Part shown: positions 1 through 64,000 of the stretch, piece after piece | Layout of the letters: every line of letters begins with the position of its first letter | How positions within the stretch are numbered: position 1 is the first letter of the stretch | IMG/VR virus record: IMGVR_UViG_3300026549_000033 | Location: 1-64,000 of that record | Reading direction: 5' to 3' (one strand) | From: a virus | Lineage: Duplodnaviria > Heunggongvirae > Uroviricota > Caudoviricetes | DNA: 64,000 nt | Notes under the pieces: model-generated | Databases searched by the model: none | Seen by the model: the letters and a program-made list of their open reading frames with translations, nothing else | What the model was told of the DNA's origin: nothing | Made by a program: the position numbers and the translations under genes

Positions 1-126
1 GTACAGAAACAACTACCGAAGGTACAGAAACTAATCCTGAAGGTACAGAAACAACTACCGAAGGTACAGAAACTAATCCTGAAGGTACAGAAACAACTAC
101 CGAAGGTACAGAAACTAATCCTGAAG
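1..126 (+). repeat. Perfect 42-bp tandem direct repeat, 3 copies (ggtacagaaacaactaccgaaggtacagaaactaatcctgaa), within the coding sequence.
   Basis: Identical 42-mers at 1-42, 43-84 and 85-126, each encoding 14 aa. Confidence 0.9.
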
Positions 127-302
127 GAACTGAAGAAGATAATGAAATAACTATGGATGATTTCTTAAACGGCTTTACAGAAGACTTCCCTAAAGGAACT
201 CAAGTTATTTCTGAAGAAGAAGCTAAAGTTCTTGAAAATAAGGCAAAAGCAGCTTCCCCGAAAACGAATAAAACGAAAGCAGGGAGAAGAAAGAAAAATT
301 AA
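1..302 (+). CDS. 3' end of an upstream ORF (5'-truncated by the window edge). The C-terminal region is Thr/Glu-rich tandem repeats (TETTTEGTETNPEG x3) followed by a basic tail.
   Basis: Frame 3 is open from position 3 to a TAA at 300-302. The translation is TETTTEGTETNPEG repeated, then ...KAKAASPKTNKTKAGRRKKN*. Confidence 0.6.
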   Translation, partial: TETTTEGTETNPEGTETTTEGTETNPEGTETTTEGTETNPEGTEEDNEITMDDFLNGFTEDFPKGTQVISEEEAKVLENKAKAASPKTNKTKAGRRKKN

Positions 303-325
303 TTTTTCATAGATAAATTTCTTTA

Positions 326-398
326 TGGTAGAGCTACCTTTCTGTTACAATCTTTGGTTACAGTCCCACATATAAGCTCTACCTTTTCTTTTATTAAA
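326..398 (+). terminator. Putative rho-independent terminator region: ggtagagct ... agctctacc stem followed by a T-rich tract.
   Basis: ggtagagct (about 327-335) is the reverse complement of agctctacc (about 377-385), followed by ttttcttttatt. There is also a local hairpin ggtag-agc-ctacc. It sits right after the TAA of the upstream ORF. Confidence 0.4.
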
Positions 399-436
399 TT
401 TTACAATAGTAATAAATAATTAGGAAGAATAAATAA

Positions 437-1393
437 ATGTTATATCTTGAAGAATTATTAGACGCTGTAATTGCTGAAGAAGGGCAGACCTTAATGGGTT
501 TAGAGTTTCTTATAGACACGTTAAACCTACCCATGAAGAAAATAGACCTGTTGTTTAGAAAAGCTCTTTCCGAATATAGTGAAAGAAGACCCATGAAGAA
601 AACTACAGTAATTAATAATTTTGATTATGCAGATCCTGAGGCAGGGTATATAACTATGCCTGAAGGCACAACTTCTTGTCGTGTGGCTCGTTATGGGGTT
701 CTTCCAAACCAAATGCCAAGATTTTATATGCCTAAGTTTGCAGAACAAAATGTAGAATTTGATATAACAACTCTTCAGTGTAGGGTATGGCCTCCTGTGA
801 CACCTCTTAGATTAACCTATACACAAAGATTTGTCCCTACAACAAATATTTTAATAGAAAAAACTTTAGAAGTGCCTTATGAAACTGATACATATGAGTT
901 TACTCTTCCTACAGCATATGCAAATAAAACATTAACTATACAAAAGAGCGTAGTTATACAAGACCCTTATACAGGAGAGCTTAAACCTGAAGTACTTTCT
1001 ATGAAACCTACAGGTTCCATAATGCAGGATGAATGTGGCGAAGACTCTTCAGCTATTTTAAAAGGTACTCTTGGAGAAGGTAAGGTAAATTTAAAAACAA
1101 GGGAAGTAACTATGGACCTTGCTAATGACGAAGCAACTCCATTAATAATTACTTATTATCCTAAGTGGTCAGTTGTAAAAGAATTAGATATAGGTAACTA
1201 TTTATTTACAAGAATTTTTGCGTGTAAGATACTTGAAGCTTTGGCTTCATTAAGAGCACAGGCTACTCAAGAAAACTTACATAATCTTGACCTTACAGCA
1301 GATAGACTTCTTGATAGAGTTGCAGAGCTTAAGAAAGAAATTAGAGAGCTTGGTCGAGCAAGTATTAGCTTTCATTCTATGGCTCCAATGTAA
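437..1393 (+). CDS. Hypothetical protein, 318 aa.
   Basis: Long ORF with RBS-like aggaag upstream. No motif recognised. Confidence 0.6.
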   Translation: MLYLEELLDAVIAEEGQTLMGLEFLIDTLNLPMKKIDLLFRKALSEYSERRPMKKTTVINNFDYADPEAGYITMPEGTTSCRVARYGVLPNQMPRFYMPKFAEQNVEFDITTLQCRVWPPVTPLRLTYTQRFVPTTNILIEKTLEVPYETDTYEFTLPTAYANKTLTIQKSVVIQDPYTGELKPEVLSMKPTGSIMQDECGEDSSAILKGTLGEGKVNLKTREVTMDLANDEATPLIITYYPKWSVVKELDIGNYLFTRIFACKILEALASLRAQATQENLHNLDLTADRLLDRVAELKKEIRELGRASISFHSMAPM

Positions 1394-1443
1394 TTTTTGC
1401 TTTTGGAAGAACTTGTGGTATAATATATTTAGGAGAGAGTTAC

Positions 1444-2469
1444 TTGAATATTAAAGAACTTATAGCAAGTACAAATAGAGTTAAGAATAGAGACCAAGCC
1501 ACAGTTTTTCAGAAAAAGTTTGGTTCAATTTACGCTTTTAATAAAGACATTACTATTTTTAAGGGTGGTAATGCTATTATCATAAATATGATAATCGGAG
1601 GGGTAACTGACTATATAAAAATGGGAGGGAAAAGACAACCTGTTCCATTTCATAAGGTTTCTCTTGCTTTGAATGTAGGAAAAGACGGTAAGAAAGATTA
1701 TTCCCCTTCTGATTTAGTAAAGACTATCAGAGCTATGCACAAGGAATATAGTGACGAGAAGAAATGGCCTAATCCTGACGTGTTAAAAGCAGTATTAGAA
1801 AACCCAAGTAAGTTCTTTGAAAATGCCACGGTATTTAAAACAACTAATGGGGAGGGGTACACAGTAGTTACAAATAACATTCCTGAGGATAGTGAGGTTC
1901 AGGTATGGTGTAGCTGTTCTGACTACTATTGGACTTTCCAATATTACAACATTTCTACAAGGAATAAAGACGGAAGCTCTTTAAATCTTTATGGAGCTAC
2001 AGGGTATCCAAGAGTATATAATCATAGGAGTGCCACAGGAAAGAAGTCTAAAAGACCTATGAGAAACCCCGGCCGTAACCCCGGTATGTGCAAACACCTC
2101 ATGCTACTTGTAGCAATGCTAATGGAGGATGAAATAATAACAGATACTAAAGGCGGGCTAACCAAATACTATAAAGCAAACTATGACGAATTCTTAAAAG
2201 GTAATGAAAAGAAAAGAGTTAGCCAAGCTACCTTTGAAAGAAAAATGGAGCAATATGAAAGGGGTCATCGTTTAATGAACGACCAAAGGAACACAGCTCA
2301 TTATATGTCGGGTAATAAGACTGAGAGAAAGTTCAGGGCGGATAATCAAGACCTTAAAATAATAAATGAGAGTAATGAGAGTAAATTCAACCCTTTAACT
2401 CAACAAAGGAGTAGGAAATCTTCAGGTAGCTTTAATAGGAATACAGGAAGATTTAAATGGGAGAAATAA
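1444..2469 (+). CDS. SWIM-type zinc-finger-like protein (C-x-C ... C-x-H), 341 aa, TTG start.
   Basis: WCSCSDYYW ... GMCKHLMLLVAML fits a CxC-Xn-CxH SWIM-like pattern, although the spacer is long. RBS taggagagag, extended -10 tggtataat upstream, and stop/start coupling with the next ORF (taaATG). Confidence 0.5.
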   Translation: MNIKELIASTNRVKNRDQATVFQKKFGSIYAFNKDITIFKGGNAIIINMIIGGVTDYIKMGGKRQPVPFHKVSLALNVGKDGKKDYSPSDLVKTIRAMHKEYSDEKKWPNPDVLKAVLENPSKFFENATVFKTTNGEGYTVVTNNIPEDSEVQVWCSCSDYYWTFQYYNISTRNKDGSSLNLYGATGYPRVYNHRSATGKKSKRPMRNPGRNPGMCKHLMLLVAMLMEDEIITDTKGGLTKYYKANYDEFLKGNEKKRVSQATFERKMEQYERGHRLMNDQRNTAHYMSGNKTERKFRADNQDLKIINESNESKFNPLTQQRSRKSSGSFNRNTGRFKWEK

Positions 2470-2682
2470 ATGGTATTTAATTGTTTTAACTGTGGGGCTC
2501 CGCTTCCAATAAATTCTGTGAAGTGCAAGGAGTGCGGTTTTACCCCCGATATAGAATTTATGAGAAAATGTCCTAATTTAAAAGTAGCTACTTGTGTTCT
2601 TACGGGAAAGTTTTGTAATAACAAAGGAGCTTATCAAACTTGTCCTATAAAAAATAAAGCTGATTCTGAATGCGGGTATTAA
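2470..2682 (+). CDS. Small zinc-ribbon protein, 70 aa.
   Basis: Paired CxxC motifs (CFNCG ... CKECG ... C...C). Translationally coupled to both neighbours. Confidence 0.55.
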   Translation: MVFNCFNCGAPLPINSVKCKECGFTPDIEFMRKCPNLKVATCVLTGKFCNNKGAYQTCPIKNKADSECGY

Positions 2683-3740
2683 ATTCTAAATTTATGAAGA
2701 CTTTTAAAAATGAATTAAATCCTAAATTATATAATGGCGAAGAATTAAAGCCTGAAGTTTTAAAGAAGCTTAAAGAAATAGCTGAGGCTTTTATAGATTT
2801 TCTTGAAATTCCGAAAACCGCCGTAAAAGATATTGTTATAACAGGTTCCTGCGCTTCTTATAATTACACGAAGCATTCAGACATAGATTTACACGTAATT
2901 GTGGATCCTAATAAAGTTCATGAAGACTGCCCGATAGTAGGACCTTACCTCCTTTCTAAGAAATCTGAGTTTAATCAGAAGCATGATATTTATATTTATG
3001 GGGTTCCTGTAGAAGTTTATACAGAGTTAGAAGGACAGGGAACTATACATAATGGACTATACTCCTTAAACAATGGATGGATAGACTTTCCTAAGAAGAT
3101 ACCTCCTTTAAAAAATAGTGCAGCAGTAAAGGCTAAATACAATGAATATGTGGAAGCTGCCAAAGAAATTAAAGAGGGTGATTTAGCTGAAAAGCTTTTA
3201 GATAAAATTAAACGCATGAGAAAAGCAGGATTAGAAGAAGGCGGGGAGTTTTCTGTAGAGAATTTAGTATTCAAGAAATTAAGAGATAACGGTTTTATTG
3301 GTAAGCTTATGAAAATTAAAAAAGAAAAAGTGGATAAAGATCTTTCTTTAGAAGAAACTTATGAAGACTTAATAATGTCTATAGAAGAAATGATATGTAC
3401 TTCTACAGCAGTTATGGCTCCGTACCCTGTGAATGTAATAGGTAAACCTGTTACTTTCACAAAAATTAAAGGGGATAAAAAGGGGCACGGAGAAAAGAGA
3501 GCTCCTCATACAGAAACAGTAATTAAAGAAGAGTATGAAAAACAAAGTAAAGGAAACGAAAAATCTGCTATGTATAAATTTAGTTATAAGAAAAATGGAA
3601 AACTTCGTAAAGTAATGGAGAATATCGCAGAAGTTTGTGAAGCCATAATTTCTTTTGAAAATAAGATTAAGGCTCCTCAGTCAACTTTAGAAGAAAGTAA
3701 AAGTAACGGGATAGCTTACTTCTATAATAAAGTTAATTAA
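2670..3740 (+). CDS. Polymerase-beta-superfamily nucleotidyltransferase, 356 aa, with a Lys/Glu-rich C-terminal extension.
   Basis: VITGSCASYNYTKHSDIDLHVIV matches hG[GS]-x9-13-Dh[DE]h. A further acidic residue lies downstream (KHDIYIYG). Overlaps the upstream ORF by 13 nt. Confidence 0.6.
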   Translation: MRVLNSKFMKTFKNELNPKLYNGEELKPEVLKKLKEIAEAFIDFLEIPKTAVKDIVITGSCASYNYTKHSDIDLHVIVDPNKVHEDCPIVGPYLLSKKSEFNQKHDIYIYGVPVEVYTELEGQGTIHNGLYSLNNGWIDFPKKIPPLKNSAAVKAKYNEYVEAAKEIKEGDLAEKLLDKIKRMRKAGLEEGGEFSVENLVFKKLRDNGFIGKLMKIKKEKVDKDLSLEETYEDLIMSIEEMICTSTAVMAPYPVNVIGKPVTFTKIKGDKKGHGEKRAPHTETVIKEEYEKQSKGNEKSAMYKFSYKKNGKLRKVMENIAEVCEAIISFENKIKAPQSTLEESKSNGIAYFYNKVN

Positions 3741-3741
3741 T

Positions 3742-3768
3742 AAAAAACCTCCTATTAGGAGGTTTTTT
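3742..3768. terminator. Bidirectional rho-independent terminator (aaaaaacctcc-tatta-ggaggtttttt).
   Basis: Perfect 5-bp GC-rich stem flanked by an A-run and a T-run, between convergent genes. Confidence 0.8.
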
Positions 3769-3771
3769 ATT

Positions 3772-4347
3772 TTAGCGATGAATTGTATAGAAATAATGGT
3801 CTTTATTTCCTAATCTTATCATTGTTATTGTTATGAAAGGAAATTCACCCATACTAAAAGCAGTGTCAAAATGTCTTAACCTTTCTTCACTTTCTCTTGT
3901 AACGTCTTCAAGTTCACCTACATATTCTGTGCAACAAGTATCACAAGTTCTTTTAATTCCGTCTTTCCTGTACCTGTAATAACCGCTTGTTTTATCAGCA
4001 GGTTCTATATATTCAAGACCATATACTTCCATACAAGTTCTTTTAGGACTCCAAGGTCCTTCTGGATAATTGTAGAGAGTTTCTTCAAAAACTATACTTT
4101 TTGAGTTGTACTTGATCTTAGAACCAAAGTTGTCTTGAAAGACTTTATAGTTAGCAATAGAACCTTCACGGGTTTGTCCGTCGTTACAGACATGAGTGTC
4201 AGCCCAAAAGTTTCTAATGTGCTCGTCACCGCTTGTAAGTGCTATTTTAAGGTCTACAGCAAAGCTTACAAGACATTCATTTTTGATTTCTTCAAAAGAT
4301 TTTTCGCCAACTTCATGGAAGTTGAACACAACTTGTTCAATTAACAT
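3772..4347 (-). CDS. Hypothetical protein, 191 aa. Isolated reverse-strand, moron-like gene.
   Basis: Only sizeable minus-strand ORF in the first 36 kb. Bounded by the bidirectional terminator and a 209-bp AT-rich intergenic region. Cys-rich segment CDTCCTEY. Confidence 0.6.
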   Translation of the reverse strand: MLIEQVVFNFHEVGEKSFEEIKNECLVSFAVDLKIALTSGDEHIRNFWADTHVCNDGQTREGSIANYKVFQDNFGSKIKYNSKSIVFEETLYNYPEGPWSPKRTCMEVYGLEYIEPADKTSGYYRYRKDGIKRTCDTCCTEYVGELEDVTRESEERLRHFDTAFSMGEFPFITITMIRLGNKDHYFYTIHR

Positions 4348-4556
4348 TTTTTACCTTCTTTCTTTTTCCGCCACTAATACTATGTTAGTGGAAATTCTAC
4401 ATTACTATAATATAATGCTTTCTTAATTTTGTCAAACTTTATTAAATTATTAGTATAGCAATGAATAATAAGAAATTTCAAGTCTATTATTAAATTATAC
4501 ATTGTAAATTACATTATAAAGAATAATACACCATAAGCATAAGGAGAAATATATCA

Positions 4557-5114
4557 ATGCACTACACCTTAGACCAAACTAAAGTCATTGACCTTCAGAC
4601 TACTTTCAGATTTGAAATCGGTATTGAAGCAGACGCGGCTAACCGAGCATTAGGTCTTGCAGAAGACATTACAGGTTACATACAGCAGAGTGATCTTCCG
4701 TCAGCTCCAGGTGAACCAATTACATGGCACCTTCCGGGCGGTATGAAAAACTATCAAGCAGGGAAAAGAACAGTTCAACCTATTTCTATGACATTTGTTG
4801 TTCCTACAACAGCAGGAAACGGCTCAGTTTATAGATTATTAGAAAAATGGGCTCACGCAACTTACGACTTAGATAAAGGTACTAATATAGGAAAAAGAAA
4901 TTATTGTACAGATGGTATTTATATTTTCTTGAAGGGCGAAGACAATAATTATAAGTATACCTTCAGATTGAAAAGAGCACAAGTTACTAATTGTAACTAT
5001 GGTACTGTTGCTTCTGAAGCTAATGACTTAATTAAGGTTCAATGTACATTCATATATGATAACTACGAAGTATATGAAGGATACAAAGGACCTGCTTTAA
5101 AAACAATGGGTTAA
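4557..5114 (+). CDS. Putative tail structural protein (tube or completion-like), 185 aa.
   Basis: First gene of a co-directional block ending in the tape measure and baseplate genes. RBS aaggag. The assignment rests on position only. Confidence 0.35.
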   Translation: MHYTLDQTKVIDLQTTFRFEIGIEADAANRALGLAEDITGYIQQSDLPSAPGEPITWHLPGGMKNYQAGKRTVQPISMTFVVPTTAGNGSVYRLLEKWAHATYDLDKGTNIGKRNYCTDGIYIFLKGEDNNYKYTFRLKRAQVTNCNYGTVASEANDLIKVQCTFIYDNYEVYEGYKGPALKTMG

Positions 5115-5144
5115 TTATTCAATTATATTTTGTGTGGAATGTTT

Positions 5145-5175
5145 AGGAGAGTTATTTTTGCTCTCCTTTTTATTA
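5145..5175 (+). terminator. Rho-independent terminator (aggagag-ttatttttg-ctctcct-ttttatta).
   Basis: 7-bp perfect stem plus a T-tract after the 185-aa gene. Confidence 0.65.
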
Positions 5176-5196
5176 TCTATAATTAAATTTTAGAGT

Positions 5197-6045
5197 ATGG
5201 CTATATTTCAAAAGAAAAATAAAACGCTACAACCGATAGATTGGCCTCCGATAGCAGACGGGGAAGCAGCAAGTCCCGTGGTGGCTAATGCTGCTAATAA
5301 TTACACTTTACAAGGTGGAATTACCTATTCTCCTGAAACTACAAAAGTTTTTGAGTTAGGTATTTCGAAGTCTACCCAAGCTGAGTCTCCTCAAATTAAT
5401 GACGGAATATGGCTTATGGATATCGCGCAGAGCCATCACTATACAGTTCAGATTAGTAATATGGAGGGGATGTCGAGTTTGAAAACTCCAAAAGGGTCTT
5501 TCTCAGAGTTCCTTCCTGTTAAAACAATGAATTTAAAATATACAAGTTACGAGAATATGAGTATTCCTGTGGCAATATTTGGAGACTTTCCACTTTTAAA
5601 TAAAAAGAGAGTTAGTACTATAGACTTATCTTGCTACGACTTTGATAATAATAAATTAGAGTATGAACTTCGTAGATGGGAGGCTCAGTGTTTCCCTAAA
5701 GGAAGATATGTAGCTTATATGGACGACATAGCCCGTGAATTTATATATCGTGGGTATAGCGTGGATGGAAGAAAAACTTTAGAATACAGGGTTTTTGTAA
5801 TTCCTTCGGGAAATGTCACAGTCTCAAGAGATTACAGTGCTAACGAAGCTAAAATGCTAAATTTCAGTTTAGTTGTAGTTGGTGACGGAAGAACCTGTGC
5901 TCACGGCGAAGGAAAGACCCCTGGAATTATAGTAGAAGACCACGGTGGAGCGGGCGACGGAAGATATCCTAAGGGTGGCTTTGCTACTTTGTACGTTTCA
6001 GGTTATGGAAAGTGGAATCCAAAGACAGAACGTTTCGAAGTTTAA
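5197..6045 (+). CDS. Putative major tail protein, 282 aa.
   Basis: Positional. Downstream of a terminator (possible read-through attenuator) and upstream of a chaperone-like gene and the tape measure gene. Confidence 0.35.
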   Translation: MAIFQKKNKTLQPIDWPPIADGEAASPVVANAANNYTLQGGITYSPETTKVFELGISKSTQAESPQINDGIWLMDIAQSHHYTVQISNMEGMSSLKTPKGSFSEFLPVKTMNLKYTSYENMSIPVAIFGDFPLLNKKRVSTIDLSCYDFDNNKLEYELRRWEAQCFPKGRYVAYMDDIAREFIYRGYSVDGRKTLEYRVFVIPSGNVTVSRDYSANEAKMLNFSLVVVGDGRTCAHGEGKTPGIIVEDHGGAGDGRYPKGGFATLYVSGYGKWNPKTERFEV

Positions 6046-6048
6046 ATT

Positions 6049-6077
6049 TGACAGAATTTTAAAATAAAGGTATAATA
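6049..6077 (+). promoter_or_regulatory. Sigma-70-like promoter TTGACA-N17-TATAAT, with an AAAT extension upstream of the -35.
   Basis: ttgaca at 6049-6054, a 17-nt spacer, tataat at 6072-6077. Confidence 0.6.
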
Positions 6078-6108
6078 AAAGTAAAATAGAAAGAGAGAGA
6101 GAGGATTT

Positions 6109-6861
6109 ATGGACGGACAACGTGTAGATTTATTGCAATTACCTTCAAAAGGTTATAGTTATCCAAAAGATATTGAAATATATGTAAGACCATTATCTAT
6201 TAAAGAACAAATAGATATGGAGAGATACGGTATTTCAGACGCTGAGTACTTCAACATGATTTTGAACGGAATAACAATTCATGGTGATTTTAATAAAAGA
6301 AACTTATTGCACTCAGACGTGCAATTTATGGACGTTGTTAGAAGACTATTTTCTTTTGATACAAAAGATACAATAAGGATTGAAGACTGTAAGTGCATTT
6401 ACCCTGACTGCGGTCATAAATTTAATTATGAATTTACTATGGATCAATTAGAGTTTACAGAATTCCACGAAGATATCTTTGGAAAGCACTTCATATTTGG
6501 GGAAGGTACGGATGATGAATTAGAAGTTGTAGTTTCTCCTATTACAGTTTCTGAGTATATTCAAATGAGTAAAGAATTCAGAAATAATGTAGATAAGAAG
6601 AGTGTTCTTTCTTCAATGTATACAGATTATATGTGTACTTGTATTAGAGAAGTCGTAGGTAGGACTTTTAAAAATGACAAAGATAGGAATTCTTTCCTTA
6701 AAGGTTATATTGAAAATCTTTGCATGGCAAAAGATAAAAAGTTACTCAAACAAATTGTAGATGAGACTATTATTAAAATTGAACCGTTTACTTTGATTTG
6801 CGAAGCTTGCGGAAGAGAAACGGAGGTAGTAGTTAGCCCTACGTCCAACTTTCAACAGTAG
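6109..6861 (+). CDS. Putative tail assembly chaperone (G-like), 250 aa, Cys-rich.
   Basis: Position immediately upstream of the tape measure gene. The +1 frame stays open for 91 codons past its stop. Confidence 0.4.
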   Translation: MDGQRVDLLQLPSKGYSYPKDIEIYVRPLSIKEQIDMERYGISDAEYFNMILNGITIHGDFNKRNLLHSDVQFMDVVRRLFSFDTKDTIRIEDCKCIYPDCGHKFNYEFTMDQLEFTEFHEDIFGKHFIFGEGTDDELEVVVSPITVSEYIQMSKEFRNNVDKKSVLSSMYTDYMCTCIREVVGRTFKNDKDRNSFLKGYIENLCMAKDKKLLKQIVDETIIKIEPFTLICEACGRETEVVVSPTSNFQQ

Positions 6862-7108
6862 TGGCAAACCCTATTCCCGTGAAGGATTTTACCCTGTATA
6901 TCATTTAATTGACTACGGAAAACCTTTTAATAGAAAAGATTTTTTGAAAAATCTTGGATATTATGTTGAAAAAGGTTGGGGTTCTTATAAAGAGCTAATA
7001 AGCCTTACTATGAAGGACTTCATTGAAATTGGTATTGGTATAGAATCTAAAATGCAAGAAGAAATGCTCGAAAAAAGTAAAAATAGCGGTGGTCCTATTA
7101 TAGGGTAG
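6833..7108 (+). other. Open +1 frame with no ATG in its first 59 codons. Candidate frameshift extension (T-like) of the chaperone gene.
   Basis: The +1 frame is open from 6833 to a TAG at 7106-7108, and the only ATG is at about 7010. It overlaps the last 9 codons of the 6109..6861 ORF, which contain a UUU_C motif at 6850-6853. Confidence 0.4.
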
Positions 7109-7158
7109 ACTAATTAAATTATAAAGTTAGTTATAGTTTAAAGGATAAAATTTTTAGG

Positions 7159-9450
7159 ATGTCAAAAAGTTCTAATGACGATATAAATGTAGCTTACCTT
7201 GAGAAACTTGCAGACGCGGTATCAGACGCTGCTATGTCTATGCAAAAAATAAGTGAGAGTTATGGTTCTAATGGTCAGTTAGAGCAGACTTTACGTAGTC
7301 TTGCAAAATCTGTAAATGACGGAACCATGACCACAAAGCAACTCCTTAGAGAAGCAGCTAATACTCAAAAGAACATGAGAAGTGTGGAGTACGGCTTAGA
7401 GAGCACCACAAAATATAATAAGACTGTAAATATGTTTATTAAGCTTATGGAGGAAAGACTTAAAAATTCTAAGCTTGATGAAGTACTTATTAAAAAGTTA
7501 ACTACAGCCTTTGAAAATTTAGATGTAACAGCTATCCTTGAATCTGAAAAAATAGGGCAAAGAGGTGGAAAAGGGGCTCCTCTTAAAAATGTCATGGATA
7601 ATGAAAAATTAGGTAAAGTTAATGAGGATTTAGCTAGAAGGATAGGAGTTCGATACGATAATGCTCAATATAAGTTAATAAACTTCTTTCAAAATGTAGG
7701 GCAAAATATCAAAAAAGGAGTAGTAAACTTCGGGAGAGACTTAATTGAAGGTCTCGAGAAGTCTAGATGGGTAGGTGGAGCTCTTAGAGATACTTTCCGT
7801 TTAATAGGTTTACTTGGAGCTAATTGGCTTCAACAGTTTGGAAAATTAGGAAAAATCTTAGGGGGAGCTTTCTATGTAGCTATGGAGTTAGCAGGACCTA
7901 CTTTAGTTAAACTTCTATTACAAGGGATGGGGAAACTCCTCTTAAAGATTCCTTCATTAATAGGTAGATTTGGTTGGGGTAATGCGGCAGGTGTAGCTAT
8001 TGGAGCTGCCGGAGCTATGTGGGCTTTTGATGAAGCAAAAGATTCTGAAAGAAGAGGACGTAAAGGAAACGCAGCCGCTTTTAGGACAGGCGGAGTTGCA
8101 ATGGGGGCAGGGGCTGCTGCTTTAGGAGTTACAGGATTAGCTACTTTAGGTGCAAGTGCAGCAGGAGCTATGGGAGCTACAGGACTTGCAGGGGTGCTAT
8201 CGGGTATTGCTGCTGCTTTAGGACCTATTGGATGGACTTTATTAGCAATAGGTGGAGCTGTTGCGGGTATTGCAGTCTTATGGAAAAACCACAGCGAAAC
8301 TATTAAAAAGTGGGCAGGTAAATTTATGACTTTTGTAAATAAAGTCATAGACTTTATGGCAATGTTTAACCCTATTTTTAAAGCAATTCAATGGATTAGA
8401 GATAATTGGCCTTTTGGAGAAAAAGGAACTGGGGGCTCAATTGGGGGAAATAACCCTAATAAAGGTACGGGTATTGCTGACTCTATTATAGATAACAAAA
8501 AAGGAAATTATGTTACCTATGGGAAAATGAAAGTTTCCAAAAGAGACGGTTCTATACTCAATTTAAGTGAGCTCTCTCAAGATGAAGCTTCGGCGGCTTT
8601 ACAAGCTTATGAAAAAGCGGATCCAACTTCTTTTAACAGAGTTTATGAATGGGTAGCAGGCGACAAAGCTAGCTTACAGTCACACTCTACGGACGCTGTA
8701 AAAAAAGTTAATGGTAAAGTAGTTGCAGCACTTAGTAAAAAAGGGACGTCTCAAGAAGTTGAGGATCTACGGAACATGCTTATGAGTATGGGGATGTCTA
8801 AACAGAAAGCTTCCGAGTTTGTTCAAACTTCAGGTAAACTCACAGGAAGTAACACTCAACACTCTGTGGGAGGATGGAAGTCACATAATAATCAGTATGG
8901 TCTTGGTATAGACTTAGCAGGAGGACAATCGTGGACAGGTCAAGATTATCTTAATAATTACGAAGCGATTAAACAATTCTATCGTGCTAGGGGGTTTGAA
9001 GTGGCCTTAGAAAGACCTGGACAAGGTAAAAGTACTGGGTGGCACTATGACATTAAACCTGCTTCAAATTTCAGACCTACAGGAGCTATGGAAAACTTTA
9101 GTGAGTATGAGTCTCAACAGAAAGCTGTAGCTGAGCAACGTTCAATAGCACTTAAGAGCGTAGCTGAATTTGCAGACGCAGCCGAAGTAAAACGCATAAA
9201 AGAGCAAAGAGCTATGCCTATGACGGAAAGAGGTTATTCTGTTAACCTTGATGAAATGAATTTAACGGACGCAGATTACCGAGCAATCTTGAAGAAACAT
9301 GGTATTTATGAAGATAAGAGTACAAATACTTGGATGAGAGAAACAGACAAGGGTATAGAATCTTTATGGTATGATAACGCGGGTAATATGCAATGGCGCT
9401 TGATTTTAAGTACAATGCAGGGGGCTTCACAAGGGTCTACAGGAAGGTAA
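7159..9450 (+). CDS. Tail tape measure protein with a C-terminal peptidase M15 (VanY-like) domain, 763 aa.
   Basis: Gly/Ala-rich hydrophobic repeat core (GAAGAMWAF ... GATGLAGVLSGIAAALGPIGW). C-terminal SHNNQYGLGIDLAG ... GWHYD resembles the SxHxxGxAxD ... WH zinc-peptidase signature. Confidence 0.7.
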   Translation: MSKSSNDDINVAYLEKLADAVSDAAMSMQKISESYGSNGQLEQTLRSLAKSVNDGTMTTKQLLREAANTQKNMRSVEYGLESTTKYNKTVNMFIKLMEERLKNSKLDEVLIKKLTTAFENLDVTAILESEKIGQRGGKGAPLKNVMDNEKLGKVNEDLARRIGVRYDNAQYKLINFFQNVGQNIKKGVVNFGRDLIEGLEKSRWVGGALRDTFRLIGLLGANWLQQFGKLGKILGGAFYVAMELAGPTLVKLLLQGMGKLLLKIPSLIGRFGWGNAAGVAIGAAGAMWAFDEAKDSERRGRKGNAAAFRTGGVAMGAGAAALGVTGLATLGASAAGAMGATGLAGVLSGIAAALGPIGWTLLAIGGAVAGIAVLWKNHSETIKKWAGKFMTFVNKVIDFMAMFNPIFKAIQWIRDNWPFGEKGTGGSIGGNNPNKGTGIADSIIDNKKGNYVTYGKMKVSKRDGSILNLSELSQDEASAALQAYEKADPTSFNRVYEWVAGDKASLQSHSTDAVKKVNGKVVAALSKKGTSQEVEDLRNMLMSMGMSKQKASEFVQTSGKLTGSNTQHSVGGWKSHNNQYGLGIDLAGGQSWTGQDYLNNYEAIKQFYRARGFEVALERPGQGKSTGWHYDIKPASNFRPTGAMENFSEYESQQKAVAEQRSIALKSVAEFADAAEVKRIKEQRAMPMTERGYSVNLDEMNLTDADYRAILKKHGIYEDKSTNTWMRETDKGIESLWYDNAGNMQWRLILSTMQGASQGSTGR

Positions 9451-9453
9451 TAT

Positions 9454-10320
9454 ATGGCAAAATTATTCTTAGATGGTATATTTAATTCAGATAGTAATTC
9501 TCCAAGTACAATTACTATAAGTGTCCCTGTAGCTACAGGTACTTCTTTTATTACTAAGAGCGGGAGTATTTTAAGAGGGTTAATAATAGGAGACCCAACA
9601 TGGTCTGCTTCAAATAAATGGGGTCCAATTATTAATGACCTCTCAAATTTACAGGATTGGGCTTCGTTATTAGGAGAGAATAATCAATTTTCTTGGATTA
9701 ACGCTTCGACTATGTGTTGGAAGGGTACAGCTCCCTTAGCCATTTCAGTAGAATTTTATTTAATAAATTATGCACGTGGTAAGAGTGCTGAACTTAAAAG
9801 GAATTTAAGTAATTTTGTTAAATTAGCGGCTGTCGCAAAATCAGAAAATAATTCTAACTTCAGAGTTCAAGTACATGGTGGCTATGCTCCTGACGTATTA
9901 AGTGGAAATAAAAAGTTTTTCAGTAGTTTTGGAGACATGAAGTCCTTTTTTAACGATAGTAGTAATAGTAGTCAATTAGATTCAACTATAGCAGATATGT
10001 ATGAGGGCTCTGTTGCTAAAGGTTCATTAAGTATTCGTTTTGGTCATAAATCAACGATAAGTAACTTATTACTTTCAAAAGTAAATGTTACAGAGAGCAC
10101 TGTTGAGGTTGCAGGACAAAACGGGGAAAACCCACAACCTTTGTATTATCGTGTTAGTGCCCAATTCACAGGAGTTCAACCTCTCGTAACTACTGAAATT
10201 GACGGTATGTTTGGTTTTTCAAGTTCATCTGATAGTAGTACTGCTCAAGTTGTGACAAAAACCACTGACGCTACAATTGTAGGTGAAGGTGGCGGTAGCG
10301 GCGGTGGAAGTAGCTGGTAA
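9454..10320 (+). CDS. Tail/baseplate structural protein (distal tail-like), 288 aa, Gly-rich C-terminus.
   Basis: Directly follows the tape measure gene. Ends GEGGGSGGGSSW. Confidence 0.4.
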   Translation: MAKLFLDGIFNSDSNSPSTITISVPVATGTSFITKSGSILRGLIIGDPTWSASNKWGPIINDLSNLQDWASLLGENNQFSWINASTMCWKGTAPLAISVEFYLINYARGKSAELKRNLSNFVKLAAVAKSENNSNFRVQVHGGYAPDVLSGNKKFFSSFGDMKSFFNDSSNSSQLDSTIADMYEGSVAKGSLSIRFGHKSTISNLLLSKVNVTESTVEVAGQNGENPQPLYYRVSAQFTGVQPLVTTEIDGMFGFSSSSDSSTAQVVTKTTDATIVGEGGGSGGGSSW

Positions 10321-10332
10321 GGAAAATAAATT

Positions 10333-10674
10333 ATGGCATTTTATATGAGAGATTTTAAAAGTGAAGAAAAATATGATATTTCAAAGTTTTTAAACTTTGA
10401 ACAGGACGTTTACGACGTTATAAATTCGCCTTTTTTAATTCAGGTTCAGCAACTTCCTACTAAAGAATACTATTATGTAGATAATGGATTCAAAGAAATA
10501 GACCTTATATCCACAGAAAAGTATGGAGACCCGTTTTTTTCTTATATAATTCAGTTCTATAACAATGACTTTAGAGAAACTTTCCCTGAAGGAACTATTT
10601 TAAAGTTATTTTCAATAGATGACTTAAATGAAATTTATCATAATTTGGCAACTTTAAGTAATACAAATGATTAG
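10333..10674 (+). CDS. Small tail protein with a LysM-like segment (gpX-like), 113 aa.
   Basis: YYVDNGFKEIDLISTEKYGD ... PEGTILKL resembles a LysM fold. Position after the tape measure gene. Confidence 0.3.
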   Translation: MAFYMRDFKSEEKYDISKFLNFEQDVYDVINSPFLIQVQQLPTKEYYYVDNGFKEIDLISTEKYGDPFFSYIIQFYNNDFRETFPEGTILKLFSIDDLNEIYHNLATLSNTND

Positions 10675-10685
10675 AGAGAGAAGTA

Positions 10686-13166
10686 ATGCAGTTAAGTGAC
10701 AAGGTATTTTTAGAAATAAAAGTAAAAGGTTCGGATAAAGAGGGTATTGTTTCTTATGATATGCTTAAGAAATTTGAGCTAGTAGAAACAGCAGGGACCT
10801 CCCTCCCTTATATATGCTTTTCTTTTGCGACTTTTGATAAAGGTTTGGCAGACTTATTTATTGAGAATAATTTGGTTACGGTTTCAATAGGTGAGACCAG
10901 AGAGAATTCTCATTCTTTTAATTTACGGGCTATAGTTAATTCTAAAGATACAGACGCTTCTAATAATTCGTGGACTGTTTATTACGGTGGGTTTATAGGT
11001 AGTAATGAGTTCATGATGGATAAAGGTATTTGTAAAGACTACCCCGGTAACTCTTTAATGGTAGCAAAGCAGATAATTAAAGAGCGCGCAGGAGGAAATC
11101 CTACGGTAGATACAGACATTGAAAAAACTAATGAAAATCAAGTATTGTGGAGACAGCTATATACTACTTCAAATATATTTTTGGTTGATACCTTACTACA
11201 TATGGATATACAGCCGTCCTTTCCGCTCTTTGCTTTTGACAAATTTGGGACTTTTCACATCAGAGATTTTAATAAATTGAAGGAGAAAGAACCTCAATGG
11301 GTGTTCACTCCCGCCCCGGCAAACGCAGGAAATGAAATACAGTATTTAAATAATTTCAATGTACAGAGTTTTAAATCTTCTTATAACTTATATTCAGGAT
11401 ATAATAAATCTACTGAGATTTATGGAGTAGCTTCAGGTATGCCTGATTATATAGTGGACGATAATGTCCCTATTTTAGCTTCTACTAAAGAAACAGAGCA
11501 TTTTGGTTCAGGAAATCGTATCTCTCTTAACAAAATACAGAGTGATAATGTTCATCATACCTATATGGAAGCTTATGCTCATAATACAAATTGTTTAATG
11601 TCAATGTCCTCCATGTTAGGATGTTTGAGGTTGGCCGGATATTACCCAAATTTAAAACCTACAGACTTAGTATTTGTAAAAATGGACGGTAATTCTGCTT
11701 CTGACTTATCTATTGAAGGTAAATATATAATTGATACAATAGTTATTTCTCCTGAATTTCAAAATGGAATTGTTAATACCTTTATATATGTCACAAGAGA
11801 TAACAATAATAATGTAGAAAACTTCATAACTGAGAAAAAAGAAAGAATGAAGATTACTAAAAAGGTTATGAGGGCTTTAGCAAATGCTGCGTCTCAGGCA
11901 AGATTGGCCCTTTCTGCGGCAGCTCAGATATTTGACGGAACTTTCACAAGAGCTTGCATGTCCTATGTAACCGCTACCAAAGTAAATTTATTAAGAATGT
12001 TTTCAATAAGCGGGACAATGGTAGATTTTACTTCTCAGGCTTATTTTTTACAGAGTTTACTTCTCCAAGGAAATACTCTTATGAATATTCTCATGAATAT
12101 GATATTCCCAAGGTCTATAGCTTTAATGCTAAGGGATTTCTTATTAGAGAAACCGTCGAAACGAAATTTATTAAGTAAGTATATTGCAGAGAATGTCCCT
12201 TTTGAATTACAGGGGTTAGTATCAGATGTGGCAGATTCACTTATGGCTGTCCACAGCTCATTAAATTCTATAGCAGAAGATAATAATATAACAGCAAGGG
12301 AGATACCTTCAGTGTTCAAAGAAGACTCAGATTACAATGAAACAGAAAATAGGATCAATTCTATTTTTGAAGAATTTGAAAATAATACTACAGGATTAGA
12401 TATCCCATTCCCAATCATTGAATTAACTGAAGAGCAAGAACTTCTTCCGTTGGCTGATCTTAGGGATTTAATGGCTGTTGAAACTATAGCTAATTTAACT
12501 GAACTTGGGTACATGGACGGAGTAGATACTGACGAATTTAAAAATATCTTAGTTGGTAAAGAGCCAATTAACTTTGACCTTATAAATCAAATAAATGAAA
12601 ATGCAGGTAATAAATTTAATTATAGGTATTGGGGAACTTACGGACCTGCAAATGAGGCTCTTTATGCTTGGTCTGTAGAAGATAATGTTGTTTATACTAA
12701 GAGTGCTGAATTAACTATATATTCAAGACTTTATAATAACGACGCTTCTCCATATGTAGGTGTAAATTTTAAATTACAAGAAGAAAATGAAAAGTATTTT
12801 ATAACCTACACAGATATTAGCGGAGAAGTAACTGTAGCAGAAAGAAATGAAGAATTAGACGTAAATTCGGATGCACTCGTACAGTTAACTGAATATTATA
12901 TTACAAAAGGATATAAAGACCGCTACAGAACTCTCCCTTGTACTAAATTAGTAAGTGCTACAAAGAACTCACGCTTATATTTTGCTTGCCCACAAAGTGA
13001 AGAAAATTTGAGATTTTATATAAATTCAAAAAGAGTACTTCTTAAGAGCTTCTCTATTGATTTAGGATTTAGAGATTCAATGGGAGCAAAAATTTTGTAT
13101 AACGTTTACTATACAGAGACAGGCTACAATTCTAATAGTACCATGTTGGAGATAAGGCAGGGTTAA
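10686..13166 (+). CDS. Large baseplate/tail-associated structural protein, 826 aa.
   Basis: Size and position between the tape measure gene and the spike gene. No catalytic motif seen. Confidence 0.4.
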   Translation: MQLSDKVFLEIKVKGSDKEGIVSYDMLKKFELVETAGTSLPYICFSFATFDKGLADLFIENNLVTVSIGETRENSHSFNLRAIVNSKDTDASNNSWTVYYGGFIGSNEFMMDKGICKDYPGNSLMVAKQIIKERAGGNPTVDTDIEKTNENQVLWRQLYTTSNIFLVDTLLHMDIQPSFPLFAFDKFGTFHIRDFNKLKEKEPQWVFTPAPANAGNEIQYLNNFNVQSFKSSYNLYSGYNKSTEIYGVASGMPDYIVDDNVPILASTKETEHFGSGNRISLNKIQSDNVHHTYMEAYAHNTNCLMSMSSMLGCLRLAGYYPNLKPTDLVFVKMDGNSASDLSIEGKYIIDTIVISPEFQNGIVNTFIYVTRDNNNNVENFITEKKERMKITKKVMRALANAASQARLALSAAAQIFDGTFTRACMSYVTATKVNLLRMFSISGTMVDFTSQAYFLQSLLLQGNTLMNILMNMIFPRSIALMLRDFLLEKPSKRNLLSKYIAENVPFELQGLVSDVADSLMAVHSSLNSIAEDNNITAREIPSVFKEDSDYNETENRINSIFEEFENNTTGLDIPFPIIELTEEQELLPLADLRDLMAVETIANLTELGYMDGVDTDEFKNILVGKEPINFDLINQINENAGNKFNYRYWGTYGPANEALYAWSVEDNVVYTKSAELTIYSRLYNNDASPYVGVNFKLQEENEKYFITYTDISGEVTVAERNEELDVNSDALVQLTEYYITKGYKDRYRTLPCTKLVSATKNSRLYFACPQSEENLRFYINSKRVLLKSFSIDLGFRDSMGAKILYNVYYTETGYNSNSTMLEIRQG

Positions 13167-13168
13167 CT

Positions 13169-13900
13169 ATGTTAATTAAACCTTTTACACCATTACTAAA
13201 AGAACAAACAGACCCGACTACAATGTCATATATAGGGAATGTTGTGGATAACAATGATCCTAAGAAATTAGGAAGAGTTAAAGTTCAAATTTCTCCATAT
13301 GCAGACTTGAGTGTGGAGGCAATTCCTTGGGCTTCCCCCTTTTTAGCTTCTCATGGAAATAGTCAAGATTATGGAGGTATAAATATCCCTGAAATTGGAA
13401 GTCAGGTTCGTGTGACATTTCCAAGTAAGGATTTTACAGCTCCTTATTATAGTGGTGCTGAATTAAATGAAACCACAAGGACTACCTTCTTTGACGACGA
13501 TTATCCTCATACTTATGGTTACAAAGACTCTGTAGGTAATTTTGTTAAAATAAATAAAGAAAGAGGTACTGCACAAATTCAGCATTCCTCAACTACAAAT
13601 ATGCAAGTTTCCCCTGACGGTTCTATAAAAGTGGGTCTTGCAGGTGGAGCTTACTTTATATTCGATAATGAAAATAATTTTGAGTTAAATATTGGAACTC
13701 TTGACATAAGTGGAAGTGCTGACGGTTCTTTAAGTGTAGACGCGAATAACGAAATTAATATTTCTACAGGGCAAGTAAACATTTCAGGTAACGTGGCTAT
13801 AGACGGAGACCTGAACATAAAGAATGGGGTTAGCGGGAGTTTTATGGCAATGGGAAATCTTGTTATGGTCGAAAACGGGATTATTGTAGCGATATTATAA
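13169..13900 (+). CDS. Baseplate central spike protein (P2 gpV / T4 gp5 OB-domain family) with a C-terminal beta-helix-like repeat.
   Basis: LGRVKVQISPY ... IPWASPF ... PEIGSQVRVTFP matches the Phage_base_V pattern. C-terminal NISTGQVNISGNVAIDGDLNIKNG repeats. Confidence 0.65.
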   Translation: MLIKPFTPLLKEQTDPTTMSYIGNVVDNNDPKKLGRVKVQISPYADLSVEAIPWASPFLASHGNSQDYGGINIPEIGSQVRVTFPSKDFTAPYYSGAELNETTRTTFFDDDYPHTYGYKDSVGNFVKINKERGTAQIQHSSTTNMQVSPDGSIKVGLAGGAYFIFDNENNFELNIGTLDISGSADGSLSVDANNEINISTGQVNISGNVAIDGDLNIKNGVSGSFMAMGNLVMVENGIIVAIL

Positions 13901-13910
13901 GGAAGATTAA

Positions 13911-14786
13911 ATGGTAGACGAATTACCTCTAATACAAATTACAAATAGAGAATATGAAAGATCTGTTAAAGCCTCTCAACGAAGAATGAAGCAAAAGGAA
14001 AAAGAAAAGGAGAGGAATAAAGCTGCTACTAAAAAGAAATCTTCAAAAGGGGGTAGTGGCCCTCTAGCCTTTTTAAAAACTACAAATGAGTGGCTTGAAG
14101 ACGTTCCTGTAAGAATAATTGCTGCTTATGATAATTTTGTAGGTAATGGTGAGGACTTAGTTCAAAGCAAAGTTGATACTTTCTGTGTATGGTTGTCATG
14201 GAAAGTTAATATTGCTGTAGAAAGGAAAAGGCAGGCTGTTTTAAGAATACTTTATGGTCAGTATCAATCTACTGTTGCTGGAAAAGTAATGAAAATGGCT
14301 AATGCTATTAAGAGCTTTTGTTCAGACCCTTTAGGTGCTCTCGGAACTTTTGCAGGGGCAATTTTTGGTCCTGTAGCTTCTGTTTTTAAATGGATTGTGG
14401 AATTAGCTGCAGAAATTATTAAGTTAGCTGCAAATTTAGCAAAAATAATGGCAGTCCTTCCGCCAAATCCACCAAGCCCTCATATTAACTATGACAAATT
14501 TAAATTAAAAGTAAAATCTATAAGTATGGCTGAAGTTACTTCAGACCCTAATACTCTTCCACCACCTGAGGTCATGTTTCCCGAACCTCCTAAACCTTTT
14601 ACAAAAGAGACATTTAAGGAAGGATTTGAAAAAGCCACAGCTTCTTTGAAAAGCGGAAGAAAAAAGTATACATTGAGTGAAGAAGATAAAAAATCATTAG
14701 CGGGATTTGATGTAAGTTATAATATTTCTGATTATATTAAGGAAGCGTCTACCCCTGAGATTAATATAGACTCTGCTATTTCTTAA
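13911..14786 (+). CDS. Hypothetical protein, 291 aa, with a basic N-terminus and a central hydrophobic helix (possible tail or membrane-interacting protein).
   Basis: KQKEKEKERNKAATKKK N-terminal region. Hydrophobic stretch ALGTFAGAIFGPVASVFKWIVELAAEII. Confidence 0.5.
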   Translation: MVDELPLIQITNREYERSVKASQRRMKQKEKEKERNKAATKKKSSKGGSGPLAFLKTTNEWLEDVPVRIIAAYDNFVGNGEDLVQSKVDTFCVWLSWKVNIAVERKRQAVLRILYGQYQSTVAGKVMKMANAIKSFCSDPLGALGTFAGAIFGPVASVFKWIVELAAEIIKLAANLAKIMAVLPPNPPSPHINYDKFKLKVKSISMAEVTSDPNTLPPPEVMFPEPPKPFTKETFKEGFEKATASLKSGRKKYTLSEEDKKSLAGFDVSYNISDYIKEASTPEINIDSAIS

Positions 14787-14788
14787 TT

Positions 14789-14817
14789 TTGACATAATCT
14801 ACTTTTTTTGATATAAT
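14789..14817 (+). promoter_or_regulatory. Sigma-70-like promoter TTGACA-N17-TATAAT.
   Basis: ttgaca at 14789-14794, a 17-nt spacer, tataat at 14812-14817, then an RBS and the ATG at 14824. Confidence 0.65.
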
Positions 14818-14823
14818 AGGGGC

Positions 14824-15693
14824 ATGAAGAGACTAATCCTAATTGATTTTTCGTGGCTTTATAACAGATACTACTATGTGGCATCTTATAATATTTCTAT
14901 GAGTGAAGGACAGGTTGACCTAAAAGAAGTTCTTGAGCGTATGCTTTTACAATTTTTAACATTGGTTCATCGGTCATATCCAAGTGCTAAGATATTAATG
15001 GCCTTAGACCCTTCAACCTCGAATTTAAAAAATAAAGCTATATTTGAAGGGTATAAGCAGAACCGTAATAAAGAAGCAAAGAAAGAAGTCTATCAGCATA
15101 TTGTAGATATTATAAAAGATTTATCAAGTAAGTTAGATTCAGAAGTTTTTTACTTCATAAGAGAAAAACTTTATGAAGCTGATCAGTTATTAGCTTTTAC
15201 AGTAAAAAAGTTTCATAAAACTCATGAAATAATAATATACAGTGGGGATAAAGATTTACTGCAACTTACTTCTTATCCTAATACTTTTATAGCAGATAAG
15301 TTTGAGAAAGGGCATTTCCTTATAAAGACTGACGAAGAAATCTTTCAGAAATTCAAGAATAGTAAAGGAGAGGACTTTTCAAGAATAAGCACTAATAAAA
15401 GGGATATTCTTAAGTATAGGTCACTCAAAGGGGACCCGTCAGATAATTTAAGCTCTGTTTTTCCGAGAATAAAGGACAAGGAAATAGCAGAAATTATTAA
15501 AAACCATTGGGTTGATAATCAAGAAGAACCTTTAACGGAAGAAAGAATTGACAAAATTATAGAAGATGATTTACAATTTGAAAATCCGTCTTTAGCAGAG
15601 AAATTACGTAACAGCAAAGACGTGTGGTTAAGAAATTATAAAATAATGGATTTACTGCATGTAGACGACATGAATATAAGGAGATTAAAGTAA
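14824..15693 (+). CDS. 5'-3' exonuclease / flap endonuclease (T4 RNase H family).
   Basis: N-terminal LILIDFSWL, then YKQNRNK, YEADQ, IIYSGDKDLLQL and LKGDPSDN match FEN/RNase H motifs. Confidence 0.75.
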   Translation: MKRLILIDFSWLYNRYYYVASYNISMSEGQVDLKEVLERMLLQFLTLVHRSYPSAKILMALDPSTSNLKNKAIFEGYKQNRNKEAKKEVYQHIVDIIKDLSSKLDSEVFYFIREKLYEADQLLAFTVKKFHKTHEIIIYSGDKDLLQLTSYPNTFIADKFEKGHFLIKTDEEIFQKFKNSKGEDFSRISTNKRDILKYRSLKGDPSDNLSSVFPRIKDKEIAEIIKNHWVDNQEEPLTEERIDKIIEDDLQFENPSLAEKLRNSKDVWLRNYKIMDLLHVDDMNIRRLK

Positions 15694-15906
15694 GTGCTTG
15701 GAAAGAAACCGAAAAGTTATGGAGAAGAAATAAGTAAAAAAGTAGATGATATTTTGAAGCAAATTCAGAATGATAGAGATCTATATGACGAAGAAACAGA
15801 AAAACAACTCAAAGAAGTTAGAGACTCTGATTGGCATACTACTAAATACCTTAGAGAAATTCTTTGGGAGTTGAGGTACGCACGCAGAAGGGCAAACAGG
15901 CCTTAA
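15694..15906 (+). CDS. Hypothetical protein, 70 aa (GTG start).
   Basis: ORF with a charged coiled-coil-like composition. Confidence 0.4.
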   Translation: MLGKKPKSYGEEISKKVDDILKQIQNDRDLYDEETEKQLKEVRDSDWHTTKYLREILWELRYARRRANRP

Positions 15907-15917
15907 AGGAGGGAAAA

Positions 15918-16145
15918 ATGATAATTATAGGAGTATTAAATCTTTTAGTATTGCTTTTTATAGCATTGAATGCAGCTTGTATTCTTAATTTTTTGATAAG
16001 GATAACAGGAGACATATCTTCAATTCAAGATTATCAGTCAAGAAAGCATGCCAAAATAGTAGCAAAAGACATGAAGAAGAAAGGCTATGTAATGACTGAA
16101 AAAGGGAAAGAACTCTTAAAAGCAAACACAGGGAAAGACATATAG
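15918..16145 (+). CDS. Small membrane protein (single TM).
   Basis: ATG at 15918 preceded by aaaggagggaaaa. Hydrophobic IIIGVLNLLVLLFIALNAACIL. Confidence 0.5.
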   Translation: MIIIGVLNLLVLLFIALNAACILNFLIRITGDISSIQDYQSRKHAKIVAKDMKKKGYVMTEKGKELLKANTGKDI

Positions 16146-16985
16146 ATGGCTAAAATAACCTTAAGAGATTATCAACAGGACGCGGTAAAGTTTGCGCTTA
16201 ATGTTAAGAAGTGTGAATTTTGTATGCGCGTAGGTTCGGGAAAGACAATTTGTGCCATGTTCTCTTTACGTGCTTTCTTTAAAAGGAAACTTATAGATAA
16301 GGCAGTTATAGCTTGTACAAAATCTTCAGTTCCTGTATTTGTAGAGGATTTTAAAGAAAAAGCAGGTATGGAAGTTCCTGTAATTGAAGACGCAGAAGAT
16401 TTTGTTAAGTTTTTTAAAGGGAAAGAAAAGGTCTGCATAGTTAAGCATTCTATGTTTGAGAAAGCAGGAAATGACCTCATGACAATAAAGAAGCTTGAGA
16501 AGATATACGATAGTGGGTGTAAAGTAGCTCTTGTAATAGACGAAGCTCATAAAATGCAGAACCCCGAAGGAGTGCAACATGACGCTTATTTTCATATTGA
16601 AGAAATGTTTGACAGAGTAATCCTTATGACAGCAACTCCTTATTCTTCTTGCTTAAGTCAGTTTTACGGTTTAATACATCTCATATATCCAAAGTTGTGG
16701 AGGTCTAAGCGACAATTCTTTGATAACTACATAGACGAGATAGCTATAAAAGACCCAAGAACTCATAGAATTGTAAGGAAAGAAAAGGTAAGATATAAGA
16801 ATTTGAAAGAGTTCAGAGCAAAGATAGAGCCTTTTACTTATTTCTATTATCCTTCGATACCTCTTCAGCATATTGAGCACAAATGTAAGTTAAGTGAAGA
16901 GCATATGAATGAGTATTTGCGTCTTTGTTGGGGGATCATTGATTCCGAAACTCAAGAAAAGATAGATAAATTAAGGGAGAAATAA
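16146..16985 (+). CDS. SNF2-family helicase, N-terminal ATPase lobe only (motifs I, II, III), 279 aa.
   Basis: GSGKT (Walker A), VIDEAHKMQN (DEAH), LMTATPYSS (motif III), with the ORF ending soon after. The Helicase_C lobe is a separate ORF at 30710. Confidence 0.7.
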   Translation: MAKITLRDYQQDAVKFALNVKKCEFCMRVGSGKTICAMFSLRAFFKRKLIDKAVIACTKSSVPVFVEDFKEKAGMEVPVIEDAEDFVKFFKGKEKVCIVKHSMFEKAGNDLMTIKKLEKIYDSGCKVALVIDEAHKMQNPEGVQHDAYFHIEEMFDRVILMTATPYSSCLSQFYGLIHLIYPKLWRSKRQFFDNYIDEIAIKDPRTHRIVRKEKVRYKNLKEFRAKIEPFTYFYYPSIPLQHIEHKCKLSEEHMNEYLRLCWGIIDSETQEKIDKLREK

Positions 16986-16986
16986 A

Positions 16987-17184
16987 ATGTTAGAACGAGA
17001 CGAAAAAATAATTGATTTTGAAGTATATAAATATGTTGTATCAAACATTTTCTACTTGGTTGCACTTATATTAGTATTACTCGTAACTTTGGTGTTCTAT
17101 ATAATTTGTCTTCCATTTATGTGGCTTACTCCCACTCAAAGATTGTTTATACATTTTGAATGTTTAATAAAAGAATTAATATAA
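16987..17184 (+). CDS. Small membrane protein, 65 aa.
   Basis: Strongly hydrophobic core. Confidence 0.4.
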   Translation: MLERDEKIIDFEVYKYVVSNIFYLVALILVLLVTLVFYIICLPFMWLTPTQRLFIHFECLIKELI

Positions 17185-17196
17185 AGGGAGAAATAA

Positions 17197-17376
17197 ATGA
17201 ATTCAAAATTTGAAGAAAGACTTAAATATTGGTTAAGAGAAGCTTCAGACGAAGGATGCTGCGGTTTTGTGTATGACCACGATTTACCTGAGGAAGAGCA
17301 GGAAGATTGGATGTACTTTGAAAAAATGGCTTTAGAAGACATAGATAATTTTATGTCAAACTATGGTATTGAATAA
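17197..17376 (+). CDS. Small acidic protein, 59 aa (not in the supplied ORF track).
   Basis: ATG at 17197 preceded by aagggagaaataa. Open to a TAA at 17374-17376. Confidence 0.45.
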   Translation: MNSKFEERLKYWLREASDEGCCGFVYDHDLPEEEQEDWMYFEKMALEDIDNFMSNYGIE

Positions 17377-17413
17377 CCTTGCATAAACTCAAAAAATATG
17401 ATAGGATAAAACT

Positions 17414-17701
17414 ATGGAAGATAAAGAATGGATTCAAGAAAAATGCAATACAAATAAACCGCCTAAAGAAGCTCCTAAGAAGCCCTCTGTAGGTTTTCGA
17501 AAGAAAAGTAATGCGACCATGACAAAAGCTGAGTACTATTACGATATATTAACATATATTGAAGCCCGAATAGGACTTATGCAGGCTCTACAAGAAGCTT
17601 CAGAAACCAAAGATCACTATAGACGGCAGCTTTATTTGCACATAGCAGAGCAAAGACAGCAAGAAATTAGCAAGTGGCTTAACGAAGAAATGGAAATATA
17701 A
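17414..17701 (+). CDS. Hypothetical protein, 95 aa.
   Basis: ORF. Confidence 0.45.
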   Translation: MEDKEWIQEKCNTNKPPKEAPKKPSVGFRKKSNATMTKAEYYYDILTYIEARIGLMQALQEASETKDHYRRQLYLHIAEQRQQEISKWLNEEMEI

Positions 17702-17714
17702 GAAAGGAGAAGTT

Positions 17715-17876
17715 ATGCCAATAGATAAATCAGCCTCACACGAGGAAATAGTACAAGAGCTAATGCACGCTTATGAGAAGAATGGTAAAATAGGAAATCA
17801 TTCTCCTAAAGATAAAGAGGAAGCTCAAAGAATTGCAAATGCTATAGCTTATAAAGTGAAAGGTGAAAGTAAATAG
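17715..17876 (+). CDS. Small protein, 53 aa (not in the ORF track).
   Basis: ATG at 17715 preceded by gaaaggagaag. Stop TAG at 17874-17876. Confidence 0.45.
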   Translation: MPIDKSASHEEIVQELMHAYEKNGKIGNHSPKDKEEAQRIANAIAYKVKGESK

Positions 17877-17877
17877 A

Positions 17878-18486
17878 ATGAGAACAGTAGTTTCAAAATC
17901 ATGGGATTTTCGGACTTATAGAATTCAAGCAAAAAGCAAATGTATTGAATGCGGAAAACCTATAAGTAAAACTTTTTCCTTTGAATACAGGGAAGACACA
18001 GAGCCTTGTTGGGTTGACATAGAAAAATTAAAGAAAGAAAAACAAGAATGGGAACAAGAATCTCATACTTGTACTTCTTGTTTAAAGAAAAGAATAAAGC
18101 AAGAAAGAAAAGATATGACACATGCCTATGACTTCACCTTAAATACTCTTATTGAGAAGCAGGAACAAATTTGTTCTTATATCGCAGATAAAAAGCGACA
18201 TATTGATTTTCTCAACGAAGAGCTAAAGAATAAAGTTATAGTTGATAAAGACGGTACCGAATGGGTAATTTATTCTGTTAGAGACGGGTGGCAGAATGGG
18301 GCAGCTATTGAGATAACCTGTGACAAAGTAAATAAAGTGAAGCCGTGGCTATGCTCAGACGAAGTTATTTATTTCTATGTAGGTTCTATAGATGGATGTT
18401 ATGATAATTATAAACCTTTATGTAGATGCACGATAACAGACGAAGACTTCAGTCAAAGAGCAAAACTTTTGAAAGGAGAAAATTAA
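17878..18486 (+). CDS. Zinc-ribbon-containing protein, about 203 aa.
   Basis: CIECGKP ... CTSC pairs. Start moved to the ATG at 17878, in frame with the tracked ORF, to avoid overlap. Confidence 0.5.
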   Translation: MRTVVSKSWDFRTYRIQAKSKCIECGKPISKTFSFEYREDTEPCWVDIEKLKKEKQEWEQESHTCTSCLKKRIKQERKDMTHAYDFTLNTLIEKQEQICSYIADKKRHIDFLNEELKNKVIVDKDGTEWVIYSVRDGWQNGAAIEITCDKVNKVKPWLCSDEVIYFYVGSIDGCYDNYKPLCRCTITDEDFSQRAKLLKGEN

Positions 18487-18710
18487 TGGGTTGGGCGAGC
18501 GGTTCAGGAATAGCAGAAGAACTATGGATTAAACTTAAACCTTATATTTCTCAGAGTAATTATAAGGAAGTTTCAAAGATTATTATAGATAAATTTTGTG
18601 AGTACGACGCAGACGATTGGGAGTGCTACCCGTCGGATGATTGTCTTTATTATGTATATTTAAAATACAATGAACCGAAAGAACTAGAGGAGTATGACTT
18701 TGGCTATTAA
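18486..18710 (+). CDS. Hypothetical small protein.
   Basis: In-frame ATG at 18486 directly after the upstream stop. Confidence 0.4.
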   Translation: MGWASGSGIAEELWIKLKPYISQSNYKEVSKIIIDKFCEYDADDWECYPSDDCLYYVYLKYNEPKELEEYDFGY

Positions 18711-19128
18711 AGAAATGGTATACATGAATAAATGGCTTTCTGCAGGTGAGGGAGTACTTGCTAAAGATTCATACAAAGGGTATGAATATATGGTGGTAAG
18801 TTACGGTATGCACCCGTGTGCTTACATAGCTCTTACAAAAGACCAACCTTATTATAAGGTAGCTGATTATGACGACGTTAGAATAAGTTGTCACGGGGGC
18901 TGTACTTTTGTAGAGTGGGGTTATGAAGGTGTATATGATCAAACTTATAAAGTTATAGGTTGGGATTATGGGCATTATACTGATTTTTCAGGTTCATACT
19001 TAAGCACAGGACATCCATTATCTGTACCAAAAGGGAAGAAATGGACTACAAAAGAAATAATAGATGAATGTGAGAACGTAATAGACCAACTTTATGTTCT
19101 TGAGCATTCTGAGTTATATTATAAATAA
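18694..19128 (+). CDS. Hypothetical protein, 144 aa.
   Basis: ORF. Confidence 0.5.
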   Translation: MTLAIKEMVYMNKWLSAGEGVLAKDSYKGYEYMVVSYGMHPCAYIALTKDQPYYKVADYDDVRISCHGGCTFVEWGYEGVYDQTYKVIGWDYGHYTDFSGSYLSTGHPLSVPKGKKWTTKEIIDECENVIDQLYVLEHSELYYK

Positions 19129-19141
19129 GAAAGGCTAAATT

Positions 19142-19333
19142 TTGAAGAGAAGAGATAGTAAAACATTAACTTTTAGTGATATGATTCAGTATGCAGATAT
19201 GCGAGAGGCTGTTTGTGAGGCACGTAGATTAATTAATTTAACAGATAATGTCTTAGTTCAGAACCACTTGCAAGCATATGCTTCAAAATTATGGGCTGAC
19301 TTTTGTAAATGGTTAGATGAAGAGGTGGAGTAA
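19142..19333 (+). CDS. Hypothetical protein, 63 aa.
   Basis: ORF. Confidence 0.4.
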   Translation: MKRRDSKTLTFSDMIQYADMREAVCEARRLINLTDNVLVQNHLQAYASKLWADFCKWLDEEVE

Positions 19334-19541
19334 AATGGCAATATGTAAAAAATGTGAATGGGAAGAAAAAGGAATGCTATCAGGGCAAGGTTTTACAGAT
19401 TTTGTATGTCAACTTTGTGGAAAAACCGATACGTGGCATAATACAAATGTTCCGAAGTTCTGTCATGAGTGTAGTAAGAAACTTGACATGTGCCAAAGAT
19501 GCGGAGGTCCTTTAAGTGAAACAGAAGATTTTAAAGCTTAA
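19317..19541 (+). CDS. Small zinc-ribbon protein (multiple CxxC).
   Basis: CKKCEW ... CQLCGK ... CHECSKKLDMCQRCGG. The likely true start is the internal ATG (MAICKKC). Confidence 0.5.
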   Translation: MKRWSKMAICKKCEWEEKGMLSGQGFTDFVCQLCGKTDTWHNTNVPKFCHECSKKLDMCQRCGGPLSETEDFKA

Positions 19542-19701
19542 AAAAAGACTAAGTTTATACGACATAGCATTGGATATAGGAATTTCAGAATCAACCTTAT
19601 ATAACTATGTTAATGAGTATAAGCAAATTAGTAAAAAGTCAGAAGAGAAGATAGAAAAATATTTTAGAAGGAGAGAAGAAAATGAGAATATTACCAATTA
19701 G
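19516..19701 (+). CDS. Small HTH-like DNA-binding protein, 61 aa.
   Basis: LSLYDIALDIGISESTLYNYV resembles a helix-turn-helix. Confidence 0.4.
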   Translation: MKQKILKLKKRLSLYDIALDIGISESTLYNYVNEYKQISKKSEEKIEKYFRRREENENITN

Positions 19702-19921
19702 TAGTAGAGTTACTTTTACAAATGCACAACCTCTTAAGAAAGAAGAAACAAAAGAGCAACAAAAACCTATGGAAATTATAGAATTAAAACCTGAGTTAAA
19801 AATTGATGAGGGTCAAAAAAGACTTCAAGAAGAAAGAAGAAGGAAAGAAGAGGAATTTCAGAGATTACTTGCTAAACCGCAGAAATTTCAAAAACCTGAA
19901 GGGAAAGTAAATGGAAAATAA
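19682..19921 (+). CDS. Small charged coiled-coil protein, 79 aa.
   Basis: ORF rich in K/E. Confidence 0.4.
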   Translation: MRILPISSRVTFTNAQPLKKEETKEQQKPMEIIELKPELKIDEGQKRLQEERRRKEEEFQRLLAKPQKFQKPEGKVNGK

Positions 19922-20591
19922 TTATCAAGGTTGGACAGGTAATAAGAATTCAACTTATACCTGTCTAGGAGCTTCAAATCATTCAAAAGAAGAAAGAGAA
20001 GTGCATGACTACTATGCGACGGACCCTATAGCTGCAGAATATCTATTGAAGATTGAACCGCAAATAACTAATGTATGGGAAATGTGCGTAGGAGAGGGTA
20101 ACTTAGCAGAACCTTATCGTAGAGAAGGTAAATTAAAAGCAATATCTGACCTTATTGATAGAGGGTACTATCCTGAGGGTATAATGACTTCTTATGGTAA
20201 AGATTTCCTGCAAATGAGTAAAGTATGGAAAGGGGATATGGTAAGTAATCCTCCGTATAGCATAGCTGTTGAATGGACTAAGCATTGTTTAGACTTATTA
20301 CAAGACGGACATTATTTAGCTCTTTTTATGAAGATTACTTTCTTAGAAGGGAAAGAGCGCAGAAAGTTCTTTGAAGATAACCCTCCAATTAGAGTTTGGG
20401 TTAGCTCTTCAAGAATTCAATGTGCCAAAAATAACGAATTTGAAGTTCCTAAGAAAGATAAAAATGGAAATGTTGTATATGACAAGACAGGAAACCCTAT
20501 AATGGTTAAGATGTCTTCTGCAGCATGCTACTGCTGGTATATATGGCAGAAAGGTTATAAAGGACCAACGGAACTGAAGTGGTTCAATTAA
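19911..20591 (+). CDS. Orphan DNA N6-adenine (NPPY-type) methyltransferase, phage Dam-like, 226 aa.
   Basis: MVSNPPYS motif IV. Upstream Gly-rich EMCVGEGN. No adjacent endonuclease. Confidence 0.65.
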   Translation: MENNYQGWTGNKNSTYTCLGASNHSKEEREVHDYYATDPIAAEYLLKIEPQITNVWEMCVGEGNLAEPYRREGKLKAISDLIDRGYYPEGIMTSYGKDFLQMSKVWKGDMVSNPPYSIAVEWTKHCLDLLQDGHYLALFMKITFLEGKERRKFFEDNPPIRVWVSSSRIQCAKNNEFEVPKKDKNGNVVYDKTGNPIMVKMSSAACYCWYIWQKGYKGPTELKWFN

Positions 20592-20645
20592 TTTTACAAA
20601 TTTTGTAATTTGTGATATTATTAAAATATAGAAAGGGACAGAGTA

Positions 20646-20888
20646 ATGAATAAATTTATTCTATATTATTTTGTATCAGGATTGCTGATGTTTTCTTGGT
20701 TTTATTATGACATGAATTATTCAAAGTATAAGGAAGAGTCTGAGGACGCAATAGGAGACTTAACGTGGAATACAGGGATTAAGAGAGAATACATTAGATG
20801 GGTTCTCTACAGTGTTGCACTCCTTTTTGGGTTTATACTGCTCCCTTATGAAATAATAAGTAACTTTATAGGTAAAGGAGAAGAGTAG
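20646..20888 (+). CDS. Small membrane protein (2 TM).
   Basis: Two hydrophobic helices. Confidence 0.45.
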   Translation: MNKFILYYFVSGLLMFSWFYYDMNYSKYKEESEDAIGDLTWNTGIKREYIRWVLYSVALLFGFILLPYEIISNFIGKGEE

Positions 20889-21206
20889 ATGAAAGTTAAA
20901 GAACTTTATGAATTTTTGCAGAAGTACTTAGAAGGTGGAAATATTTCCCCTGAAACAGAGGTTATTCTTATAGGAGAATACAATTACGGAGAATCTGTGG
21001 GAAAACCATATATAGCAAATATGAACCTTATTGACGGGACAGAAGTTGTTAAAGAAGATACAAGAGTTGTGGCTATAAGTGTTGACGCTTATTTATATGA
21101 GCATGAAGACACAGGATACTCTCGTATGTGGGTTGATAATGAAGACCTTCAAGACCTTAAAGATAATGACATTGTAGATTGCGGGGATGAAGAGCATGAA
21201 GGTTAA
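20889..21206 (+). CDS. Hypothetical acidic protein, 105 aa.
   Basis: ORF. Confidence 0.45.
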   Translation: MKVKELYEFLQKYLEGGNISPETEVILIGEYNYGESVGKPYIANMNLIDGTEVVKEDTRVVAISVDAYLYEHEDTGYSRMWVDNEDLQDLKDNDIVDCGDEEHEG

Positions 21207-21999
21207 GCTCATACAAATAACACAAAATCCAATAGATGTAATGTGGACAGCGGCAAGAACCTGTTATTCAGAAAAGTCCCCTATTGAAATGTGGGAAGAC
21301 AGGTATGGGGCTACTTCAGACGATTGTGAACATACTCAAGAGTGGACAGAACAGTGTGTAGAGAAGCATTGGAATCTTGTTAAAAAAGTATTGGATAGTG
21401 GACATCAATCAATTGCAGAACATGTTTATTTTACATTTGCCATTGAAGGTATAAGTAGAGCATGTTCACACCAATTAGTAAGACATAGGGCAGGTATTGT
21501 ATTTTCTCAACAATCCCAAAGGTATGTAGAAATAAAAGAGTCATTACAAGAGCTCAGGGATATAAGAGAACACTGTGGGGTTGCTAAAACTGCTGGGACT
21601 GTAGAGAAATATTTTGTTCCAAATCAAGATGGAATGTCGGGTTTAAAATATGCCGAATTAGATTGTCTTATAGAATATAGGAGACTTATAGAAGAAGAAA
21701 GTATGGCACCAGAAGATGCTAGAGCAATTCTTCCAAATGCAACAAAAACAAATATTACAATGTCTATAAATTATAGGGAGCTAATTCATATTTGTAATTT
21801 AAGATTATGTACAAGAGCTCAAAAAGAAATAAGAGATCTATTCAACTTTATTGTAAAAGAAGTTGAAAAAGAAGACGAAAGATTAGTAAAATACCTCGTC
21901 CCGCAGTGTGAGGTGCTTGGGGTTTGTACTGAGCACCAATGCTGCGGTCGTAAACCGAAGTTAAAAGAAATAATGGAAGTTTATAAAAGAGAAAAGTAA
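21187..21999 (+). CDS. thyX: Flavin-dependent thymidylate synthase ThyX.
   Basis: SHQLVRHRAGIVFSQQSQRY matches the ThyX RHR-x7-S signature. Confidence 0.8.
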   Translation: MKSMKVKLIQITQNPIDVMWTAARTCYSEKSPIEMWEDRYGATSDDCEHTQEWTEQCVEKHWNLVKKVLDSGHQSIAEHVYFTFAIEGISRACSHQLVRHRAGIVFSQQSQRYVEIKESLQELRDIREHCGVAKTAGTVEKYFVPNQDGMSGLKYAELDCLIEYRRLIEEESMAPEDARAILPNATKTNITMSINYRELIHICNLRLCTRAQKEIRDLFNFIVKEVEKEDERLVKYLVPQCEVLGVCTEHQCCGRKPKLKEIMEVYKREK

Positions 22000-22023
22000 C
22001 TTTATTAAAGAAGGAGAAAAAAC

Positions 22024-23559
22024 ATGAATTTCATTCCACACTTATCCCCAATTTTAATTGTTGCGGGTGTATCATTTTTAGCAGTCTCATTATTCATTAA
22101 ATGGGTGTTGAGCCTGCGTGTAGTAGTACCTACGTCAGAAGTACACGTAGTACAAAGAGCTGGAGAAACTATCCTCTACGGAAAGGCAGCTCAAACAAAA
22201 GATAATAAAACAGGAAATGCTTATTATGCTTTTCCGTCTTGGCTACCTGTTATTGGAATTACAAAAACTGTTTTAGGAACAGGAATTTTTGACAGAGACC
22301 TTAAAGACTATGAAGCTTATGATAAGGATCGTTTACCTTTCATGGTTGACGTAAAAACATTTTTTAGAATTAAAGATTTTGATGCAGCTTCTATTCGTGT
22401 AACAAGCATGAAAGAGTTAGAAGAACAGTTAGACGGTATTGTTCAAGGGGCTGTTCGTTCGTTACTTGCTAAAGAAGACCTTGAATCTATAATGTCTGAA
22501 AGAAATAAATATGGTAAGCAGTTTACAGAAGAAGTTGCTCCTCAGTTAGAACAATGGGGTGTAGAAACTGTAAAGAATGTTGAATTAATGGATATTAGAG
22601 ACTCAAGAGATTCCAAAGTTATTCAAAATATAATGGCTAAAAAGAAATCTCAAATTGAAATGGAAAGTCGTACAACTGTTGCTGAAAATACTAAAAAAGC
22701 AAGTCAGGCTGAAATAGAATCTCAGAAAGAAATTGCTCTTAAACAACAGGACGCTGAAAGAGAAGTTGGATTAAGAAAAGCTCAAGTAGCTCAAGAGGTT
22801 GGTATAGCTGACGAAAAACAAAAGCAAGAAGTTCAAGCACAGGCTAAAGTAACTGCTGAAAAAGAAATGGAAGTTCAAAGAGTGCGTGAAGTGCAAACTG
22901 CTGAAATTGAAAAACAAGCAGCCACAGTCAGAGCTGAACAAGATAAAGCTGTTATTGAAGTTAATGCTAAGGCAGCAGTAACTAAAGCGGACGCTGACAA
23001 AAACGTTAGAATTCTTAATGCTGAAGCAAGTCAACAACAGACTATCCTTGAGGCAGAAGCAACGAAGCAACAGATTGAATTAAGAGCAGATGCTGACCTT
23101 AAAGTTGCTACAAACACTGCTAAAGGTATTGAGGCAAAAGGTAAGGCTCAGGCAGAAGCAGATAAATTGAGTAAGATAGCCTCAGTTCAAGACCAAGTAA
23201 CTTTAGCAAAAGAAGTTGGTGAAAATAAACCTTATCAAGAATTCTTAATTGCTCAAAAGCAGATTGAAGTACAAGGTAGCGTAATGAAAGAAGTAGGTGT
23301 CGCTCAAGCTCAGAATTTGGGTAATGCAGACATTAAAATGTTCGTTAATTCAGGGTCAGTTCCTGAAGGAGTAGGTAAGGCTGCAAGTATATTTAATCCT
23401 GATACAGCTATGAATGTAGCGTCTATGCTTGAAGCTTTCAAATCAACTCCTATGGGAGCAGAAATAGTTGATAAGCTACTTGGTACGGGTAACGTTGTTA
23501 AAACTGTAGAGACAATTGAACAAGTTAAGACAGCTGTGAATAAACATAAAGATAAGTAA
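22024..23559 (+). CDS. SPFH/band-7 (flotillin-like) membrane protein with a long coiled coil, 511 aa.
   Basis: N-terminal TM, SPFH-like region, then an extended EA/Q-rich coiled coil (AEREVGLRKAQVAQEVG ...). Confidence 0.6.
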   Translation: MNFIPHLSPILIVAGVSFLAVSLFIKWVLSLRVVVPTSEVHVVQRAGETILYGKAAQTKDNKTGNAYYAFPSWLPVIGITKTVLGTGIFDRDLKDYEAYDKDRLPFMVDVKTFFRIKDFDAASIRVTSMKELEEQLDGIVQGAVRSLLAKEDLESIMSERNKYGKQFTEEVAPQLEQWGVETVKNVELMDIRDSRDSKVIQNIMAKKKSQIEMESRTTVAENTKKASQAEIESQKEIALKQQDAEREVGLRKAQVAQEVGIADEKQKQEVQAQAKVTAEKEMEVQRVREVQTAEIEKQAATVRAEQDKAVIEVNAKAAVTKADADKNVRILNAEASQQQTILEAEATKQQIELRADADLKVATNTAKGIEAKGKAQAEADKLSKIASVQDQVTLAKEVGENKPYQEFLIAQKQIEVQGSVMKEVGVAQAQNLGNADIKMFVNSGSVPEGVGKAASIFNPDTAMNVASMLEAFKSTPMGAEIVDKLLGTGNVVKTVETIEQVKTAVNKHKDK

Positions 23560-23585
23560 ATTTAGCGTATTTTTGAATTCCATGT

Positions 23586-23617
23586 TCCCTACTCAAAAGG
23601 TAGGGAATTTTTTTTTA
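23586..23617 (+). terminator. Rho-independent terminator (ccctac-tcaaaag-gtaggg plus a T9 run).
   Basis: Perfect 6-bp stem followed by aatttttttttt. Confidence 0.8.
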
Positions 23618-23622
23618 TAAAA

Positions 23623-23651
23623 TTTGCATATTTTTTAATTTATGCTATAAT
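23623..23651 (+). promoter_or_regulatory. Promoter TTTGCA-N17-TATAAT.
   Basis: aaaatttgca ... tataat with 17-nt spacing, upstream of prs. Confidence 0.55.
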
Positions 23652-23680
23652 GAAATTATAAAAAGGGAAGGCATGAAAAT

Positions 23681-24658
23681 ATGAGAGTAGACAGTGTGGC
23701 AGCTTCTTCCCCTCAAGTAAATTTCAAAGGAAGAAATATTATGGGAAGAGAAGCAATCAGATTAATACCTTCGTCAATGAGAACACCTCTTGAAGAAAGT
23801 ATAGCAAAATTAATGGAGATGGTTCCAACTCCAACAGTAGTAAAAAAATTTGCTAATGGAGAAACTTATGTAAACATTATGGGAGACATGAGAAATAAAG
23901 ACGTATTCCTCATGCCTACTATTGGAAGAGCAGTAAATGACAACCTTATGGAGACTTATCTTAAAGCCGACGCAGCTAAAAGAATGGGGGCCAATCGTGT
24001 TGTAGCAGTTATGCCAAACTTTCCGTATGGAAGGCAGGAGCGTAAAACTCAATTTGGTGAACCTATCTCTGCAAGGTTGAACCTATCTTTGTTGCATGCT
24101 TCAGGAGTTGACGAAGTTATTTCTACAGACATTCACGCAGCAGCTCTTCAGGGGTTTGCTCGTCAAATGAAATTAACAGATCTAAGCTCTTTAGAAGAAA
24201 TGACAGCTTACTTTAAGGGTAAAGTAAACTTTAAACCCGAGAATTTAGTAGTAGTCTCCCCTGATTTAGGAGGAGTAAAAAGAGCAGATAAATTTGCTAA
24301 AGAACTTGGCTGTGAAAAAGCAATTATTTATAAAAATAGAACAGGGCATAATCAGGCAGTAGCGGAATCCTTATTAGGCGACGTAGAAGGTAAGGATTGT
24401 ATTATTTATGATGATATTATAGATACTGCAGGGACAATAACAGAAGCTGCAAGAATGCTAAAAGAAAACGGAGCAAATAAAATTTATATTGCGGCTTCTC
24501 ATGGATTGTTCAACGGCCCCGCTTTAGAAAGGTTAGAAAAGGCTCCTATTGAGGAAGTAGTAGTTACAAATTCAGAGTTAAAACCTGCTTTAGATAAAAT
24601 TAAGCAAGTAGATATAGCTCCTAAAATTGTGGGTACTATTTTAGATATTTCAGGTTAG
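23681..24658 (+). CDS. prs: Ribose-phosphate pyrophosphokinase (PRPP synthetase family).
   Basis: KKFANGETYVNI, NDNLMETYLKADAAKR, VMPNFPYGRQERK, VVVSPDLGGVKRA and CIIYDDIIDTAGT (PRPP-binding motif). The likely true start is the ATG at 23741 (MGREAIRL), which has a better RBS. Confidence 0.8.
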   Translation: MRVDSVAASSPQVNFKGRNIMGREAIRLIPSSMRTPLEESIAKLMEMVPTPTVVKKFANGETYVNIMGDMRNKDVFLMPTIGRAVNDNLMETYLKADAAKRMGANRVVAVMPNFPYGRQERKTQFGEPISARLNLSLLHASGVDEVISTDIHAAALQGFARQMKLTDLSSLEEMTAYFKGKVNFKPENLVVVSPDLGGVKRADKFAKELGCEKAIIYKNRTGHNQAVAESLLGDVEGKDCIIYDDIIDTAGTITEAARMLKENGANKIYIAASHGLFNGPALERLEKAPIEEVVVTNSELKPALDKIKQVDIAPKIVGTILDISG

Positions 24659-24664
24659 GAGGAC

Positions 24665-24892
24665 GTGATGAGTACTCTTATTGATAACTTAATTGATTTA
24701 AGAACTTGCAATCAAGAATTTAATGGAGCATGGTATATAGCCAAACCTTATGAATTCTTTGGGTTTGCTACTTTTATACGTAGATTAAAAGACGCTTGGA
24801 GAGTTTTGACAGGAAAATCAAGGGCTTACCATTTTTATGAAGATACTTTAAAGAAAAGACCTAAAGTTATACATATGATAGAAGGAGAGTAA
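24665..24892 (+). CDS. Hypothetical protein, 75 aa.
   Basis: ORF. Confidence 0.45.
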   Translation: MMSTLIDNLIDLRTCNQEFNGAWYIAKPYEFFGFATFIRRLKDAWRVLTGKSRAYHFYEDTLKKRPKVIHMIEGE

Positions 24893-24898
24893 AGAAGT

Positions 24899-25372
24899 AT
24901 GAGCTGCTTATTAGACCACGCAAGGAATGAATTAAAATTAGCTGGGTACAATATTGATACCCCAGATAAGAATAGCTTTGAATCTGACGAAGATTATGGA
25001 AATGCATGCGCCAAAAATGCTTATGAAATGTTAAAAGTATTTTCTTCGGCAGATCATTCAGGGTTTTCAGCAGGAGCCACACTTGCTTTATTTAATAAAT
25101 TAGCAGAATTTAAGTGCCTGACTCCTTTAACCAATAATCCTGACGAATGGATGGATACTTCGGAGTTCCAAGGAGAACCTGTAGGAACGCATTTTCAGTC
25201 AAAAAGACAGAGCTCTTGCTTTTCAGACGACGGATTAAAAACTTACTATGATATAGATGAAAAAGCAAATAAAGAGTATGACCTCGATGAAAAAGGGAAA
25301 AGAACAGGTTGGGTTCATATGAAACCCCGTGAAGAGTGGGTTCACCATAAATTAGAGGATTATAAAAAATGA
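24899..25372 (+). CDS. Hypothetical protein, 157 aa.
   Basis: ORF. Its stop overlaps the first copy of the 41-bp repeat (aaaATGA). Confidence 0.5.
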   Translation: MSCLLDHARNELKLAGYNIDTPDKNSFESDEDYGNACAKNAYEMLKVFSSADHSGFSAGATLALFNKLAEFKCLTPLTNNPDEWMDTSEFQGEPVGTHFQSKRQSSCFSDDGLKTYYDIDEKANKEYDLDEKGKRTGWVHMKPREEWVHHKLEDYKK

Positions 25373-25406
25373 GAAGGAGCGGAGGGTACAGAATAATGAA
25401 AAATGA
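25366..25406 (+). repeat. 41-bp direct repeat, copy 1 (aaaatgagaaggagcggagggtacagaataatgaaaaatga). A truncated duplicate of the start of the gene at 28389.
   Basis: Identical to 28386-28426. The copy here encodes MRRSGGYRIMKN and then diverges to a stop after 21 codons. Confidence 0.9.
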
Positions 25407-25567
25407 GGTTACTATGTTGGTTAGGCTATCATGATTATGAATATAACAAAGATAGAACCAAAAGATGGTGTAAGCACTGCGGTAAGTGTCAAGAGAGGTG
25501 CCTGCTTGATTTATTTTGGGCAACGTGTGTTGACGGAGAACCAATAGAAGACCCGCAACCACAGTAA
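25403..25567 (+). CDS. Small Cys-rich (zinc-ribbon-like) ORF, 54 aa, inside the inserted segment.
   Basis: ATG at 25403. CKHCGKCQERC ... C pattern. Not in the ORF track. Weak RBS. Confidence 0.3.
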   Translation: MRLLCWLGYHDYEYNKDRTKRWCKHCGKCQERCLLDLFWATCVDGEPIEDPQPQ

Positions 25568-25662
25568 CCTTGTAATTACTTTTGAATTGTGGTAATATAA
25601 AAGTAATTATGTAGGTAGCCAATAGACTGGAATGTTGAAGCTACTTAGAAAGGAAAGAGAAA

Positions 25663-28386
25663 ATGAGATATTTATTTGTATTAAGAGGGGCACCCGCCTC
25701 AGGTAAGAGTACATGGATTAAAGAAAATGAATTAGAACCATATACATTAAGTACAGATAGTTTAAGATTAATGTATCAATCTCCTGTAACAACTGCAGAA
25801 GGAGATAGAAAAATTTCCCAAAATAATGATAAGGAAGTTTGGAATTTACTTATGGAGCTTCTTGAAAGAAGAATGGAAAATGGTGAGTTAGTTGTTATAG
25901 ACGCTACTCATTATAAATCTTCCCTTATAAATAGATATAAAGACCTTGTATCAAAATATAGATATAGAGTTTATGTTGTAGATTTTTCTAATGTATCAGA
26001 AGAAGAATTAAAAAGAAGAAATGCTACAAGAGGATTTAGAAAAGTTCCAGATGAAGTAATTGAGAAAATGGTTGTAGCCTTAGCGGATACTAATGAAGTT
26101 AAAAAACAATATAAAATAGTATCTCCTGAAGAAGCAATTACATTAATAAATTCTCCCTTAGAGCCATTTGACGTAAATGAATATGAAAAAGTTGTAATCT
26201 TTGGGGATATACATGGTTGTTATGACCCATTAAAAGAATATTTTGATAAGAATCCATTTAATGAAAATTACAATTATATTTTCTGTGGAGATTATTTAGA
26301 TAGGGGATTACAAAATAAGGAAGTTTTGGAATTTTTAATTTCTTTAAAAGATAAAAAGAATTGTGTATTCTTAGAAGGTAATCATGAGAAATGGTTGAGA
26401 ATATATTCTCAAAAAGATTATGATATGGATTACTACGAGAATAGACCTGTTGAGTATAAAGACCCATTTGTTACTAAATTAATTGCTCAATTAAAAGACA
26501 AACAAGTTATTTTAGAGAAAAAGATAAATAAGAATAAAAATATGTCTGAGGAATTGTCTAAGCTATTAAGGGAATCTTGGGAAACAAATCCTGAGAACAG
26601 AGAAGTATTTTATAGATTTGAAAAAATAAATGTTCCTGAAAAACAAAAGGAATTACATAAAGAAATACAAGAATGTGAATACAGGTTAGAAAAACTAATT
26701 AGATTAATTACTGTGCTGCAGCATGAAGAGCACAATACGAAAGATTTTATACAAAATTGTAGAGAATGGTTTAAAGAAGAGTTCTCTACGGATTTATCTT
26801 TAGATATTACAAACATTTTAGAAAAGAATTATAATGTGGAATCTAAAAGAAAACAAAATCCAATTCGTTCTTTAGAATTTATAAAAAGAACATATCCACA
26901 AATCAAAGATATTGATAAAACAGAAATAAGAAGATTCTGCGATAGATTAGCACAAATGAGTTATTTTACATTTAATGGACATGATTATTTGGTAACTCAT
27001 GGTGGTGTACCATGTATGCCTACAATGAAAACACAAACAATAGAATTAATTAAAGGTGTAGGTAAATATGAAGACCATGATAAAATAGATAAACAATTTA
27101 ATGAAAATGAAGAAAAGAATAAAACATGGACAGTCCAAATACACGGTCATAGAAATGTAATGAGAGTTCCTGTTGTATCAAATGAGAACATGACATTCAA
27201 TTTAGAAGGTCAAGTAGAGTTTGGTGGACACTTAAGAATTGTAGAACTTGGAGATTTTCCTGAAGGACATTGGAATATTGTAGAAATTAAGAACGAGACT
27301 TATGATATTCCAGAAGTAAAAGAGGAAGAAGAAAAATCTGACATAGAACTGCTTAGAGAAATGTATGATAGTAAATGGGTACAGGTTAAAAACTTAAAAG
27401 ATAATGTAATAAGTTTTAACTTTACAAGAGACGCTTTTGAAAAAGGAAAGTGGGATACAATAACAACAAAAGCAAGAGGTTTGTTTATAGATAAAACAGA
27501 CGGGCACGTTGTAGGAAGAAGTTTTGATAAATTCTTTAACTATAGACAACATGAAACAACAGAACCTGCTTATATGAAGGAACATATTAAGTGGCCTTTA
27601 ATTGGATATAAAAAAGAAAATGGATTCTTGGGTATTGTATCTAAAGATAAAAATGGAGTACATTTCTTTACTAAATCTTCTGATGAAGGTGACTATGTAA
27701 ATTGGTTTATAGGTGTACTATGTGATAATTATGGAATAACTTATATATCCAATAGTAGATATTCAGATATTTATAACAAATTAGTTAATGAAAGAGATGA
27801 AATAGATAAGGTTAATCGTAGAACTGAATTAAATATTTTAAAAACAGAATTAACTAATAAATTATCACCATTATTAGCGGAAGGGTGTTCCTATGTATTT
27901 GAATGTATAGATAAAGATAATGACCCACATATTATAAAATATGATAGTAATAAGGTAATCTTGTTAGAAATCTTTGATAATCAACTAAAAGAAAAACACT
28001 ACAATTATGAGGATTTAAAAACAATAGGGCAGGCTTTAAATGTTCCTGTTAAAGAAAAAGCACTTGTATTTAATAACTGGGAAGAATTTGAAGAATGGAA
28101 AGATAAATTCAGACAAGGATTATCTCAATGGGATTGTAAGCATGAAGGATATGTATTTGAAGACCAAAATGGATATAGGGTTAAGTTTAAATCTTCATTC
28201 TATAATTTTTGGAAACAAATGAGAGCTTTAAAAGACGTTATGGCAGGCGGAAGAACAAACAAGAAAGTTTATAAAACTAAAGAAGAAATACAGGTTGTAA
28301 AACTCATGGAAGAATTAGGTAGAGATAGGCTTAAAGAAATGTCTATTATTGATGTAGAAGATATGTTTTATGAAAGGTATAAGTAA
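25663..28386 (+). CDS. pnkp: Trifunctional polynucleotide kinase-phosphatase-ligase (Pnkp-type RNA repair enzyme), 907 aa.
   Basis: N-terminal P-loop kinase similar to T4 Pnk (RGAPASGKSTW ... RRNATRGFRKVPDEVIEKM). Central calcineurin-type phosphoesterase (GDIHGCYD, GDYLDRG, GNHEKW). C-terminal domain with a lysine-nucleotidyltransferase-like KENG motif (YKKENGFLG). Confidence 0.7.
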   Translation: MRYLFVLRGAPASGKSTWIKENELEPYTLSTDSLRLMYQSPVTTAEGDRKISQNNDKEVWNLLMELLERRMENGELVVIDATHYKSSLINRYKDLVSKYRYRVYVVDFSNVSEEELKRRNATRGFRKVPDEVIEKMVVALADTNEVKKQYKIVSPEEAITLINSPLEPFDVNEYEKVVIFGDIHGCYDPLKEYFDKNPFNENYNYIFCGDYLDRGLQNKEVLEFLISLKDKKNCVFLEGNHEKWLRIYSQKDYDMDYYENRPVEYKDPFVTKLIAQLKDKQVILEKKINKNKNMSEELSKLLRESWETNPENREVFYRFEKINVPEKQKELHKEIQECEYRLEKLIRLITVLQHEEHNTKDFIQNCREWFKEEFSTDLSLDITNILEKNYNVESKRKQNPIRSLEFIKRTYPQIKDIDKTEIRRFCDRLAQMSYFTFNGHDYLVTHGGVPCMPTMKTQTIELIKGVGKYEDHDKIDKQFNENEEKNKTWTVQIHGHRNVMRVPVVSNENMTFNLEGQVEFGGHLRIVELGDFPEGHWNIVEIKNETYDIPEVKEEEEKSDIELLREMYDSKWVQVKNLKDNVISFNFTRDAFEKGKWDTITTKARGLFIDKTDGHVVGRSFDKFFNYRQHETTEPAYMKEHIKWPLIGYKKENGFLGIVSKDKNGVHFFTKSSDEGDYVNWFIGVLCDNYGITYISNSRYSDIYNKLVNERDEIDKVNRRTELNILKTELTNKLSPLLAEGCSYVFECIDKDNDPHIIKYDSNKVILLEIFDNQLKEKHYNYEDLKTIGQALNVPVKEKALVFNNWEEFEEWKDKFRQGLSQWDCKHEGYVFEDQNGYRVKFKSSFYNFWKQMRALKDVMAGGRTNKKVYKTKEEIQVVKLMEELGRDRLKEMSIIDVEDMFYERYK

Positions 28387-28426
28387 AAATGAGAAGGAGC
28401 GGAGGGTACAGAATAATGAAAAATGA
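28386..28426 (+). repeat. 41-bp direct repeat, copy 2. The intact start of the downstream gene.
   Basis: Identical to 25366-25406. Confidence 0.9.
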
Positions 28427-28643
28427 CTCGCATACAAAAATAAGAATTGAAACGGACTTTGATTTTAACGAGAAAGTTATTATAAAGCCTCTAAAAATAG
28501 AGGGTACTATAGAAAGCTTTTGGTTAAACAAAGCCAAAGAACTCAAAGTAGAAGTTAGATATTTTCTTAATAATGAGATAAAACTTGATTATTTCTACTG
28601 TGATGAGTTGGAGGTTTTGAAAGAATCTAAGACAGGGGTTTAG
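28389..28643 (+). CDS. Hypothetical protein, 84 aa. Its first 12 codons are duplicated at 25369.
   Basis: ORF whose start lies within the repeat. Confidence 0.5.
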   Translation: MRRSGGYRIMKNDSHTKIRIETDFDFNEKVIIKPLKIEGTIESFWLNKAKELKVEVRYFLNNEIKLDYFYCDELEVLKESKTGV

Positions 28644-28649
28644 TGTATA

Positions 28650-28952
28650 ATGCACGGATGGAACTTATATAAAAAATGTGAAGTACCTATACCTAATTTT
28701 CCCATGTCCCCTCAATTTTCAGAGCATCAGCAATTGGAGCTTTTCAAAGTTCTTTGCTGTGGAAGATGGATAGAAATAGCTCAAAAGGCATTCTATGAAG
28801 GTATGTGGTACGCGGGCGGGGTTGATTACAAGAGGCGTTTAATAACTCACTCCTTTGAGGAGGCTGTATGTGGCTTAATTCTTAAATATTGGGAAGAAAT
28901 GAGTACTCAAGATAAAGCTAAAGTTAAAAAAATATTGGAGGGTAACATATAA
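28650..28952 (+). CDS. Hypothetical protein, 100 aa.
   Basis: ORF. Confidence 0.45.
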   Translation: MHGWNLYKKCEVPIPNFPMSPQFSEHQQLELFKVLCCGRWIEIAQKAFYEGMWYAGGVDYKRRLITHSFEEAVCGLILKYWEEMSTQDKAKVKKILEGNI

Positions 28953-29287
28953 TGTTTTGTGAGCATAACTGTCCTTTTTATGAAGAGCACGGTGGAGAGT
29001 ATTATCAAGGCTGTTGGGAATTCTATGATATCTGTTGGGCTGCTCCTGATTTAGGAGTTCTTCCTGTTACTTGTACTCCTGAATGCTTTTTTATTAGAGG
29101 GGACGAAAGTGAAATGGTAGACGTTTGTAATAAAGCTATGAGCCATCAAAAGTGGGTGAGCCAATGGAATGCTCCTGCAACTTATAGAACTTTGACAAAT
29201 GAGGAAAGAAAGTATATAATAAGAGATATGGAAGTTTTCATAAAAGCATTCACAGAACTGAGAACTCCTATATCATATTATAAATAA
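28952..29287 (+). CDS. Cys-rich hypothetical protein, 111 aa.
   Basis: ORF with scattered Cys and His (CEHNCPFYEEHGG ... C). Confidence 0.45.
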   Translation: MFCEHNCPFYEEHGGEYYQGCWEFYDICWAAPDLGVLPVTCTPECFFIRGDESEMVDVCNKAMSHQKWVSQWNAPATYRTLTNEERKYIIRDMEVFIKAFTELRTPISYYK

Positions 29288-29299
29288 GGAAAGAGCAGC

Positions 29300-29650
29300 G
29301 TGGGAACAAACTATTACTGGTACAGAGAAGCACAGTGGGAAGGACCTAAAGAAGAAGGTCTTCATATAGGAAAGCGTTCTTGTGGGTGGGTTTTTAATTT
29401 TGAAGCTCATTATGACAAGTTTCAAAGGTATAAGTTAACTTCTTATGCAGCATGGAAAGAATTTCTTAAAGAAGGTTTTATTTATGACGAGTACGGAGAG
29501 TTCATTCCTTATAAGAAGTTTATAAAACTTGTGGAAGCCACAAGACCTAAAGGAAAGACTTTTGAAGATATTCCTGAAGCTGAGCAAATTCATTTATGCG
29601 ACGAATGGGTAGACGCAGGCTTTATGTTCACATTAGGGGATTTTTGTTAA
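29300..29650 (+). CDS. Hypothetical protein, 116 aa.
   Basis: ORF. Confidence 0.45.
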   Translation: MGTNYYWYREAQWEGPKEEGLHIGKRSCGWVFNFEAHYDKFQRYKLTSYAAWKEFLKEGFIYDEYGEFIPYKKFIKLVEATRPKGKTFEDIPEAEQIHLCDEWVDAGFMFTLGDFC

Positions 29651-29660
29651 AGGAAAACAT

Positions 29661-30338
29661 ATGAGCACAATAAATTTAAAAGTAAAACAAGCAAATGAAA
29701 GATATGAGTTATCTGTTAACCAAAAAATAGAAGAATATGTGTCTAAGTTAGAAGAAAAAGTGCAGAAGGTTATTCGTTTGTCGTCTAATGGGCACGAATA
29801 TTGGTCAAAAACAGTCACAATGATCAGGCATGAATACGACTTAAATCAGATTGCACTATGGATAAGAGCTGTAATCTTAGCTAAAATGGATTCTTATTAT
29901 TTGTATTTTACTTTTGGGAAATACAAAGGTAGAATAGTTCAAGACATTTTGGAAGAAGACGAAAGCTATTGTCATTGGTTTCTTCACGAGGTTAGGGGAA
30001 ATGACTTTAATACTTTAAAAATACTGGACTATTTGTCAAAGTGCATATTTTACGGTCAACAAACAGTAATACTTGATATACCTTGGGGTGTTCAAATGCA
30101 GTATTATAAGTATTGGTTAGGAGACCCATATGTAATTTTTGAAGAAGTTATATCTGAACTTCCAGATAAAATAGCTAAAGAGGCAAGAGAAGATAAGAAC
30201 TTTATCTTAGAGTTTTTCTCCTATTCAGGCTGTAAGTCAAAATCTTATAATATAAAGAGCTCTGATTTGGACTGTGGTGGAATGTCGCCATGGGAAGAAA
30301 TAATGAGTGACGTGATAGACTACGGAGACTTATGTTAA
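29661..30338 (+). CDS. Hypothetical protein with a DUF3820-like motif (FGKYKG ... Y..WFL), 225 aa.
   Basis: YFTFGKYKGRIVQDILEEDESYCHWFL. Confidence 0.4.
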   Translation: MSTINLKVKQANERYELSVNQKIEEYVSKLEEKVQKVIRLSSNGHEYWSKTVTMIRHEYDLNQIALWIRAVILAKMDSYYLYFTFGKYKGRIVQDILEEDESYCHWFLHEVRGNDFNTLKILDYLSKCIFYGQQTVILDIPWGVQMQYYKYWLGDPYVIFEEVISELPDKIAKEAREDKNFILEFFSYSGCKSKSYNIKSSDLDCGGMSPWEEIMSDVIDYGDLC

Positions 30339-30703
30339 TGATATTTACAGGTTATTACGCAAAACTTAATCAATATAAAACCCTTGGTTTAGAACCCATA
30401 GCAATTTCAGGGAAAAGACCTAACTTTTATGAAGGATTATATTATCCTGATTTTGCTCCACGTTATTGGATGTATCAAAGGTGGAAGGATAAAGATATTA
30501 CAAATGAAGGGTACACGATAGAGTATAAAAATTATTTGAATACTTTAGATAAAGAAGAAATAAGAAAGGACTTTGAATCCTATAATGGAGAAGGAAATCA
30601 TTGCATACTTCTTTGTTACGAAAAACCTCATGATTTCTGTCATAGACATGTTCTTGCTGAATGGCTTGAAGAGAACTTTGGATGGAGAATTGAGGAAATA
30701 TAA
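30332..30703 (+). CDS. DUF488-like small protein, 123 aa.
   Basis: LLCYEKPHDFCHRHVLAEWL matches the conserved C...CHR motif of the family. Confidence 0.4.
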   Translation: MLMIFTGYYAKLNQYKTLGLEPIAISGKRPNFYEGLYYPDFAPRYWMYQRWKDKDITNEGYTIEYKNYLNTLDKEEIRKDFESYNGEGNHCILLCYEKPHDFCHRHVLAEWLEENFGWRIEEI

Positions 30704-30709
30704 AGAGTA

Positions 30710-31453
30710 ATGGCAAAAAAGACATTTTTTCTGCGTGGTTGCAGAACTATAGATAAAAATAAGAAAACCTATGAAGAGAAGGCTCAAGAAACAAAACAGC
30801 ATTCTGCAAGATTAGCTGAAATGCAGAGGTACGTTGATATGTCTGAGGAGAAAAGAAATCTCCTTATGGACTTAGTTCTTAATGGCAAAAGCTCTGACAG
30901 TGATGAATCTCTACTTGATAAGGGTGTTATTATTTACATTCAGTTTTTAGACGTTATTGCTCAAGTAGAACAAGATTTTAAAGATAAAGGAATTGAAGTA
31001 CTTGTAATTCAAGGGAGTACTAAAGATAAGAAACGTGGCGAGATAGCTAAGGAGTTTCGTGGAGACCCGAAAAGTAAAGTTGTCTTAATTTCTAATGCTG
31101 CAGGGGAAAGTTTAAATCTTCAGGCAACAAACGAAATTTTTCTTTACGATATCCCGCCCGGAGTCGGAAAATTTAATCAGACTATTGGTAGAATAGCAAG
31201 AAGTTTTAGTAAATTTGAAGAAGAAGGACGGAGCTTCTATATTCACTATGTTATTGTAGAGGACACCTTAGACGTCTACAAACCTATTTTATTGTCTTCA
31301 AAGAAAGAACTTGAAGAAGAGATACTTCATGCAGATACTATAAATCTTAAAGGTACAGGAAGTTTTGATAATGAAGTCCTTAAGAGAATAAGAAAAGATA
31401 TGCTGTGGAAAGAAAAAGAGAAGATGAAGGCTAAAAGGAAAGGCGAAATTTGA
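30710..31453 (+). CDS. SNF2-family helicase, C-terminal lobe only (Helicase_C, motifs IV to VI), 247 aa.
   Basis: VLVIQGSTKDKKRGEIAKEF, VVLISNAAGESLNLQATNEIFLYDIPPGVGKFNQTIGRIAR. Confidence 0.7.
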   Translation: MAKKTFFLRGCRTIDKNKKTYEEKAQETKQHSARLAEMQRYVDMSEEKRNLLMDLVLNGKSSDSDESLLDKGVIIYIQFLDVIAQVEQDFKDKGIEVLVIQGSTKDKKRGEIAKEFRGDPKSKVVLISNAAGESLNLQATNEIFLYDIPPGVGKFNQTIGRIARSFSKFEEEGRSFYIHYVIVEDTLDVYKPILLSSKKELEEEILHADTINLKGTGSFDNEVLKRIRKDMLWKEKEKMKAKRKGEI

Positions 31454-31478
31454 CACCTCTTAAATTTCCTTGTATAAT
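31450..31478 (+). promoter_or_regulatory. Promoter TTGACA-N17-TATAAT.
   Basis: ttgaca at 31450-31455, a 17-nt spacer, tataat at 31473-31478. Confidence 0.6.
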
Positions 31479-31500
31479 AAAAGCAAAGGAGAGAGTTTGA

Positions 31501-31755
31501 ATGTTTACTGACGCAAAGATGTCTCTTTGTAATTCACATGATACTATAAGTTACTGGGCAAGAGACGTAAAGAAAAATCTTAAAAAGGCTATTAAAGAAG
31601 AGAATTATTCTAAGATAGGTGATTTAGTAGAAACTATCAATTTAATCATTGAAGAAGCAAGAGTAGCCAAAAAGAAGGGACAGCATATGGAAAACAGGCT
31701 TAAGGCTTACCATGACAGTATAGTTAAGCTTGGTTTTAAGAGAGTTGGGAGATAG
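31501..31755 (+). CDS. Hypothetical protein, 84 aa.
   Basis: ORF after the promoter. Confidence 0.45.
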   Translation: MFTDAKMSLCNSHDTISYWARDVKKNLKKAIKEENYSKIGDLVETINLIIEEARVAKKKGQHMENRLKAYHDSIVKLGFKRVGR

Positions 31756-31757
31756 AA

Positions 31758-32264
31758 ATGACTAAAGTTATCAATATTTTTGGAGCTCCCGGGGCGGGTA
31801 AGAGCACTTTAGCTTTTGGGTTAGCTTACAGGTTAAAACTAAAGGGTTGTCACGTAGATATAGCTCACGAATATATTAAAGAAAAGTTGTATGAGGGAAC
31901 TCCTTATCCTTTTCATGACCAACTTTATACCTATGCAAAGCAAAATAAAAAATTAAATCAGTTGAATAATAAAGTTGATTATATAGTTACAGATAGCCCT
32001 TCTGTACAATGTGTGGCTTATGCTGAGAAAGAACCTGACGTCTATAGACAGATGGCCTTAGACTACTTTAATCAGTACGACAATTTAAACTTTTATATTG
32101 AAAGAACACATGAATATCAACCTTCGGGACGAAATCAAACAGAAGAGCAAGCTAAGTTAGTAGGTGAAAGAATTTTAACTACCTTAAATGAGTTAGAAAT
32201 TCCTTATACAATTTTACCCGCAAATATAGCTTTAGAGAATATATTAGAAATTTTAGGAGAATAA
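31758..32264 (+). CDS. Small P-loop kinase (AAA_28/NadR-type or nucleotide/nucleoside kinase-like), 168 aa.
   Basis: FGAPGAGKSTLAFGLAY Walker A. Size and layout fit small nucleoside or nucleotide kinases. Substrate unknown. Confidence 0.45.
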   Translation: MTKVINIFGAPGAGKSTLAFGLAYRLKLKGCHVDIAHEYIKEKLYEGTPYPFHDQLYTYAKQNKKLNQLNNKVDYIVTDSPSVQCVAYAEKEPDVYRQMALDYFNQYDNLNFYIERTHEYQPSGRNQTEEQAKLVGERILTTLNELEIPYTILPANIALENILEILGE

Positions 32265-33056
32265 ATGGATCAGGCAAAAGAACAAGTTTTCAAAAAACCA
32301 AGTGTTCTGATTTGTGGATACGGCATAGTGGGAAAGCACCTAAAGGAAACTTTTGAATGGGCTGATATTTATGATAAGTATAAGCCTGAATTCAGCAAAG
32401 TTACTAAAGAGTATGATTTCTGCTTTATAAGTGTTCCAACCCCTATGAAGGAGAGCGGGGAAGCTGACGTTAGTCAAGTCGAAGACGTTATTAAAACAGT
32501 CAAAGCAAAGTTGTATATTATCAAGTCTACTGTTCCTCCTAATACAACAAAGGCTCTTTCTGCTTTACATAAAAAGTGTATAATTTTCAGTCCTGAGTAT
32601 CAAGGTAATACTCAGCACGCGAATATTTCTTATAATTTTGTAATATTAGGAGGAGATAGAGCTTTCACAAACAAGGTAGCTCAGCTATATCAGTTAGTGC
32701 ATACCTGTGACCTAAGAATATATAAAACGGATAGTACAACTGCTGAGTTATGTAAATACATGGAGAATTCGTTTTTAGCTTGTAAGGTTACGTTCTGTAA
32801 TGAATTCTATCGTATAGCAAAACAGCTTAAAGTAGATTATACAGAGCTGAGAGAGCTCTTTGTAGCAGACTCTCGTATAGGAAGGAGCCATACCTTTGTT
32901 TATGAAGACTACCCTTATTATGACAGCAAGTGCTTTAACAAAGATTTACCGGCTATAGTATTTGAAATGAATAAAAATGGGTACGACGCTTCTTTCGTAA
33001 AAGCAATCATAAGTACAAATGATAAATTTAAAATGGAGGAAACTAATGAAGGATAA
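32265..33056 (+). CDS. Truncated UDP-glucose/GDP-mannose dehydrogenase-family protein lacking the C-terminal UDP-binding domain, 263 aa.
   Basis: ICGYGIVGK Rossmann motif, [41 protein letters not shown], and [11 protein letters not shown] where the catalytic Cys is expected. Start coupled to the upstream kinase (taaATG). Confidence 0.55.
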
Positions 33057-34305
33057 ACAAGTAGAAGGATACATACTAGAAGAACTAATAAGACAACAAA
33101 ATACAATAGAGCTTATAGCTTCTGAGAATATTGTAAGCAAAGATGTACTAGAGGCAGCAGGTTCTATATTTACAAATAAATACGCAGAAGGTAAGCCCTT
33201 TAAGAGGTACTATAATGGGTGCCACGTCGTAGATTTTATGGAACAGACAGCTTGTGATAGATTTAGAGAGTTGTTTAATACAGACTATCATGTAAATGTT
33301 CAGCCTCACTCAGGAGCTCAGGCAAATATGGCTGTATTTGAGGCATTACTTAATTACGGAGATACTGTTTTAAGTATGGATTTATCTAATGGAGGACACT
33401 TAAGTCATGGTTCTCCTGTTAATTATTCAGGTAAGCATTTTAATGTAGTACAATATGGTATTAATGAAAACGGTGAAATAAACTATGAGGAAGTTTTACA
33501 AATAGCTGTATTAAAAAATCCAAAACTTATTATTTGTGGTGCTTCTAATTATTCAAAAATAATTGATTTTAAAGAATTCGCTAAAATTAGAAATGAGCTT
33601 AATAATTTATATCCAAAGGACGAGCATTACCTCCTTGCTGATATAGCCCATATTGCAGGACTTGTAGCAGGTGGTGTTCACCCGTCTCCATTCCCTTGGG
33701 CAGACGTGGTAACAACAACTACACATAAATCTTTGAGGGGACCTCGTGGCGGTGTAATTGCTTGCAGACCTGATTTTGCTAAGAAAATAGATTCTGCTGT
33801 ATTCCCCGGTATCCAAGGCGGTCCTTTAGAGCACATAATAGCAGCAAAAGCTGTTTGCTTTTATGAAGCCTTACAACCTGAGTTTAAAGAATACGCCGAA
33901 CAAATAATAAAGAATGCAAATACACTCTGCGGAGTTCTTAATTACAGAGGATTTAAAATTGTAGGAGGTATGACCGAAAATCACCTTATGACAGTGGATT
34001 TAAGAAGGAGCTATATGTGCGAAGAGCTCACAGGAAAGGACGCTGCTAACCTTTTAGATAAATATGGAATTACTGTAAATAAAAACACAGTTCCGAATGA
34101 CCCAAGAGGACCTTTTGTTACTTCAGGACTTAGAATAGGAGTTCCTGCTGTGACAACTCGTGGATTTAAAGAAGAAGATATGAAAGAAGTTGGTAATATA
34201 ATAGCAGACATTCTTCAGTATCATGATGAAAAGTGGGAAGATATAAGGTTAGCAGCAAAAGGTAGAGCTCTTGAATTATGTAAAAAATATCCAATATATA
34301 AATAA
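33046..34305 (+). CDS. glyA: Serine hydroxymethyltransferase.
   Basis: [32 protein letters not shown] (PLP-lysine motif). ATG at 33046 with a ggagg RBS. The tracked ORF starts 27 nt upstream. Confidence 0.85.
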
Positions 34306-34318
34306 GAAAGGAAGTATA

Positions 34319-34696
34319 ATGGGAGTAGACTATTTTAGTTGTGAAAACTGCGGAAGAGCCGCTTCAGAATATGATGAAATTCATTGCGAAAAGTGTGAAA
34401 GTTCACTTTGCTCTTGTGCTATGCCTGACGAGATAGCTCAATTATGTGGATGTTGGGAGGACATATGGAACTTTATCAATACTGATATAAATAATAAGAT
34501 TATCCCGAGCTCTGCATGGAAGGGTGAAGACGGCAAAAAGTATGTTAAACTATTTAAGAAGTACTTATCTGTTAATGACGATTACGGAGTAGTTCTTAAA
34601 GAGAAGTATTGTCCTATTTGTCAAAAAAGAAAAGAAGACGAAAAAGACCCTGAGTACAAAGAGTACTTAAGACTTAAGGCTAAGTTTGAAAAGTAA
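34319..34696 (+). CDS. Cys-rich zinc-ribbon protein, about 125 aa.
   Basis: CENCGRAASEY ... CEKCESSLCSC ... CPICQKRK. ATG at 34319 with an aaggaag RBS. Confidence 0.5.
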   Translation: MGVDYFSCENCGRAASEYDEIHCEKCESSLCSCAMPDEIAQLCGCWEDIWNFINTDINNKIIPSSAWKGEDGKKYVKLFKKYLSVNDDYGVVLKEKYCPICQKRKEDEKDPEYKEYLRLKAKFEK

Positions 34697-34699
34697 AAT

Positions 34700-34728
34700 T
34701 TGACAGTTTACAAAAAGTAATATATAAT
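34700..34728 (+). promoter_or_regulatory. Promoter TTGACA-N17-TATAAT.
   Basis: ttgaca at 34700-34705, a 17-nt spacer, tataat at 34723-34728. Confidence 0.65.
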
Positions 34729-34773
34729 AAGAATATAATGTTGGCAACAACAATAAAGAGAGAGAAAAAGTTA

Positions 34774-36453
34774 ATGAAGAAAGAATTATCACAAGAAGCT
34801 ATAGGGCTTCTAAAGTACCTTATGAAAAATAAGGATACTGAGGATTTTAGTGGTTGCTTCGGAGCGAGTACTATTTGTCATAGAAAAGGAAGAGTTAAAG
34901 TATCATATATTCAACCTTTATTAAATGAACTTTTAAGAGCTAAAGCTATTACTCTTTCAAAAGGGTTTTTAAGAGCTCCTAAGTATATCTTAAAGACAGA
35001 TGTATCTTCTAAAATTATAGAAGAGCACGAAGAAGAGGGTACAATTTATACAGAAGAGTATCGTGAGGCTCTTAATGACGAAATTAAAAATTACAAAAAA
35101 TTTGTAATTACTACTGTAGTTATGGGGAAAGAAGTAAATAAAGAGTTTGCAGATTCTTTAAGAAATTATGCTAAAAGGAATAATGCTCTCCTGATAGCTC
35201 TCCCGTGTGAAGACGTTGTTAGTAGAGGAAAGAAGGCTCAGAAAACTTTAGAAATAAGCCCTGAATTAAGTGACTTTAGAGTAGTGTTTAAAGATACTTA
35301 TATAAATAGGAATTTATGTCTTTGCGCTATTAAAGTTTCTGCGAAACAAATAAATCCTTTAACAGGTCTTGATAGACTAACTGTTCAAAGGCAAGCTTCA
35401 ATCATTGTGGCTTCCCCAAAGGTATTTCTGAAGTATGTACCGAATATGCACTATGACATTCCTCCTGCATTAATGACTACAGGAGCTGTAACAGTAAATA
35501 ATTATGATACAGATAGATATATGTCTAAAAGAACTTCAACATTAGCTGAGGGAGACCATACTTATGGAGCTGTAATTGTAGAAGTAGAGAATGATAGTAT
35601 TTTTCATTTTAGGCATGTTCAAGCGTCTCCGTATAATTCGATAACCGACATGGGAGTTGACTACTTACCTGACGGGTCAGCTAACGCTATGAATGATACA
35701 GTTATGATAATGGGAGATTCTCATACAGGGTATCACGACAGAGAGCTGCACGAAGCAGTTATGAACGCAGCTTTAAAAACAGGAGTAGATTCTGTGTTTT
35801 TACATGACATTTTCAATGCTACTTCTGTAACTCATCATGATAAAGGTAAAGGAATTACTAGAGCAAGAAAGGCTAAAGAAAACAAACTGAACTTAGAGTT
35901 AGAACTTGCAGCCTTAAGAAATTATTTAAATATTATTAGGTTACAAGGGATGGATATATTTATAGTTCCTTCTAATCATGATACTATGCTCCTTAGGTGG
36001 CTTGAAAGTGGCGGGTACATTGACGACCCTCAGAATTATGAGTTAGGTGTTAAACTTGCAGCTGCAGCAGTTAAAGGATATGACCCTCTTCAGTACGCCA
36101 TAGAAGAAGAATTCGGTTATAAAGAAGAAAAAGTTCATTGGTTAAAAGAAGACGAAAGCTGTAAAGTCTACGACGTTGAGTGCAGTATGCACGGATCAGC
36201 GGGGGCTAATGGTTCTCGTGGTAATTTACAAATCTTTGAGAGAGGATTGGGAAATTGCGTCACAGCTCACACGCATTCTGCAGCTATAATAAGAGACGCT
36301 TTTTGTGTAGGTACTGTGGGTGTAATGGATCAAGGTTATAATAAAGGACTATCAAGTTGGACTCGTACATGCTGTTTAATTTATAAAAATGGAACAAAGC
36401 AGCTTATAAACTTTATTCCTGATAGCAAAGGTCTTTATAAGTACACTTTGTAG
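34774..36453 (+). CDS. Two-domain protein: an unknown N-terminal domain of about 300 aa plus a C-terminal calcineurin-like metallophosphoesterase.
   Basis: GDSHTGYHD, LHDIFN, VPSNHD, SMHGSAG and TAHTHSA match phosphoesterase motifs I to VI. Start taken at the second ATG (34774), which has an RBS, rather than 34738, which abuts the -10 element. Confidence 0.55.
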   Translation: MKKELSQEAIGLLKYLMKNKDTEDFSGCFGASTICHRKGRVKVSYIQPLLNELLRAKAITLSKGFLRAPKYILKTDVSSKIIEEHEEEGTIYTEEYREALNDEIKNYKKFVITTVVMGKEVNKEFADSLRNYAKRNNALLIALPCEDVVSRGKKAQKTLEISPELSDFRVVFKDTYINRNLCLCAIKVSAKQINPLTGLDRLTVQRQASIIVASPKVFLKYVPNMHYDIPPALMTTGAVTVNNYDTDRYMSKRTSTLAEGDHTYGAVIVEVENDSIFHFRHVQASPYNSITDMGVDYLPDGSANAMNDTVMIMGDSHTGYHDRELHEAVMNAALKTGVDSVFLHDIFNATSVTHHDKGKGITRARKAKENKLNLELELAALRNYLNIIRLQGMDIFIVPSNHDTMLLRWLESGGYIDDPQNYELGVKLAAAAVKGYDPLQYAIEEEFGYKEEKVHWLKEDESCKVYDVECSMHGSAGANGSRGNLQIFERGLGNCVTAHTHSAAIIRDAFCVGTVGVMDQGYNKGLSSWTRTCCLIYKNGTKQLINFIPDSKGLYKYTL

Positions 36454-36493
36454 ATGATTATATTTCTCCTTAGTTTTGTTTCCCTCCTGCAAA

Positions 36494-36523
36494 ACACCCT
36501 ACTTTAAAGATAAAGTAGGGTGT
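36494..36523. terminator. Bidirectional terminator-like hairpin between convergent genes (acaccctacttt-aaagat-aaagtagggtgt).
   Basis: 12-bp perfect stem. Weak flanking T/A runs. Confidence 0.5.
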
Positions 36524-36549
36524 TTGCCTGTTAAATTGGAGCTAACAGT

Positions 36550-38115
36550 TTAGGAATGTACTTTCTCTTTTCTCTGAAAGAGAGAAGTTATAGAGCTGAA
36601 GAACGACTTCTTGGAGATTGGGTTAGAAACTTCTTTGCGCTCTGATAGGGTAGTTACTGTTTTCGTATTAACTTTTGAAGGAACCTTAACTACTCTTTGA
36701 ATTTTCTTAGGAGATTTTTTGCTAATCGGGGATTCCATGTATTCCTGAAAAACTTCTTTTAAGTCATTCATAGAGTACCCTACATATGCCCTTTGATTAA
36801 TAATAAGGGGGATAATAGGTAAATCTTTGATTGCGTTTTCCGCTTTTGTCATTGATGTAGCTCGTTTACCGCTTAACTTCCTTCTGTAGAATTGTTTAAA
36901 AGTTACATAAAGGTTATTATCCACAGTGGTTTTAAATTTAGGTAATGGGCTTTCTGATAGTTGGTATTTTAACGCAGTGGCCCCTGGTTGTCCTTTTTTG
37001 TAATCCCATCCTACAACTTTTAATTTTTTAGCTTTTCTAAGGTCTTTTATTATACCTTTTACATAAGACTTGTTAGCCTTTATATATTGAGCCATTTGAG
37101 AAAGAGTATATGGTGTTCTTAAATTTTGTTGCAAAATATTAAGAATTTCTTTTTTCATTTCTTCACGACCTCTGTACAAAGGAGTGTGTGATACTTTCTC
37201 TTCTTCAAATTTCATAGTTGTTTGTAAAGGTTGTTTGTTCATGATTTTTTCCATTACGGAGACAGGGTACCCTGAGCAAATTCCCCTTGTGGAATGGAAA
37301 AGTACAGAAGGTACTTTATTATCTCTTAAAGAGGCTGTTAAAACGTCCTTAGCCCTGATTACAGAACCGTACTTATCTACGTTCTCTTTTAAGAAAGAAG
37401 CAATAGTGTTATACCCGTCTTTTTTGGAGTATGTTTTTACTTCTTTCAAGTCACTCTCGGTAACTTGATACAGAAGAGTATGATTTCCTGTTGGATTTGG
37501 GATATAATCCACGATTTTAACTAACCCTAATGTTCTCAAAGAAAGTAGACTTGTCCTAACTGACCCTATTTTGACATTTGTAAACTTACTTATTTCTTCA
37601 GAACCAATTGGTCTGCTCATATTCTGCGCCAAATAGGATAGGATTTTTGTGCAATTTGTGTCTTCAGCTTGGTCCTCTTTAGATTTTACACTTTTCTTAG
37701 CAGGGGTAGAAGCTATATAAGTTTCAAAATCATACAGTTCGTCGTGAGAACGGTGGCTGTTGAAAGATTCAACAAGTGCCTTAATTTCATTTTTTGCACT
37801 GTCTCTTTGGGCATTAACCCACTTTTGGTACATTTTACCATTGTACATAGTAGGTCTAAGGTCGCAATTGCAAGAATAGCATCTTGGGTATAGCCCGTGA
37901 GGTCCATTAGTAATAGTTAGTTCTTCCCCGCATTTGATACATTTTGTTTGAAGAGGCTGACCCTGCAAATAAAATTCAGCTTCTGTAAAATTTTCCCCTA
38001 AAACAAAGTTGCACTTTTCATTTGCACATCTGAAATAGGAATTTTTTGTTGTCGCGTTTGTCACTTTAATAATTCTGTCACCGCACAGCGGGCATTTCGT
38101 TGGTCTTTTTTTCAT
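36550..38115 (-). CDS. DNA-binding protein with N-terminal topoisomerase-type zinc ribbons and repeated winged-helix-like segments, 521 aa (putative regulator).
   Basis: CPLCGDRII ... FRCANEKCNF and CIKCGEELT ... CYSCNC zinc ribbons. Several wHTH-like segments (KIGSVRTSLLSLRTLGLVKIV). Confidence 0.5.
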   Translation of the reverse strand: MKKRPTKCPLCGDRIIKVTNATTKNSYFRCANEKCNFVLGENFTEAEFYLQGQPLQTKCIKCGEELTITNGPHGLYPRCYSCNCDLRPTMYNGKMYQKWVNAQRDSAKNEIKALVESFNSHRSHDELYDFETYIASTPAKKSVKSKEDQAEDTNCTKILSYLAQNMSRPIGSEEISKFTNVKIGSVRTSLLSLRTLGLVKIVDYIPNPTGNHTLLYQVTESDLKEVKTYSKKDGYNTIASFLKENVDKYGSVIRAKDVLTASLRDNKVPSVLFHSTRGICSGYPVSVMEKIMNKQPLQTTMKFEEEKVSHTPLYRGREEMKKEILNILQQNLRTPYTLSQMAQYIKANKSYVKGIIKDLRKAKKLKVVGWDYKKGQPGATALKYQLSESPLPKFKTTVDNNLYVTFKQFYRRKLSGKRATSMTKAENAIKDLPIIPLIINQRAYVGYSMNDLKEVFQEYMESPISKKSPKKIQRVVKVPSKVNTKTVTTLSERKEVSNPISKKSFFSSITSLFQRKEKVHS

Positions 38116-38211
38116 AACTTGTTAGCTCCTTTCATTTAGTTATGTAGTTTTAGCATGATTTACGAGACTAAGCATAGCATGCTAAGAAGCAGATGTCAAG
38201 GTTATATAAGA

Positions 38212-38245
38212 AAAAGCCCTTATAACTGTATTATAAGGACCTTGT
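38212..38245 (-). terminator. Rho-independent terminator for the minus-strand HTH gene (ccttataa-tacag-ttataagg followed by gcttttt on the minus strand).
   Basis: 8-bp inverted repeat plus a T-run on the transcribed minus strand. Confidence 0.55.
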
Positions 38246-38277
38246 TTTAATGGAATTAAGATATTGTGATTATGAAT

Positions 38278-38763
38278 TTAATATTTTATTTTTTCTATTT
38301 TAAAGGGATTTCTTAATATTAACTTATACTTGAATAAAGCTTTAATTAAGGCTTTAAAGCAAGACTCTTTTTGTTCTTCTTTGGAAGCTAATGACACAGG
38401 CATATTTCCGTTAATTATATTTTCAGAAAATATTTCTGTAAGGGGCATTTTTATGGCATGGCATATTACTAAAAGACTTTCAATTCGGGGAAGTTTCTTT
38501 CCTGTTTCCATGTCTGAAATTACTGCAATAGATACATTTGTTTTACTATAAAGCTTTCTCAGGGACATTCCGCTTCTTTCCCTGTAAACTTTAAAGATTT
38601 CTCCTATTTGTTTTGTTAAGTTTTTATAAGCTTGATTCCTGCGTGGGCTTTTTTTAACTTTCTCTTCTGACTTCACTCTTTCCCTCTTTAAAAATTGAGG
38701 TTCTGTGATTTCTTCTGTCCACGGTATACTGCTATAAGCCATTCTATACTTCTCTCCTTGCAT
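38278..38763 (-). CDS. XRE-family helix-turn-helix transcriptional regulator, 161 aa.
   Basis: SLRKLYSKTNVSIAVISDMETGKKLPRIESLLVICHAIKMPLTEIF resembles an HTH_3 domain. Confidence 0.6.
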   Translation of the reverse strand: MQGEKYRMAYSSIPWTEEITEPQFLKRERVKSEEKVKKSPRRNQAYKNLTKQIGEIFKVYRERSGMSLRKLYSKTNVSIAVISDMETGKKLPRIESLLVICHAIKMPLTEIFSENIINGNMPVSLASKEEQKESCFKALIKALFKYKLILRNPFKIEKIKY

Positions 38764-38799
38764 GTTCTATATTACCACTTTTCTGAAAATTAGTCAAAT

Positions 38800-38828
38800 T
38801 TGACAGGTTTAAAAATCTGATTTATAAT
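38800..38828 (+). promoter_or_regulatory. Promoter TTGACA-N17-TATAAT, divergent from the regulator gene.
   Basis: ttgaca at 38800-38805, a 17-nt spacer, tataat at 38823-38828. Confidence 0.6.
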
Positions 38829-38850
38829 TGTTTTAAAAGGAGAGATAAAA

Positions 38851-39249
38851 TTGGCTATATTACCACTTAAAGATTTAGCACATATTTCATTTAAGGAAGT
38901 AGAACCTTACTGGGAAGATTTTGTTGAACTATGTAACCTTTATTTAGACCATAAACCGCCAATTATAGGATATAGGGGAAATCTCTATGTCGTAAGCTTA
39001 AGTAGCTTATGGAGTGAGTATGCACCTGACATTACACGATATCCTTATGAAAGATTTGGTAATCCTGACTACTTCGGCAAAAGATTCAGAGTTAGTATAT
39101 TTGACATAATGAATAATAAAACTGTAGGAGACGGAACTTTTGATATGGCCTTTCCGAGCACGGATTGCCATGCCATGCCTGAAGTTAGAAAAGCCATAAG
39201 AAATGCTATAATTAAAATAAATATGAAATCAACAGATTATTATAAATAA
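38851..39249 (+). CDS. Hypothetical protein, 132 aa.
   Basis: ORF. Confidence 0.5.
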   Translation: MAILPLKDLAHISFKEVEPYWEDFVELCNLYLDHKPPIIGYRGNLYVVSLSSLWSEYAPDITRYPYERFGNPDYFGKRFRVSIFDIMNNKTVGDGTFDMAFPSTDCHAMPEVRKAIRNAIIKINMKSTDYYK

Positions 39250-39261
39250 GGAGAGATTAAA

Positions 39262-39468
39262 TTGAAAGATGGAGAGAGAAGAATAACAATAACCTGCTAT
39301 GACGACGAGGGCTATGATTTAGTGACTCATTATCCTTTGTACGAGATCATAGAAACTACTAAGGAAACAGGTTTATGCTTTTGCACATTTTCTGACAACA
39401 GAAGAGTTTATGTAGAAAAGACTAAAGCAGGCTATACAATAAAAGCATGGAGAGAGGAAAGAAAATAA
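39262..39468 (+). CDS. Hypothetical protein, 68 aa (TTG start).
   Basis: ORF with a taaggagag RBS. Confidence 0.4.
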   Translation: MKDGERRITITCYDDEGYDLVTHYPLYEIIETTKETGLCFCTFSDNRRVYVEKTKAGYTIKAWREERK

Positions 39469-40064
39469 TGACAAGAAAAGTAATTGCTTTTTGTGGTTTT
39501 GAGCAATCAGGTAAAAACTACAGTTGTAAAAGATTAATGACAACAATGGGGTTTATTAAAACGTCATTCGCTAATACTCTCAGAGACGTGGCGTTCCATA
39601 CTTTAGGAATTCCTTTTGACGAGGGCATGCTTAAATATGAAGAACTTAAGAAAACTCCTATGTACAACGATTTAACATTTCGTAATATTTTAGAAAATTT
39701 AGGTTCGGCAATTCGCAAGTATGACGAAGACTTTTGGGCTAAAGGAGTTCTTAAGTTTATTCAAAGTACTCCAAAAAATGTATGTATTGACGATTTAAGA
39801 TATCCTAACGAATTTAAAGTTGTTAAGAAATATTGCGAAGATAATGGCATAGAGTTTAAGCTTATTTTTTGTGATTATCACAGCGAAGGTTATCGTGATG
39901 ATAATCCTCATGAGTCTGCACAGCTCGCTAAATTTTTAAAAGGTAGAGGATATAAAGACCAAGAAGAAGTAGATGGCTTTGATATTGCAGAGTATGAGCT
40001 ATATCTGTACCAAGAAAAGAATAATTGTATTGAGAGTTTAAATTTATCAGTAGAAGTTAAATAA
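39468..40064 (+). CDS. Deoxynucleoside monophosphate kinase (T4 gp1-like).
   Basis: Short N-terminus then a CGFEQSGKNY P-loop resembling the T4 dNMP kinase SGVKRSGKDT motif. Size about 198 aa. Confidence 0.55.
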   Translation: MTRKVIAFCGFEQSGKNYSCKRLMTTMGFIKTSFANTLRDVAFHTLGIPFDEGMLKYEELKKTPMYNDLTFRNILENLGSAIRKYDEDFWAKGVLKFIQSTPKNVCIDDLRYPNEFKVVKKYCEDNGIEFKLIFCDYHSEGYRDDNPHESAQLAKFLKGRGYKDQEEVDGFDIAEYELYLYQEKNNCIESLNLSVEVK

Positions 40065-40075
40065 GGAGAGATTGA

Positions 40076-40285
40076 ATGAAAGACATAATTGCAACACTTG
40101 TAACTTTTGCAGTTTTGTTTGGAGTTTGCACAGGAATTACCTGCATATGTGAAAACTACAGGTGTTCAGAAGTAGGTAAAACATTAAACTATAAAACAGA
40201 ATGGCATTATTGGACAGGTTGTGTAGTTACAAAACCTGACGGAAATAAAGTATTATTAAAACAAATGAGAGATACGGAGAAATAA
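40076..40285 (+). CDS. Small membrane or Cys-rich protein, 69 aa.
   Basis: N-terminal hydrophobic helix. CTGITCICENYRC. Confidence 0.4.
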   Translation: MKDIIATLVTFAVLFGVCTGITCICENYRCSEVGKTLNYKTEWHYWTGCVVTKPDGNKVLLKQMRDTEK

Positions 40286-40286
40286 A

Positions 40287-40826
40287 ATGAATAGAAAAGA
40301 TAATTATATAGGTACACATTTAGTGATGGATATAACTTCTTATAATAGAGAAGCTTTAAGGGACGAGGGTAAGGTAAGCTCATATTTATCAGATCTTATC
40401 AGATTAGCAGATATGACTTGTTTAGTAGCACCGCAGACTTTTAAGTTCCCTTTTGATAATGAGTATAAGAAGTTCTTGGAAAAGTTAAGGGAAGAAGGAA
40501 CAACTTCTCCTTTAATTGAAGAAAAGTTAGCTATGCTTGATTATAATGAAACTGAAGGTTCGGGAATTACAGGAATCACTGTACTTTGTGAAAGTCATGC
40601 TGCAGTGCATACATTTCCTGAAAAAGACGACCCATTCATGTCAGTCTGCCTGTACTCTTGCAAGTCATTTGACGCAGACAAAATTATAGAATATACTAAT
40701 GAGTACTGGGAAGTTAAGGATAACCACATAGTAGTTATGCAAAGACACGTAGGACTTCCTCAGCAAATTGAACAAAAGGAATTACATCTTAAAAAGAACA
40801 GCAAAGTAATAGAATTGGTAAGATAA
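40287..40826 (+). CDS. S-adenosylmethionine decarboxylase proenzyme (pyruvoyl-dependent, SpeD/SpeH-like).
   Basis: TVLCESHAAVHTFPEKDDPFMSVCLYSC matches the ESHxxxHTWPE ... C motif around the self-cleavage Ser. Confidence 0.6.
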   Translation: MNRKDNYIGTHLVMDITSYNREALRDEGKVSSYLSDLIRLADMTCLVAPQTFKFPFDNEYKKFLEKLREEGTTSPLIEEKLAMLDYNETEGSGITGITVLCESHAAVHTFPEKDDPFMSVCLYSCKSFDADKIIEYTNEYWEVKDNHIVVMQRHVGLPQQIEQKELHLKKNSKVIELVR

Positions 40827-41416
40827 TGAGTAAAGAAGTTTGGATATGGAGTGACCCACATTTCGGTCATGAAAATTGTTACACGAAATTTAAAAATTAT
40901 GATGGGACTCCCATGCGTCCTTGGAACAACATGCAAGAAGCTGAAGAATATATGATTCAAGAGTATAATAAACTTGTTCATGAGGGAGATACGTGCTATT
41001 GGTTAGGTGATATTTGTGGTATTCAAACTTACGCAGAGAAAATAATGCCAAGATTTAATAAGTCACGAAGAATTTTAGTATTAGGTAATCACGACGCAAA
41101 GCTAGGGGCAAAATACTGGTTAAAATGGTTTAATAATATTCGTGGAGACTTTAATAGAGAAAATCATATTTTTAGCCACTTCCCTGTTTGCTCAGGTTCT
41201 AAAGGTAGGTTCAAAAGAAATGTACATGGACATACCCATAGTAATTTTATTACTATAAATAACGAAGGTAAAATCAAAGACATGTGGTACAGGAATGTAT
41301 CTGTTGAAGCTATAAAATTTCGCCCTATTAATTTTTCTGAAATTCTAGAAGAAACAGAGAGATTTATCAATAAAGGACTTATAGTTATACCTGAAAAAGG
41401 TGACTCAATAGTTTAG
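40826..41416 (+). CDS. Calcineurin-like metallophosphoesterase, 196 aa.
   Basis: WSDPHFGH, WLGDICG, LGNHDAK, HGHTHS. Confidence 0.65.
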   Translation: MSKEVWIWSDPHFGHENCYTKFKNYDGTPMRPWNNMQEAEEYMIQEYNKLVHEGDTCYWLGDICGIQTYAEKIMPRFNKSRRILVLGNHDAKLGAKYWLKWFNNIRGDFNRENHIFSHFPVCSGSKGRFKRNVHGHTHSNFITINNEGKIKDMWYRNVSVEAIKFRPINFSEILEETERFINKGLIVIPEKGDSIV

Positions 41417-41440
41417 ACTTTGCTTTAAAGGATTACAGAA

Positions 41441-42361
41441 ATGAATAAATTTAAAAAAAGTGGAGTATATTGCATAAAGAACTTAAAAAATGGTAAGGTA
41501 TATGTAGGAAGCTCAAAGAATTTAGAGCACCGAAGAACTGAGCATTTTAATTCTCTGTTAAAAGGAAACCATCATTGTTCTCATCTACAGAAATCTTATA
41601 ATAAGTATGGATTAAAGTACTTTATATTTTGTGTAATAGAATATGTAGAAGGTAAAAATAAGTTAGAACAACAGGAATTAAGATGGTTTCATTATTATAA
41701 TGTAGGTAATCATAGCAAGTGTTATAACACATGCTTTTATGTAGGTTCACCAAGAGGAATAAGGCATTCTGAGGAAACCAAGAGAAAGTTGAGTGCTGCT
41801 CGAAAAGGTAAAAAATTTACAGAGGAGCATAAAAGACATTTAAGTGAAAGTAATAAAGGACAAAAAAGGACAGAAGAGCAAAGAAAACATCTAAGAGAAG
41901 CAATTTTAAAAAGAGGATTTACTGATGCTCAAAGGTGTGCTTTGAAGAAACGAAATGACACTTATAAAAAAGGGTACAATCCTAACGCCAAAAAAGTAAT
42001 TTGCGTCGAAACAATGGAAGTTTTTGAAACATTAAATGAGGCGTTAGAGTTTAGTAAGGGTAAAGATCGGGCTGCTTTAAGCCGTAGCTGTAAGAATAGA
42101 ATCCCTTATAGAGGAAAGCACTACCTATTCTTAAAAGATTTTCGTAAATTGACTCACATAGAACTGGAAAAACTTTTGTTAGTAAAATCTAAGTGGAGTA
42201 TTCATGTCCATACTCATATTAAGTGCATTGAGGATGAAAAAGAGTTTAGAAGCATAAGTGATGCTTCTAAATATTACCATGTAAGTCGGGACACAATTAG
42301 TAAATACTTAAAGTTAAAAAAGACAATCCCGAAACAAAACTTAACTTTTATAAAATTATAA
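41441..42361 (+). mobile_element. Free-standing GIY-YIG homing endonuclease with NUMOD3 repeats.
   Basis: GVYCIKNLKNGKVYVGSSKNLEHRRTEH (GIY-YIG motif). Three repeats of xHSEETKRKLS / HKRHLSESNKG / QRKHLREA (NUMOD3-like). C-terminal DNA-binding region. Confidence 0.75.
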
Positions 42362-42380
42362 GTAAAAAGGAGAGAAAATA

Positions 42381-42785
42381 ATGATGAAGGAACCAATGCC
42401 TTTTTCAAAATTTAAGTTATTAATGAATGTGCTATTAGAGTTTCAACAAAAGAAAGATAAGGTTTCTGATTTCTTTGAGAAAGAGCTAATGGAAAATTCT
42501 TGGTGCATAATAACTTTTGGAGATACTGTAGAAAGTGCTCTAATCAATTTAATGGCTGACGAATTTGAGTGCTGGTATACCTTTAAAGACGACATTAAAG
42601 AATTTGATTGGTGGCAAGCTGAGAATAAGTACGGCATGGAAAACGACATAGAAACTTGGCTATACTCATTAGACGAGCACAAGTCAATAACTGTGAATGG
42701 AAAAGAAATAGACATTTCAAGTATTGAAAGCTTTTATGATTTCTTAGTTTCTCAGTATAAGGAGAAGCATAATTTGACAGATTAA
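42381..42785 (+). CDS. Hypothetical protein, 134 aa.
   Basis: ORF. Confidence 0.5.
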   Translation: MMKEPMPFSKFKLLMNVLLEFQQKKDKVSDFFEKELMENSWCIITFGDTVESALINLMADEFECWYTFKDDIKEFDWWQAENKYGMENDIETWLYSLDEHKSITVNGKEIDISSIESFYDFLVSQYKEKHNLTD

Positions 42786-42828
42786 AAATTTTGATGTAAA
42801 ATTAACTTAAGAGAGGGAAATAACAAGA

Positions 42829-43404
42829 ATGAATGTAGACCGTGACTACACAAAACAGGTAAGGTTATATTTAGGAAAGAGCAATTGGGAGTATATAGGT
42901 AAAACAACTCCTGCAGAGCATGCTTTATTTCAAAAACAGGAATTGGATTTAACCAAGTCTTATATTATTTATGGAAATAGAGAGCTCCTCCTTAAATTTA
43001 AAGCCTTTTACCTTACTAGGTGTATAAAGTCAAAGCCTTTATATATGCAGTGCTATGTGGACGAGTATGCTTCAGCCCTTATGTCAAATACTAAAGACGA
43101 TTATGGCTTGAACATAGACCAAGACTTAATATTTCTTTACATACATGAGTACAGTGTCTCTAAATTAGGTCGCTCAGAAGCGTGGCTTACTGAAACAATT
43201 CTTAATAAGGTTGCGAGCAGGAATAGAGACGGGTTAGTAACGATAGTCTTAAGTGAAGTAAAAGTACAACCTTTAACAGAATCTCCTGAACTTGAAGTTA
43301 TTAACCTTTCGAAAGTTATCATAAAGGAAAGTGTACGAACTATTTTATCGGAGAGTAAATTTGTTAACGGTGAAGGAGGCTCTAACGGAGGAGCAGTATA
43401 CTAA
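42829..43404 (+). CDS. Hypothetical protein, 191 aa (possible helicase accessory factor, by position).
   Basis: Immediately upstream of the DnaB-like helicase. Confidence 0.4.
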   Translation: MNVDRDYTKQVRLYLGKSNWEYIGKTTPAEHALFQKQELDLTKSYIIYGNRELLLKFKAFYLTRCIKSKPLYMQCYVDEYASALMSNTKDDYGLNIDQDLIFLYIHEYSVSKLGRSEAWLTETILNKVASRNRDGLVTIVLSEVKVQPLTESPELEVINLSKVIIKESVRTILSESKFVNGEGGSNGGAVY

Positions 43405-43416
43405 AGAGAGAATAAG

Positions 43417-44898
43417 ATGGAACAAAATTTTAATGAAAAACTGACACCTTCCCGCTGTATGTGGTGTGTCCTAAATAATTTACAAAAGTTTGATGACAAA
43501 CCTGAGTTTGTCTTGAACCTTGTGGAGAAATGGAAAGAATTAAGAGACCATGACACTCTTTCTTCTTACTTGGATTTGTTTATTTCAGTTGAAAACTTCT
43601 ATAATGAAAATCAGAAGTTTCCTGATAGTGCGTGGCTGAAACTTGTTTTTAAAGATAGCAGGCCTATTCAAATTACAAATGACGAATACTCAGCCTTAAT
43701 TTACGAAACATTAGATAAATATTTAGATCAAGAGATTTTGAAGGAAAAGCTTTCAAAGCAAATTGTTAAGAAAGATATTCCTTCTGTCATAGACGTAAGA
43801 GCTTTAGCAAAAGAAATGCTAAGGTACTCTGATAGTAATGTAGAAATACCAAAGGAAACAAGAAAGTCCTTAACAGAAGCTTATGACTTATATGAACAGA
43901 ACTTTCAAGGGATTCAAACCTATATTCCTGCTTTAGACGAAGCAATTGGAGTTATGGGTTATCAGTCACTATCAGTGCTTGCTGCTCCTTCAGGACACGG
44001 AAAGTCAACTACAGCTCTTTCCATTGCTTATTATAATGCGATAGCTGGGAAAGTTGTAGATTACTTATCTTTTGAGGTTCCTAAGAACCACATGTACTTT
44101 AATATTGCGTCAATAGAAAGTGAAGGGCACAAAGGAGAAGAAATAGCGGCTTCTGACATGAAGGAAAGAGCTCTTGACGAAAGAGGAAAAGAACTTTATA
44201 AAAAGTACATTAATGAATTTATGGATAAATGCGCTGCTTCAGGAGGTTATTTAAACATAATAGACCAAACTACAGCCTCCATTAATTCCTTCGAAGCTTT
44301 ATGTAATACCTTAGAAAGTATTGCAGAAAAAAGAGGAAGAGCAGCAGATCTCATTGTTGTAGATAACATAGATAACTTCCAAACATTGAGAAGTACCGAA
44401 AGAGATGAAGCTACCAAAATTAACAATTATATTGTTTCTTTAGACGCTTTTGTTAAAACTTACTGTAACGGAAACGGTACAACTATGTTGTTATTATCAC
44501 AAGTTAACAGGCCGGCTATGAAAAAATTAAATACGCCCGATAAAGGAAATCAGAAAGAAAATTCCGTAAAGATAGACGTAACTTGCGTGCAAAAATATAA
44601 TGCTTTATATGAAAAAGCAACTTGTGTCCTTGTAGCATTTTCAGACGCCGCTACAAGAGCAAGAAATATGATGAGAATATATCCTGTTAAGTTAAGAAAC
44701 AGACCAATTCCGTCAAGACCTGTGGAAGTGCAGGTAAACTTTAAATACAGCAAAGTTCTTGGGGATTTTCCTGATAAAAAGTACACTCAAGAAGAAGCTG
44801 TAGAAATCATAGACAATTCATTATATCCAACATTAAACGGGTCTAATGTGGACGACGAATTAGAAGGAGAGTTACTAGACTTTGAAGATGACTTATAA
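43417..44898 (+). CDS. DnaB-family replicative DNA helicase.
   Basis: LAAPSGHGKSTTALSIAYY (Walker A), IVVDNIDNF (Walker B-like), SQVNRPAMKK. Confidence 0.65.
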   Translation: MEQNFNEKLTPSRCMWCVLNNLQKFDDKPEFVLNLVEKWKELRDHDTLSSYLDLFISVENFYNENQKFPDSAWLKLVFKDSRPIQITNDEYSALIYETLDKYLDQEILKEKLSKQIVKKDIPSVIDVRALAKEMLRYSDSNVEIPKETRKSLTEAYDLYEQNFQGIQTYIPALDEAIGVMGYQSLSVLAAPSGHGKSTTALSIAYYNAIAGKVVDYLSFEVPKNHMYFNIASIESEGHKGEEIAASDMKERALDERGKELYKKYINEFMDKCAASGGYLNIIDQTTASINSFEALCNTLESIAEKRGRAADLIVVDNIDNFQTLRSTERDEATKINNYIVSLDAFVKTYCNGNGTTMLLLSQVNRPAMKKLNTPDKGNQKENSVKIDVTCVQKYNALYEKATCVLVAFSDAATRARNMMRIYPVKLRNRPIPSRPVEVQVNFKYSKVLGDFPDKKYTQEEAVEIIDNSLYPTLNGSNVDDELEGELLDFEDDL

Positions 44899-45103
44899 CT
44901 TTTAAGAAATATAACAACATGTAACACAATATGAAGATACAGGGTTGTTAAATTATAAATTTGTAATTACGTAAACAACTAAATTTTATAAAGAATAAGG
45001 AGTTAAAATAGCCCTCTTATTGGAGGCTCCCAAAGCCTCTTTAAGGTAGTTTACGCAAAAATTTGAGTAAGACACAGTAAAACAAGAGAAAGAAGAGACA
45101 ATT

Positions 45104-47095
45104 ATGGAAGAAGTTTCACAAAAAAGAAAAGGATTTGAAGTTACCTTAGGGTATACAAATGAGTTCGTAGACTTTTGGAATTCATTAAAAGAAAAATATC
45201 CTGAAGAATTATTCAAGATTCAAGGTGTTCATAACGATAATTTTGATATTAGTAAGTTTAGTAAGAATTTTTTCAAGAAGTCTGCTTCAGTAGCTTCTGT
45301 TTCGGTAGATGCTAACGCTAATGTTAAAGAAAAGTCTATCGCACAGTACGTACAAGAATATCCGAAAGGACTTCAAAGGCTTAATTCTTTTTATCAGTTA
45401 TTTAAGTGGGTTAAGAAAGTATGGGGAGTTAAGGACGCTAAGATCGCTGTAGAAAAAGTCTTAAACGGCGAATTATTTATTAATGATTTCAGTAACTTTA
45501 GTACTTCCTATTGTTATGCTTTTGACCTAAGAATGCTTTTAATGGAAGGTATGAGCTTCTTTCATGGTGGTATGAAAATTCATGCTCCAAAAAGAAGTGA
45601 TAGCTTTGTTGCGCTCCTTATTCAGTCAACAGCTTTCATTTCAAATCAAATTATGGGAGCTTGCTCTTACCCTGACTGCTTCGTGGCTTGGGATTGGTTC
45701 TTGAGAAATGAGCATGGTCAAGACTACATGAAAAGAGTTAGAGCAGGAGAAGACGAAGCTGCTAAGAAAAAGATTTTAGATCAATTCCAAAATCTTATAT
45801 ATTCATTTAACTTCCCATTCAGAAGTTGCCAATCTGCTTTCACTAACCTTTCTGTAATGGATAAAGGTTATATGAAATCTTTATTTGGTGATTATTGGCT
45901 TCCTGACGGAACCTTAGCAGACTTAGATTCTTCCCAAGAACTTTCTAAGTTATTCTTTGAGTACTTTAATGAAATCAATGGTAAAGAAGGTATGTTTACA
46001 TTCCCTGTAATGACCCTTTCTCTGTCGTTAGACCCTGAAGGTAATTACATTGACCCTGACTTCAAGAAGTGGATAAGTAAATATAACTGTCAGAAATCTT
46101 TCTCTAATGTGTTTATTGGAGAACCTGACATATATAGTTCTTGCTGCCGTCTTTCTAATAATATCAAAAAAGCAGGTGGCTTAGGTTTCCAAAATTCATT
46201 TGGTGTCGGCGGTTTGAGCTTGGGTTCTCACCGTGTAGCAGGTCTTAATTTAGCAAGAATTTCTTTATTAGAAAAAGATAATGAAAATATACTTGAAGAA
46301 GATATAGAGATGTTACATAAAATTCTTTATGCACACAGAAAACTCTTAAAAGAAAAAATTTCTAAAGGAGTTATGCCTTTATATACTTCTGAATGGATAT
46401 CTATTAACAGACAATATTCTACAATTGGTATCACAGCTTGCAATCAGTATGTAGCTAATAAAGGTTTAGATATTAAAACTGAAGAAGGTATAAATTGTAT
46501 ACATAAAGTTTTGAAAACTATAGAAACAAAAATTGAAGAATGGCAAGCTGCAGAAACTGAAGAATTCTGTATTTATAACTTAGAAGCTATCCCTGCAGAA
46601 TCAGTTGCGGTTCGTTTAGCACAGTCTGATAGAATATTAGGCTATAATGATAAGTATGAAATCTACTCAAATCAGTATATCGACCTTATGGAAGATTGCC
46701 CTGTTTATGAAAGATTTAAAGTACAAGGTCAATTAGACCAACTAACTTCAGGGGGTAACATTCTTCATTGTAACGTAGATGGAGAAAAACCATTAACTCC
46801 TGAACAATATGAAAAAATTATTGACTTAGCTAAAGACTGTAAAGTTAAATACTTTGGTATTAACTATGCTTATAGTGAATGCGCTAAACAGCATTATACA
46901 ATAGGTAAGAATAAGAAATGTCCTATTTGCGGAGAACCTATTGTGGAAACATGGTGCCGTGTCGTAGGCTTTATAACTCCAAAGTCAGCTTTCAATCCTG
47001 TTCGTAGAGACTATGAATTTGACAGACGTGTATTCTATGAATCAGAAGAAGTAGAAAAAGCAACAGAGAAAGAGAAAGTATATGCAAATTGTTAA
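45104..47095 (+). CDS. nrdD: Anaerobic ribonucleoside-triphosphate reductase NrdD.
   Basis: C-terminal CPICGEP ... WCRVVGFITP with a zinc ribbon and the glycyl-radical region. Size 663 aa. Confidence 0.8.
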   Translation: MEEVSQKRKGFEVTLGYTNEFVDFWNSLKEKYPEELFKIQGVHNDNFDISKFSKNFFKKSASVASVSVDANANVKEKSIAQYVQEYPKGLQRLNSFYQLFKWVKKVWGVKDAKIAVEKVLNGELFINDFSNFSTSYCYAFDLRMLLMEGMSFFHGGMKIHAPKRSDSFVALLIQSTAFISNQIMGACSYPDCFVAWDWFLRNEHGQDYMKRVRAGEDEAAKKKILDQFQNLIYSFNFPFRSCQSAFTNLSVMDKGYMKSLFGDYWLPDGTLADLDSSQELSKLFFEYFNEINGKEGMFTFPVMTLSLSLDPEGNYIDPDFKKWISKYNCQKSFSNVFIGEPDIYSSCCRLSNNIKKAGGLGFQNSFGVGGLSLGSHRVAGLNLARISLLEKDNENILEEDIEMLHKILYAHRKLLKEKISKGVMPLYTSEWISINRQYSTIGITACNQYVANKGLDIKTEEGINCIHKVLKTIETKIEEWQAAETEEFCIYNLEAIPAESVAVRLAQSDRILGYNDKYEIYSNQYIDLMEDCPVYERFKVQGQLDQLTSGGNILHCNVDGEKPLTPEQYEKIIDLAKDCKVKYFGINYAYSECAKQHYTIGKNKKCPICGEPIVETWCRVVGFITPKSAFNPVRRDYEFDRRVFYESEEVEKATEKEKVYANC

Positions 47096-47693
47096 CTTTA
47101 TTAAAGATAGCACGGTAGAGTGTAGCCCCTTCAAATGGGGCTTAACTCTCTTCTCTATGGGTTGTAACCTTCATTGTAAAATGTGTGAAGGATATAACTA
47201 CGAGAAAGTAACAAATCCAAATAACGTTGTAGGCGAAGCAATCGAAATAATTAAAAACAATGTTACTCCTTTACACGACAGTGTGGTTTTCATTGGAGGG
47301 GAACCAACGATATGGGGAGACGACTTAGAGAGTGCTCTTAAATTTTGTCATGATAATGGACTCAAAACAAAGATATTTTCTAATGGGTTTGACTATGAGA
47401 CTGTAGAGAAGATAAATAATAAAGGTTTATGTGACGCGTGGAGCATTGACTTCAAAGGATTACATAATATTCAACAGGAATTCGGAGTTCCTGCTCAAAG
47501 TTATCTCCCGCATGTAGAGTATTCTATACTAGATATTGCAGATAGAGGTCTTCCTTTAGAAATAAGAACTACTTTTTATAGTGGGAATGAAGAATGGAGA
47601 GAAGATATTATAAAATATGTAAAAGATACATTCTTAAGAAAGTACCCGCATATAAAATATATTGAGCAAGAGGATGTACGAAGTATAATTTAG
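47082..47693 (+). CDS. nrdG: Anaerobic RNR activating enzyme NrdG (radical SAM).
   Basis: GCNLHCKMCEG (CxxxCxxC). Overlaps the nrdD stop. Confidence 0.75.
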   Translation: MQIVNFIKDSTVECSPFKWGLTLFSMGCNLHCKMCEGYNYEKVTNPNNVVGEAIEIIKNNVTPLHDSVVFIGGEPTIWGDDLESALKFCHDNGLKTKIFSNGFDYETVEKINNKGLCDAWSIDFKGLHNIQQEFGVPAQSYLPHVEYSILDIADRGLPLEIRTTFYSGNEEWREDIIKYVKDTFLRKYPHIKYIEQEDVRSII

Positions 47694-47711
47694 GACAAAA
47701 GAGGGACAAAG

Positions 47712-48314
47712 ATGGAAAAAACAGTACTAATTATAGGTGACTCCCCTTTTTTGGGGGAAATTGAGGGGTCTTTACATTACACAATAGAAAGATATCCTTC
47801 TATTGGAATTAATAATGCAGTAAGAAAGTACGCAGTAAGTACACATATCTTTCAAGACGAAAAGTTTGTAGATTTAACAAATCAGTATAAAGACATAAAA
47901 ACAGTGGCTCCGTCATGGTATGGAGACATGATCCAAAAGAAAAATAAAGAGTTAATAGGGTCCTATCCTTTTAAATTTAAAGAAAATACGGCAGATGATA
48001 TTGTTAAGGACGGGGTACTCGCTTGGTGTGGTTTTACTCATGACTACGCAATATCCTATTGTATCATGAAAGGGTATGAAAACGTATTTTTAATAGGAGC
48101 AGCGGATTTTACGGGGAATACCCATTATTTAACTGAAGAGGAGTTTAAGTACTCAGAAAAACTTAAAGAGCAGTCTAAGAAATTTATTGAAGAAATATGT
48201 ACACAGAGAATTAATATATTCACGTGCAATCCAAAAAGTTATTTAGAAGTGCCAAGAGTAAGTATAGATACATTACTTATTCATAGTAATTGGAAATGTA
48301 CTTCAAAAACTTAG
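47712..48314 (+). CDS. Hypothetical protein, 200 aa.
   Basis: ORF. Confidence 0.5.
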   Translation: MEKTVLIIGDSPFLGEIEGSLHYTIERYPSIGINNAVRKYAVSTHIFQDEKFVDLTNQYKDIKTVAPSWYGDMIQKKNKELIGSYPFKFKENTADDIVKDGVLAWCGFTHDYAISYCIMKGYENVFLIGAADFTGNTHYLTEEEFKYSEKLKEQSKKFIEEICTQRINIFTCNPKSYLEVPRVSIDTLLIHSNWKCTSKT

Positions 48315-48384
48315 TAAATTTCTCAAGTTTTTAAAATGTACTTTACAAAATTGTTATTTTTCACATTTTTGTAAAGTAGAAAAT

Positions 48385-48413
48385 TTGACATCTTTATATA
48401 AAGATGCTATGAT
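48385..48413 (+). promoter_or_regulatory. Promoter TTGACA-N17-TATGAT.
   Basis: ttgaca at 48385-48390, a 17-nt spacer, tatgat at 48408-48413. The tracked ORF start at 48385 lies inside this promoter. Confidence 0.55.
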
Positions 48414-48435
48414 AAAGGTAAAGGAGAGAAAGAGC

Positions 48436-48981
48436 ATGAAAATGGACCAAGTAGCAGGTAGTAAGGACGATGAGTTTTATACGCCTCTGTATGCAGTAAA
48501 GCCAATTTTTAAATACTTAAACAAAGGAACTACAATATGGTGCCCTTTTGATACTGCTGATTCTTACTTCGTACGCTACGGAAAGAAGCTTGGTTTTAAG
48601 GTAATACACTCTCATATTGACGAAGGTAAAGACTTCTTTGAAATAAAACCTAAGAAGGATAAGATAGATTATATTGTTAGTAATCCACCGTATAGCTGTC
48701 GTCAAGCGGTATTAAAAAGGTTATTTGAATTGGATATACCTTTTGCCATGCTCTTGGGTGTTGTAGGTATTTTTGAATCTCAGGAAAGATTTGAAATGTT
48801 TAGAGACAATGACTTCGAGGTTCTTTACATGAACAAAAGAATTTCATTTTTCAAAGACTTCAATGACCCAAAACCCGCATTAAACCCACCTTTTAGCACA
48901 GCTTATTTTTGTCATCATATATTACCAAATCAGATTTGTTTTGAAGAAATAGATAAAAAAGATTATAAAATGGAGGAATAA
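48436..48981 (+). CDS. Second orphan NPPY-type DNA adenine methyltransferase, paralog of 19911..20591.
   Basis: ATG at 48436 with an aaggagag RBS. DEFYTP, IVSNPPYS. Confidence 0.65.
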   Translation: MKMDQVAGSKDDEFYTPLYAVKPIFKYLNKGTTIWCPFDTADSYFVRYGKKLGFKVIHSHIDEGKDFFEIKPKKDKIDYIVSNPPYSCRQAVLKRLFELDIPFAMLLGVVGIFESQERFEMFRDNDFEVLYMNKRISFFKDFNDPKPALNPPFSTAYFCHHILPNQICFEEIDKKDYKMEE

Positions 48982-48982
48982 C

Positions 48983-49249
48983 ATGAAAATAGAACCGTTT
49001 GGAGAAAGAGTAGCAGTAAAAGTGCTCCCTATAGAAGAAAAGACCCAGAGTGGTTTAATAATGACTTCATCTAAAAATAATTCCAATCGTGGAGAGATAG
49101 TGGCTGTAGGGACAGACGTAAAAGATTATTTAAAAGTCGGTAATGTAATTTTGTTTACTCAAAATGCAGGAGTTAATTACACCGACGGGACAGAAGACTA
49201 TAAGATACTAAGTACTAAAGACGTATTATGCAAGGTTATAGAAGGGTAG
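48983..49249 (+). CDS. groS: Co-chaperonin GroES.
   Basis: MKIEPFGERVAVK ... SGLIM ... GEIVAVG, 88 aa. Confidence 0.85.
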   Translation: MKIEPFGERVAVKVLPIEEKTQSGLIMTSSKNNSNRGEIVAVGTDVKDYLKVGNVILFTQNAGVNYTDGTEDYKILSTKDVLCKVIEG

Positions 49250-49250
49250 A

Positions 49251-49445
49251 ATGCAAATAGACAAAAACTTAATTATACCATATAGCTTAGCAATAGGAGT
49301 ATTTAACCTATTATTTACATTAATTTTAACCGCAGTTGCAATGGCAATCTTTTCGTGGGGGTTTTCATGGGAATTGCTATGGAATAACTATATAATGGGC
49401 TACATTACTCTTTGGCTACTTAACTTGAAAGTAATAAGAAAATAA
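49251..49445 (+). CDS. Small membrane protein, 64 aa.
   Basis: Two hydrophobic helices. Confidence 0.4.
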   Translation: MQIDKNLIIPYSLAIGVFNLLFTLILTAVAMAIFSWGFSWELLWNNYIMGYITLWLLNLKVIRK

Positions 49446-51071
<1,626 letters not shown>

Positions 51072-51082
51072 TCACCTCCTCA

Positions 51083-51102
51083 GAGAGGGCGAAAGCCCTC
51101 TC
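51083..51102 (+). terminator. Stem-loop after groL (gagagggc-gaaa-gccctctc). Weak terminator.
   Basis: 8-bp GC-rich stem with a GNRA-like loop. No strong T-run. Confidence 0.4.
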
Positions 51103-51132
51103 TCCCCTCCAATAAATATAGAGAGTTTTAAT

Positions 51133-51594
51133 ATGGCATCAATAACATACAATCCATTAGTAATAAAAGAAGTAATAAATCGTAACTTTACCTTTGCGGA
51201 CCTTTCAAAAAGATTTGAAGGTGTGGATAGTAGTACGGGTAACATATTTTGTCCGTTTCATGAGAACCATGATACTCCTGCCGCGAAGATGTATTGGGAC
51301 GATACAAGAGAAATATGGATATTACATTGTTTTGGGGAGTGCCACAGGAATTTTACGGCTTATGATTATGTAGAAAGAATTTTTTGTGAAAAGTACCAAA
51401 AGTATAATAATCCGTTGCAATTCTTAAGGGCGAATATGCCTGAGGGAAAATTAGGAACACAACTTGACTTTTATCAAAAGAATGTGGCAGAACTCATAGA
51501 ATCCTATGAGAACGAAAAGAAGACTTATATAGATAATTTATATACAGAAACAGGAAATACAGTAGATTTTATAGAAGCCCTTTATACGGCTTAG
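51133..51594 (+). CDS. CHC2 zinc-finger protein (primase zinc-binding domain-like), 153 aa, stand-alone.
   Basis: CPFHENHDTPAAKMY ... HCFGEC. Confidence 0.55.
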   Translation: MASITYNPLVIKEVINRNFTFADLSKRFEGVDSSTGNIFCPFHENHDTPAAKMYWDDTREIWILHCFGECHRNFTAYDYVERIFCEKYQKYNNPLQFLRANMPEGKLGTQLDFYQKNVAELIESYENEKKTYIDNLYTETGNTVDFIEALYTA

Positions 51595-51608
51595 GAAGAG
51601 AGAAGAAA

Positions 51609-51746
51609 ATGGAACCATTAACTACAGAACAGAAAATTAATTCGCTTGGGAGACCTAGCACTGAAGAACATAGAGCGAAGAAAAGAAGAGCTCGCAGGAG
51701 AGCGGTTGTACAAAAGGCTTCACGTAAGGCAAATAGGAGAAAATAA
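51609..51746 (+). CDS. Small highly basic protein, 45 aa (not in the ORF track).
   Basis: ATG at 51609 with ggaagagagaag upstream. The stop overlaps the polA ATG (taATG). RAKKRRARRRAVVQKASRKANRRK. Confidence 0.45.
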   Translation: MEPLTTEQKINSLGRPSTEEHRAKKRRARRRAVVQKASRKANRRK

Positions 51747-54328
51747 TGGGAAAATTAGGTGACGGCTTACTTTTTAAGTATGAATCAATAATTCCCCAAG
51801 CTCCAATTGATATGAAATTCCATTATTGGGAAGAAAATGAGCAGGGAGAAAAAGTACTTAAAATACATACAGAAAATTTTAAACTTATCACAGATATAGA
51901 AGAATTGAAAACTTACATTGAAAAATGTAAGGATAAAAGAATTGCATTCGACACAGAAACCACAGGTTTAACTTACGGAGAAGACAAAATTGTCGGTTTT
52001 TCTATATCTTTAGATAGATGGTCAGGGTTTTATGTTCCTATAAGACATAAAATTCGTCATGAAATATCCGAAATGGTAGACAAACTTGACGAAAACGGAA
52101 ATCAAGTGCTTACAAAAGCAGGGAGAGTTTCTCGTACGAAAAAAGTTACCGTTACCTATTCAGAATATGAGCATAACATTAACCCGAAAGAAGCCCTTGA
52201 CGTATTATATGGAATTCTTACAGGGGCCAAAAGAGTACTTATGCACAACTCTGAATTCGACTTGAACATGCTTAAATTTGAAGGTTATGACATAAGAAAA
52301 ATAAGAGCTTTTGATAATTTAATCCTTCCGTATTTGTATGACCCTGAGGCAACAGGTATGGCCGGCTTGAAAAAATTAGAAAAGCAGGTTTTGGGAAGGG
52401 AAGTTCCTGAATTTAAAGAAGTTTTAGGAAAGAGATGCGAAAACTTTGCTGAAGTTAATCCTGAGGACGGGTATGTATATGCATGTTGTGATACTTCTGG
52501 ACTAATCGGGGTTTATGAAGAAATGTTTCCGTTAGTAAAGAACCTTCTTAAACAATTTAAAAATCCTCTTTCATTTGAAGGAGAGGAATATAATGTATTA
52601 GCAAAAGATAATCAAATGGTTAAAATGTTTGTAGATTACTATGGACATTGTAAAATTTTGATTGATCGGGCTAAAGCTATTAAATATAAAGAAAGTTTAG
52701 AAGAAGAAAAGAAACAAGTTACTAAAGAGATTTATGACTACTTTGGTGTCGGAATATTTAACTTAGCTCGTTCTAAAGAATTTGCAGAAGTTATGGCTTC
52801 AAAGAAGGTATTCACTGGAATTCAGACTGGAAAAGGAGACCCGTCTTGGAGTAAGGCTGCTCTTGGAGATATGAAACGAAATATTACAAAGCTCAAAGAA
52901 TGTATGCAGCACTATAAAGAAATTCCTTTTGTAAATGGAAAGTTAAGTAAAACAGGTATGGGTTTTGTTTTAGCTCAGTTATTAGAAATTTATGGAAAAG
53001 AGCATTTTCAAATGACTTCAACTATAAAAGAGCTGAGTGTAAAAGGACCTAAGGGTGAACCTGCAGATAGAAAGTTCTTTTGGTTATCAGTAAAAGACAT
53101 TTACTTAAAAGAGACAGAAAAGGCTCATATTTTAGATTTAATCCAAAAGAACAACTCATTGAATAAGGCTTTAAATTCTTACGTAGATAAGCTTACTCAA
53201 GTAGACGAATGCGTTATGCACTATCGTTTAAAAGGAACTAAATCAGGAAGATTAAGTTCGGGTAATGGCTCTAAATCTGATAAGAGTAAGAATCATTATT
53301 ATATTGACTTGAATGCACAAAATTTGACAAAACCTAAAAGCGGTTACTACAGAGCAGAAAAGTGTGACGAAAACGATCCGGAGGGTGTACTTGGATGGAA
53401 GTTTACCCCGTTAAGTGACGACTATGCTTTAAGCCACTTAGAAGAAGAGTATATTGTGGAAGGGCAAGACCCAAATCCTACTATCAGAGGTTGCTTGAAA
53501 GCTCCTGAAGGTAGATATGTAGTTTCTCTTGACTATGACGCGCAGGAATATAAGCTTATGGCAATCTTATCAAGAGACCACCAAATGCTTCAGAACTTCT
53601 ACAATGGTATAGATCCTCACACAGCGTCTGCTTATGCAATATGGGGTGAAGAAAACTACAATAAACAGAAAAGAAAGAAAGCCAAAATCTTTAACTTTCT
53701 TAATAACTACTCAGGAGGTGCTCATACGTTGGCTCAGCAACTTGACATTCCTGTTAATGAAGCTCAAGACATGATTGATAAATACAATGAAACATTCTTC
53801 GAAATGTACAATTGGAAGCTTAAAGAAATTGACAAAATGTACTATAACGGAGGAGTTGTCTTTAACGCGTTCGGTAGACCTCGTAATTTTAAAGGTTGGA
53901 TAGACGTAATAGACATGAACCGCGAGAATTATGACGACCTTTTACAAAAACAAAGTGCAGAAAGAGCTGCAGATAAGGTTAAAGGAGCTGTAGAAAGACG
54001 TGTTAGTAGCCACATAATTCAAGGTACTGCGGGAGATATTCTTCGTTTGGTTCTTTATAGACTGTATAAGAGGTACTTTAAAAACAGAGATCCTCATATT
54101 GACTTCATGTCTACAGTACACGACGAAATTAACTATACTATAGATAAAGAAGTAACGGTGGAATATGTTCGTGAACTTGAACAGCTGATGACTTTTGATA
54201 CCTTAGATAAGACACTTCCTATTACAACGTCAACAGATATAGGATTTACCTATGGTAACATGTTCCCGTTTGTATGGGAAGACGACACAAAGCAAGTATT
54301 AATACCAAAGAGAGTACATCATGCTTAA
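51746..54328 (+). CDS. Family A DNA polymerase with an N-terminal 3'-5' exonuclease domain.
   Basis: FDTETTGL (Exo I), DYDAQEYKLMA (motif A-like), VHDEINY (motif C). Confidence 0.75.
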   Translation: MGKLGDGLLFKYESIIPQAPIDMKFHYWEENEQGEKVLKIHTENFKLITDIEELKTYIEKCKDKRIAFDTETTGLTYGEDKIVGFSISLDRWSGFYVPIRHKIRHEISEMVDKLDENGNQVLTKAGRVSRTKKVTVTYSEYEHNINPKEALDVLYGILTGAKRVLMHNSEFDLNMLKFEGYDIRKIRAFDNLILPYLYDPEATGMAGLKKLEKQVLGREVPEFKEVLGKRCENFAEVNPEDGYVYACCDTSGLIGVYEEMFPLVKNLLKQFKNPLSFEGEEYNVLAKDNQMVKMFVDYYGHCKILIDRAKAIKYKESLEEEKKQVTKEIYDYFGVGIFNLARSKEFAEVMASKKVFTGIQTGKGDPSWSKAALGDMKRNITKLKECMQHYKEIPFVNGKLSKTGMGFVLAQLLEIYGKEHFQMTSTIKELSVKGPKGEPADRKFFWLSVKDIYLKETEKAHILDLIQKNNSLNKALNSYVDKLTQVDECVMHYRLKGTKSGRLSSGNGSKSDKSKNHYYIDLNAQNLTKPKSGYYRAEKCDENDPEGVLGWKFTPLSDDYALSHLEEEYIVEGQDPNPTIRGCLKAPEGRYVVSLDYDAQEYKLMAILSRDHQMLQNFYNGIDPHTASAYAIWGEENYNKQKRKKAKIFNFLNNYSGGAHTLAQQLDIPVNEAQDMIDKYNETFFEMYNWKLKEIDKMYYNGGVVFNAFGRPRNFKGWIDVIDMNRENYDDLLQKQSAERAADKVKGAVERRVSSHIIQGTAGDILRLVLYRLYKRYFKNRDPHIDFMSTVHDEINYTIDKEVTVEYVRELEQLMTFDTLDKTLPITTSTDIGFTYGNMFPFVWEDDTKQVLIPKRVHHA

Positions 54329-54331
54329 AAT

Positions 54332-54360
54332 TTGACAAGATTTAGCATGCGTGATATTAT
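54332..54360 (+). promoter_or_regulatory. Promoter TTGACA-N17-TATTAT.
   Basis: ttgaca at 54332-54337, a 17-nt spacer containing tagcatgc, tattat at 54355-54360. Confidence 0.55.
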
Positions 54361-54380
54361 GAAATAAGAGAGGGAAATAA

Positions 54381-54698
54381 ATGAACTTAAAGAGAAGAGC
54401 TACTAGTGTAGTAAATTACATAAAATTCATATATTTTTTAAGTAAAGGAATATTCGGGAGTAACTCTCCAGAGGTTGTATTGAAAATGATTTGTAAATTT
54501 GTGACTCTGGAGGCTCCCTTTTACTCCAATAAAATTGTTATGGGGAGAAGTATGCAAAAGAGTATTGAACTCTTAAGTGTCTTAATACCTTCGTATATAG
54601 AGACAAAATCGGAAATAACATTAGACCAAATATTAGAAGTATTGAAGAGAGAATTTTTACAAAGAGAGAGCAAGAACTATGGCAGAAAACAATTTTAG
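54381..54698 (+). CDS. Hypothetical protein, 105 aa.
   Basis: ORF. Confidence 0.45.
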   Translation: MNLKRRATSVVNYIKFIYFLSKGIFGSNSPEVVLKMICKFVTLEAPFYSNKIVMGRSMQKSIELLSVLIPSYIETKSEITLDQILEVLKREFLQRESKNYGRKQF

Positions 54699-56160
54699 AG
54701 CAGATAGATTAGAAGAAGCAATAAATACATACGGAATTGAAGTTAACCCTAATGTAAAGTGGGATAACGAAAAAATGATTAAGTTGTTAGGAGATTACTT
54801 TATCAGCTTAGAACCTCAAAAGTATACATGGGGAGCAAGATATGTACAGTCATTAAGTACTCCCATGCTCTGTAAGCATATGAAAGACGACTTAGACAAA
54901 TTCCCTGTTTCACCGTTGGAATCAGACGACTATATAGCTGAAACTAAAATGAACGGAATGCGGGTTATATGTTGCTATTCTCCTGAAACAGGTTTTGAAT
55001 TCTTCTCAAGAAGAGAAAGCAGCTCTAATTTCTTGAACGGGAACTTTACGAATAAATTCCTATTTATTGAAAAAGGTCTTATTTCTGAACCGAAAGATTA
55101 TATCGGTAAATTTAATTATAGATTTGTAATTGACGGCGAACTTCTTATTGACGGTATTGAGAATGAGATTAAAACGTCACAAGTATCTATCGAAGACTAC
55201 ATTCAGAGTGTGTTCAGCTCCAATGTAGAAAGAGCAAGAGATTTCCAAAAAGACGGCCACCGTTTAAAAATGGTAGTTTTTGACGTTCTTTATTTTGAGA
55301 AGAACCCGTCAATTCCTGCTAATTGGACACCAAAGTATGAGTATGAAGAGAGAGAGATGACCCCTGAGGCAATTCAGTGGGTTGAGAAGCACTATTCTAA
55401 ATACCTGAATAGTGCAGGGTTTACGAAAGGTGCTGGCAAAGTAAAGAAGCTCTGTCAGTACCTGTATTCCTTACGATTTACTAATGAAAATGACGTTAGG
55501 AAGTTCCCATTTAAAAAGCGCAGAGAGCTTCGCCATCTCATTGTAAATATGTTGAATAAAAATATTCTTCCTTTTTATGAAGTTGAAGGTGAAGACGAAA
55601 ATAAAATAGAATTCACAGAAAATATTTTAATGTCGGGTGGAGAGGGTTCCATTGTAAAGAACCTTCATGCTCCGTATATATCAGGACTACGCTCTACAAG
55701 AAGTCACCGTGCAGCTATGAAAGTTAAGCAGTCTATTAGTACGATGCTTTCAAGTAATAGTTCTTTAATGGAAGATTTTGACGTATTTATTACAGGAGCT
55801 AATCCACCAAAATCCGATAGGATTAAAGATATGATAGGTTCTTTATCATGCTCTGTATATGTTAAGAAAAATAACGGAGAAACTGTAGAGCACGAAATAG
55901 CTAATGTTACAGGTATTTCTCATGAATGGAAGAAAAAACTTGCAGCAATAGACATAGAAACAGGGAAAATCACTTTAAACCCTGAGTATGAAGGTAAAGT
56001 AATAGCTATAGACGGTTTAGCTCTTACAGCTTCAAAATTGAAATTTCAACATGCCACTCTAAAGAATAAAGGTAACTTGGAATTTAAAGCCAAGAATCCG
56101 TCTGAGTGCGTGTGGGAAGAAGATACATTAAAAGAAATGACATTAACGAGAGGACAGTAA
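54679..56160 (+). CDS. ATP-dependent DNA ligase.
   Basis: AETKMNGMRV (motif I, KxNG variant of KxDG), VIDGELL (motif III), EGSIVKNL (motif IV). Confidence 0.6.
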   Translation: MAENNFRADRLEEAINTYGIEVNPNVKWDNEKMIKLLGDYFISLEPQKYTWGARYVQSLSTPMLCKHMKDDLDKFPVSPLESDDYIAETKMNGMRVICCYSPETGFEFFSRRESSSNFLNGNFTNKFLFIEKGLISEPKDYIGKFNYRFVIDGELLIDGIENEIKTSQVSIEDYIQSVFSSNVERARDFQKDGHRLKMVVFDVLYFEKNPSIPANWTPKYEYEEREMTPEAIQWVEKHYSKYLNSAGFTKGAGKVKKLCQYLYSLRFTNENDVRKFPFKKRRELRHLIVNMLNKNILPFYEVEGEDENKIEFTENILMSGGEGSIVKNLHAPYISGLRSTRSHRAAMKVKQSISTMLSSNSSLMEDFDVFITGANPPKSDRIKDMIGSLSCSVYVKKNNGETVEHEIANVTGISHEWKKKLAAIDIETGKITLNPEYEGKVIAIDGLALTASKLKFQHATLKNKGNLEFKAKNPSECVWEEDTLKEMTLTRGQ

Positions 56161-56162
56161 TT

Positions 56163-56324
56163 ATGGCAGTATCAGTTACATTAAGATTTAACTATCCGTG
56201 GAACAACGAAGACATGGATGAAAATGAGATAGTAGAGTGCTTATACGACTTATCTCCAGAAGAATTACTATTGGCAGCTAACAATGCAGGGAAACCTGTA
56301 AATGTGGACGTAGAGGTTTACTAA
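56163..56324 (+). CDS. Small protein, about 53 aa.
   Basis: ATG at 56163 after a gagagg RBS, in frame with the tracked ORF. Confidence 0.35.
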   Translation: MAVSVTLRFNYPWNNEDMDENEIVECLYDLSPEELLLAANNAGKPVNVDVEVY

Positions 56325-56827
56325 TGAATCTGAATTATATTAAAGAGTATTTAGAGGTTAGGAAAGATAATATAACTTCTGCGGATATTGAAAATCTTAT
56401 AAAAGAAATAAGCGACTATCAGGCTACAGAGGGGACTTTTACTGATATTGCTAAGATTATGAGAGTTGTCAATGAGTATAACTTAACATTCTTAACATTA
56501 GTAGAAGCTTACGAAGCCTACCCGAAAGGTGACATAAAACTTCTGCCTAAGAGAGCTGAGAAAGCTCGTGAGATACTTTGTGTCTTAAGTTCTTTACATA
56601 CATATTTAGTCCTTAGCTTAAATATGGTTAAAGAGAGTACTTATAACATGAAGGGAATTCGCAATTATATGTCTGAACTTGGGGAGAAAAAAGAACATTT
56701 CAAATCTGAGAAAATGACGTGGGCGACAATCCTCAGGTCTTTAACTCAGGAAATGAGCTTCACTCAAGAGATGCGAAAAATGGATATAGAAGACCAAGTA
56801 GGTTACATAAAGTACAGGGGGCAATAA
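56324..56827 (+). CDS. Hypothetical protein, 167 aa.
   Basis: ORF. Confidence 0.5.
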   Translation: MNLNYIKEYLEVRKDNITSADIENLIKEISDYQATEGTFTDIAKIMRVVNEYNLTFLTLVEAYEAYPKGDIKLLPKRAEKAREILCVLSSLHTYLVLSLNMVKESTYNMKGIRNYMSELGEKKEHFKSEKMTWATILRSLTQEMSFTQEMRKMDIEDQVGYIKYRGQ

Positions 56828-57267
56828 TGGCAGTAAGGAAGCTCATAGAAAAACCTCCAGACATTATAGAAAAAATAGTAGATGAGAGTTTAAAAATCAT
56901 AGGTATAGAAGGTATAGAAGAGGGAAAAGTAAAGCTTTTAGCGCGTCTCATAGTAAGCGGTTTAGCTTATCATTACTTCAATAACCCCGACGACCTCATA
57001 AAAATGGGATTCCTACAATTTGAGAAAAGTCCCGATAAGAATGAACTCTTCAAGGTTACTATTATAAGGGATAAAGAAGTGGGAGTGATAAACGCTGATA
57101 CTTTGTGGAAGTACTACAAAGGAGAGCTCCACCAAGAAGCTAAATTTAAAGAAATCTTAGATAACTTTTTAGAGGGGCTAATAGCTTACTCACAATCACA
57201 AGAAATAAGTATTACACAATTAACAAGTAGATTACAAAAAAGAAAAGGAGATAATCATGGCATTTAA
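56827..57267 (+). CDS. Hypothetical protein, about 146 aa.
   Basis: ATG at 56827 with an aggggg RBS. Confidence 0.45.
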   Translation: MAVRKLIEKPPDIIEKIVDESLKIIGIEGIEEGKVKLLARLIVSGLAYHYFNNPDDLIKMGFLQFEKSPDKNELFKVTIIRDKEVGVINADTLWKYYKGELHQEAKFKEILDNFLEGLIAYSQSQEISITQLTSRLQKRKGDNHGI

Positions 57268-58459
57268 AAGAACAGGTGCAAAATCTTTAGTTAACAACAA
57301 CACAGCGCGTTTTTCAACCGCGTACAAATTTTCAAAGAAAGCAAACTTTGAAGTAGGTAAAGACGCCTACATTATCATCTTAGGACTTGAAAGTGGTTAT
57401 TATGAAACTCCGTGTCACAGAGTTATGCCGCACAAAGTAAATGGACAACTTGTAGGGTTTGGTAACACCAACTTCGCTACTTACTTGAAATGTAAGGGTA
57501 TTGACGAAGAAGGTAATAGAACTGATTCGTTATGCTGTACATTAGCACAATTAGAGAAAGAAAGAATTCCTGATAAAGCTGAAGCAGGAAAGAGAATTAT
57601 AAGCTTCACAACATACAGAGTTCACCTTCCTGTGCTTATCTTGGGTAATTCATTAAACGACAAAAAGAAAATTACATACCCTGTATCAAAAGTGTCAATT
57701 CTTAATGACCTAAGGGGTGAAAGTGGTTTAAACTTCGCTTATATCGAAATGGCTTCAAGCAGCTTTAAAAATGACATTATCTCTGCTTACGGTAAAAAAC
57801 TTAAAGAAGACGGTGTAATTGATTACGAATTAGACGAAAATAGCGAAGAATTCTTTGAAGAAGTTCTGCAGAGATTACCAAATACTATAATCAAAGTTCA
57901 TGGTATTTCAAAACAGGGATTTGACGCAGCCTTGAGAGAATACTCTTTCTTCCCATTTGACAATGCTTCAATTGCAAGCGGAAGTCCTGCAGGTGAAAGA
58001 GAAGCTATTATAGGCTATAAAGATAATCAAGAAATTCAAAATAAAATATGCGAATTCTTAGATTTATTTAATATTGAAGTAGATAACATGTTCAATGATT
58101 GGACTGAAAAAGACCTTCAAGAGTACTATAATAGTGCAATAGGTGTTGATATTAAAGCTCCTATTAAAGCTCCGAAAGACCCTTCTGCAGAGGAAGAGGA
58201 AGAAGTAGTTGAAGAGATTGAAGAAGAGGAAGAAAAACCTTCTAAACCTGTCAAGGCAGCTCCAAAAACTCCTGCGGTAGAAGCTCCTTCAAAAGAAGAA
58301 GAGGAAGAAGTTAAGTTAGCTCCTCCTGCTTCAGACGACGACGTAGAAGCTATACTTAAAGGAGCAATTAATACAGACAAAGCTGCTACCGACGATTCTT
58401 TAGAAGAAGTCGATATGACCTTTGACGACGAAGATGAGGATAGCTTCTTTGAAGACTAA
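57257..58459 (+). CDS. Single-stranded DNA-binding protein (T4 gp32-like, zinc-binding) with an acidic C-terminal tail.
   Basis: CHRVMPHKVNGQLVGFGN ... CKGIDEEGNRTDSLCC resembles the gp32 His/Cys3 zinc site. C-terminus DDEDEDSFFED. Confidence 0.55.
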   Translation: MAFKRTGAKSLVNNNTARFSTAYKFSKKANFEVGKDAYIIILGLESGYYETPCHRVMPHKVNGQLVGFGNTNFATYLKCKGIDEEGNRTDSLCCTLAQLEKERIPDKAEAGKRIISFTTYRVHLPVLILGNSLNDKKKITYPVSKVSILNDLRGESGLNFAYIEMASSSFKNDIISAYGKKLKEDGVIDYELDENSEEFFEEVLQRLPNTIIKVHGISKQGFDAALREYSFFPFDNASIASGSPAGEREAIIGYKDNQEIQNKICEFLDLFNIEVDNMFNDWTEKDLQEYYNSAIGVDIKAPIKAPKDPSAEEEEEVVEEIEEEEEKPSKPVKAAPKTPAVEAPSKEEEEEVKLAPPASDDDVEAILKGAINTDKAATDDSLEEVDMTFDDEDEDSFFED

Positions 58460-59048
58460 GAATGTTCTTATTTCAATAGGTATTGACGTTGGTTCTACGA
58501 ATGGGGCAATTAGCGTTGTAAGTGAGGAAGGAGAAATCCTCCTCCTTACAAAGGCTCCCATATACCAAACTGAAGTCAAATCCAAGCGAAATAAATCAAA
58601 GCTTAACAAAGAAACAGGGAAATTCGAAGCTGACTTTAGAAAAAGAAATTGGGTTAATTTTAAAGAGTTGAGAGAGATATTAAAACCTTTTATAAATAAT
58701 TCTATTATCTATACTATCGAAAGAATTCAGCAAAGGCCAAATGAGGGAGAGACTACTTCTTTTATGAACGGGAATTCCTTGGGAATTTTTCAAGGGTTAT
58801 ATTCTTACTTAAATCCAATAAGTTACTTTGAACCTTCCGCGGGAGAGTGGAAAAAAGAGTTAGGAGTTACTTCTTTAAAAGAAACTTCAATTCAACTCGC
58901 AGAAGAAATTTATAACATTAAGTTAAAAGATTACCTTCCTAAAGGGAAAGTTGATGACATAGCAGAGGCTCTTCTCCTTGCTTTTTACGGTCTTAAGAAA
59001 TATTATGAAAATAATGAAAGGAATAATAATGGCAACGACAAAAAATAA
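58422..59048 (+). CDS. RuvC-family Holliday junction resolvase.
   Basis: NVLISIGIDVGSTNGAISVV at the N-terminus. Size about 200 aa. Confidence 0.55.
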   Translation: MTTKMRIASLKTKNVLISIGIDVGSTNGAISVVSEEGEILLLTKAPIYQTEVKSKRNKSKLNKETGKFEADFRKRNWVNFKELREILKPFINNSIIYTIERIQQRPNEGETTSFMNGNSLGIFQGLYSYLNPISYFEPSAGEWKKELGVTSLKETSIQLAEEIYNIKLKDYLPKGKVDDIAEALLLAFYGLKKYYENNERNNNGNDKK

Positions 59049-60165
59049 ATTTTCTATATCGGCTGAACAAAAAGCCATGCTAAGTAAAGCTTTAAAGAAA
59101 GCTGAACCTACTCAATTTATTGAAACAGGGGACGTTGGCTTAGACTTAGCATTAAGTGACGGAAAAGGTTTACCTATGGGTTCTTCTACATTATTCTGGG
59201 CTAAACCGGGTTGTGGAAAAACCACTATTGTAACAGACGCTTGTAAAAGACTAATACAGGCTGCTAAAAATCGTAATGAAAAATTTCAAGTACTATATTT
59301 AGCAGTAGAAGACTCAAGGTCTCTTATGAGTGCTTTAGGCATGGACGAATACATTGACAGCGGTGACTTCATCTATTATGCTCAAGGGTTTAAATGGAGG
59401 CACATAGAAACCTTTTATCAGGCTGTTTTAAATGGCCACGATGGTTATGAGAATGTTAAATTAATTGTAATAGATAGTGTTAACAACGTACTATCAGAGC
59501 AACAATCAGAAAAATCCATTGCTGACGGCGATTACGGTACAAAAGCTCGTGAACGCTATGCTTTTTATCAGAAGTTCCTTCCTTTGTGCAAAGAAGCCAA
59601 GATTAGCTCATTCTTTATTGCACAAGTAAGACATAACCAAGCTGCTCAGACAAAGTATGATCCGTCAGATAAAGCAGCTGTAGGCGACGGAGACTTGCAT
59701 AACGTTGATATTATCTTGAAATGTACAGCTTTATCTTCAGGAATTGACGCTAGCAAAATTGAAGAAGAAACTATCTTTGGTAAAGACAAAGTAGCTTCTA
59801 AATGTATATTTAAAATGGATTCTAAAGCTACTTATTGTAAAAATAGGTATACAAGAGGTAACACAGTAGAACTTTTATTCGAAAAAGGTAAATGTGTATG
59901 GAATTATTATGCCGTAAAAAAGTTACTTATAGGTAATAACTTAATAAAAGATTCGGCCGGGTGGTACTCTTTTGACCCTGAGCTTTGTGCAACTTTTGGC
60001 ATTCCTACTAATAAAATGAGAAATGCTGAAGTTAACAGAACAGTTCAAGACCATATTGGAGAACTGATAGAGCTACTTAAACAAATGGGTAAATACAAAG
60101 TAGGGTTAAAAGAAACAGAAGTTGAAGCTGACGACGAATCTGATATTGAGGAAGAAGAGGAATAG
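59029..60165 (+). CDS. RecA/UvsX-like recombinase-family ATPase with an acidic C-terminus.
   Basis: AKPGCGKTT Walker A, LIVIDSVNNV, C-terminal DDESDIEEEEE. ATG at 59029. Confidence 0.5.
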   Translation: MATTKNKFSISAEQKAMLSKALKKAEPTQFIETGDVGLDLALSDGKGLPMGSSTLFWAKPGCGKTTIVTDACKRLIQAAKNRNEKFQVLYLAVEDSRSLMSALGMDEYIDSGDFIYYAQGFKWRHIETFYQAVLNGHDGYENVKLIVIDSVNNVLSEQQSEKSIADGDYGTKARERYAFYQKFLPLCKEAKISSFFIAQVRHNQAAQTKYDPSDKAAVGDGDLHNVDIILKCTALSSGIDASKIEEETIFGKDKVASKCIFKMDSKATYCKNRYTRGNTVELLFEKGKCVWNYYAVKKLLIGNNLIKDSAGWYSFDPELCATFGIPTNKMRNAEVNRTVQDHIGELIELLKQMGKYKVGLKETEVEADDESDIEEEEE

Positions 60166-60169
60166 ACTA

Positions 60170-61276
60170 ATGGGTAATGAGCTGAAGTTATCTTTAGAAA
60201 ATTTTCAAAGTATATCTCATGGGGAGTTAATCTTTCATGCAGGGACCAATGTTATTATAGGGCAATCAAATTCGGGTAAAACAGCCACTTTTAGAGCCCT
60301 TAAAGCGTGCCTAAGCAATCCAATTGGCTCACAACGCTTTATCAAAAAGGGAACTAACAAAGCTTCGGTTGCCTTAGAATACAACGGGAACCAAATTATA
60401 TGGAAGAGAACTCCCAAGGAAAGCTCTTATACTATAAATGGGGAAGACTTTCTAAAGACGGGAAAGTCAAATGCTTTCAAGATAGTTGAAGACACAGGAT
60501 TTGTCCTTGACGATAATGAAAATATAATGAACATTGAAGAAGAACTTCAGCTTCCTTTCCCTTTCGGTATATCCAAATCTGAATTATTTAAGCTTTATGA
60601 AAATGTTTTTTGTGTATCAGATTCAGCGGTAATTCTTAAAGCCGCAAAAGAAAAAGAAGAAGATACTAAAGGACAAATTTCCATCATAGAAAATGAAATA
60701 GTTAAAAATAAGAATAAGCTATCAGAAGTTATTAGCTTTAAAAATGAAGTTAATATTAAGTTTCTTGAAGAAAAAAGAGACTACTATAAGGAAAGCTTAA
60801 AGCGAATAGCATTCCTACAGGACGGCTTGAGCACAATTCATAAAGCTTCAAGAATTCAAGGGTTTGAAGTTCAAGAGTACTCTTTTATAGATAAATTGTC
60901 AGACTTTAATGAGCTTCGTCTGTTAAAGCACGAACTCTTCAGATTAAAGAAACTTCATGCTCTTGGGAAAAAGCTTAAGGAATTACCATCACCTAAAGAG
61001 ATAGCCTTATCTTCTTATTATGACTTAAAGAAATTTAAAAAAGATTGCGAAAAGTTAGTTTACTTTAAGGATTTCAAAGTTCCTGAAGTATCCTTCACAC
61101 AGAAATTACAAACTTATAAGGAACTGCAAGAGTACTCCAACGCTTTAAAGCACTTAAAAGAACAAATTAAGAATAAAAAGGCAAAATTAGAAAGTGCTGA
61201 GGAGCTTGTAAAAGAAAAAGAAGAGAAACTAAAAGAATTTAAGGTTTGTCCTTTGTGTCACAAACCACTTGATTAA
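60170..61276 (+). CDS. Rad50/SbcC-like ATPase, N-terminal lobe plus coiled coil, ending at the CxxC zinc hook.
   Basis: VIIGQSNSGKT (Walker A), long heptad region, ...VCPLCHKPLD*. Confidence 0.6.
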   Translation: MGNELKLSLENFQSISHGELIFHAGTNVIIGQSNSGKTATFRALKACLSNPIGSQRFIKKGTNKASVALEYNGNQIIWKRTPKESSYTINGEDFLKTGKSNAFKIVEDTGFVLDDNENIMNIEEELQLPFPFGISKSELFKLYENVFCVSDSAVILKAAKEKEEDTKGQISIIENEIVKNKNKLSEVISFKNEVNIKFLEEKRDYYKESLKRIAFLQDGLSTIHKASRIQGFEVQEYSFIDKLSDFNELRLLKHELFRLKKLHALGKKLKELPSPKEIALSSYYDLKKFKKDCEKLVYFKDFKVPEVSFTQKLQTYKELQEYSNALKHLKEQIKNKKAKLESAEELVKEKEEKLKEFKVCPLCHKPLD

Positions 61277-61289
61277 AGGAGAAAGAGAG

Positions 61290-61574
61290 ATGTTAGAACA
61301 AGATAAGATCAATGAATACACGAGACTTCTTAAAGAATGTGAAGAAGCAAAACAAGAGGCTCAAAAAATTAATACGGAAATATCTATGCTTAAAAAGCAG
61401 GGAATGGAAAAACTCCAAGAAAAAGGTTATAAATCTTTATCAGAAGCAAGTAAAATTGATGAAGAAATTGCTAAAATAGAAAAAGAAATTGAGGAAGAAA
61501 TTCCTAAAATGCGTGAGTACATAGCTACTGTTAATGAAAAGAGAGAAGAAAAAGAAAGAATTTTAATGGGGTAA
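61290..61574 (+). CDS. Rad50-like coiled-coil fragment, 94 aa.
   Basis: All coiled-coil. Separated from the next ORF by a single in-frame TAA. Confidence 0.45.
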   Translation: MLEQDKINEYTRLLKECEEAKQEAQKINTEISMLKKQGMEKLQEKGYKSLSEASKIDEEIAKIEKEIEEEIPKMREYIATVNEKREEKERILMG

Positions 61575-61577
61575 ATT

Positions 61578-62204
61578 ATGCTGCAGAACTTAATAGATTC
61601 TTTAGAATACACAATTAAGAGTAGCAAAAGCCTCTTAAATAAAGAAGAGATAATATCTGAAAGAAATGAAATTCTTAAAGAAGAACTTCAGAAAGAAAAG
61701 GAGTACCTTACTTTTATTAAAGGTGCCAAAGAAAAGTACCAAGTAGCAGTAAATGAACTCTATGAAGAAAGTGTAGTAGCTCTTCAGGATACATTGAATG
61801 CAGCACTGAAATATATCATGTATGACAAAAACTACAGTGCAAAACTTGTACTTGAAGACACAAGAGGTACCAAATCCTTATCTATAATTTTAGTAGACGA
61901 CGATGATAACTTCGAAGTTGACTTAAAAGACGGGGTAGGGCAAGGAGTAAGAACTATTATTTCCTTTGTGCTTAAGTCTTATTACTTATTAAATCAAAAC
62001 AGTAAAGTCTTATTTTTAGATGAAAAATATTCAGCTTTATCTGCTCACTATGTTCCGCGTTTCTATGAGTTTATAGAAAAATTCTGTGAAGACAACGACT
62101 TCATAATTGTTATGATTTCTCACATAGATAATCAAATTGAGCACGCTGATAAAGTTTATTATTTAAATGATGGTGTCATATCAGAAGAAACCACTAAAAT
62201 TTGA
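61578..62204 (+). CDS. Rad50/SbcC-like C-terminal ATPase lobe.
   Basis: LSIILVDDDDNF, VLFLDEKYSALS (Walker B / D-loop), VMISH (H-loop). Confidence 0.55.
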   Translation: MLQNLIDSLEYTIKSSKSLLNKEEIISERNEILKEELQKEKEYLTFIKGAKEKYQVAVNELYEESVVALQDTLNAALKYIMYDKNYSAKLVLEDTRGTKSLSIILVDDDDNFEVDLKDGVGQGVRTIISFVLKSYYLLNQNSKVLFLDEKYSALSAHYVPRFYEFIEKFCEDNDFIIVMISHIDNQIEHADKVYYLNDGVISEETTKI

Positions 62205-62229
62205 CAAGATTAGTTATCCATTATATAAT
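62201..62229 (+). promoter_or_regulatory. Promoter TTGACA-N17-TATAAT.
   Basis: ttgaca at 62201-62206, a 17-nt spacer, tataat at 62224-62229. Confidence 0.6.
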
Positions 62230-62256
62230 TAAGTAAGAGAGAAATGAGAGAGAAAA

Positions 62257-62556
62257 ATGTTCGTGAATAGTAGAACACGAGAAATGATTAGCAACTTAAA
62301 GGGTAGAATATCTAAAGCTCTAACTTTTTCTAAAAAGCTATCAGAAGAGGAAAAGTTAATCTTGGGCGGTATTTATAATTCTATTGACGAGATTATTTTA
62401 TGGGATAAAAAACTTACAAAAAATAAAGCTACTCGTTTCAAAAATATCTTAAAAGAATACGTAAATTTAATAGAAGACTCTGATAAGCTCTATATTAAAA
62501 AGCATATCACGCCTATCTTAAAAAAAGTGTTAGAACAGGAGTGGGTTAATGAGTAA
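62257..62556 (+). CDS. Hypothetical protein, 99 aa.
   Basis: ORF. Confidence 0.45.
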   Translation: MFVNSRTREMISNLKGRISKALTFSKKLSEEEKLILGGIYNSIDEIILWDKKLTKNKATRFKNILKEYVNLIEDSDKLYIKKHITPILKKVLEQEWVNE

Positions 62557-63445
62557 AATAGGAATTGTAATTGATCCACATATTACGGATAGACATAGAT
62601 GCCGCTGCGATAATTTTTTGGAGACAGCTCTTAGAAAGTTAGATTTTGTGGCTTCTCATAATGACTATGTAATTATTTGTGGGGACTTATTTCATACGAA
62701 TACAAATTCGCATTTAATTTTCAATAAAGTCTACAAGTTATTCATGAAGCACAAAGGAAAGTTCTTTGCTATTCCGGGAAACCACGACTTATTACATAAC
62801 AATATTAGTATGCTTGAAAAAACTACTATAGGAAGCTTAGCTTTAACGGGAGCTCTTCATTTAGAATTTGACAAGTTTACTATTGAAGGAGTTGACTTCC
62901 AAGTATCTCAGGTAATGAAAAACATGGAAAAGCTTCCTGTTGACGATACTAACTCTAAGGTACTAATAGGACACAATTATATGGAACCTGTAGGTACTGA
63001 GAAGGAGTGGTTTACTAAAGATGAAATAAGAAAGTTAAACTATAAATTAGTATTTTTAGGACACGACCACCAACCTCATGAAGAAGAGTACATAGGAAAT
63101 TCAACTTTAATCCGTATGGGGAGCCTAACAAGGATTGATACTCAGCCTTACAATAAAGAAAGGGGAATTTTCTACTATCAGCTTGATACTTCTGATTTAA
63201 GCTATACGCAAAAAGAAGTACCCCATGAAGAGGCACAAAAGATATTTACTGTTGAAGCCTTTCAGAGGATTGGTAGAAAGAAAGAAGATATTACTTTTAT
63301 ACAAATTGGAAATGTCTTATCCAAGTTTAAGAAAAAAGATAATGCTAACAATTCCCTTCATGCTAAGCTAAAGAAGATAGCTTCTGAAAAGGAAATTGAG
63401 TACATTAAAGCATTACACGAATTAAATAATGTCAGATATTTTTAA
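62549..63445 (+). CDS. Mre11/SbcD-like nuclease (metallophosphoesterase).
   Basis: IVIDPHI, ICGDLFH, IPGNHDL, LIGHNY, FLGHDHQ. Confidence 0.65.
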   Translation: MSKIGIVIDPHITDRHRCRCDNFLETALRKLDFVASHNDYVIICGDLFHTNTNSHLIFNKVYKLFMKHKGKFFAIPGNHDLLHNNISMLEKTTIGSLALTGALHLEFDKFTIEGVDFQVSQVMKNMEKLPVDDTNSKVLIGHNYMEPVGTEKEWFTKDEIRKLNYKLVFLGHDHQPHEEEYIGNSTLIRMGSLTRIDTQPYNKERGIFYYQLDTSDLSYTQKEVPHEEAQKIFTVEAFQRIGRKKEDITFIQIGNVLSKFKKKDNANNSLHAKLKKIASEKEIEYIKALHELNNVRYF

Positions 63446-63456
63446 AGGAGAGAAAA

Positions 63457-63981
63457 ATGCCATTAAATGATAGTACAAATGACCCGTGGGGTAAAATATT
63501 CGCACAAAATATGAACTCTGCATTCGGTATAGTAAAAGCTACAATAGGAGTTAAACTTTGCCGTGACGGAGCACAATTACCTGTAATTTCAAAAGGTAAT
63601 GCAGGAATTGATTTAAGAGTTCTTACTCAAAATGGGGAGGAAGAAGTAGAAATTCTCCCTAATGAAACTTATACTTTTAATACAGGAATTAAAATGGATA
63701 TCCCTGACGGGTATTACATAGAAATTGTACCTCGTAGTTCTACAGGAATTAAAAAGCACTTAAGATTAATGAATACTTGTGGTATTTTAGATAGCTCATG
63801 GAAGGGTGAAACTCTTGTAGCTATCCATAACTTTGGTAAAGACCCTGTTAAAGTATCTAATAATGAGAGACTTTGCCAAATGATAGTTCACAAAGTTCAT
63901 GACATAGCCATTAAAGAAGTAGAAGACGTAGGTACCTCAGAACGAGGTGAAAAAGGTTTTGGTAGCACGGGGAGGTTTTAG
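63457..63981 (+). CDS. dut: dUTP diphosphatase (trimeric dUTPase).
   Basis: AGIDLRV, IVPRSSTG, GILDSSWKGE (GxIDxDYRG-like), C-terminal GFGSTG. Confidence 0.65.
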   Translation: MPLNDSTNDPWGKIFAQNMNSAFGIVKATIGVKLCRDGAQLPVISKGNAGIDLRVLTQNGEEEVEILPNETYTFNTGIKMDIPDGYYIEIVPRSSTGIKKHLRLMNTCGILDSSWKGETLVAIHNFGKDPVKVSNNERLCQMIVHKVHDIAIKEVEDVGTSERGEKGFGSTGRF

Positions 63982-64000
63982 TAAATGAAATTAACAGTGT

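Follow-up and report, generated by a model that had tools for sequence, protein, structure and literature searches.

The window analysed here, a stretch of DNA from an uncultured phage with a full length of 64 kb, carries two ORFs on one strand that encode lobe 1 and lobe 2, respectively, of an SNF2 ATPase (Table 1). The N-lobe ORF 16146-16985 was found where the original prediction had placed it, with motifs I to III and with matches to Pfam ResIII, DEAD, and SNF2-rel_dom, each over its cut-off (41.3 bits for SNF2-rel_dom against a cut-off of 24.9, with ResIII and DEAD slightly higher). The predicted C-lobe ORF 30710-31453, 13.7 kb downstream, could also be confirmed by its match to Pfam Helicase_C and by its motifs, including motif V (S128..G132-E-S of the translation). 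For both lobes the best PDB sequence match is an SNF2 protein. Motifs I, II, III, and V as well as the residues of motif VI, arginines included, show no variation across the split clade; i.e., the relatives in which the lobes are separate. Lobe 1 has a C-terminal tail of ~15 residues and lobe 2 a basic head formed by its first ~30 residues, both confined to this clade, and lobe 2 closes with a conserved C-terminal helix of which the last residues are LLWK. Among the best 120 N-lobe homologues the length ranges from 216 to 310 aa and none carries a C-lobe, and the best 120 C-lobe homologues measure 230-252 aa.

Table 1. Coordinates of the lobe genes, their motifs, and neighbouring features in the window.
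Feature	Position	Strand	Remark
Perfect sigma-70-type consensus promoter, TTGACA-17-TATAAT	14789..14817	+	just 5' of exonuclease gene
5'-3' exonuclease (FEN-like) gene	14824..15693	+	phrog_107 exonuclease; upstream neighbour of N-lobe
SNF2 ATPase lobe 1 (RecA-like domain 1 + helical protrusion)	16146..16985	+	279 aa
Motif I, GSGKT (G30-S-G-K-T)	16233-16247	+	lobe-1 translation
Motif II, DEAH (D132-E-A-H)	16539-16550	+	lobe-1 translation
Motif III, TATP (T162-A-T-P)	16629-16640	+	lobe-1 translation
Inter-lobe cargo block	16987..30703	+	~30 ORFs on one strand
DNA methyltransferase	19911-20591	+	inter-lobe cargo
ThyX	21187-21999	+	inter-lobe cargo
SPFH/flotillin-like	22024-23559	+	inter-lobe cargo
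Intrinsic-terminator-like hairpin	23584..23608	+	10-bp stem + T-run, after SPFH gene; pattern match
PRPP-synthetase-like (Prs)	23681-24658	+	inter-lobe cargo
Tad3-like anti-Thoeris	24899-25372	+	inter-lobe cargo
Kinase-phosphatase-RNA ligase (Pnkp-like)	25663-28386	+	inter-lobe cargo
Perfect sigma-70-type consensus promoter	29192..29220	+	upstream of 29300..DUF488..C-lobe
225-aa ORF	29661-30338	+	inter-lobe cargo; C-terminal motif ExoX-like
DUF488	30332-30703	+	inter-lobe cargo
SNF2 ATPase lobe 2 (RecA-like domain 2, motifs IV-VI)	30710..31453	+	247 aa
Motif VI, QTIGRIAR (Q157..G160-R161..R164)	31178-31201	+	lobe-2 translation

The surroundings of the lobe genes also agreed with what had been proposed, comprising a tail module upstream of the N-lobe (tail tube, tape measure, baseplate hub) and an inter-lobe cargo that includes DNA methyltransferase, ThyX, SPFH/flotillin, Prs, and the Pnkp-like kinase-phosphatase-ligase. 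Of the 14 related contigs, 12 have the exonuclease gene in front of the N-lobe, while in the other two the N-lobe gene runs off the end; the exonuclease homologues in L047, L049, and L050 match PF02739. Gap content varies among relatives: within the gap, ThyX is present in all six other clade-A loci, which have at least 64% identity, and DUF488 was found in five of these six (all but L074), and neither was found in the gap of L073 (61% identity).

The window has seven perfect sigma-70-type promoter matches, each of them on the + strand, with 0.04 expected. The N-lobe gene would be transcribed as part of a unit starting from the match at 14789..14817, and the C-lobe gene as part of a unit starting from that at 29192..29220. 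By pattern match, the hairpin behind the SPFH gene is the strongest terminator-like one between the two lobe genes, which seem to belong to different promoter-defined units on either side of it and may be transcribed separately from the 14789 and 29192 promoters. Such separate units, as read from sequence patterns alone, are odd for obligate partners.

Completeness of the pair and single-chain relatives

The two ORFs can confidently be predicted to constitute a complete SNF2 core together. On the phrog_62 profile, lobe 1 covers positions 692-944 and lobe 2 positions 937-1133, stretches that abut, and on the single-chain protein P0140 they match residues 14-264 and 240-461, respectively. In the alignment of the halves with fused relatives (alignment A3), no core segment is missing or duplicated, and the break falls in a short loop of the fused proteins. 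Moreover, the family profile aligns from end to end with the SsoRad54 core (PDB 1Z63; E=7.6e-34). An AF2 model of the N- and C-lobes reached a pLDDT of 87.8 and a pTM of 0.84, and since its input was a covalently joined chain, it shows compatibility rather than complex formation; confidence dips at ~261-310, which spans the junction, and the sole stretch with pLDDT below 50 is 283-308, just past it. All 50 top PDB fold matches in a Foldseek search are SNF2 ATPases. No further SNF2 copy or other partner for lobe 1 or lobe 2 was found in the 64-kb window.

The nearest single-chain relatives are the same proteins for both halves (450-515 aa, 26-37% identity). Together with the congruent lobe trees described below, this bears out the proposal of one ancestral gene, and the origin of both lobes from one SNF2 gene of one subfamily is supported by the alignments. 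The compact single-chain phage helicases of phrog_62 (P0137, P0139, P0140; 460-490 aa), annotated as DNA helicase in Gordonia, Pseudomonas, Stenotrophomonas, and SP-10-like Bacillus phages, belong to this subfamily and contain both halves. They have the clade-specific blocks KNL..LR, HSARL..LQ..VD, and the C-terminal LLWK in common with the window halves at 26-37% identity, and accessory domains are absent from both. Whereas these relatives are one polypeptide, the version in the window is cut in the inter-lobe linker, with a short extension at each new end. The SNF2 family assignment follows from motifs, models, and fold, and it is the two-chain layout that is the departure: the lobes are on one polypeptide in the SNF2 norm, but not in the window or in the 14 related contigs.

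Conservation of the split and the ORF at 1444-2469

In all 15 contigs that reach both halves (the window and 14 related contigs), the lobes are separate, collinear ORFs, with the N-lobe preceding the C-lobe on the same strand. N-lobe relatives with at least 37% identity all stand alone, and an exhaustive search yielded fused proteins at 30% identity or less only. The split clade, sampled entirely from metagenomes, is monophyletic in both lobe trees (bootstraps 165/200 and 200/200), and these trees are congruent, subclades included. Inter-lobe gaps form a graded series of -11, 463, 463, 474, 493, 704, 1954, 1957, 2574, 4092, 6965, 7610, 8757, 9255, and 13724 nt, the last being that of the window and the largest among the 15. 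At the other end of the series, the lobe ORFs of L008 lie in different frames with an overlap of 11 nt, and the C-lobe ATG has a Shine-Dalgarno sequence of its own, GAGGA. The series points to one ancestral fission into two adjacent genes, followed by accumulation of accessory and anti-defence genes. The successive large insertions into one gene that had been suggested do not agree with a fission this old or with the overlapping ORFs of L008. Because the close relatives are all split, with no intact gene among them, recent insertion is refuted and the reading as a functional split enzyme is strengthened; the alternative in the original prediction, a helicase that is multipartite by design with lobes associating in trans, fits the conservation data.

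The ancestral N-to-C order had been proposed for three pieces, the first being a SWIM-like ORF at 1444-2469. It holds for the two lobes in 15/15 contigs and fails for this ORF, of which the CxC...CxH pattern was recovered, but not a SWIM domain or a link to the helicase. Two breaks in an ancestral SWIM-SNF2_N-Helicase_C protein would agree with the pattern being invariant in the family of this ORF (C156, C158, C216, H218; spacing ~44-57 residues), with sub-threshold SWIM scores in two distant relatives (E 0.06-0.09), and with its location upstream of the lobes on the same strand. However, the ORF gave no match to PF04434 (SWIM) even at E<=5, and none in PHROG and PDB searches. All 88 of its homologues stand alone, with lengths of 233-420 aa and no Pfam domain, its remoter relatives are stand-alone proteins of 166-189 aa (phrog_18980), no SNF2 lobe was found within 6 kb of any relative, and in L005 the 8.7 kb preceding the N-lobe contain no homologue. 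Moreover, the N-lobe match in the fused relatives P0137-P0189 begins at residue 2-36, mostly 2-20 as in the nearest ones (later only in longer outliers, e.g., P0157), and none of these proteins matches the ORF. The intact SWIM-SNF2 gene sought among relatives did not emerge either, the nearest single-chain proteins having no SWIM or other N-terminal domain. A gene broken twice can hardly be credited any longer and is already effectively refuted; the ORF represents a separate, unrelated stand-alone family, and the helicase gene is in two pieces, not three.

Origin of the split and alternative readings

The two ORFs are probably subunits of one SNF2 motor that underwent a single old fission and acquired the cargo later. 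The product would be an SNF2-type DNA-dependent ATPase/translocase of the replication-recombination module of the phage, and its ancestor a compact single chain of ~460-500 aa without accessory domains. The flexible linker that joins the RecA-like lobes would have been the site of one fission, yielding two adjacent, translationally coupled genes, a state that L008 still shows. The junction of these independent halves would then have become an ordinary phage intergenic junction, gaining small ORFs first and subsequently whole kilobases of genes for accessory functions, nucleotide metabolism, and anti-defence, up to the 13.7 kb seen here. The lobe-1 protein would give the P-loop and DEAH box, and the lobe-2 protein motifs IV-VI with the motif VI arginines. 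As the catalytic parts are divided over two proteins, the ATP site and the DNA-tracking surface would form only upon non-covalent association, and the lobes may associate physically and the pair may have ATPase activity.

It is extremely unlikely that a large insertion destroyed the helicase gene and left two decaying, non-functional remnants. The distance of 13.7 kb between the halves and the lack of an intact copy in the window could be taken that way, but dN/dS values of 0.086 for lobe 1 and 0.035 for lobe 2 (both versus L003, with synonymous sites close to saturation) reveal strong purifying selection, both ORFs remain intact in 15/15 contigs, even at identities as low as 42%, no catalytic motif varies, and the lengths of both ORFs are tightly kept among relatives. 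The split is best regarded as neither decay nor recent insertion. Functional divergence of the lobes, each acting alone or with another partner and no longer as one ATPase, is rather improbable. In its favour are the apparent separate transcription units, the weak charge complementarity of the new termini (N tails average -0.6, C heads +3.9), and the fact that the association of the lobes is a prediction. Nevertheless, both lobes are found on each contig that extends far enough, their phylogenies are congruent, the window has no other partner for either, and the C-lobe keeps motif V and the motif VI arginines invariant, which in SF2 enzymes act only at the ATP site built with lobe 1.

Rejoining of the halves by a split intein, RNA trans-splicing, or ribosomal frameshift/bypass has very little likelihood, although the splitting of phage genes by inteins and homing endonucleases has precedents (PMC2677866), the family does have inteins (the L079 N-lobe contains a LAGLIDADG intein after motif I), and the overlapping frames make a frameshift fusion conceivable in L008. 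A Pfam scan of both lobe ORFs returned helicase domains only, without Hint, intein, or endonuclease, and the clade-specific extensions of just ~15 and ~30 residues have no Hint/intein match. No homing endonuclease was found in the scanned gap ORFs (window, L005, L073, L077, L079, L080), no intein domain in the scanned flanking and gap ORFs, and no intron in an Rfam search of the window. Moreover, the GAGGA sequence provides the C-lobe of L008 with its own translation signal, and a frameshift is unable to cross 0.5-13.7 kb with many ORFs and stops. With no intein, homing endonuclease, or intron at the break, the lobes are predicted to come together in trans; no trace accounting for the origin of the fission, homing endonuclease or other, was found there.

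SF2/SNF2 motors are usually treated as a single chain with tethered RecA lobes closing on ATP. The Rad54-like SWI2/SNF2 ATPase core of Sulfolobus solfataricus (1Z63) and the remodeller motors Chd1, ISWI/SNF2h, CSB, and Ino80 have the same two-lobe fold and motifs as the window pair, but are single chains. In Ino80 and SWR1, a very long insertion between the lobes is tolerated, and the lobes are still covalently linked through it, whereas those of the window are separate proteins; Ino80 aligns with the family profile in two stretches, of which the first ends at about profile position 233, in the vicinity of the split. Intein-less phage genes in pieces include T4 topoisomerase gp39/gp60. To the same group belong the NrdA of Aeromonas phage Aeh1, split by a homing endonuclease (cited in PMC2677866), and, in jumbo phages, split RNAP subunits and a split minimal DNA Pol III alpha, with distant genes (PMC7824862). 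In all of these, as in the window, a chain that is single elsewhere occurs as two conserved ORFs, with preserved N-to-C order, presumed non-covalent reassembly, and pieces that may be distant. The window differs in its SF2/SNF2 motor class, in lacking a homing endonuclease at the break, and in relatives that retain a graded gap series from overlap to 13.7 kb; with the cut between the RecA lobes, the ATP site itself would be inter-subunit. Fractured genes (PMC2677866, 2009) also consist of a replication gene in two with order, orientation, and locus kept, but have split-intein halves and an endonuclease, neither of which is present at the window break, so protein splicing is not expected. In the terms used for genes in pieces, the two ORFs cover a single-chain homologue exactly and in N-to-C order, and both are under selection and co-inherited (15/15 contigs, congruent trees). 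We rate the split SNF2 as a candidate new variant of such phage genes.

A widespread phage clade in which strong purifying selection acts on lobes kept as separate polypeptides offers a natural test system for the importance of the covalent tether and for what keeps untethered lobes together. There is a slim chance that the split is adaptive rather than neutral, making an obligate two-polypeptide SNF2 motor with an ATP site that arises only between lobes separately encoded and transcribed. If so, motor assembly could be gated through timing or stoichiometry, or the phage could evade defences of the host directed at recognising an intact helicase, and two single RecA lobes would form a natural heterodimeric SF2 motor. 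In annotating such phages, one should be wary of 'truncated helicase' calls, as the genes concerned probably each encode half of a working enzyme. Finally, the relatives provide a stepwise record from overlapping genes through two small ORFs and 2-9 kb to 13.7 kb, which illustrates how a replication-module junction fills with cargo such as ThyX, methyltransferases, Tad3, and an RNA-repair enzyme. The next downstream junction, from the C-lobe to the gene preceding DnaB, has likewise grown, by ~11 kb.

The two lobes and their fused relatives

The window is AT-rich (approximately 34% GC), and its plus strand carries nearly all long ORFs. ORF calling confirmed the existence of the two ORFs that had originally been assigned to separate lobes of a SNF2 helicase, i.e., the N-lobe ORF (lobe 1; 279 aa) and the C-lobe ORF (lobe 2; 247 aa). 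The N-lobe ORF scored above the Pfam cut-offs for ResIII, DEAD, and SNF2-rel_dom, and its translation contains motif I (GSGKT), motif II (DEAH), and motif III (TATP), while the C-lobe ORF matches Pfam Helicase_C and its translation contains motif V and motif VI (QTIGRIAR). Both lobes match the 'DNA helicase' profile phrog_62 in abutting segments, at profile positions 692-944 (N-lobe) and 937-1133 (C-lobe).

An exhaustive HMMER search revealed that relatives at least 37% identical to the N-lobe were each stand-alone proteins of approximately 265-283 aa, or fragments, and that full-length, two-lobe proteins appeared only at 30% identity or less. In these full-length proteins (450-515 aa) the N-lobe match begins at residue 2-20, and the window C-lobe is 28-41% identical to them. 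The two matches abut, as in P0140 (N-lobe 14-264, C-lobe 240-461) and P0137 (7-293 and 251-484), and the fused proteins, when searched back against the window, matched only the two lobe ORFs. Joint alignment of split and fused proteins showed core segments to be neither missing nor duplicated, and the break to coincide with a short loop of the fused proteins, where the split proteins are longer, the N-lobe tail by approximately 15 residues and the C-lobe head by approximately 30. The same fused proteins match both lobes, which places these in one SNF2 subfamily and not in different ones, in agreement with the original prediction.

The concatenated window lobes were modeled as one chain with AlphaFold2, with both fused and single-lobe homologues in the alignment. 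The model had a mean pLDDT of 87.8 and a pTM of 0.84, with a dip in confidence at approximately residues 261-310, across the junction at 279/280; the sole stretch with a pLDDT below 50 (residues 283-308) lies just past the junction. Being of a joined chain, this model demonstrates compatibility of the halves with a normal SNF2 core and no more than that. In a fold search with it, the best 50 PDB matches were all SNF2-family ATPases, including SMARCAD1, Chd1, SNF2h, ISW1, CSB, Ino80, DDM1, Mot1, and SsoRad54, and the family profile matched the Sulfolobus SWI2/SNF2 core 1Z63 from end to end (E=7.6e-34). By sequence and fold the protein pair belongs to the SNF2 family, but it differs from it in not being a single chain. 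Other proteins of the size of lobe 1 only (P0187, P0225, P0235, and P0269; 278-311 aa), which are 25-30% identical to the window N-lobe, may represent separate fission events in other lineages, or else truncated gene calls.

Positions of features in the window; promoters are pattern matches to the perfect consensus, 29 nt each
Feature	Position	Strand	Remarks
SWIM-like ORF	1444-2469		
Predicted promoter	6048	+	
Predicted promoter	14789	+	precedes exonuclease/N-lobe unit
N-lobe ORF	16146-16985	+	
Terminator-like hairpin	23584		strong; between lobe genes
PRPP-synthetase-like gene	23681-24658		inter-lobe block
Tad3-like type I Thoeris inhibitor	24899-25372		PF25185, E 3e-31
Kinase-metallophosphatase-Rnl1-type RNA ligase	25663-28386		907 aa; resembles bacterial Pnkp RNA-repair enzymes
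Predicted promoter	29192	+	precedes unit from 29300 to C-lobe
C-lobe ORF	30710-31453	+	
Predicted promoter	31450	+	
Predicted promoter	34700	+	
Predicted promoter	38800	+	
NrdD-type anaerobic ribonucleotide reductase	45104-47095		
GroEL-like chaperonin	49461-51071		phrog_5725, E 6e-157
Predicted promoter	62201	+	

Conservation of the split and distance between the halves

In a collection of 5.8 billion proteins, the best 120 N-lobe homologues were 216-310 aa in length, down to 64% identity, and none of them contained a C-lobe; the best 120 C-lobe homologues were 230-252 aa. All 14 related contigs that were recovered spanning both halves (42-99% identity) encode these as separate ORFs on the same strand, N before C. 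In neighbour-joining trees including 12 fused outgroups the split clade was monophyletic, supported by 165/200 bootstraps in the N-lobe tree and by 200/200 in the C-lobe tree, and both trees contained the same two subclades. Comparison of the window with its relative L003 (89-94% identical; dS 1.0-1.4) yielded dN/dS values of 0.086 and 0.035 for the N-lobe and C-lobe, respectively. Moreover, the catalytic residues G30, G32, K33, D132, E133, H135, and T162-P165 of the N-lobe, and S128, G132-S134, Q157, G160, R161, and R164 of the C-lobe, are invariant in the clade. The split is therefore old, conserved, and under selection, which, with its retention in every spanning contig, excludes that the lobes are pseudogene remnants. 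As to close cultured relatives, megablast of window positions 14-32 kb against the phage collection gave no match, and in tblastn searches with the two lobes and the DNA polymerase no match exceeded 32% identity.

Distance between the halves, from N-lobe stop to C-lobe start, in 15 contigs including the window
Contig	Gap (nt)	Remarks
L008	-11	ORFs overlap; C-lobe ATG in final N-lobe codons, behind GAGGA Shine-Dalgarno
L005	463	two conserved small ORFs (9539-10022)
L078	463	two conserved small ORFs (765-1284)
L007	474	two conserved small ORFs (10782-11364)
L077	493	two conserved small ORFs (10831-11338)
L079	704	three small ORFs, different ones
L080	1954	
L073	1957	
L050	2574	
L047	4092	
L049	6965	
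L074	7610	
L076	8757	
L003	9255	
Window	13724	widest

One of the two original explanations for the separation of the halves was successive large insertions into one ancestral gene. A neighbouring junction has expanded as well: within the conserved backbone order of 5'-3' exonuclease, N-lobe, C-lobe, homologue of the window gene at 42829, and DnaB, the C-lobe and the fourth of these genes are approximately 0.3 kb apart in L005 versus 11.4 kb in the window (31453-42829). The best reading of the 13.7 kb between the halves is that one ancestral fission would have given two adjacent, coupled genes, after which cargo would have accreted in the ordinary way, both here and at neighbouring junctions of the replication module, and not that an intact gene received a series of insertions. 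The relatives thereby provide a well-resolved record of cargo accretion.

The predicted neighbours were recovered, i.e., tail tube, tape measure, and baseplate hub genes upstream, and genes for a DNA methyltransferase, ThyX, an SPFH protein, the PRPP-synthetase-like protein, and the kinase-phosphatase-RNA-ligase between the lobes, where the Tad3-like gene, a 225-aa ORF with an ExoX-like C-terminal motif, and DUF488 were found in addition. Of the window's subclade, the six other loci with at least 64% identity all have ThyX between the lobes, and in five of them, L074 being the exception, DUF488 was found there as well; the gap of L073 (61%) contains neither. Variable among the gaps are methyltransferases, phosphatases, a glycosyltransferase, and the SPFH-Prs-Tad3-Pnkp block of the window. 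Positions 23681-28386, which encompass the PRPP-synthetase, Tad3, and RNA-ligase genes, likely constitute an anti-defence cluster, and are missing in L003, which is 89% identical.

The small-ORF pair of the distant subclade (gaps of 0.46-0.49 kb) consists of an ORF of approximately 90 aa with an 'FY(I/R)VRAVT' motif and one of approximately 80 aa, which is very basic at its N-terminus and may adopt a ribbon-helix-helix fold; neither has a Pfam match or a window homologue. Window positions 31453-42829 contain an H-NS-like ORF, a phrog_9968 methyltransferase, a T5 A1-like 'DNA transfer' phosphoesterase, and two minus-strand genes.

The SWIM-like ORF

The original prediction included the SWIM-like ORF as a third piece of the helicase, which could not be upheld: this ORF belongs to a stand-alone family of its own and is not linked to the lobes, and the fused helicases have no N-terminal extension, leaving a helicase of two pieces. 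Its 88 homologues are all stand-alone proteins of 233-420 aa that lack a Pfam domain, and remoter relatives are stand-alone proteins of 166-189 aa (phrog_18980), which in other phages have no SNF2 lobe within 6 kb. The ORF itself had no Pfam SWIM match at E<=5, no PHROG match, and no PDB sequence match; its AF2 model was mediocre (pLDDT 68), and the sole match in a BFVD fold search was an uncharacterised 195-aa siphovirus protein (E 5e-3), so that neither was informative.

The family, found in the window and in L053-L067, comprises widespread phage proteins with an invariant CxC...(44-57 aa)...CxH pattern (C156, C158, C216, and H218), which is probably a metal site. The ORF diverges much faster than its neighbours, with 43% identity in the contig of L003 versus 60-90% for adjoining genes.

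Mode of action and expression

Pfam recognized only helicase domains in the lobe ORFs, and of the two ORFs beside the break in the window one encodes a 65-aa hydrophobic protein and the other DUF488. Among the gap ORFs that were scanned in the window, L005, L073, L077, L079, and L080, none contained a homing endonuclease or Hint domain, nor was a homing endonuclease or intein found at the break, as origin of the fission, in the window and six relatives. Rfam at gathering thresholds revealed no intron, nor any other family, in the window, which also lacks tRNAs. Examined as a hint of a docking zipper, the charges of the new termini were weakly complementary. Since no rejoining device was found, association of the two polypeptides in trans is the most likely mode of action. 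The relative L079 (46% identical) has an N-lobe ORF that likewise stands alone (4275-6170; 631 aa) and contains an in-frame LAGLIDADG homing-endonuclease intein right after motif I (P-loop). In L050 (78% identical), a 789-aa DNA cytosine methylase gene with an intein (6531-8900; Hint, Intein_splicing, and LAGLIDADG matches) lies just upstream of the exonuclease and N-lobe genes.

Phages provide well-known examples of split enzymes. Fractured phage genes carry split inteins and endonucleases, and Aeh1 NrdA is cited in the same paper as being split by an endonuclease (PMC2677866), whereas the lobe pair is without inteins and endonucleases. Jumbo phages have a split minimal Pol III alpha and split RNAP subunits, the pieces of which are encoded by distant genes (PMC7824862). 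Unlike these known split enzymes, the present one is an SF2 motor cut between its RecA lobes, and therefore the ATP site would be inter-subunit. In a full-text literature search, no phage SNF2 or SF2 helicase was found that is described as naturally split, an absence that is no proof. The lobe pair is of moderate interest as a natural split motor.

The window contains seven perfect TTGACA-N17-TATAAT sites, all on the plus strand and each just upstream of genes, against 0.04 expected by chance, which suggests that a set of strong promoters of the phage relies on the primary sigma factor of the host. On the basis of the predicted promoters that precede the two lobe units, and of the hairpin between them, the lobes are probably on different transcripts. 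Finally, the window encodes a GroEL-like chaperonin. It also encodes an anaerobic ribonucleotide reductase of the NrdD type, and this enzyme hints at an anaerobic host.

Follow-up and report, generated by a model that had tools for sequence, protein, structure and literature searches.

Organization of the reading frames upstream of the tape measure gene

The window analyzed here, a 64,000-nt stretch of tailed phage DNA, contains a 250-aa open reading frame (ORF) whose stop codon is separated by 297 nt from the ATG of the tape measure gene (7159). The locus raises the question of whether this gap is translated and, if so, how ribosomes enter it. A preliminary description had proposed a programmed +1 frameshift, and its coordinates for the 250-aa ORF, the open stretch 6833–7108, the 29-nt overlap and AAC_UUU_CAA are all correct in the sequence. 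The 3' end of the ORF reads AAC (6847), TTT (6850), CAA, CAG and TAG (6859–6861). In the +1 frame, TAG TAG at 6827–6832 is followed by 91 sense codons that run from 6833 to a TAG at 7106–7108 and overlap the 250-aa ORF by 29 nt. The first canonical start in this stretch is a TTG at 6944 (codon 38) and the first ATG is codon 60, in agreement with the earlier statement that the first 59 codons contain none. Stops fill both the third frame and the 0 frame beyond the end of the 250-aa ORF, and by our own arithmetic the probability of a random 91-codon open stretch at 34% G+C is ~1e-3.

The location also bears out the earlier reading, being typical of frameshifted tail assembly chaperones, with a tube gene upstream and a tape measure gene (PHROG 28) downstream. 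The same gene order from tube to tape measure module was found in all relatives and in distant isolates; the tape measure homologues of the relatives occupy the same position, some of them with Peptidase_M23 or lysozyme domains. The features of the locus are collected in Table 1.

Table 1 Features of the tail gene module in the window and signals found around them.
Feature	Position	Strand	Remarks
Tail tube gene, 185 aa	4557..5114	+	PHROG 45 'tail tube', E 8.7e-11; bounds the tube, X, chaperone, tape measure module on its upstream side
ORF between tube and chaperone genes	5197-6045		Order tube, ORF, chaperone, tape measure gene
Sigma-70 consensus promoter-like site TTGACA-17-TATAAT	6048..6076	+	12/12 positions, consensus match only; 33 nt before the chaperone ATG
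0-frame ORF, 250 aa, putative tape-measure/tail assembly chaperone	6109..6861	+	Stop TAG 6859-6861
Shine-Dalgarno-like GGAGGT, possible stimulator	6822..6827	+	Invariant (14/14 lineages); precedes the shift codon by 22 nt
Proposed +1 shift site AAC_UUU_C	6847..6853	+	tRNA-Phe from UUU 6850-6852 to UUC 6851-6853; sole conserved +1 re-pairing site in the overlap
+1-frame extension, 85 sense codons (FNSSGKPYSREGFYPVY...GWGSYKELISLTMKDFIEI...)	6851..7108	+	Followed by TAG 7106-7108; joined to residues 1-247, a 332-aa product would result
ATTAAATTATA box, candidate phage promoter	7113..7123	+	5 nt past the +1 stop; the tape measure ATG follows after 36 nt
Tape measure protein gene, 763 aa	7159..9450	+	PHROG 28 'tail length tape measure protein', E 1.8e-11

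Conservation of the +1 frame in rumen phages

Relatives from rumen metagenomes comprise ~14 independent lineages with 57–99% identity, represented by ~30 independent assemblies drawn from different samples. In all of these lineages the +1 frame is open for 78–91 codons, beginning 26–32 nt before the 0-frame stop and ending just short of the tape measure gene. The preliminary description had considered that related phages might have a stop-rich +1 frame here, and none does. The pN/pS ratio of the +1 frame is 0.43 over its 27 codons ahead of any possible start, compared with 0.41 over the remainder, with purifying selection starting at the first codon past the 0-frame stop; over the same extension the other two frames contain 72 and 107 stops and give ratios of the pN/pS type of 1.2–1.5. 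The most variable codon positions in the extension are third positions, and all of its indels are multiples of 3. The earlier claim that the 297-bp gap is not non-coding is upheld by this protein-coding substitution pattern and by the open frame in every relative.

The frame offset could in principle be an artefact of sequencing or assembly (an indel), the mark of a decaying pseudogene, or a non-coding frame open by chance, and one window in isolation cannot rule out a 1-nt error. However, the same offset and stop are present in ~30 independent assemblies and in 9 cultured, finished phage genomes, all 145 of 145 homologues end at ~250 aa, and purifying selection acts on the +1 frame, so that this explanation is exceedingly improbable and was already refuted by conservation. 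In particular, a single-base error that simply truncates a longer ORF, as the preliminary description had allowed for, is excluded: dozens of independent, diverged assemblies share the 0-frame stop (as TAG or TAA) and the offset, and an in-frame fusion of the two ORFs is not found among the 145 homologues. Reassignment of TAG to glutamine was likewise rejected, since relatives have TAA in place of this TAG, and more TAA and TGA stops follow further along the 0 frame.

No ATG, GTG or TTG in the +1 frame is conserved across the ~14 rumen lineages; in one of them (L004) the first start is codon 53 of 82. Gene callers in databases report only pieces 47–97 aa long with scattered starts. In some relatives (L025–27), extra genes lie before the tape measure gene, yet the extension is still joined to the gp26-like gene, as we call the homologues of the 250-aa ORF (see below). 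Together, the substitution pattern and the alignments show that the +1 frame is translated from directly after, or inside, the overlap and that it is without a start codon of its own.

The metagenome scan yielded only 6 loci. A megablast search with 6000–7300 against 50,697 phage records returned no DNA match, and tblastn with the 91-aa extension returned none either; for more distant IMG/VR loci the alignment was too divergent, and single queries found nothing. The one match of the genome scan, in a Clostridia metagenome-assembled genome, was a spurious CxxC zinc-ribbon protein and was discarded.

Flanking signals and the question of independent initiation

The element GGAGGU lies upstream of the overlap and consists of rare codons, namely ACG, GTG and GAG, which make up 6%, 11% and 29% of the Thr, Val and Glu codons, respectively. 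Such a strong and invariant Shine-Dalgarno (SD)-like sequence would fit if the +1 ORF were a separate small gene with its own, possibly non-canonical or coupled, initiation and no frameshift. Some relatives and distant phages also have an ATG in the +1 frame, and a small CDS is sometimes called there. Against such a gene, the first canonical start in the window, the TTG at codon 38, has no SD sequence before it, and the starts of relatives are scattered, yet the codons ahead of every one of them are conserved as protein. In addition, +1-frame stops fall within 0–9 nt of GGAGG, and the first sense codons thereafter (TTA, GTC, TTT, CAC, GAC and others) are not starts. GGAGGU as an initiation signal was rejected because of its spacing and the lack of a start codon. 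We consider a separate gene unlikely. The preliminary description had named an independent start with a ribosome binding site as the alternative to a frameshift; no such start is conserved, and the codons upstream of the available ones are maintained as protein.

A role for GGAGGU as a stimulator of the prfB or dnaX kind was also rejected, as 22 nt is too far upstream compared with those known stimulators. The element may be a stimulator of a new type that acts over a long range. RNAalifold analysis of the 14 lineages found no conserved RNA structure at the site beyond a weak 6-bp pairing of two invariant blocks without covariation. The single-sequence fold around the site has z = -2.1 and is not conserved. 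Rfam gave no credible match in 6600–7300, no terminator was found between the ORFs on the + strand, and there are no tRNA genes within the window.

The ATTAAATTATA box that follows the +1 stop is present at the equivalent place in 11 of the 14 lineages. A second exact copy is located at 4489–4499, ahead of the tube gene, and near-matches in the window number 24, against 10.9 expected.

The proposed UUU_C slip site

Within the overlap, C_UUU_CAR is invariant in the 14 rumen lineages, and residues F248, Q249 and Q250 are invariant in 26 proteins. AAC precedes UUU in 13 of the 14 lineages, though AAC makes up only 23% of Asn codons, and TTT occupies the slip position in 14/14 rumen lineages as well as in 9/9 distant lineages (see below). 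In two lineages (L036 and L008) the 0-frame stop is displaced by one codon, leaving the position of UUU_C unchanged. As judged from these alignments, UUU_C is under selection at the nucleotide level. The preliminary description had singled out a tRNA-Phe slip from UUU to UUC and had called for a check of the overlap and of the UUU_C motif in related phages: the motif proved invariant in an overlap of 26–32 nt, and it is the only conserved +1 re-pairing site there, kept against codon bias.

The offset is +1 and the -1 frame is closed; no XXXYYYZ heptamer for a -1 shift is found in the overlap. The A-site codon in the window clade is CAA or CAG (Gln), which are common (63% and 37% of Gln codons), and the slowly decoded Arg codons CGN, typical of the UUU_CGN +1 sites of PA-X, amalgaviruses and HF1 haloviruses, are absent from this position in the window and its clade. 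Since CAA and CAG are not rare, there is no obvious pause to favor slippage, and its efficiency may therefore be low or depend on other factors.

A +1-frame fusion protein would also result from transcriptional slippage, in which a stuttering RNA polymerase produces a +1 mRNA. Known sites of this kind require ~6–9 identical bases or more. The longest homopolymer in the overlap is 3 nt (T3, with A2) in any lineage, none of the results obtained points to this route, and it is very unlikely.

The same arrangement in distant cultured phages

Nine distant lineages of cultured myoviruses have the same layout of tube gene, gp26-like gene, +1 ORF and tape measure gene. Cultured phages with this arrangement infect E. 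coli, Vibrio, Pseudomonas, Rhizobium, Acinetobacter and Thermus, and in every GenBank record examined it was missed or mis-annotated. The gp26-like proteins of these lineages are homologous to those of the rumen clade (hhalign probability 99.15%, E 4e-19); for the extensions, the comparison of the rumen clade with the distant isolates was not significant (hhalign probability 2%). The +1 ORF is 52–94 codons long and the -1 frame is closed. In 8 of the 9 lineages the site reads CC[CG]_UUU_CGU, placing CGU in the A site, and in Va2 it reads GUG_UUU_CCC. All nine use TTT, which accounts for only 9–59% of the Phe codons at these loci (naive product 8e-6). Among Arg codons, CGU is common in these phages, at 22–57% in most, and the +1-frame Phe-Val accounts for its conservation. 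In four of the phages (Va2, GR7B, 150E35-1 and TM30) the overlap includes an ATG read in the +1 frame, at which independent initiation may occur.

These lineages also bear on whether recoding could take another route. Such routes would be -2 shifting, +1 shifting of the Ty3 kind, in which no re-pairing occurs at the stop codon, and a short hop of the ribosome. A -2 shift reaches the same frame as a +1 shift, the Gln-Gln pair that is invariant at the terminus could, like the close stop, belong to the signal, and the haloarchaeal virus HF2 likewise has UUU and two codons before its stop. However, -2 re-pairing is possible at no codon in the overlap, and no matching pair of take-off and landing codons was seen for a hop. 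The codon beside the stop varies, being GAG in L036 and L008 and CAG or CAA elsewhere, and the stop itself is movable by one codon. In the distant lineages the 0-frame stop lies 15–19 codons past UUU_CGU, and the conserved +1 Val directly follows UUC. We accordingly give these other routes little probability and favor +1 re-pairing at UUU_C.

Relation of the 250-aa protein to T4 gp26 and tail assembly chaperones

Against the Pfam family PF12322 (T4_baseplate) the window protein scores 23.7 bits, slightly below the gathering threshold of 24.5 (E 4.4e-5), over residues 23–248, corresponding to profile positions 15–217 of 219, and a PF12322 match is precomputed for most of its close homologues. 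The protein has a C-terminal CxxC zinc ribbon. A structure search of BFVD returned 48 full-length matches at E<=1e-3, with TM scores of 0.4–0.69, including 'Baseplate hub assembly protein, bacteriophage T4-like' and 'Baseplate hub subunit'; a weaker match was 'Gp26 base plate hub subunit [Aeromonas phage 25]' (E 2.2e-3). Among solved structures, the best matches are the tail assembly chaperones YqbN and HK97. A direct comparison with T4 gp26 (hhalign, profile versus sequence) aligned only the CxxCG segment, with a probability of 3%. On this evidence we place the 250-aa protein in the fold family of T4 gp26, a 'baseplate hub assembly' family. The extension alone is predicted to be mostly helical (pLDDT 67).

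The preliminary description had taken the two ORFs as a candidate G/GT-type chaperone pair. Its position, the overlap and the lack of a start for the second ORF agree with this designation; sequence homology to gpG or gpT was not detectable, and the carrier protein is instead of the T4 gp26 family. The gpG, gpT and gpE families gave no sequence match to the 250-aa protein in Pfam or PHROGs.

Proposed mechanism

The reading that we consider likely from these comparisons is that the 250-aa ORF encodes the tail assembly chaperone of a T4-baseplate-type myovirus, and that a programmed +1 slip at UUU_C would give a 332-aa fusion analogous to GT. In the proposed pathway, the majority of ribosomes would stop at TAG 6859, releasing the 250-aa protein, and a minority would slip one base forward with tRNA-Phe in the P site on UUU 6850–6852. 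The tRNA would re-pair on UUC 6851–6853, and reading would continue in the +1 frame for 84 further codons to TAG 7106. The fusion would thus consist of residues 1–248 and a mainly helical extension, with a size of ~38 kDa compared with 29 kDa for the short product. We infer this slip mechanism, and a low efficiency of the shift, from the properties of the site described above.

From the analogy to lambda gpG/gpGT and P2 gpE/gpE+E', we propose that both products act as chaperones. The part they have in common would form a coat on the tape measure protein; the extension, made only rarely, would fasten that protein to the tube or hub and thereby let the tube polymerize around it. By the same analogy, both the short and the fused protein would be expected to be absent from the finished virion.

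Wider implications

On a broader reading, over which our confidence is evenly divided, the +1 shift at UUU_C is an ancient, unannotated feature of the gp26-like gene wherever this lies upstream of the tape measure gene. gp26 would then be the G/GT-type chaperone of contractile tails with a T4-type baseplate, and T4 would be a derived case in which gene 26 was relocated and the extension lost. Our search of the literature on gp26 or 'baseplate hub assembly' together with frameshifting found no earlier description.

If confirmed, the frameshift would assign the enigmatic gp26 family a function as tape-measure/tail assembly chaperone and would add a bacterial UUU_C site, in most lineages identical to that of influenza A PA-X, to the short list of natural +1 signals. 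It would also mean that UUU_C can direct a +1 shift on the bacterial ribosome where neither a rare codon nor an RNA structure is obvious, and would link bacterial myoviruses to the +1 site predicted for haloarchaeal myoviruses. The rule of a gp26-like ORF, UUU_C and a +1 ORF extending up to the tape measure gene would allow many annotations of large myoviruses to be corrected. Cultured systems for direct tests are at hand in E. coli phage IME392 and the P. putida vB_PpuM phages.

Comparison with known systems

Frameshifted chaperone pairs before the tape measure gene are among the most conserved recoding events of tailed phages and almost always use a -1 shift, with T4-type phages cited as an exception to the conserved frameshift (PMC5009743). 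Lambda gpG/gpGT and P2 gpE/gpE+E' are frameshifted tail assembly chaperones (Levin 1993; Xu, Hendrix & Duda 2004; PMC5009743). As in lambda, the window has two overlapping ORFs between the tube or major tail gene and the tape measure gene. However, the lambda shift is -1 at an XXXYYYZ heptamer, whereas the one proposed here is +1 at UUU_C, and the carrier differs from those of lambda and P2 in being a 250-aa zinc-ribbon protein of the T4 gp26 family (Pfam PF12322).

T4 gp26 itself has been listed as a hub assembly chaperone (PMC3004832) and shares the fold family of the window protein. In contrast to the locus described here, T4 gene 26 lies directly before gene 25, with a 1-nt overlap, and not beside the tape measure gene 29; it has no +1 extension, and an internal in-frame start (gp26') in its place.

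Programmed +1 frameshifts in phage structural genes are known from the cps and tsh genes of Listeria phages PSA, A118 and A500 (Zimmer 2003; PMC5009743). The preliminary description had cited this precedent, which holds for +1 shifts in a structural-gene module that yield a C-terminally extended second product, but not for the site or the genes. The Listeria sites, CCC_UGA or ACA_CCC, use tRNA-Pro and are aided by a stop or a pseudoknot, none of which applies here; moreover, the genes are those of the capsid and tail shaft, with both products in the virion, unlike in the present proposal.

The proposed slip itself is matched by influenza A PA-X, for which a +1 site UCC_UUU_CGU is experimentally established (PMC3498833). 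The P-site tRNA-Phe moves from UUU to UUC, as proposed here, and the UUU_CGU hexamer is identical in 8 of the 9 distant lineages, where it follows a codon ending in C. PA-X is made on a eukaryotic ribosome on which CGU is rare and slowly decoded, whereas CGU is common in the distant phages, and the window clade has CAA or CAG where PA-X has CGU.

The closest precedent is the +1 shift at TTT-CGC predicted for the tail chaperone pair of the HF1 group of haloarchaeal myoviruses (PMC7230728); for HSTV-2, the frameshift has been called 'very likely +1' (PMC5009743). The HF1 group viruses are archaeal, with a 156-aa first chaperone and CGC in the A site, compared with CAA or CAG here, and no homology was detected between the HF2 chaperone and the gp26-like protein (hhalign probability 0.35%). 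Both cases were predicted from sequence conservation, and they share the order of tube, chaperone, +1 ORF and tape measure genes as well as the slip codon and the direction of the shift. The HF2 sequence AAG_UUU_CGC_AGA_UAG closely parallels AAC_UUU_CAA_CAG_UAG in the window, each consisting of UUU and two further codons before the stop.

Organization of the locus

The gp26-like ORF belongs to a myovirus tail/baseplate module, as identified by the tail tube, tape measure and gp5-like baseplate hub genes around it (table below). A preliminary description had proposed that a programmed +1 frameshift, producing a G/GT-type chaperone pair, occurs here between tail genes and the tape measure gene, and this placement holds. 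The ORF, the open +1 frame, their 29-nt overlap and the 297-nt gap before the tape measure gene were likewise confirmed in the sequence. The other two frames of the gap are stop-rich. As the preliminary description stated, the +1 frame lacks an early ATG, the first being its codon 60, and its first canonical start is a TTG at codon 38 without a Shine-Dalgarno sequence ahead. The window has 34% G+C, and its genes carry AGGAG-type ribosome binding sites.

Features of the tail module in the window
Feature	Position	Strand	Description
Nucleotidyltransferase-domain ORF	2670-3740		PF01909, E 6.5e-7; PHROG 36119, E 1e-47
Opposite-strand ORF	3772-4347	-	191 aa
ATTAAATTATA box, second copy	4489-4499		ahead of tube gene
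Tail tube gene	4557-5114	+	matches tail tube families
Sigma-70 consensus	6048-6076		perfect; TTGACA-17 nt-TATAAT
gp26-like ORF	6109-6861	+	250 aa; 3' end ...TCC AAC TTT CAA CAG TAG
GGAGGT	6822-6827		Shine-Dalgarno-like
TAG TAG	6827-6832		closes +1 frame upstream
+1 open frame	6833-7108	+	91 sense codons; TAG at 7106-7108
UUU_C	6850-6853		proposed shift site
First +1-frame start	6944		TTG
ATTAAATTATA box	7113-7123		few nt past +1 stop
Tape measure gene	7159-9450	+	763 aa; PHROG 28 'tail length tape measure protein', E 1.8e-11
gp5-like baseplate hub gene	13169-13900		downstream of tape measure gene

Several further features of the module were observed. The nucleotidyltransferase-domain ORF and the opposite-strand ORF, both just upstream of the tube gene, occupy the place of the sheath gene in relatives. 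The sigma-70 consensus, which precedes the ATG of the gp26-like ORF by 33 nt, suggests that this gene may be transcribed by host RNA polymerase, apart from the tape measure gene. The conserved ATTAAATTATA box precedes the tape measure ATG by 25-45 nt and recurs at the equivalent position in the relatives' loci L004, L030, L024, L023, L032, L036, L007, L035, L018 and L015, with 24 near-matches in the window versus 10.9 expected. It is a candidate phage-specific (possibly late) promoter and resembles that of T4 late genes, TATAAATA.

Conservation of the +1 frame in close relatives

Among cultured phages, none with close DNA similarity was found. The DNA of about 30 loci, mostly from rumen-type metagenomes and representing about 14 distinct lineages (the rumen clade), was fetched from IMG/VR, JGI, ENA and Logan assemblies. 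Every fetched locus has a 0-frame stop (TAG or TAA) at the homologous place, and a +1 frame that opens 26-32 nt ahead of it, remains open for 78-91 codons and ends just upstream of the tape measure gene. Family members in the protein collection (92-57% identity) are all about 250 aa and cover just the first 75% of a hypothetical 332-aa fusion query, so no in-frame fusion exists. A single-base error that simply extends the upstream ORF, as considered in the preliminary description, is thus excluded, the offset and 0-frame stop being present in every relative; conservation also rules out sequencing error in general, pseudogenisation and a chance ORF.

The +1 translation keeps the pattern FN[SN][SN]...Y[SD]P[DE]GF[YF]PVY...GKPF[DN]RK...YY[VI]EKGWGSY.ELI.L[ST]M[KR]D..EI.IGIES, and its length varies among relatives by whole codons. 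Across 14 lineages, mean +1-frame pN/pS was 0.43 over the 27 codons from the 0-frame stop to the window's first possible start and 0.41 over the remaining codons; the other frames of the identical nucleotides contain 72 and 107 stops, with ratios of 1.19 and 1.50. Independent initiation of the extension (the +1-frame part) is formally conceivable, but canonical starts are scattered among lineages or absent, the first in L004 being codon 53 of 82. An extension-only search returned 24 short fragments (47-97 aa) with differing artificial starts, none of them a standalone or fused gene for the extension. In L025-L027, which form one sub-clade, one or two extra genes precede the tape measure gene, and the extension still directly follows the gp26-like gene. 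Together, the conservation, pN/pS, scattered starts and layout of L025-L027 indicate that the +1 frame is translated from the overlap onward, without its own start, as part of the upstream gene.

The extra ORFs in L025, L026 and L027 (about 4120-6000 in these loci) encode 276-311 aa, and in L026 an IS605 OrfB/TnpB (Cas12f-like) gene (1826-2950) lies immediately upstream of the gp26-like gene. The tape measure gene of L020 (4012-6507) is called as 92 + 708 aa, compared with a single 831-aa ORF in the near-identical L021 and L023, which may reflect an assembly error or a real interruption. Wall-degrading domains of the tape measure protein vary by lineage (L020-L023, L028-L030), one group having Peptidase_M23 and another Phage_lysozyme; the tape measure protein of the window had no detected domain of this kind.

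The proposed shift site in the rumen clade

The overlap common to all rumen lineages spans only about 8 codons, within which UUU_C is the sole site allowing P-site +1 re-pairing and the sole conserved one. C_UUU_CAR_CAR is nucleotide-invariant, with the Phe codon always TTT; at the protein level, F248, Q249 and Q250 do not vary among 26 sequences. AAC, which makes up only 23% of Asn codons in the genome, encodes the Asn before this Phe in 13 of 14 lineages. These observations support the UUU-to-UUC slip in AAC-UUU-CAA proposed in the preliminary description. UUU-pyrimidine sites are prone to +1 shifts in E. coli. In the best-supported mechanism, P-site tRNA-Phe would slip from UUU to UUC, after which AAC would be decoded in the +1 frame, giving a 332-aa fusion of residues 1-248 and NSSGKPY...PIIG. 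From this comparative evidence, we consider it highly probable that a +1 shift at UUU_C yields a fusion protein.

Other routes are formal alternatives that conflict with specific observations. No codon in the overlap permits re-pairing for a -2 shift, no matching pair of take-off and landing codons was seen for a hop, and a stop-centred shift is argued against by L036/L008, in which point substitutions move the stop one codon further downstream, leaving UUU_C and the +1 frame intact. Transcriptional slippage is very unlikely, since homopolymer runs in the overlap never exceed 3 nt.

No conserved RNA structure 3' of the proposed tRNA-Phe slip site was found by RNAalifold in 14 lineages, and there was no Rfam match around it. 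The A-site codons CAA/CAG are common in the genome, and thus give no evident pause signal. All 14 rumen lineages share an invariant GGAGGU, 22 nt ahead of the shift codon and composed of rare codons (Thr ACG 6% or Val GTG 11%, plus Glu GAG 29%). In the RNAalifold prediction it pairs with the shift-site sequence ACUUUC; both blocks are invariant, hence there is no covariation to assess. The 22-nt spacing is too great for a prfB- or dnaX-like stimulator, and the +1-frame stops that follow GGAGGU rule it out as a ribosome binding site for the extension.

Conservation in distant cultured phages

Four cultured phages yielded weak homologues by tblastn, at 24-30% identity, and two further searches gave 27 phage records, from which nine lineages were examined: E. 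coli vB_EcoM_IME392 (close relative EP_H11), Rhizobium RHph_TM30 (Kleczkowskaviridae), Pseudomonas putida vB_PpuM-Aura (one of a group of vB_PpuM phages), Vibrio GR7B, GR11A, 150E35-1 and Va2, Acinetobacter Ab1-TPeters, and Thermus phiLo. Profile comparison confirmed their homology to the rumen clade (probability 99.15%, E 4e-19, 216 columns). In all nine, the gp26-like gene has the tube gene on its upstream side and a tape-measure-like gene downstream, with a +1 frame of 52-94 open codons. In eight lineages this frame stops 0-14 nt short of the start of the following gene or extends past it, and in phiLo it stops 128 nt short; the -1 frame is closed in eight (4-16 codons) and spans 52 codons in phiLo.

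Just inside the +1-open stretch, eight of the nine have a 0-frame UUU_CGU after CCC or CCG (Pro-Phe-Arg), and the Va2 site is GUG_UUU_CCC; UUU_C is thus kept across the rumen clade and the distant lineages. TTT is used in 9/9, versus 9-59% of Phe codons at the loci (naive product 8e-6), and CGT in 8/8 with Arg (naive product 6e-5). The conserved CGU would be explained by +1 reading from exactly this point, where C completes UUC and GU begins a conserved +1-frame Val (PF|V[ED]...). Downstream in the overlap, both frames are conserved (0-frame ...[RST]FG..., +1-frame ...LA[KR]...), the pattern expected of two real products. GAGG-type motifs occur 14-28 nt upstream of UUU in 6/9. Overall, the frameshift proposal is supported by strong comparative evidence.

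The GenBank records (MH673673, phiLo_126; NC_070966, gp293/gp294; OX241562, P0022/P0023; MT366761, GR11A_00113/114; MW073017; PP763253; MH719082; PP496437) carry no frameshift annotation; they either omit the +1 ORF or give it as a small CDS of its own. The gp26-like gene is labelled 'DNA methylase' in phiLo, 'peptidase domain-containing protein' in TM30 and hypothetical in the others.

Identity and proposed function

The 250-aa protein gave a near-full-length Pfam match to PF12322, 'T4 bacteriophage base plate protein' (gp26 family; E 4.4e-5), at 23.7 bits, slightly under the 24.5-bit cut-off, and most of its 145 database homologues carry this domain. A confident AlphaFold model from 26 homologues (pLDDT 85, pTM 0.80) had 48 full-length matches at E<=1e-3 in BFVD (predicted viral structures), among them proteins named 'Baseplate hub assembly protein, bacteriophage T4-like' or 'Baseplate hub subunit'; a weaker match was 'Gp26 base plate hub subunit [Aeromonas phage 25]' (E 2.2e-3). 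Comparing the family with T4 gp26 alone by hhalign gave no significant match. From the Pfam and structure matches, the protein probably belongs to the gp26 family, and one of its domains may resemble tail assembly chaperones; T4 gp26 is itself listed as a 'hub assembly chaperone' (PMC3004832). BFVD matches also place the fold in Ralstonia phiRSL1, Bacillus SP-15 and BCD7, Campylobacter CP220, Pseudomonas PaBG, Tenacibaculum pT24/PTm1 and Acidovorax ACP17.

Structure prediction gave a largely helical extension, at moderate confidence (pLDDT 67). By position, two-product logic and partial fold similarity, we infer that the pair is a functional counterpart of lambda gpG/gpGT, its function and efficiency being judged by analogy; a role as tape-measure/tail assembly chaperone is reasonably likely.

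Comparison with known systems

Frameshifting of chaperone genes ahead of the tape measure gene is a classical feature and uses a -1 shift, with T4 cited as an exception (PMC5009743). T4 gene 26 lacks an extension and borders gene 25 rather than tape measure gene 29; gene 28, directly upstream of gene 29, starts 56 nt inside gene 27 (L038, 6349-6404). The logic here is that of the lambda-type frameshift, but the direction is +1 rather than -1. A +1 chaperone frameshift was predicted for haloarchaeal myoviruses, with HSTV-2 as one case and the HF1 group, which conserves TTT-CGC close to the stop of the first chaperone CDS, as another (PMC7230728). HF2 AAG_UUU_CGC_AGA_UAG is strikingly parallel to AAC_UUU_CAA_CAG_UAG in the window, although the 156-aa HF2 chaperone has no detectable homology with the gp26-like protein. 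The experimentally defined influenza PA-X +1 site is UUU_CGU (PMC3498833), the hexamer common to eight of the nine distant lineages. A full-text literature search found no description of frameshifting in gp26-like or 'baseplate hub assembly' genes. What appears new is the UUU_CAR variant of the shift site and a carrier family not previously linked to recoding, and the spread of the +1 arrangement among bacterial myoviruses appears to be wide and unannotated.

Follow-up and report, generated by a model that had tools for sequence, protein, structure and literature searches.

UDP-glucose 6-dehydrogenases (UGDH, or Ugd; PDB 3gg2, 1dli and the human 2q3e) combine a Rossmann domain, a central domain with a long helix and a C-terminal domain that, to our knowledge, is UDP-binding in every characterised UGDH. 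Bacillus phage SP-15 encodes a UGDH-family enzyme, gp146, that occurs with glycosyltransferases (GTs) in a cluster proposed for glucuronate-containing DNA hypermodification (PMC5977210). Phage 5hmC hexuronic-acid clusters pair a GT-A with an NDP-sugar epimerase and transfer uronic acid; no UGDH-like gene is mentioned in the text of that report (bioRxiv 2023.12.21.572611). Short two-domain proteins of 255-256 aa with conserved catalytic residues, annotated as "UDP-glucose dehydrogenase" (PHROG 9148), are found in Microbacterium cluster EC phages, in the order ParB_N, TAGT glycosyltransferase, dehydrogenase and MgsA_C-like protein, and in Campylobacter Firehammervirus, near QueE-like radical-SAM genes. 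The Microbacterium phage paper merely lists the gene, and the literature searched gave no papers on truncated UGDH in phages and no biochemical data on any short-form member.

The 263-aa protein studied here, encoded in a 64-kb stretch of phage DNA (the window), is of this short type. It shares with UGDH the Rossmann and long-helix central domains, the catalytic Thr, Glu, Lys, Asn, Cys and Asp and the Arg contributed across the dimer, and its predicted fold superposes on UGDH with a TMq of about 0.8. Unlike UGDH, it lacks the C-terminal UDP-binding domain (about 120-170 aa) and an insert of roughly 30 aa in the N-domain, and its loop before the catalytic Cys is longer and rich in aromatic residues and His. 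SP-15 gp146, in contrast, has 436 aa including the C-terminal domain and is 23% identical. The Microbacterium and Firehammervirus forms have the same two domains but are 23-30% identical and lie in other neighbourhoods. As in the 5hmC clusters, a GT gene (GT2) in this phage lineage accompanies, and here overlaps, a gene for an SDR resembling UDP-glucuronate (UDP-GlcA) 4-epimerase (UGAepi), whereas the 84 kb examined showed neither the cytosine methyltransferase nor the 5mYOX/TET of those clusters. No near-identical phage was found among deposited phages.

Organization of the locus

The dehydrogenase gene is the third of a five-gene unit. The features of the window that matter here are as follows.

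31450..31478, + strand: sigma-70 consensus promoter (TTGACA-17 nt-TATAAT, 12/12 match), upstream of the five-gene unit
31501..31755, + strand: 84-aa ORF with no assigned function, first gene of the unit, also called on identical contigs
31758..32264, + strand: 168-aa P-loop protein with a nucleoside/nucleotide-kinase fold (AAA_28; PF13521, 2.9e-15)
32265..33056, + strand: 263-aa two-domain protein of the UDP-glucose/GDP-mannose-dehydrogenase family (PF03721 and PF00984, without PF03720)
33046..34305, + strand: serine hydroxymethyltransferase (SHMT), 419 aa from ATG 33046 (PF00464, 7.4e-145; gene call on an identical contig)
34319..34696, + strand: Cys-rich 125-aa ORF, last gene of the unit, before the next promoter
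34700-34728: next consensus promoter, 3' of the 125-aa Cys-rich ORF
21196..21999, + strand: ThyX, FAD-dependent thymidylate synthase (TIGR02170, 1e-47, above cut-off; PF02511 Thy1)

The 84-aa ORF gave only a sub-threshold H-NS N-terminal match in Pfam. An earlier note on this DNA, made from the letters alone, had described start-stop coupling between the P-loop ORF and the dehydrogenase ORF, and the TAA of the former indeed directly abuts the ATG of the latter (taaATG). The overlap of the dehydrogenase with SHMT that it described also exists (11 nt at the dehydrogenase stop), but the SHMT start lies in the gene calls at 33046, with the RBS GGAGG at 33035, and not at 33019. With a 12/12 sigma-70 match, co-transcription of kinase, dehydrogenase and SHMT from the shared promoter at 31450 is plausible.

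A compact dehydrogenase with a complete catalytic set

Pfam identified the N-terminal Rossmann NAD(+)-binding domain PF03721 (2.4e-10, above cut-off) and the central helical/dimerisation domain PF00984 (2.8e-19) in the 263-aa protein, and no match to the C-terminal UDP/GDP-binding domain PF03720; 40 aa follow Cys223. Both the UGDH motifs and the missing domain had thus been read correctly in the earlier note, as had the catalytic Cys in KCFNKDL (222-228). The remaining motifs are GYGIVG (18-23), VPTP (57-60), KSTVPPNTT (87-95) and NSFLACK..FCNE (168-180). The Rossmann glycines are G18, G20 and G23, with a conserved D37 where beta-2 ends, and the catalytic set consists of T89, E111, K164, N168, C223 and D227. 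In alignments of 13-65 sequences, the three glycines, S88, P110, R204 and K226 do not vary, and the six catalytic residues vary little or not at all. The TIGR03026 score, 133.8 bits, is below the NCBIfam cut-off of 189.8. The best PDB sequence match is the UGDH 3gg2 (7e-18), to which the catalytic residues align, CFxKD among them. The structure prediction and Foldseek search that the earlier note had proposed gave an AF2 model with a pLDDT of 95.3 and a 31-residue helix at 157-187, and all 50 among the PDB matches listed were UGDH. We consider the product of the ORF to be most likely a compact, working enzyme of the NDP-sugar 6-dehydrogenase superfamily with the full UGDH catalytic set. The loop before the catalytic Cys reads SHTFVYxDYPxYDSKC, three residues longer than the canonical GxGFGGSC, and this change is family-wide. 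Because the C-terminal domain is absent and this loop is remodelled, canonical UDP-sugar binding should not be assumed for the protein.

The ORF could have been a frameshifted or split piece of an ordinary UGDH, as the earlier note recognised, and this was ruled out by its homologs, which are equally short. Searches for the short form, which occurs in phages and cells, gave 1,666 matches, 518 stretches on viral contigs and 260 matches in GTDB species genomes; the best 120 of the 1,666 are all 236-298 aa long and contain the N-terminal and central domains only. No PF03720 domain is present among the called genes of the window, and a C-terminal-domain HMM run against its six frames gave nothing beyond a weak match to the dehydrogenase itself, which is an artefact of one wrongly included seed (L144). 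In two Acidobacteriota loci, a canonical UGDH of 434-437 aa is encoded two genes away from the short form, a hint that the latter does more than duplicate UGDH.

Association with glycosyltransferases

The earlier note had suggested a check for DNA-hypermodification genes beside homologs in other phages. What dominates the neighbourhoods of the 63 dereplicated viral loci is GTs, which are adjacent or fused to the dehydrogenase in 21 and within 6 kb in 36; among the 103 immediate viral neighbours, SHMT occurs once and AAA_28 never, and Pfam assigns eight to GT2, six to TAGT, six to GT1 and three to Nucleotid_trans. The cellular set of 65 loci is similar, with a GT adjacent or fused in about 22-25 and within 6 kb in 42 (immediate neighbours: GT2 7, GT1 6, TAGT 6, GT4 5, GT92 3). 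Fusions exist in both orders, as dehydrogenase-GT92 (L020) and as GT2-dehydrogenase (L037, L046, L105, L119). We cite only Pfam-verified fusions and excluded L121, L139 and L145, as the ORF caller over-extends starts at high GC. The 61%-identical homolog P0019 overlaps the stop codon of a GT2 gene, and in an independent case (L080) a UGAepi-like SDR immediately follows the dehydrogenase. The Microbacterium gene order is conserved as a cassette from metagenomic contigs to cluster EC phages.

No GT was found inside the window, either by Pfam or by tblastn of all family neighbours. However, contig L179, which is 97.3% identical to the window over 11.4 kb with full synteny, carries a GT2, a UGAepi-like SDR and a GT99-like protein (Glyco_transf_99) 0.6-5.4 kb upstream of the window, so that the cluster, which is known from this 97%-identical strain and not from the window sequence itself, would lie ~33-38 kb from the dehydrogenase. 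The SDR gene (L179:5080-6000), which overlaps the GT2 gene, matches the UDP-GlcA 4-epimerase structures 6zl6 (6.7e-55) and MoeE5. Aligned with 6zl6, its SSS corresponds to T126-S127-S128, and Y149/K153, T178 and R185 (in FTVYGPRQR) are kept (BcUGAepi numbering); the protein thus has the SDR fold, the YxxxK motif, the Ser/Thr carboxylate-binding triad and the Arg185 of the UDP-GlcA 4-epimerase signature, whose roles have been described (PMC12338863). The GT99-like protein matches WbbB (1.5e-34). With GTs dominating the neighbours of the family and this cluster upstream in the lineage, the suggestion in the earlier note that a UDP-sugar is an improbable substrate is unsupported.

A proposed supply of uronic acid for phage glycosylation

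We suggest, with a probability of about 0.6, that the protein is a minimal sugar 6-dehydrogenase that provides hexuronic acid for phage glycosylation, and that the kinase and SHMT are separate nucleotide-metabolism genes. The domain content, catalytic residues, fold, GT association and fusions across the family and the UGAepi-like and GT genes of the 97%-identical strain are observations; from them we infer the substrate and product of the dehydrogenase and its link to the GTs of the lineage. The enzyme would use UGDH chemistry, a four-electron oxidation in which two NAD+-dependent steps turn the C6 alcohol of a hexose into a carboxylate, with a thiohemiacetal and a thioester formed on Cys223. 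The product would be a hexuronic acid, most simply UDP-glucuronate, which in this lineage would likely be converted to UDP-GalA by the UGAepi-like SDR and then used by phage-encoded GTs. A virion protein, a host surface polymer or DNA are candidate targets.

It is possible, if rather unlikely, that the short dehydrogenase does not use a free UDP-sugar in the canonical way, and either oxidises the hexose after its transfer to an acceptor (a DNA base, a protein or a teichoic-type polymer) or acts only when docked to a GT that holds the nucleotide. Either would account for the loss of the UDP-binding domain, and the family-wide remodelling of the pre-Cys loop, the GT fusions in both orders and the conserved ParB_N/TAGT cassette all fit with it. 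Also consistent with it, DNA-linked sugars are substrates of TAGT-family enzymes (PMC13390438), phage enzymes that modify DNA have ParB homologs as activators (PMC13229309), and hexuronic-acid-modified cytosine has been produced by phage GTs and by epimerase and GT pairs (bioRxiv 2023.12.21.572611). However, UGAepi-like SDRs, which act on UDP-GlcA, occur beside or with the short form, and this argues for a soluble UDP-GlcA product. In addition, all uronic acids in glycans that we know of are made at the nucleotide-sugar level, which counts against oxidation after transfer. A more specific proposal, which we regard as unlikely, makes the two-domain dehydrogenase a module that phage glycosylation systems keep specifically for uronic acid; docked or fused to a GT, or working after transfer, it would yield hexuronic-acid-decorated DNA in the ParB/TAGT cassettes and possibly through the GT2-epimerase set of this phage. 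If this were true, the short family would supply the enzyme so far missing as the origin of the HexA-modified bases in recent reconstitution experiments.

That the enzyme is a 6-dehydrogenase for another activated sugar, such as UDP-GlcNAc, UDP-ManNAc, UDP-GalNAc or GDP-mannose instead of UDP-glucose, seems improbable. The superfamily spans all these specificities, and UDP-ManNAc and GDP-mannose dehydrogenases are among the NCBIfam and PDB matches; the canonical UGDH alongside the short form in two loci and the DegT-type sugar aminotransferases among its cellular neighbours also agree with such a role. Against this, UDP-glucose 6-dehydrogenases are the best matches in both sequence and structure, and the associated SDR bears a UDP-GlcA-specific epimerase signature. 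Manipulation of host metabolism, for example a drain of UDP-glucose that alters host wall glycosylation or blocks superinfection and feeds no phage glycan, would suit an early/middle-type operon with nucleotide-metabolism genes around it and a distant GT cluster, but is very improbable, as the family-wide linkage and fusion to GTs argues that the dehydrogenase supplies a transferase.

The kinase and SHMT genes

The earlier note saw in the three coupled genes a possible pathway for nucleotide or DNA-base modification, in which, for instance, a hydroxymethyl-pyrimidine would be phosphorylated and oxidised and SHMT would give the one-carbon unit. The common consensus promoter and start-stop coupling speak for it, P-loop kinases belong to known thymidine hypermodification clusters (PMC13229309), and a CH2OH group is in principle within reach of UGDH chemistry. 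The kinase, however, is absent from the locus of the closest relative (72% identical), where the dehydrogenase-SHMT pair is kept, and its homologs in other phages (45-80% identity) lie amid replication and nucleotide genes without the dehydrogenase. The kinase is present in 96 phage records and the dehydrogenase in 92, and among the matches listed no phage is shared. SHMT or AAA_28 is next to the dehydrogenase nowhere in the 63 viral and 65 cellular loci except in that relative. ThyX was the only thymidylate-synthase-type enzyme found, and Pfam detected no ThyA-type hydroxymethylase, 5mYOX/TET (TET_JBP) or amino-acid:DNA transferase in the window and 10 kb on each side, which together make up 84 kb of the ~195-kb genome. 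The proposed pathway is largely refuted by this comparative genomics, and we consider it highly unlikely.

The kinase (phrog_2107, 6.9e-18; AF2 pLDDT 92.5) has as best Foldseek matches the NadR kinase domain, thymidylate kinases and deoxynucleoside kinases, all generic nucleoside/nucleotide kinases. Its phage matches are jumbo or large phages with the annotation "thymidylate kinase", and known T-hypermodifying phages were not among the matches listed. An "AAA-ATPase" beside the short dehydrogenase of Microbacterium phages was considered as its counterpart and rejected; it gave no BLAST alignment and is an MgsA_C-like protein. The NadR match also raised the idea of NAD salvage, in which AAA_28 would serve as ribosylnicotinamide kinase and so provide for the NAD-dependent dehydrogenase, but neither NAMPT nor NMNAT was found. 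The P-loop protein is an independent nucleotide-metabolism gene and no conserved partner of the dehydrogenase, and would act as a separate nucleoside/nucleotide kinase. The SHMT is accounted for, because ThyX in the same window consumes methylene-THF, which SHMT would regenerate; the literature searched gave no papers on phage SHMT and hypermodification. Despite their common promoter and translational coupling, the three genes would thus be neighbours rather than one pathway.

Implications

Since the reading as a DNA-modification module fails, follow-up work on the kinase and SHMT can be spared, and any link to DNA glycosylation would run through sugars and not through these two genes. The short subfamily is large and uncharacterised, and in phage genomes its members routinely carry the annotation "UDP-glucose dehydrogenase". 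Its catalytic machinery is complete, yet it is without the domain by which all UGDHs studied hold the nucleotide handle, and it is found repeatedly beside or fused to GTs, including TAGT-type DNA sugar transferases. The true substrate of the short enzyme would reveal how phages obtain acidic sugars and would tell if UGDH can operate without its UDP-binding domain. From it one would also learn if phage DNA or virions depend on the short form for glycosylation with uronic acid, which bears on the evasion of restriction and immune recognition.

The gene unit

The window has a G+C fraction of 0.34 and nearly all of its genes lie on the plus strand. A close DNA relative was not found among deposited phages, and metagenomes contain contigs of about 195 kb that are identical to the window. 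Two perfect promoters flank a unit of five genes: an 84-aa ORF, a P-loop protein, the short dehydrogenase, serine hydroxymethyltransferase (SHMT) and a Cys-rich ORF.

31450-31478, + strand: promoter, TTGACA-17-TATAAT
31758-32264, + strand: P-loop protein (AAA_28), 168 aa; TAA stop directly abuts the dehydrogenase ATG
32265-33056, + strand: dehydrogenase, 263 aa; PF03721 and PF00984
start 33046, + strand: SHMT; GGAGG ahead of the start, 11-nt overlap with the dehydrogenase stop
34319-34696, + strand: Cys-rich ORF, 125-141 aa, several CxxC; last gene of the operon
34700-34728: second promoter, TTGACA-17-TATAAT

The upstream promoter, the taaATG coupling and the overlap with the SHMT start are as the earlier note had described them. 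Next after the Cys-rich ORF, and under its own perfect promoter, lies a gene (34738-36453) for a T5 A1-like 'DNA transfer'/metallophosphoesterase protein (phrog_1745, 1.7e-94).

A conserved two-domain dehydrogenase

The dehydrogenase is a conserved two-domain enzyme and not a fragment, because the short-form family is conserved and a C-terminal domain was not found elsewhere within the 64-kb window. A search of 5.8 billion proteins identified 1,666 relatives, of which the best 120 are all 236-298 aa long with two domains only. Relatives are also encoded in 518 stretches of IMG/VR contigs and 260 of GTDB species genomes, and in the fetched loci the ORF lengths cluster at 245-300 aa. A frameshifted piece of a full-length UDP-glucose 6-dehydrogenase (UGDH), the alternative raised in the earlier note, is ruled out on the same grounds. 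Every N-terminal and central UGDH motif listed in that note was found in the ORF, and the protein has no match to the C-terminal UGDH domain, as had been claimed.

In the family alignments the NAD motif (G18, G20, G23) is invariant, the UGDH catalytic set (S88/T89, E111, K164, N168, C223, D227) is complete and invariant, and so is R204, the Arg given across the dimer in UGDH. The structure prediction and fold search that had been proposed for the 263-aa protein gave an AlphaFold model with a pLDDT of 95.3, and all 50 PDB matches listed were UDP-glucose 6-dehydrogenases (TM ~0.8 over the query). The enzyme is predicted to work like UGDH, although two hallmarks of the family are missing, namely the C-terminal domain and a score above the curated NCBIfam cut-off.

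Canonical UGDH carries the C-terminal domain, a ~30-aa insert in the N domain and the loop GxGFGGSC, whereas our protein lacks both domain and insert and has a loop, SHTFVYxDYPxYDSKC, that is three residues longer. The SP-15 UGDH, proposed as feeding a glucuronate-containing DNA modification (PMC5977210), is likewise full length. Microbacterium and Campylobacter phages have short forms that already carry the annotation "UDP-glucose dehydrogenase" and correspond to PHROG 9148; in the literature we found neither a description of the missing domain nor biochemical work on the short form. Two Acidobacteriota/Terriglobia MAG contigs (L143 and L157) encode a full-length canonical UGDH of 434-437 aa, C-terminal domain included, and, two genes away in the same locus, a short form of 294-310 aa, which suggests that the two forms are not redundant.

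Glycosyltransferases around the short dehydrogenases

The genes that travel with the short dehydrogenase are glycosyltransferases (GTs). With Pfam-verified GTs taken as seeds, 21 of the 63 viral loci and about 22-25 of the 65 cellular ones have a GT next to the dehydrogenase or fused to it, and 36/63 and 42/65, respectively, have one somewhere in the fetched flanks. The immediate viral neighbours by Pfam are GT2 (8), TET-associated glycosyltransferase (TAGT; 6), GT1 (6), Nucleotid_trans (3) and PLOD-type GT (2), together with methyltransferases; the cellular ones are GT2 (7), GT1 (6), TAGT (6), GT4 (5) and GT92 (3), with teichoic-acid glycerophosphotransferase and DegT aminotransferases as further neighbours. 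A dehydrogenase-GT92 fusion of 561 aa occurs in locus L020, GT2-dehydrogenase fusions in the opposite order occur in L037, L046, L105 and L119, and in the closest homolog that is not syntenic (61% identity) the dehydrogenase gene overlaps a GT2 stop.

A four-gene cassette recurs in metagenomic contigs and Microbacterium cluster EC phages, usually just upstream of the terminase gene.

L039, L042, L047, L058, L064, L070, L017 and L006 (Microbacterium phage Jollipop, 49241-52082): ParB_N protein / TAGT / short dehydrogenase / MgsA_C-like protein

In Firehammervirus phages (Campylobacter phage CP21; L008, 107143-111626), a 256-aa short form sits between a QueE-like radical-SAM gene and a second radical-SAM gene; this neighbourhood is of 7-deazaguanine type and has no GT near the dehydrogenase.

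A sugar cluster upstream of the window

A GT was not found inside the 64-kb window. Contig L179, which is from another strain and extends beyond its left end, is 97.3% identical to it across 11.4 kb with gene order unchanged, and carries a sugar cluster adjoining baseplate genes.

L179:4193-9240, 0.3-5.4 kb before window position 1: GT2, overlapping NDP-sugar SDR, 578-aa protein and Glyco_transf_99, these four at 0.6-5.4 kb, and TSCPD-domain protein

[quoted passage not shown] Aligned to 6zl6, it retains the Ser/Thr triad gripping the carboxylate, Y149/K153, T178 and Arg185, whose roles in UGAepi have been described, and UGAepi enzymes are limited to UDP-GlcA/UDP-GalA (PMC12338863). In another locus (L080), a UGAepi-like SDR directly follows the short dehydrogenase. 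For the GT99-like protein the match is to the Kdo-transferase domain of WbbB (1.5e-34). The GT2 resembles GalT1, TarS, TarP and GT-A enzymes of the chondroitin-synthase type; as called, it aligns only from about residue 40 of GT-A structures onward, so that the gene start may have been placed wrongly.

The kinase and SHMT

The earlier note had proposed that kinase, dehydrogenase and SHMT form a nucleotide or DNA-base modification module, and this is not supported. The closest dehydrogenase relative (72% identity, 198-kb contig L001) keeps the dehydrogenase-SHMT pair, but its locus has no kinase; upstream lie a homing endonuclease, Tad6 and small ORFs. Kinase homologs of 75-80% identity in other large phages lie beside a paralog, clamp-loader subunits and RecA, one of 45% identity lies between nucleoside deoxyribosyltransferase, RNR, dUTPase and ThyX, and none of these loci has a dehydrogenase nearby. 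Among the 103 immediate dehydrogenase neighbours in 63 dereplicated viral loci, SHMT occurs once (in the closest relative) and AAA_28 never. Of the deposited phages, jumbo and large ones (Lak, GAP32-like, Caulobacter and others) carry the kinase family, and Microbacterium, Campylobacter and other phages carry the short dehydrogenase, with no phage in common among the matches listed. Fold matches to the model of the kinase (pLDDT 92.5) are about as good for the NadR kinase domain as for thymidylate kinases and for deoxynucleoside kinases, and the protein is predicted to be a nucleoside/nucleotide kinase, with none of these types favoured.

ThyX uses up methylene-THF and gives back THF, and the ThyX of the window is the obvious partner for SHMT.

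21196-21999, + strand: ThyX (TIGR02170, 1e-47)

The window also encodes DCD/dUTPase, NrdD/NrdG, dNMP kinase and PRPP synthetase.

Other genes of the phage

A SNF2-type helicase is seemingly split into two ORFs, 13.7 kb and ~25 genes apart; the stand-alone C half also occurs in L001.

16146-16985: N half, SNF2-rel_dom/DEAD/ResIII; phrog_62 positions 692-944
30710-31453: C half, Helicase_C; phrog_62 positions 937-1133

A 907-aa fusion of AAA_33 kinase, metallophosphatase and T4 Rnl1-type RNA ligase (25663-28386), with nearby genes for an ExoX-like_C protein (29661-30338) and an 'active DUF488-N3a' protein (30332-30703), resembles a module for RNA repair or counter-defence. Consecutive genes at 22024-25372 encode a Band_7/flotillin-like 511-aa protein, a PRPP-synthetase homolog (TIGR01251, 9e-91), which could be tied to NAD+ or nucleotide provisioning, and a Tad3-family protein (PF25185). 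At 40287-42361, genes for a metallophosphoesterase and a GIY-YIG homing endonuclease come after one for a protein of the AdoMet-decarboxylase family (TIGR03330, 5e-16, under the cut-off); in L001 the GIY-YIG endonuclease upstream of the dehydrogenase is a different and larger one. NrdD/NrdG and GroES/GroEL are phage-encoded (45104-51071 and L180:10891-19230, the latter on a contig extending past the right end), and NrdD/NrdG point to an anaerobic host. Just past the right edge lie a Dam-like MethyltransfD12 and an N6_N4 methyltransferase (L180:10891-19230).

Proposed role of the short dehydrogenase

We consider it probable (about 0.6) that the dehydrogenase supplies a uronic acid for glycosylation. 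It would oxidise the C6-OH of a hexose to the carboxylate with two NAD+ via a Cys223 thioester, yielding UDP-glucuronate, which the SDR would epimerise and the GTs would transfer. The weak point is nucleotide-sugar binding without the C-terminal domain; the aromatic loop and conserved residues specific to the family (R196, H209, T210, S221, K222) may make up for its loss. A rather unlikely alternative answer is that the enzyme depends on a GT partner or acts after sugar transfer. As to the route through UDP-glucuronate, a genome with a predicted UDP-GlcA-specific epimerase would have use for an enzyme that makes UDP-GlcA.

The target of glycosylation may be DNA. In the 84 kb that the analysis covered (window and flanks) we saw neither a 5mYOX nor a hydroxymethylase or a cytosine methyltransferase, which speaks against this, but TAGT-family enzymes are active on sugar-modified DNA (PMC13390438), ParB homologs switch on phage DNA-modifying enzymes (PMC13229309), and phage epimerase and GT pairs put hexuronic acid on 5hmC (bioRxiv 2023.12.21.572611). 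In the wider family, the cassette of ParB_N protein, TAGT, short dehydrogenase and MgsA_C-like protein may be a DNA-glycosylation system that includes a uronic-acid step.

Follow-up and report, generated by a model that had tools for sequence, protein, structure and literature searches.

A phage T5 A1-like metallophosphoesterase, putative host-DNA nuclease, encoded in an uncultured phage of about 200 kb

A single gene with a perfect promoter in front of it and a strong hairpin behind it lies at positions 34700-36530 of the window, the stretch of 64,000 nucleotides that was analysed here. The window is about 34% G+C and comes from a large, virulent-type, uncultured phage of about 200 kb. The initial annotation recognised a metallophosphoesterase in the C-terminal half of the product and left the protein itself unplaced. 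This locus thus raises two questions: to which family does the protein belong, and on what does it act?

The gene and its transcription signals

The following features of the cassette were considered.

34700..34728, plus strand: sigma-70-type promoter TTGACA-N17-TATAAT, matching the consensus at 12 of 12 positions
34757..34773, plus strand: purine-rich ribosome-binding region AAAGAGAGAGAAAAAG preceding ATG 34774, with a GAGAG-type motif that is common before other genes of the window
34774..36453, plus strand: coding sequence of the A1-family protein, 559 aa; start assigned from relatives and the ribosome-binding site, family from PHROG 1745 and the T5 A1 match
36489..36527, no strand assigned: hairpin between convergent genes, probable bidirectional transcription terminator, based on folding energy and a position kept in two related contigs (L005 and L008)

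The region contains a single long ORF on the plus strand (34738..36453, 571 aa), and the protein had accordingly been described as 571 aa long. The ORF exists, but its first codon is probably not where translation begins. We made this conclusion from three observations. First, nearly all of the close metagenome relatives are 552-561 aa long and start with MKKxLSQEA, which corresponds to M13 of the 571-aa ORF. In addition, ATG 34738 lies 9 nt past the -10 box and lacks a ribosome-binding site, and only ATG 34774 is preceded by one. Finally, an in-frame TAA comes after the upstream ATG in the related contig L005. Given these observations, the true start is almost certainly ATG 34774 (M13), which gives a product of 559 aa. 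The residue numbers of domains and motifs below refer to the 559-aa protein unless the 571-aa ORF is named.

The promoter was described as perfect from the start, and it is. Perfect matches to TTGACA-N17-TATAAT occurred seven times in the 64-kb window, all on the plus strand, against 0.04 expected from dinucleotide-preserving shuffles; the motif is therefore a genuine signal that this genome uses and not a product of chance. A perfect promoter was also found at the equivalent site upstream of the orthologous gene in four related contigs (L005, L006, L007 and L008). In L008, whose protein is about 64% identical, the hexamers are kept and the spacer has diverged.

Within the window, some genes near the tail module have an identical promoter in front of them as well. 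The perfect promoter is thus not unique to the A1-like gene, and we rejected it as proof of early expression.

The hairpin consists of an uninterrupted 12-bp stem with 5 flanking pairs. On the plus strand, its folding energy was -27.3 kcal/mol (z -4.6) and none of 200 shuffles folded as well; taking either strand, the energy was -27 to -29 kcal/mol (z -4.6 and -4.8), again with no shuffle folding as well. A good T-run after the hairpin was not found on the plus strand, and for this reason a simple terminator scan did not call it. In L005, a hairpin occupies the same position between conserved flanks, and the sequence of its stem differs yet still pairs. L008 carries a canonical terminator at this position, a GC-rich hairpin with a T-run after it. 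Hairpin 36489-36527 is thus a probable bidirectional transcription terminator. The 12-bp stem and the fold on both strands are as first described; what the bidirectional reading lacks is a proper T-run on the plus strand. Since the positions of both promoter and hairpin are kept in relatives, the promoter-gene-hairpin unit proposed in the initial annotation is a real and conserved feature of the related phage contigs rather than a chance arrangement.

Family membership and domain architecture

The protein is not an orphan. In the phage-protein library, PHROG 1745 ("DNA transfer protein") matched aa 76-560 of the 571-aa ORF with an E value of 1.7e-94 (profile positions 47-535 of 542), and a generic metallophosphoesterase PHROG matched the C-terminal part weakly. 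A BLASTP comparison with the A1 protein of phage T5 (T5.004, YP_006832.1, from NC_005859; 556 aa, against 559 aa here) gave 29% identity over about 445 aa with an E value of 2e-48. The two proteins align collinearly, from the middle domain through to the C-terminus (aa 115-559 of the ORF against 91-549 of T5 A1), and all five metallophosphoesterase motifs align. A host-type promoter is a further feature that the two genes share. The N-terminal 100 aa or so are unrelated in sequence to those of T5 A1, and are predicted to form a winged helix here. On these alignments, the protein is almost certainly a member of the phage T5 A1 family.

The family is large. With tblastn, 1133 records of cultured phages were retrieved, many of them annotated as A1 protein, A1-like or DNA transfer protein; they typically shared about 28% identity over aa 115-559 of the 571-aa ORF and included phages of Vibrio, Flavobacterium, Caulobacter and Rhizobium as well as one jumbo Ochrobactrum phage. 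When the N-terminal 305 aa alone were searched against 1.84 billion cluster representatives, 981 proteins were found at E <= 0.001. Nearly all of these are 500-760 aa long, with about 250 aa after the matched middle-domain stretch. Relatives are also carried on uncultured contigs of 24-207 kb. Neither Pfam nor NCBIfam yielded a usable match for the protein, and a PDB sequence search gave none. A scan of genome contigs found no relatives, and cluster look-ups returned no informative names. As far as the literature searched goes, the spread of the A1 family far outside the T5-like phages, as these matches show it, appears to be somewhat new.

These comparisons bear on the N-terminal half, which the initial annotation had described as free of recognisable motifs. 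The description is true for Pfam, but homology to T5 A1 begins at about residue 115 of the 571-aa ORF. Because the match begins there, the N-terminal half is, judged by alignment, mostly conserved A1 core, and only the first 100 aa or so are lineage-specific.

The AlphaFold2 model, built from 64 relatives, had a mean pLDDT of 82.7 and a pTM of 0.76. Together with fold searches, it divides the protein as follows.

34774..35043, plus strand: N-terminal winged helix-turn-helix domain (predicted), aa 1 to about 90, lineage-specific, with matches to MarR-type winged helices
35050..35697, plus strand: middle domain, aa about 93-308, predicted second metallophosphoesterase fold with no recognisable metal-binding motifs
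35698..36450, plus strand: C-terminal catalytic binuclear metallophosphoesterase domain with a complete motif set

The architecture, as modelled, is a winged helix followed by a degenerate metallophosphoesterase fold and then an active metallophosphoesterase, and the model supports all three folds. The N-terminal domain first reported as of no known type thus resolves, by fold search, into two domains. The fold matches named alongside the model were MJ0936, Vps29, LpxH and DNA polymerase B-subunits; protein phosphatases scored below nuclease-type matches. The winged-helix domain probably binds DNA.

The C-terminal motifs read from the translation at the outset (GDSHTG, LHDIF, PSNHD, HGSAG and AHTHS) are all present and aligned with those of T5 A1. 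The catalytic residues are GDSH 314-317, HD 344-345, NH 401-402, H473 and HTH 499-501, and the chain ends about 58 aa past motif V. Conservation was assessed in an alignment of 131 full-length relatives, each the representative of a 50%-identity cluster. D315, H317, D345, N401, H402, H473, H499 and H501 were 97-100% conserved; these eight are the seven metal ligands and the His of motif III. The active site is thus conserved across the family. In the same alignment, the middle domain had none of the His/Asp motif pattern, and its conserved residues were T113, N178, K191, K216, G237, T240, Y244, R253, D261-H262, E270 and R280. From strand positions rather than a structural alignment, TTxV would stand in place of motif I and TGAxT in place of motif V. 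Among close relatives, no other part of the protein is as conserved as the middle domain. The N-terminal extension varied from 36 to 298 aa across the 131 aligned sequences.

A profile-profile comparison (hhalign) of the middle with the C-terminal domain did not reach significance (probability 1%) and revealed no significant internal sequence repeat. The only stretch that it aligned was the topologically equivalent helix-strand before motif II. The idea of a tandem duplication consequently comes from the fold and not from this comparison. No signal was obtained when the winged helix was compared by hhalign with T5 A2 and with the N-terminus of T5 A1. In the literature searched, a degenerate second metallophosphoesterase fold as the N-terminal half of A1, here with a winged helix before it, likewise seems somewhat new, as far as the model can be trusted.

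Among cultured phages, the best match was p412 of Ochrobactrum phage vB_OspM_OC (QIG66054.1, metallophosphatase domain-containing protein), with 40% identity over 470 aa and an E value of 4e-112. Its predicted structure superposed over the full length with a TM-score of 0.78, and vB_OspM_OC is also a large phage (228 kb). Unlike the protein studied here, p412 has 608 aa in total with a longer, different N-terminal extension. The predicted structure of a Pseudomonas phage pf16 protein also superposed over the full length (TM-score 0.73).

The nuclease-type metallophosphoesterases Mre11/SbcD and PolD DP1 are more distant, with 12-17% identity to the A1-like protein. In Mre11/SbcD, an N-terminal nuclease domain is followed by a capping domain, whereas the catalytic domain of the A1-like protein is C-terminal and there is no capping domain. 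The suggestion that the domain order is simply the reverse of that in Mre11/SbcD does not hold, since the N-terminal half is not a capping domain. Mre11/SbcD also has an adjacent gene for a Rad50-/SbcC-like ATPase, whereas the neighbours of the A1-like gene encode a 125-aa Cys-rich protein and a winged-helix protein. In PolD DP1 and the DNA polymerase B-subunits, the phosphoesterase domain is preceded by an OB fold; here that position holds the degenerate second metallophosphoesterase fold. Vps29 and the eukaryotic DNA polymerase B-subunits are catalytically inactive metallophosphoesterase folds with no sequence relationship to the A1-like protein, in which, according to the model, one and the same chain joins an inactive fold and an active one in tandem.

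Genomic setting

Three further loci of the window bear on the setting of the gene.

36550..38115, minus strand: convergent downstream gene for a 521-aa protein with a zinc ribbon and two winged-helix-like regions
3772-4347, minus strand: candidate ORF of 191 aa filling a gap between plus-strand genes, with no family match
60122-63445: separate SbcC/SbcD-like pair

The identical protein was found on metagenome contigs with the same neighbour genes, and relatives at 61-89% identity occur on contigs of up to 197-217 kb with conserved gene order. Up to and including the A1-like gene, this order is a Pnkp-type kinase/phosphatase/RNA ligase, serine hydroxymethyltransferase, the 125-aa Cys-rich protein and the A1-like gene. 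Beyond it come the convergent minus-strand DNA-binding genes, an AdoMet-decarboxylase-like gene, a small phosphoesterase, DnaB and NrdD; an HTH_3 regulator comes after the 521-aa convergent gene. The A1-like gene sits between a nucleotide-metabolism block and a replication block. The convergent neighbours had been taken for the only other minus-strand genes of the window, which the candidate 191-aa ORF at 3772-4347 would contradict.

Other genes of the window encode structural proteins (tail tube, tape-measure), enzymes of nucleotide and RNA metabolism (Pnkp-RNA ligase, PRPP synthetase, SHMT, dNMP kinases, and NrdD with its activase), GroEL, a family A DNA polymerase, a DNA ligase and a RecA-like ATPase. 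Megablast of the region against cultured phages gave no match, and the DNA polymerase shared only about 28% identity over about 30% of its length with that of any cultured phage.

The setting differs from that of T5 in several respects. The phage is uncultured, about 200 kb and 34% G+C, and lies outside the Demerecviridae. Its A1-like gene is placed between the metabolism and replication blocks and not in a known terminal repeat; no genome termini are visible in the window or in the related loci. A tblastn search with all of the T5 first-step-transfer proteins, including A2 and dmp, over the 64 kb of the roughly 200 kb found only A1, so no A2 or dmp partner gene was detected in the window; A2 is small and fast-evolving.

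Candidate functions of the A1-like protein

T5 A1 has been known genetically since the 1960s for a very fast destruction of the host chromosome and for two-step DNA entry. In the T5 record (NC_005859), A1 is annotated for host DNA degradation and for shut-off of host and pre-early gene expression, and A2 as a joint actor with A1 in DNA transfer. A recent preprint reports, from T5 genetics and ectopic expression, that A1 by itself suffices for the degradation of chromosomal DNA in vivo and is also required for it (bioRxiv 10.64898/2026.04.02.716235). It describes A1 as a hallmark of the Demerecviridae, predicted to be a metallo-phosphatase and sharing structural features with nucleases of double-strand-break repair and of proofreading (bioRxiv 10.64898/2026.04.02.716235). 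As of that April 2026 preprint, nuclease activity of A1 in vitro had not yet been demonstrated, and its authors allow that A1 may instead activate a host nuclease (bioRxiv 10.64898/2026.04.02.716235). An earlier preprint sums up previous reports of an A1-A2 heterodimer and of membrane association, and notes that nuclease activity had not been demonstrated (10.1101/866236). An "A1-like" mention in a retron paper (PMC12548924) denotes a retron type and was set aside as irrelevant.

Given this background, we favour, with a probability of roughly 0.6, an A1-type nuclease of this uncultured phage (about 200 kb) that degrades host DNA and whose gene is transcribed by the host polymerase. We infer the DNase function, and host DNA as its target, from the T5 genetics and the nuclease-type fold neighbours. 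Host RNA polymerase would transcribe the gene from its own consensus promoter. The two-metal site of the C-terminal domain, probably with Mn2+, would then cut phosphodiester bonds of the host chromosomal DNA, and this cleavage would shut the host down, as A1 does for T5. We likewise infer when the gene is expressed and what the two N-terminal domains do; holding or positioning the DNA may fall to the winged helix and the middle pseudo-enzyme domain. Of the functions proposed at first, a DNA or RNA end-processing enzyme is nearest to this one: action on DNA agrees best with the T5 genetics, but these point to bulk degradation and not to end-processing. It had also been considered that homologs might prove to be conserved core replication genes. 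Conserved homologs there are, of a T5-like hallmark protein, but one of host takeover and not of core replication.

Several points, besides those raised in the April 2026 preprint, stand against a host-DNA nuclease. The protein shares only 29% identity with T5 A1, and neither the phage nor its presumed host is related to T5 or E. coli. In addition, homologs of A2 and dmp were not detected in the window, and perfect promoters in the tail region weaken the case for early expression.

The protein might instead act on the phage's own DNA, either in a T5-like two-step delivery or as a nuclease of repair, recombination or replication like Mre11/SbcD or PolD DP1. We consider this unlikely. To our knowledge, two-step injection occurs only in T5-like phages, and the A2 homolog expected beside A1 was not found in the window. 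As for a repair or replication nuclease, the phage has its own SbcC/SbcD-like pair, and the place of the OB fold of DP1 and the B-subunits is taken here by a second metallophosphoesterase fold.

The leading idea of the initial annotation was destruction of immune signalling nucleotides, taken here as cyclic di- or trinucleotides, cADPR isomers or cyclic mononucleotides, and for this we found no support beyond membership of the superfamily. T5 A1, the nearest characterised relative, has chromosome degradation as its phenotype, and the fused winged helix and the conserved basic residues K191, K216, R253 and R280 of the middle domain suit a nucleic-acid polymer as substrate. Hobbs et al. reportedly described in 2022 a 2H-phosphoesterase fold for the phage anti-CBASS protein Acb1 and a metallo-beta-lactamase fold for the anti-Pycsar protein Apyc1. 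The A1-like protein has neither fold, and a role against signalling nucleotides is very improbable. A protein phosphatase of the lambda-phosphatase/PPP type, also proposed at first, or a regulator of host RNA polymerase is still harder to credit, as protein phosphatase folds score below nuclease-type ones, no PPP-family Pfam model matches, and T5 A1 alone suffices for DNA loss. A small residual probability falls to functions outside this list.

A more speculative proposal, which we regard as doubtful, goes further. The A1 family may be a single-chain pseudo-dimer, in which one dead and one active metallophosphoesterase fold mimic the DNA-clamping homodimer of Mre11/SbcD, and a fused winged helix may replace A2 in the lineage of about 200 kb. 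If this were true, many large uncultured phages far removed from the T5 family would carry a self-contained A1 machine, and host-DNA destruction and, possibly, staged genome delivery could both be its work.

The gene is due for annotation as "A1-like metallophosphoesterase, putative host-DNA nuclease" in place of hypothetical protein. The domain map offers a choice of residues for mutagenesis and of domains for DNA-binding tests. An ortholog as divergent as this one may also be easier to purify than T5 A1, which has been described as membrane-associated (10.1101/866236). Few unsolved phage proteins are as old as A1, and the sequence comparisons show that its family extends well past the T5-like phages.

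Promoters and genes in the window around the A1-like gene

We counted perfect promoters (TTGACA-N17-TATAAT) across the 64 kb. Seven were observed versus 0.04 expected, all on the plus strand (at 6048, 14789, 29192, 31450, 34700, 38800 and 62201). Some of them adjoin tail-region genes, and this phage seems strongly dependent on the host primary sigma factor. The A1-like gene, encoding a putative host-DNA nuclease of the phage T5 A1 family, and its immediate neighbours were compared with related metagenomic phage loci. The relevant features are as follows.

Cys-rich neighbour and minus-strand genes
34319-34696, plus: Cys-rich protein of 125 aa with several CxxC pairs
36550-38115, minus: 521-aa protein, convergent neighbour of the A1-like gene
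38278-38763, minus: HTH_3 (Cro/C1-type) regulator, next after the 521-aa gene
3772-4347, minus: predicted ORF of 191 aa, in a gap between plus-strand genes

The Cys-rich gene lies directly upstream of the A1-like gene, a position conserved in the relatives; family searches with its product gave no match. The 521-aa protein carries an Ogr/Delta-like zinc ribbon at its N-terminus and two winged-helix-like regions, which weakly match Rrf2, HrcA and EarA. In related loci, proteins of 525, 698 and 271 aa stand in place of the minus-strand block 36550-38763. This block may be a variable regulatory island where two plus-strand transcription blocks meet. The initial annotation took the genes beside the A1-like gene to be the only ones on the minus strand. 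This is probably wrong, since the 191-aa ORF, for which a family search returned no match, fills the gap at 3772-4347.

Mobile elements

A GIY-YIG/NUMOD3 homing endonuclease gene (41441-42361, plus) was found in the window and in loci L001 and L002, and was missing at the equivalent position in L005 and L006. Its patchy presence is consistent with a mobile insertion. In L008, a related 179-kb contig, an IS607-type pair (12655-14491), comprising genes for a MerR/resolvase-domain serine recombinase and TnpB (OrfB_IS605), lies downstream of the A1-like gene with one 188-aa minus-strand gene between them. The pair occupies the place of the window's minus-strand regulators.

Metallophosphoesterases and metabolic genes

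Four separate proteins of the metallophosphoesterase superfamily are encoded in the 64-kb window.

Metallophosphoesterase superfamily proteins
25663-28386: Pnkp-type kinase/phosphatase/RNA-ligase fusion, 907 aa
34774-36453: A1-like protein
40826-41416: phosphoesterase, 196 aa (PHROG 547)
62549-63445: SbcD/Mre11-like protein, a short way downstream of an SbcC-like AAA_23 ATPase gene (60122-61276)

The window also encodes a full-length GroEL-type chaperonin (49461-51071, plus; PHROG 5725, E 6e-157). Genes of nucleotide and one-carbon metabolism cluster around the A1-like gene (32265-34305 and 39447-40826), and their products include a UDP-glucose-dehydrogenase-like protein, SHMT, dNMP kinases and an AdoMet-decarboxylase-like protein. 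ThyX with an intein is also encoded in L008 (105-1847). These genes might point to modified phage DNA. Such modification, if true, could account for self-protection against the putative A1-like nuclease.
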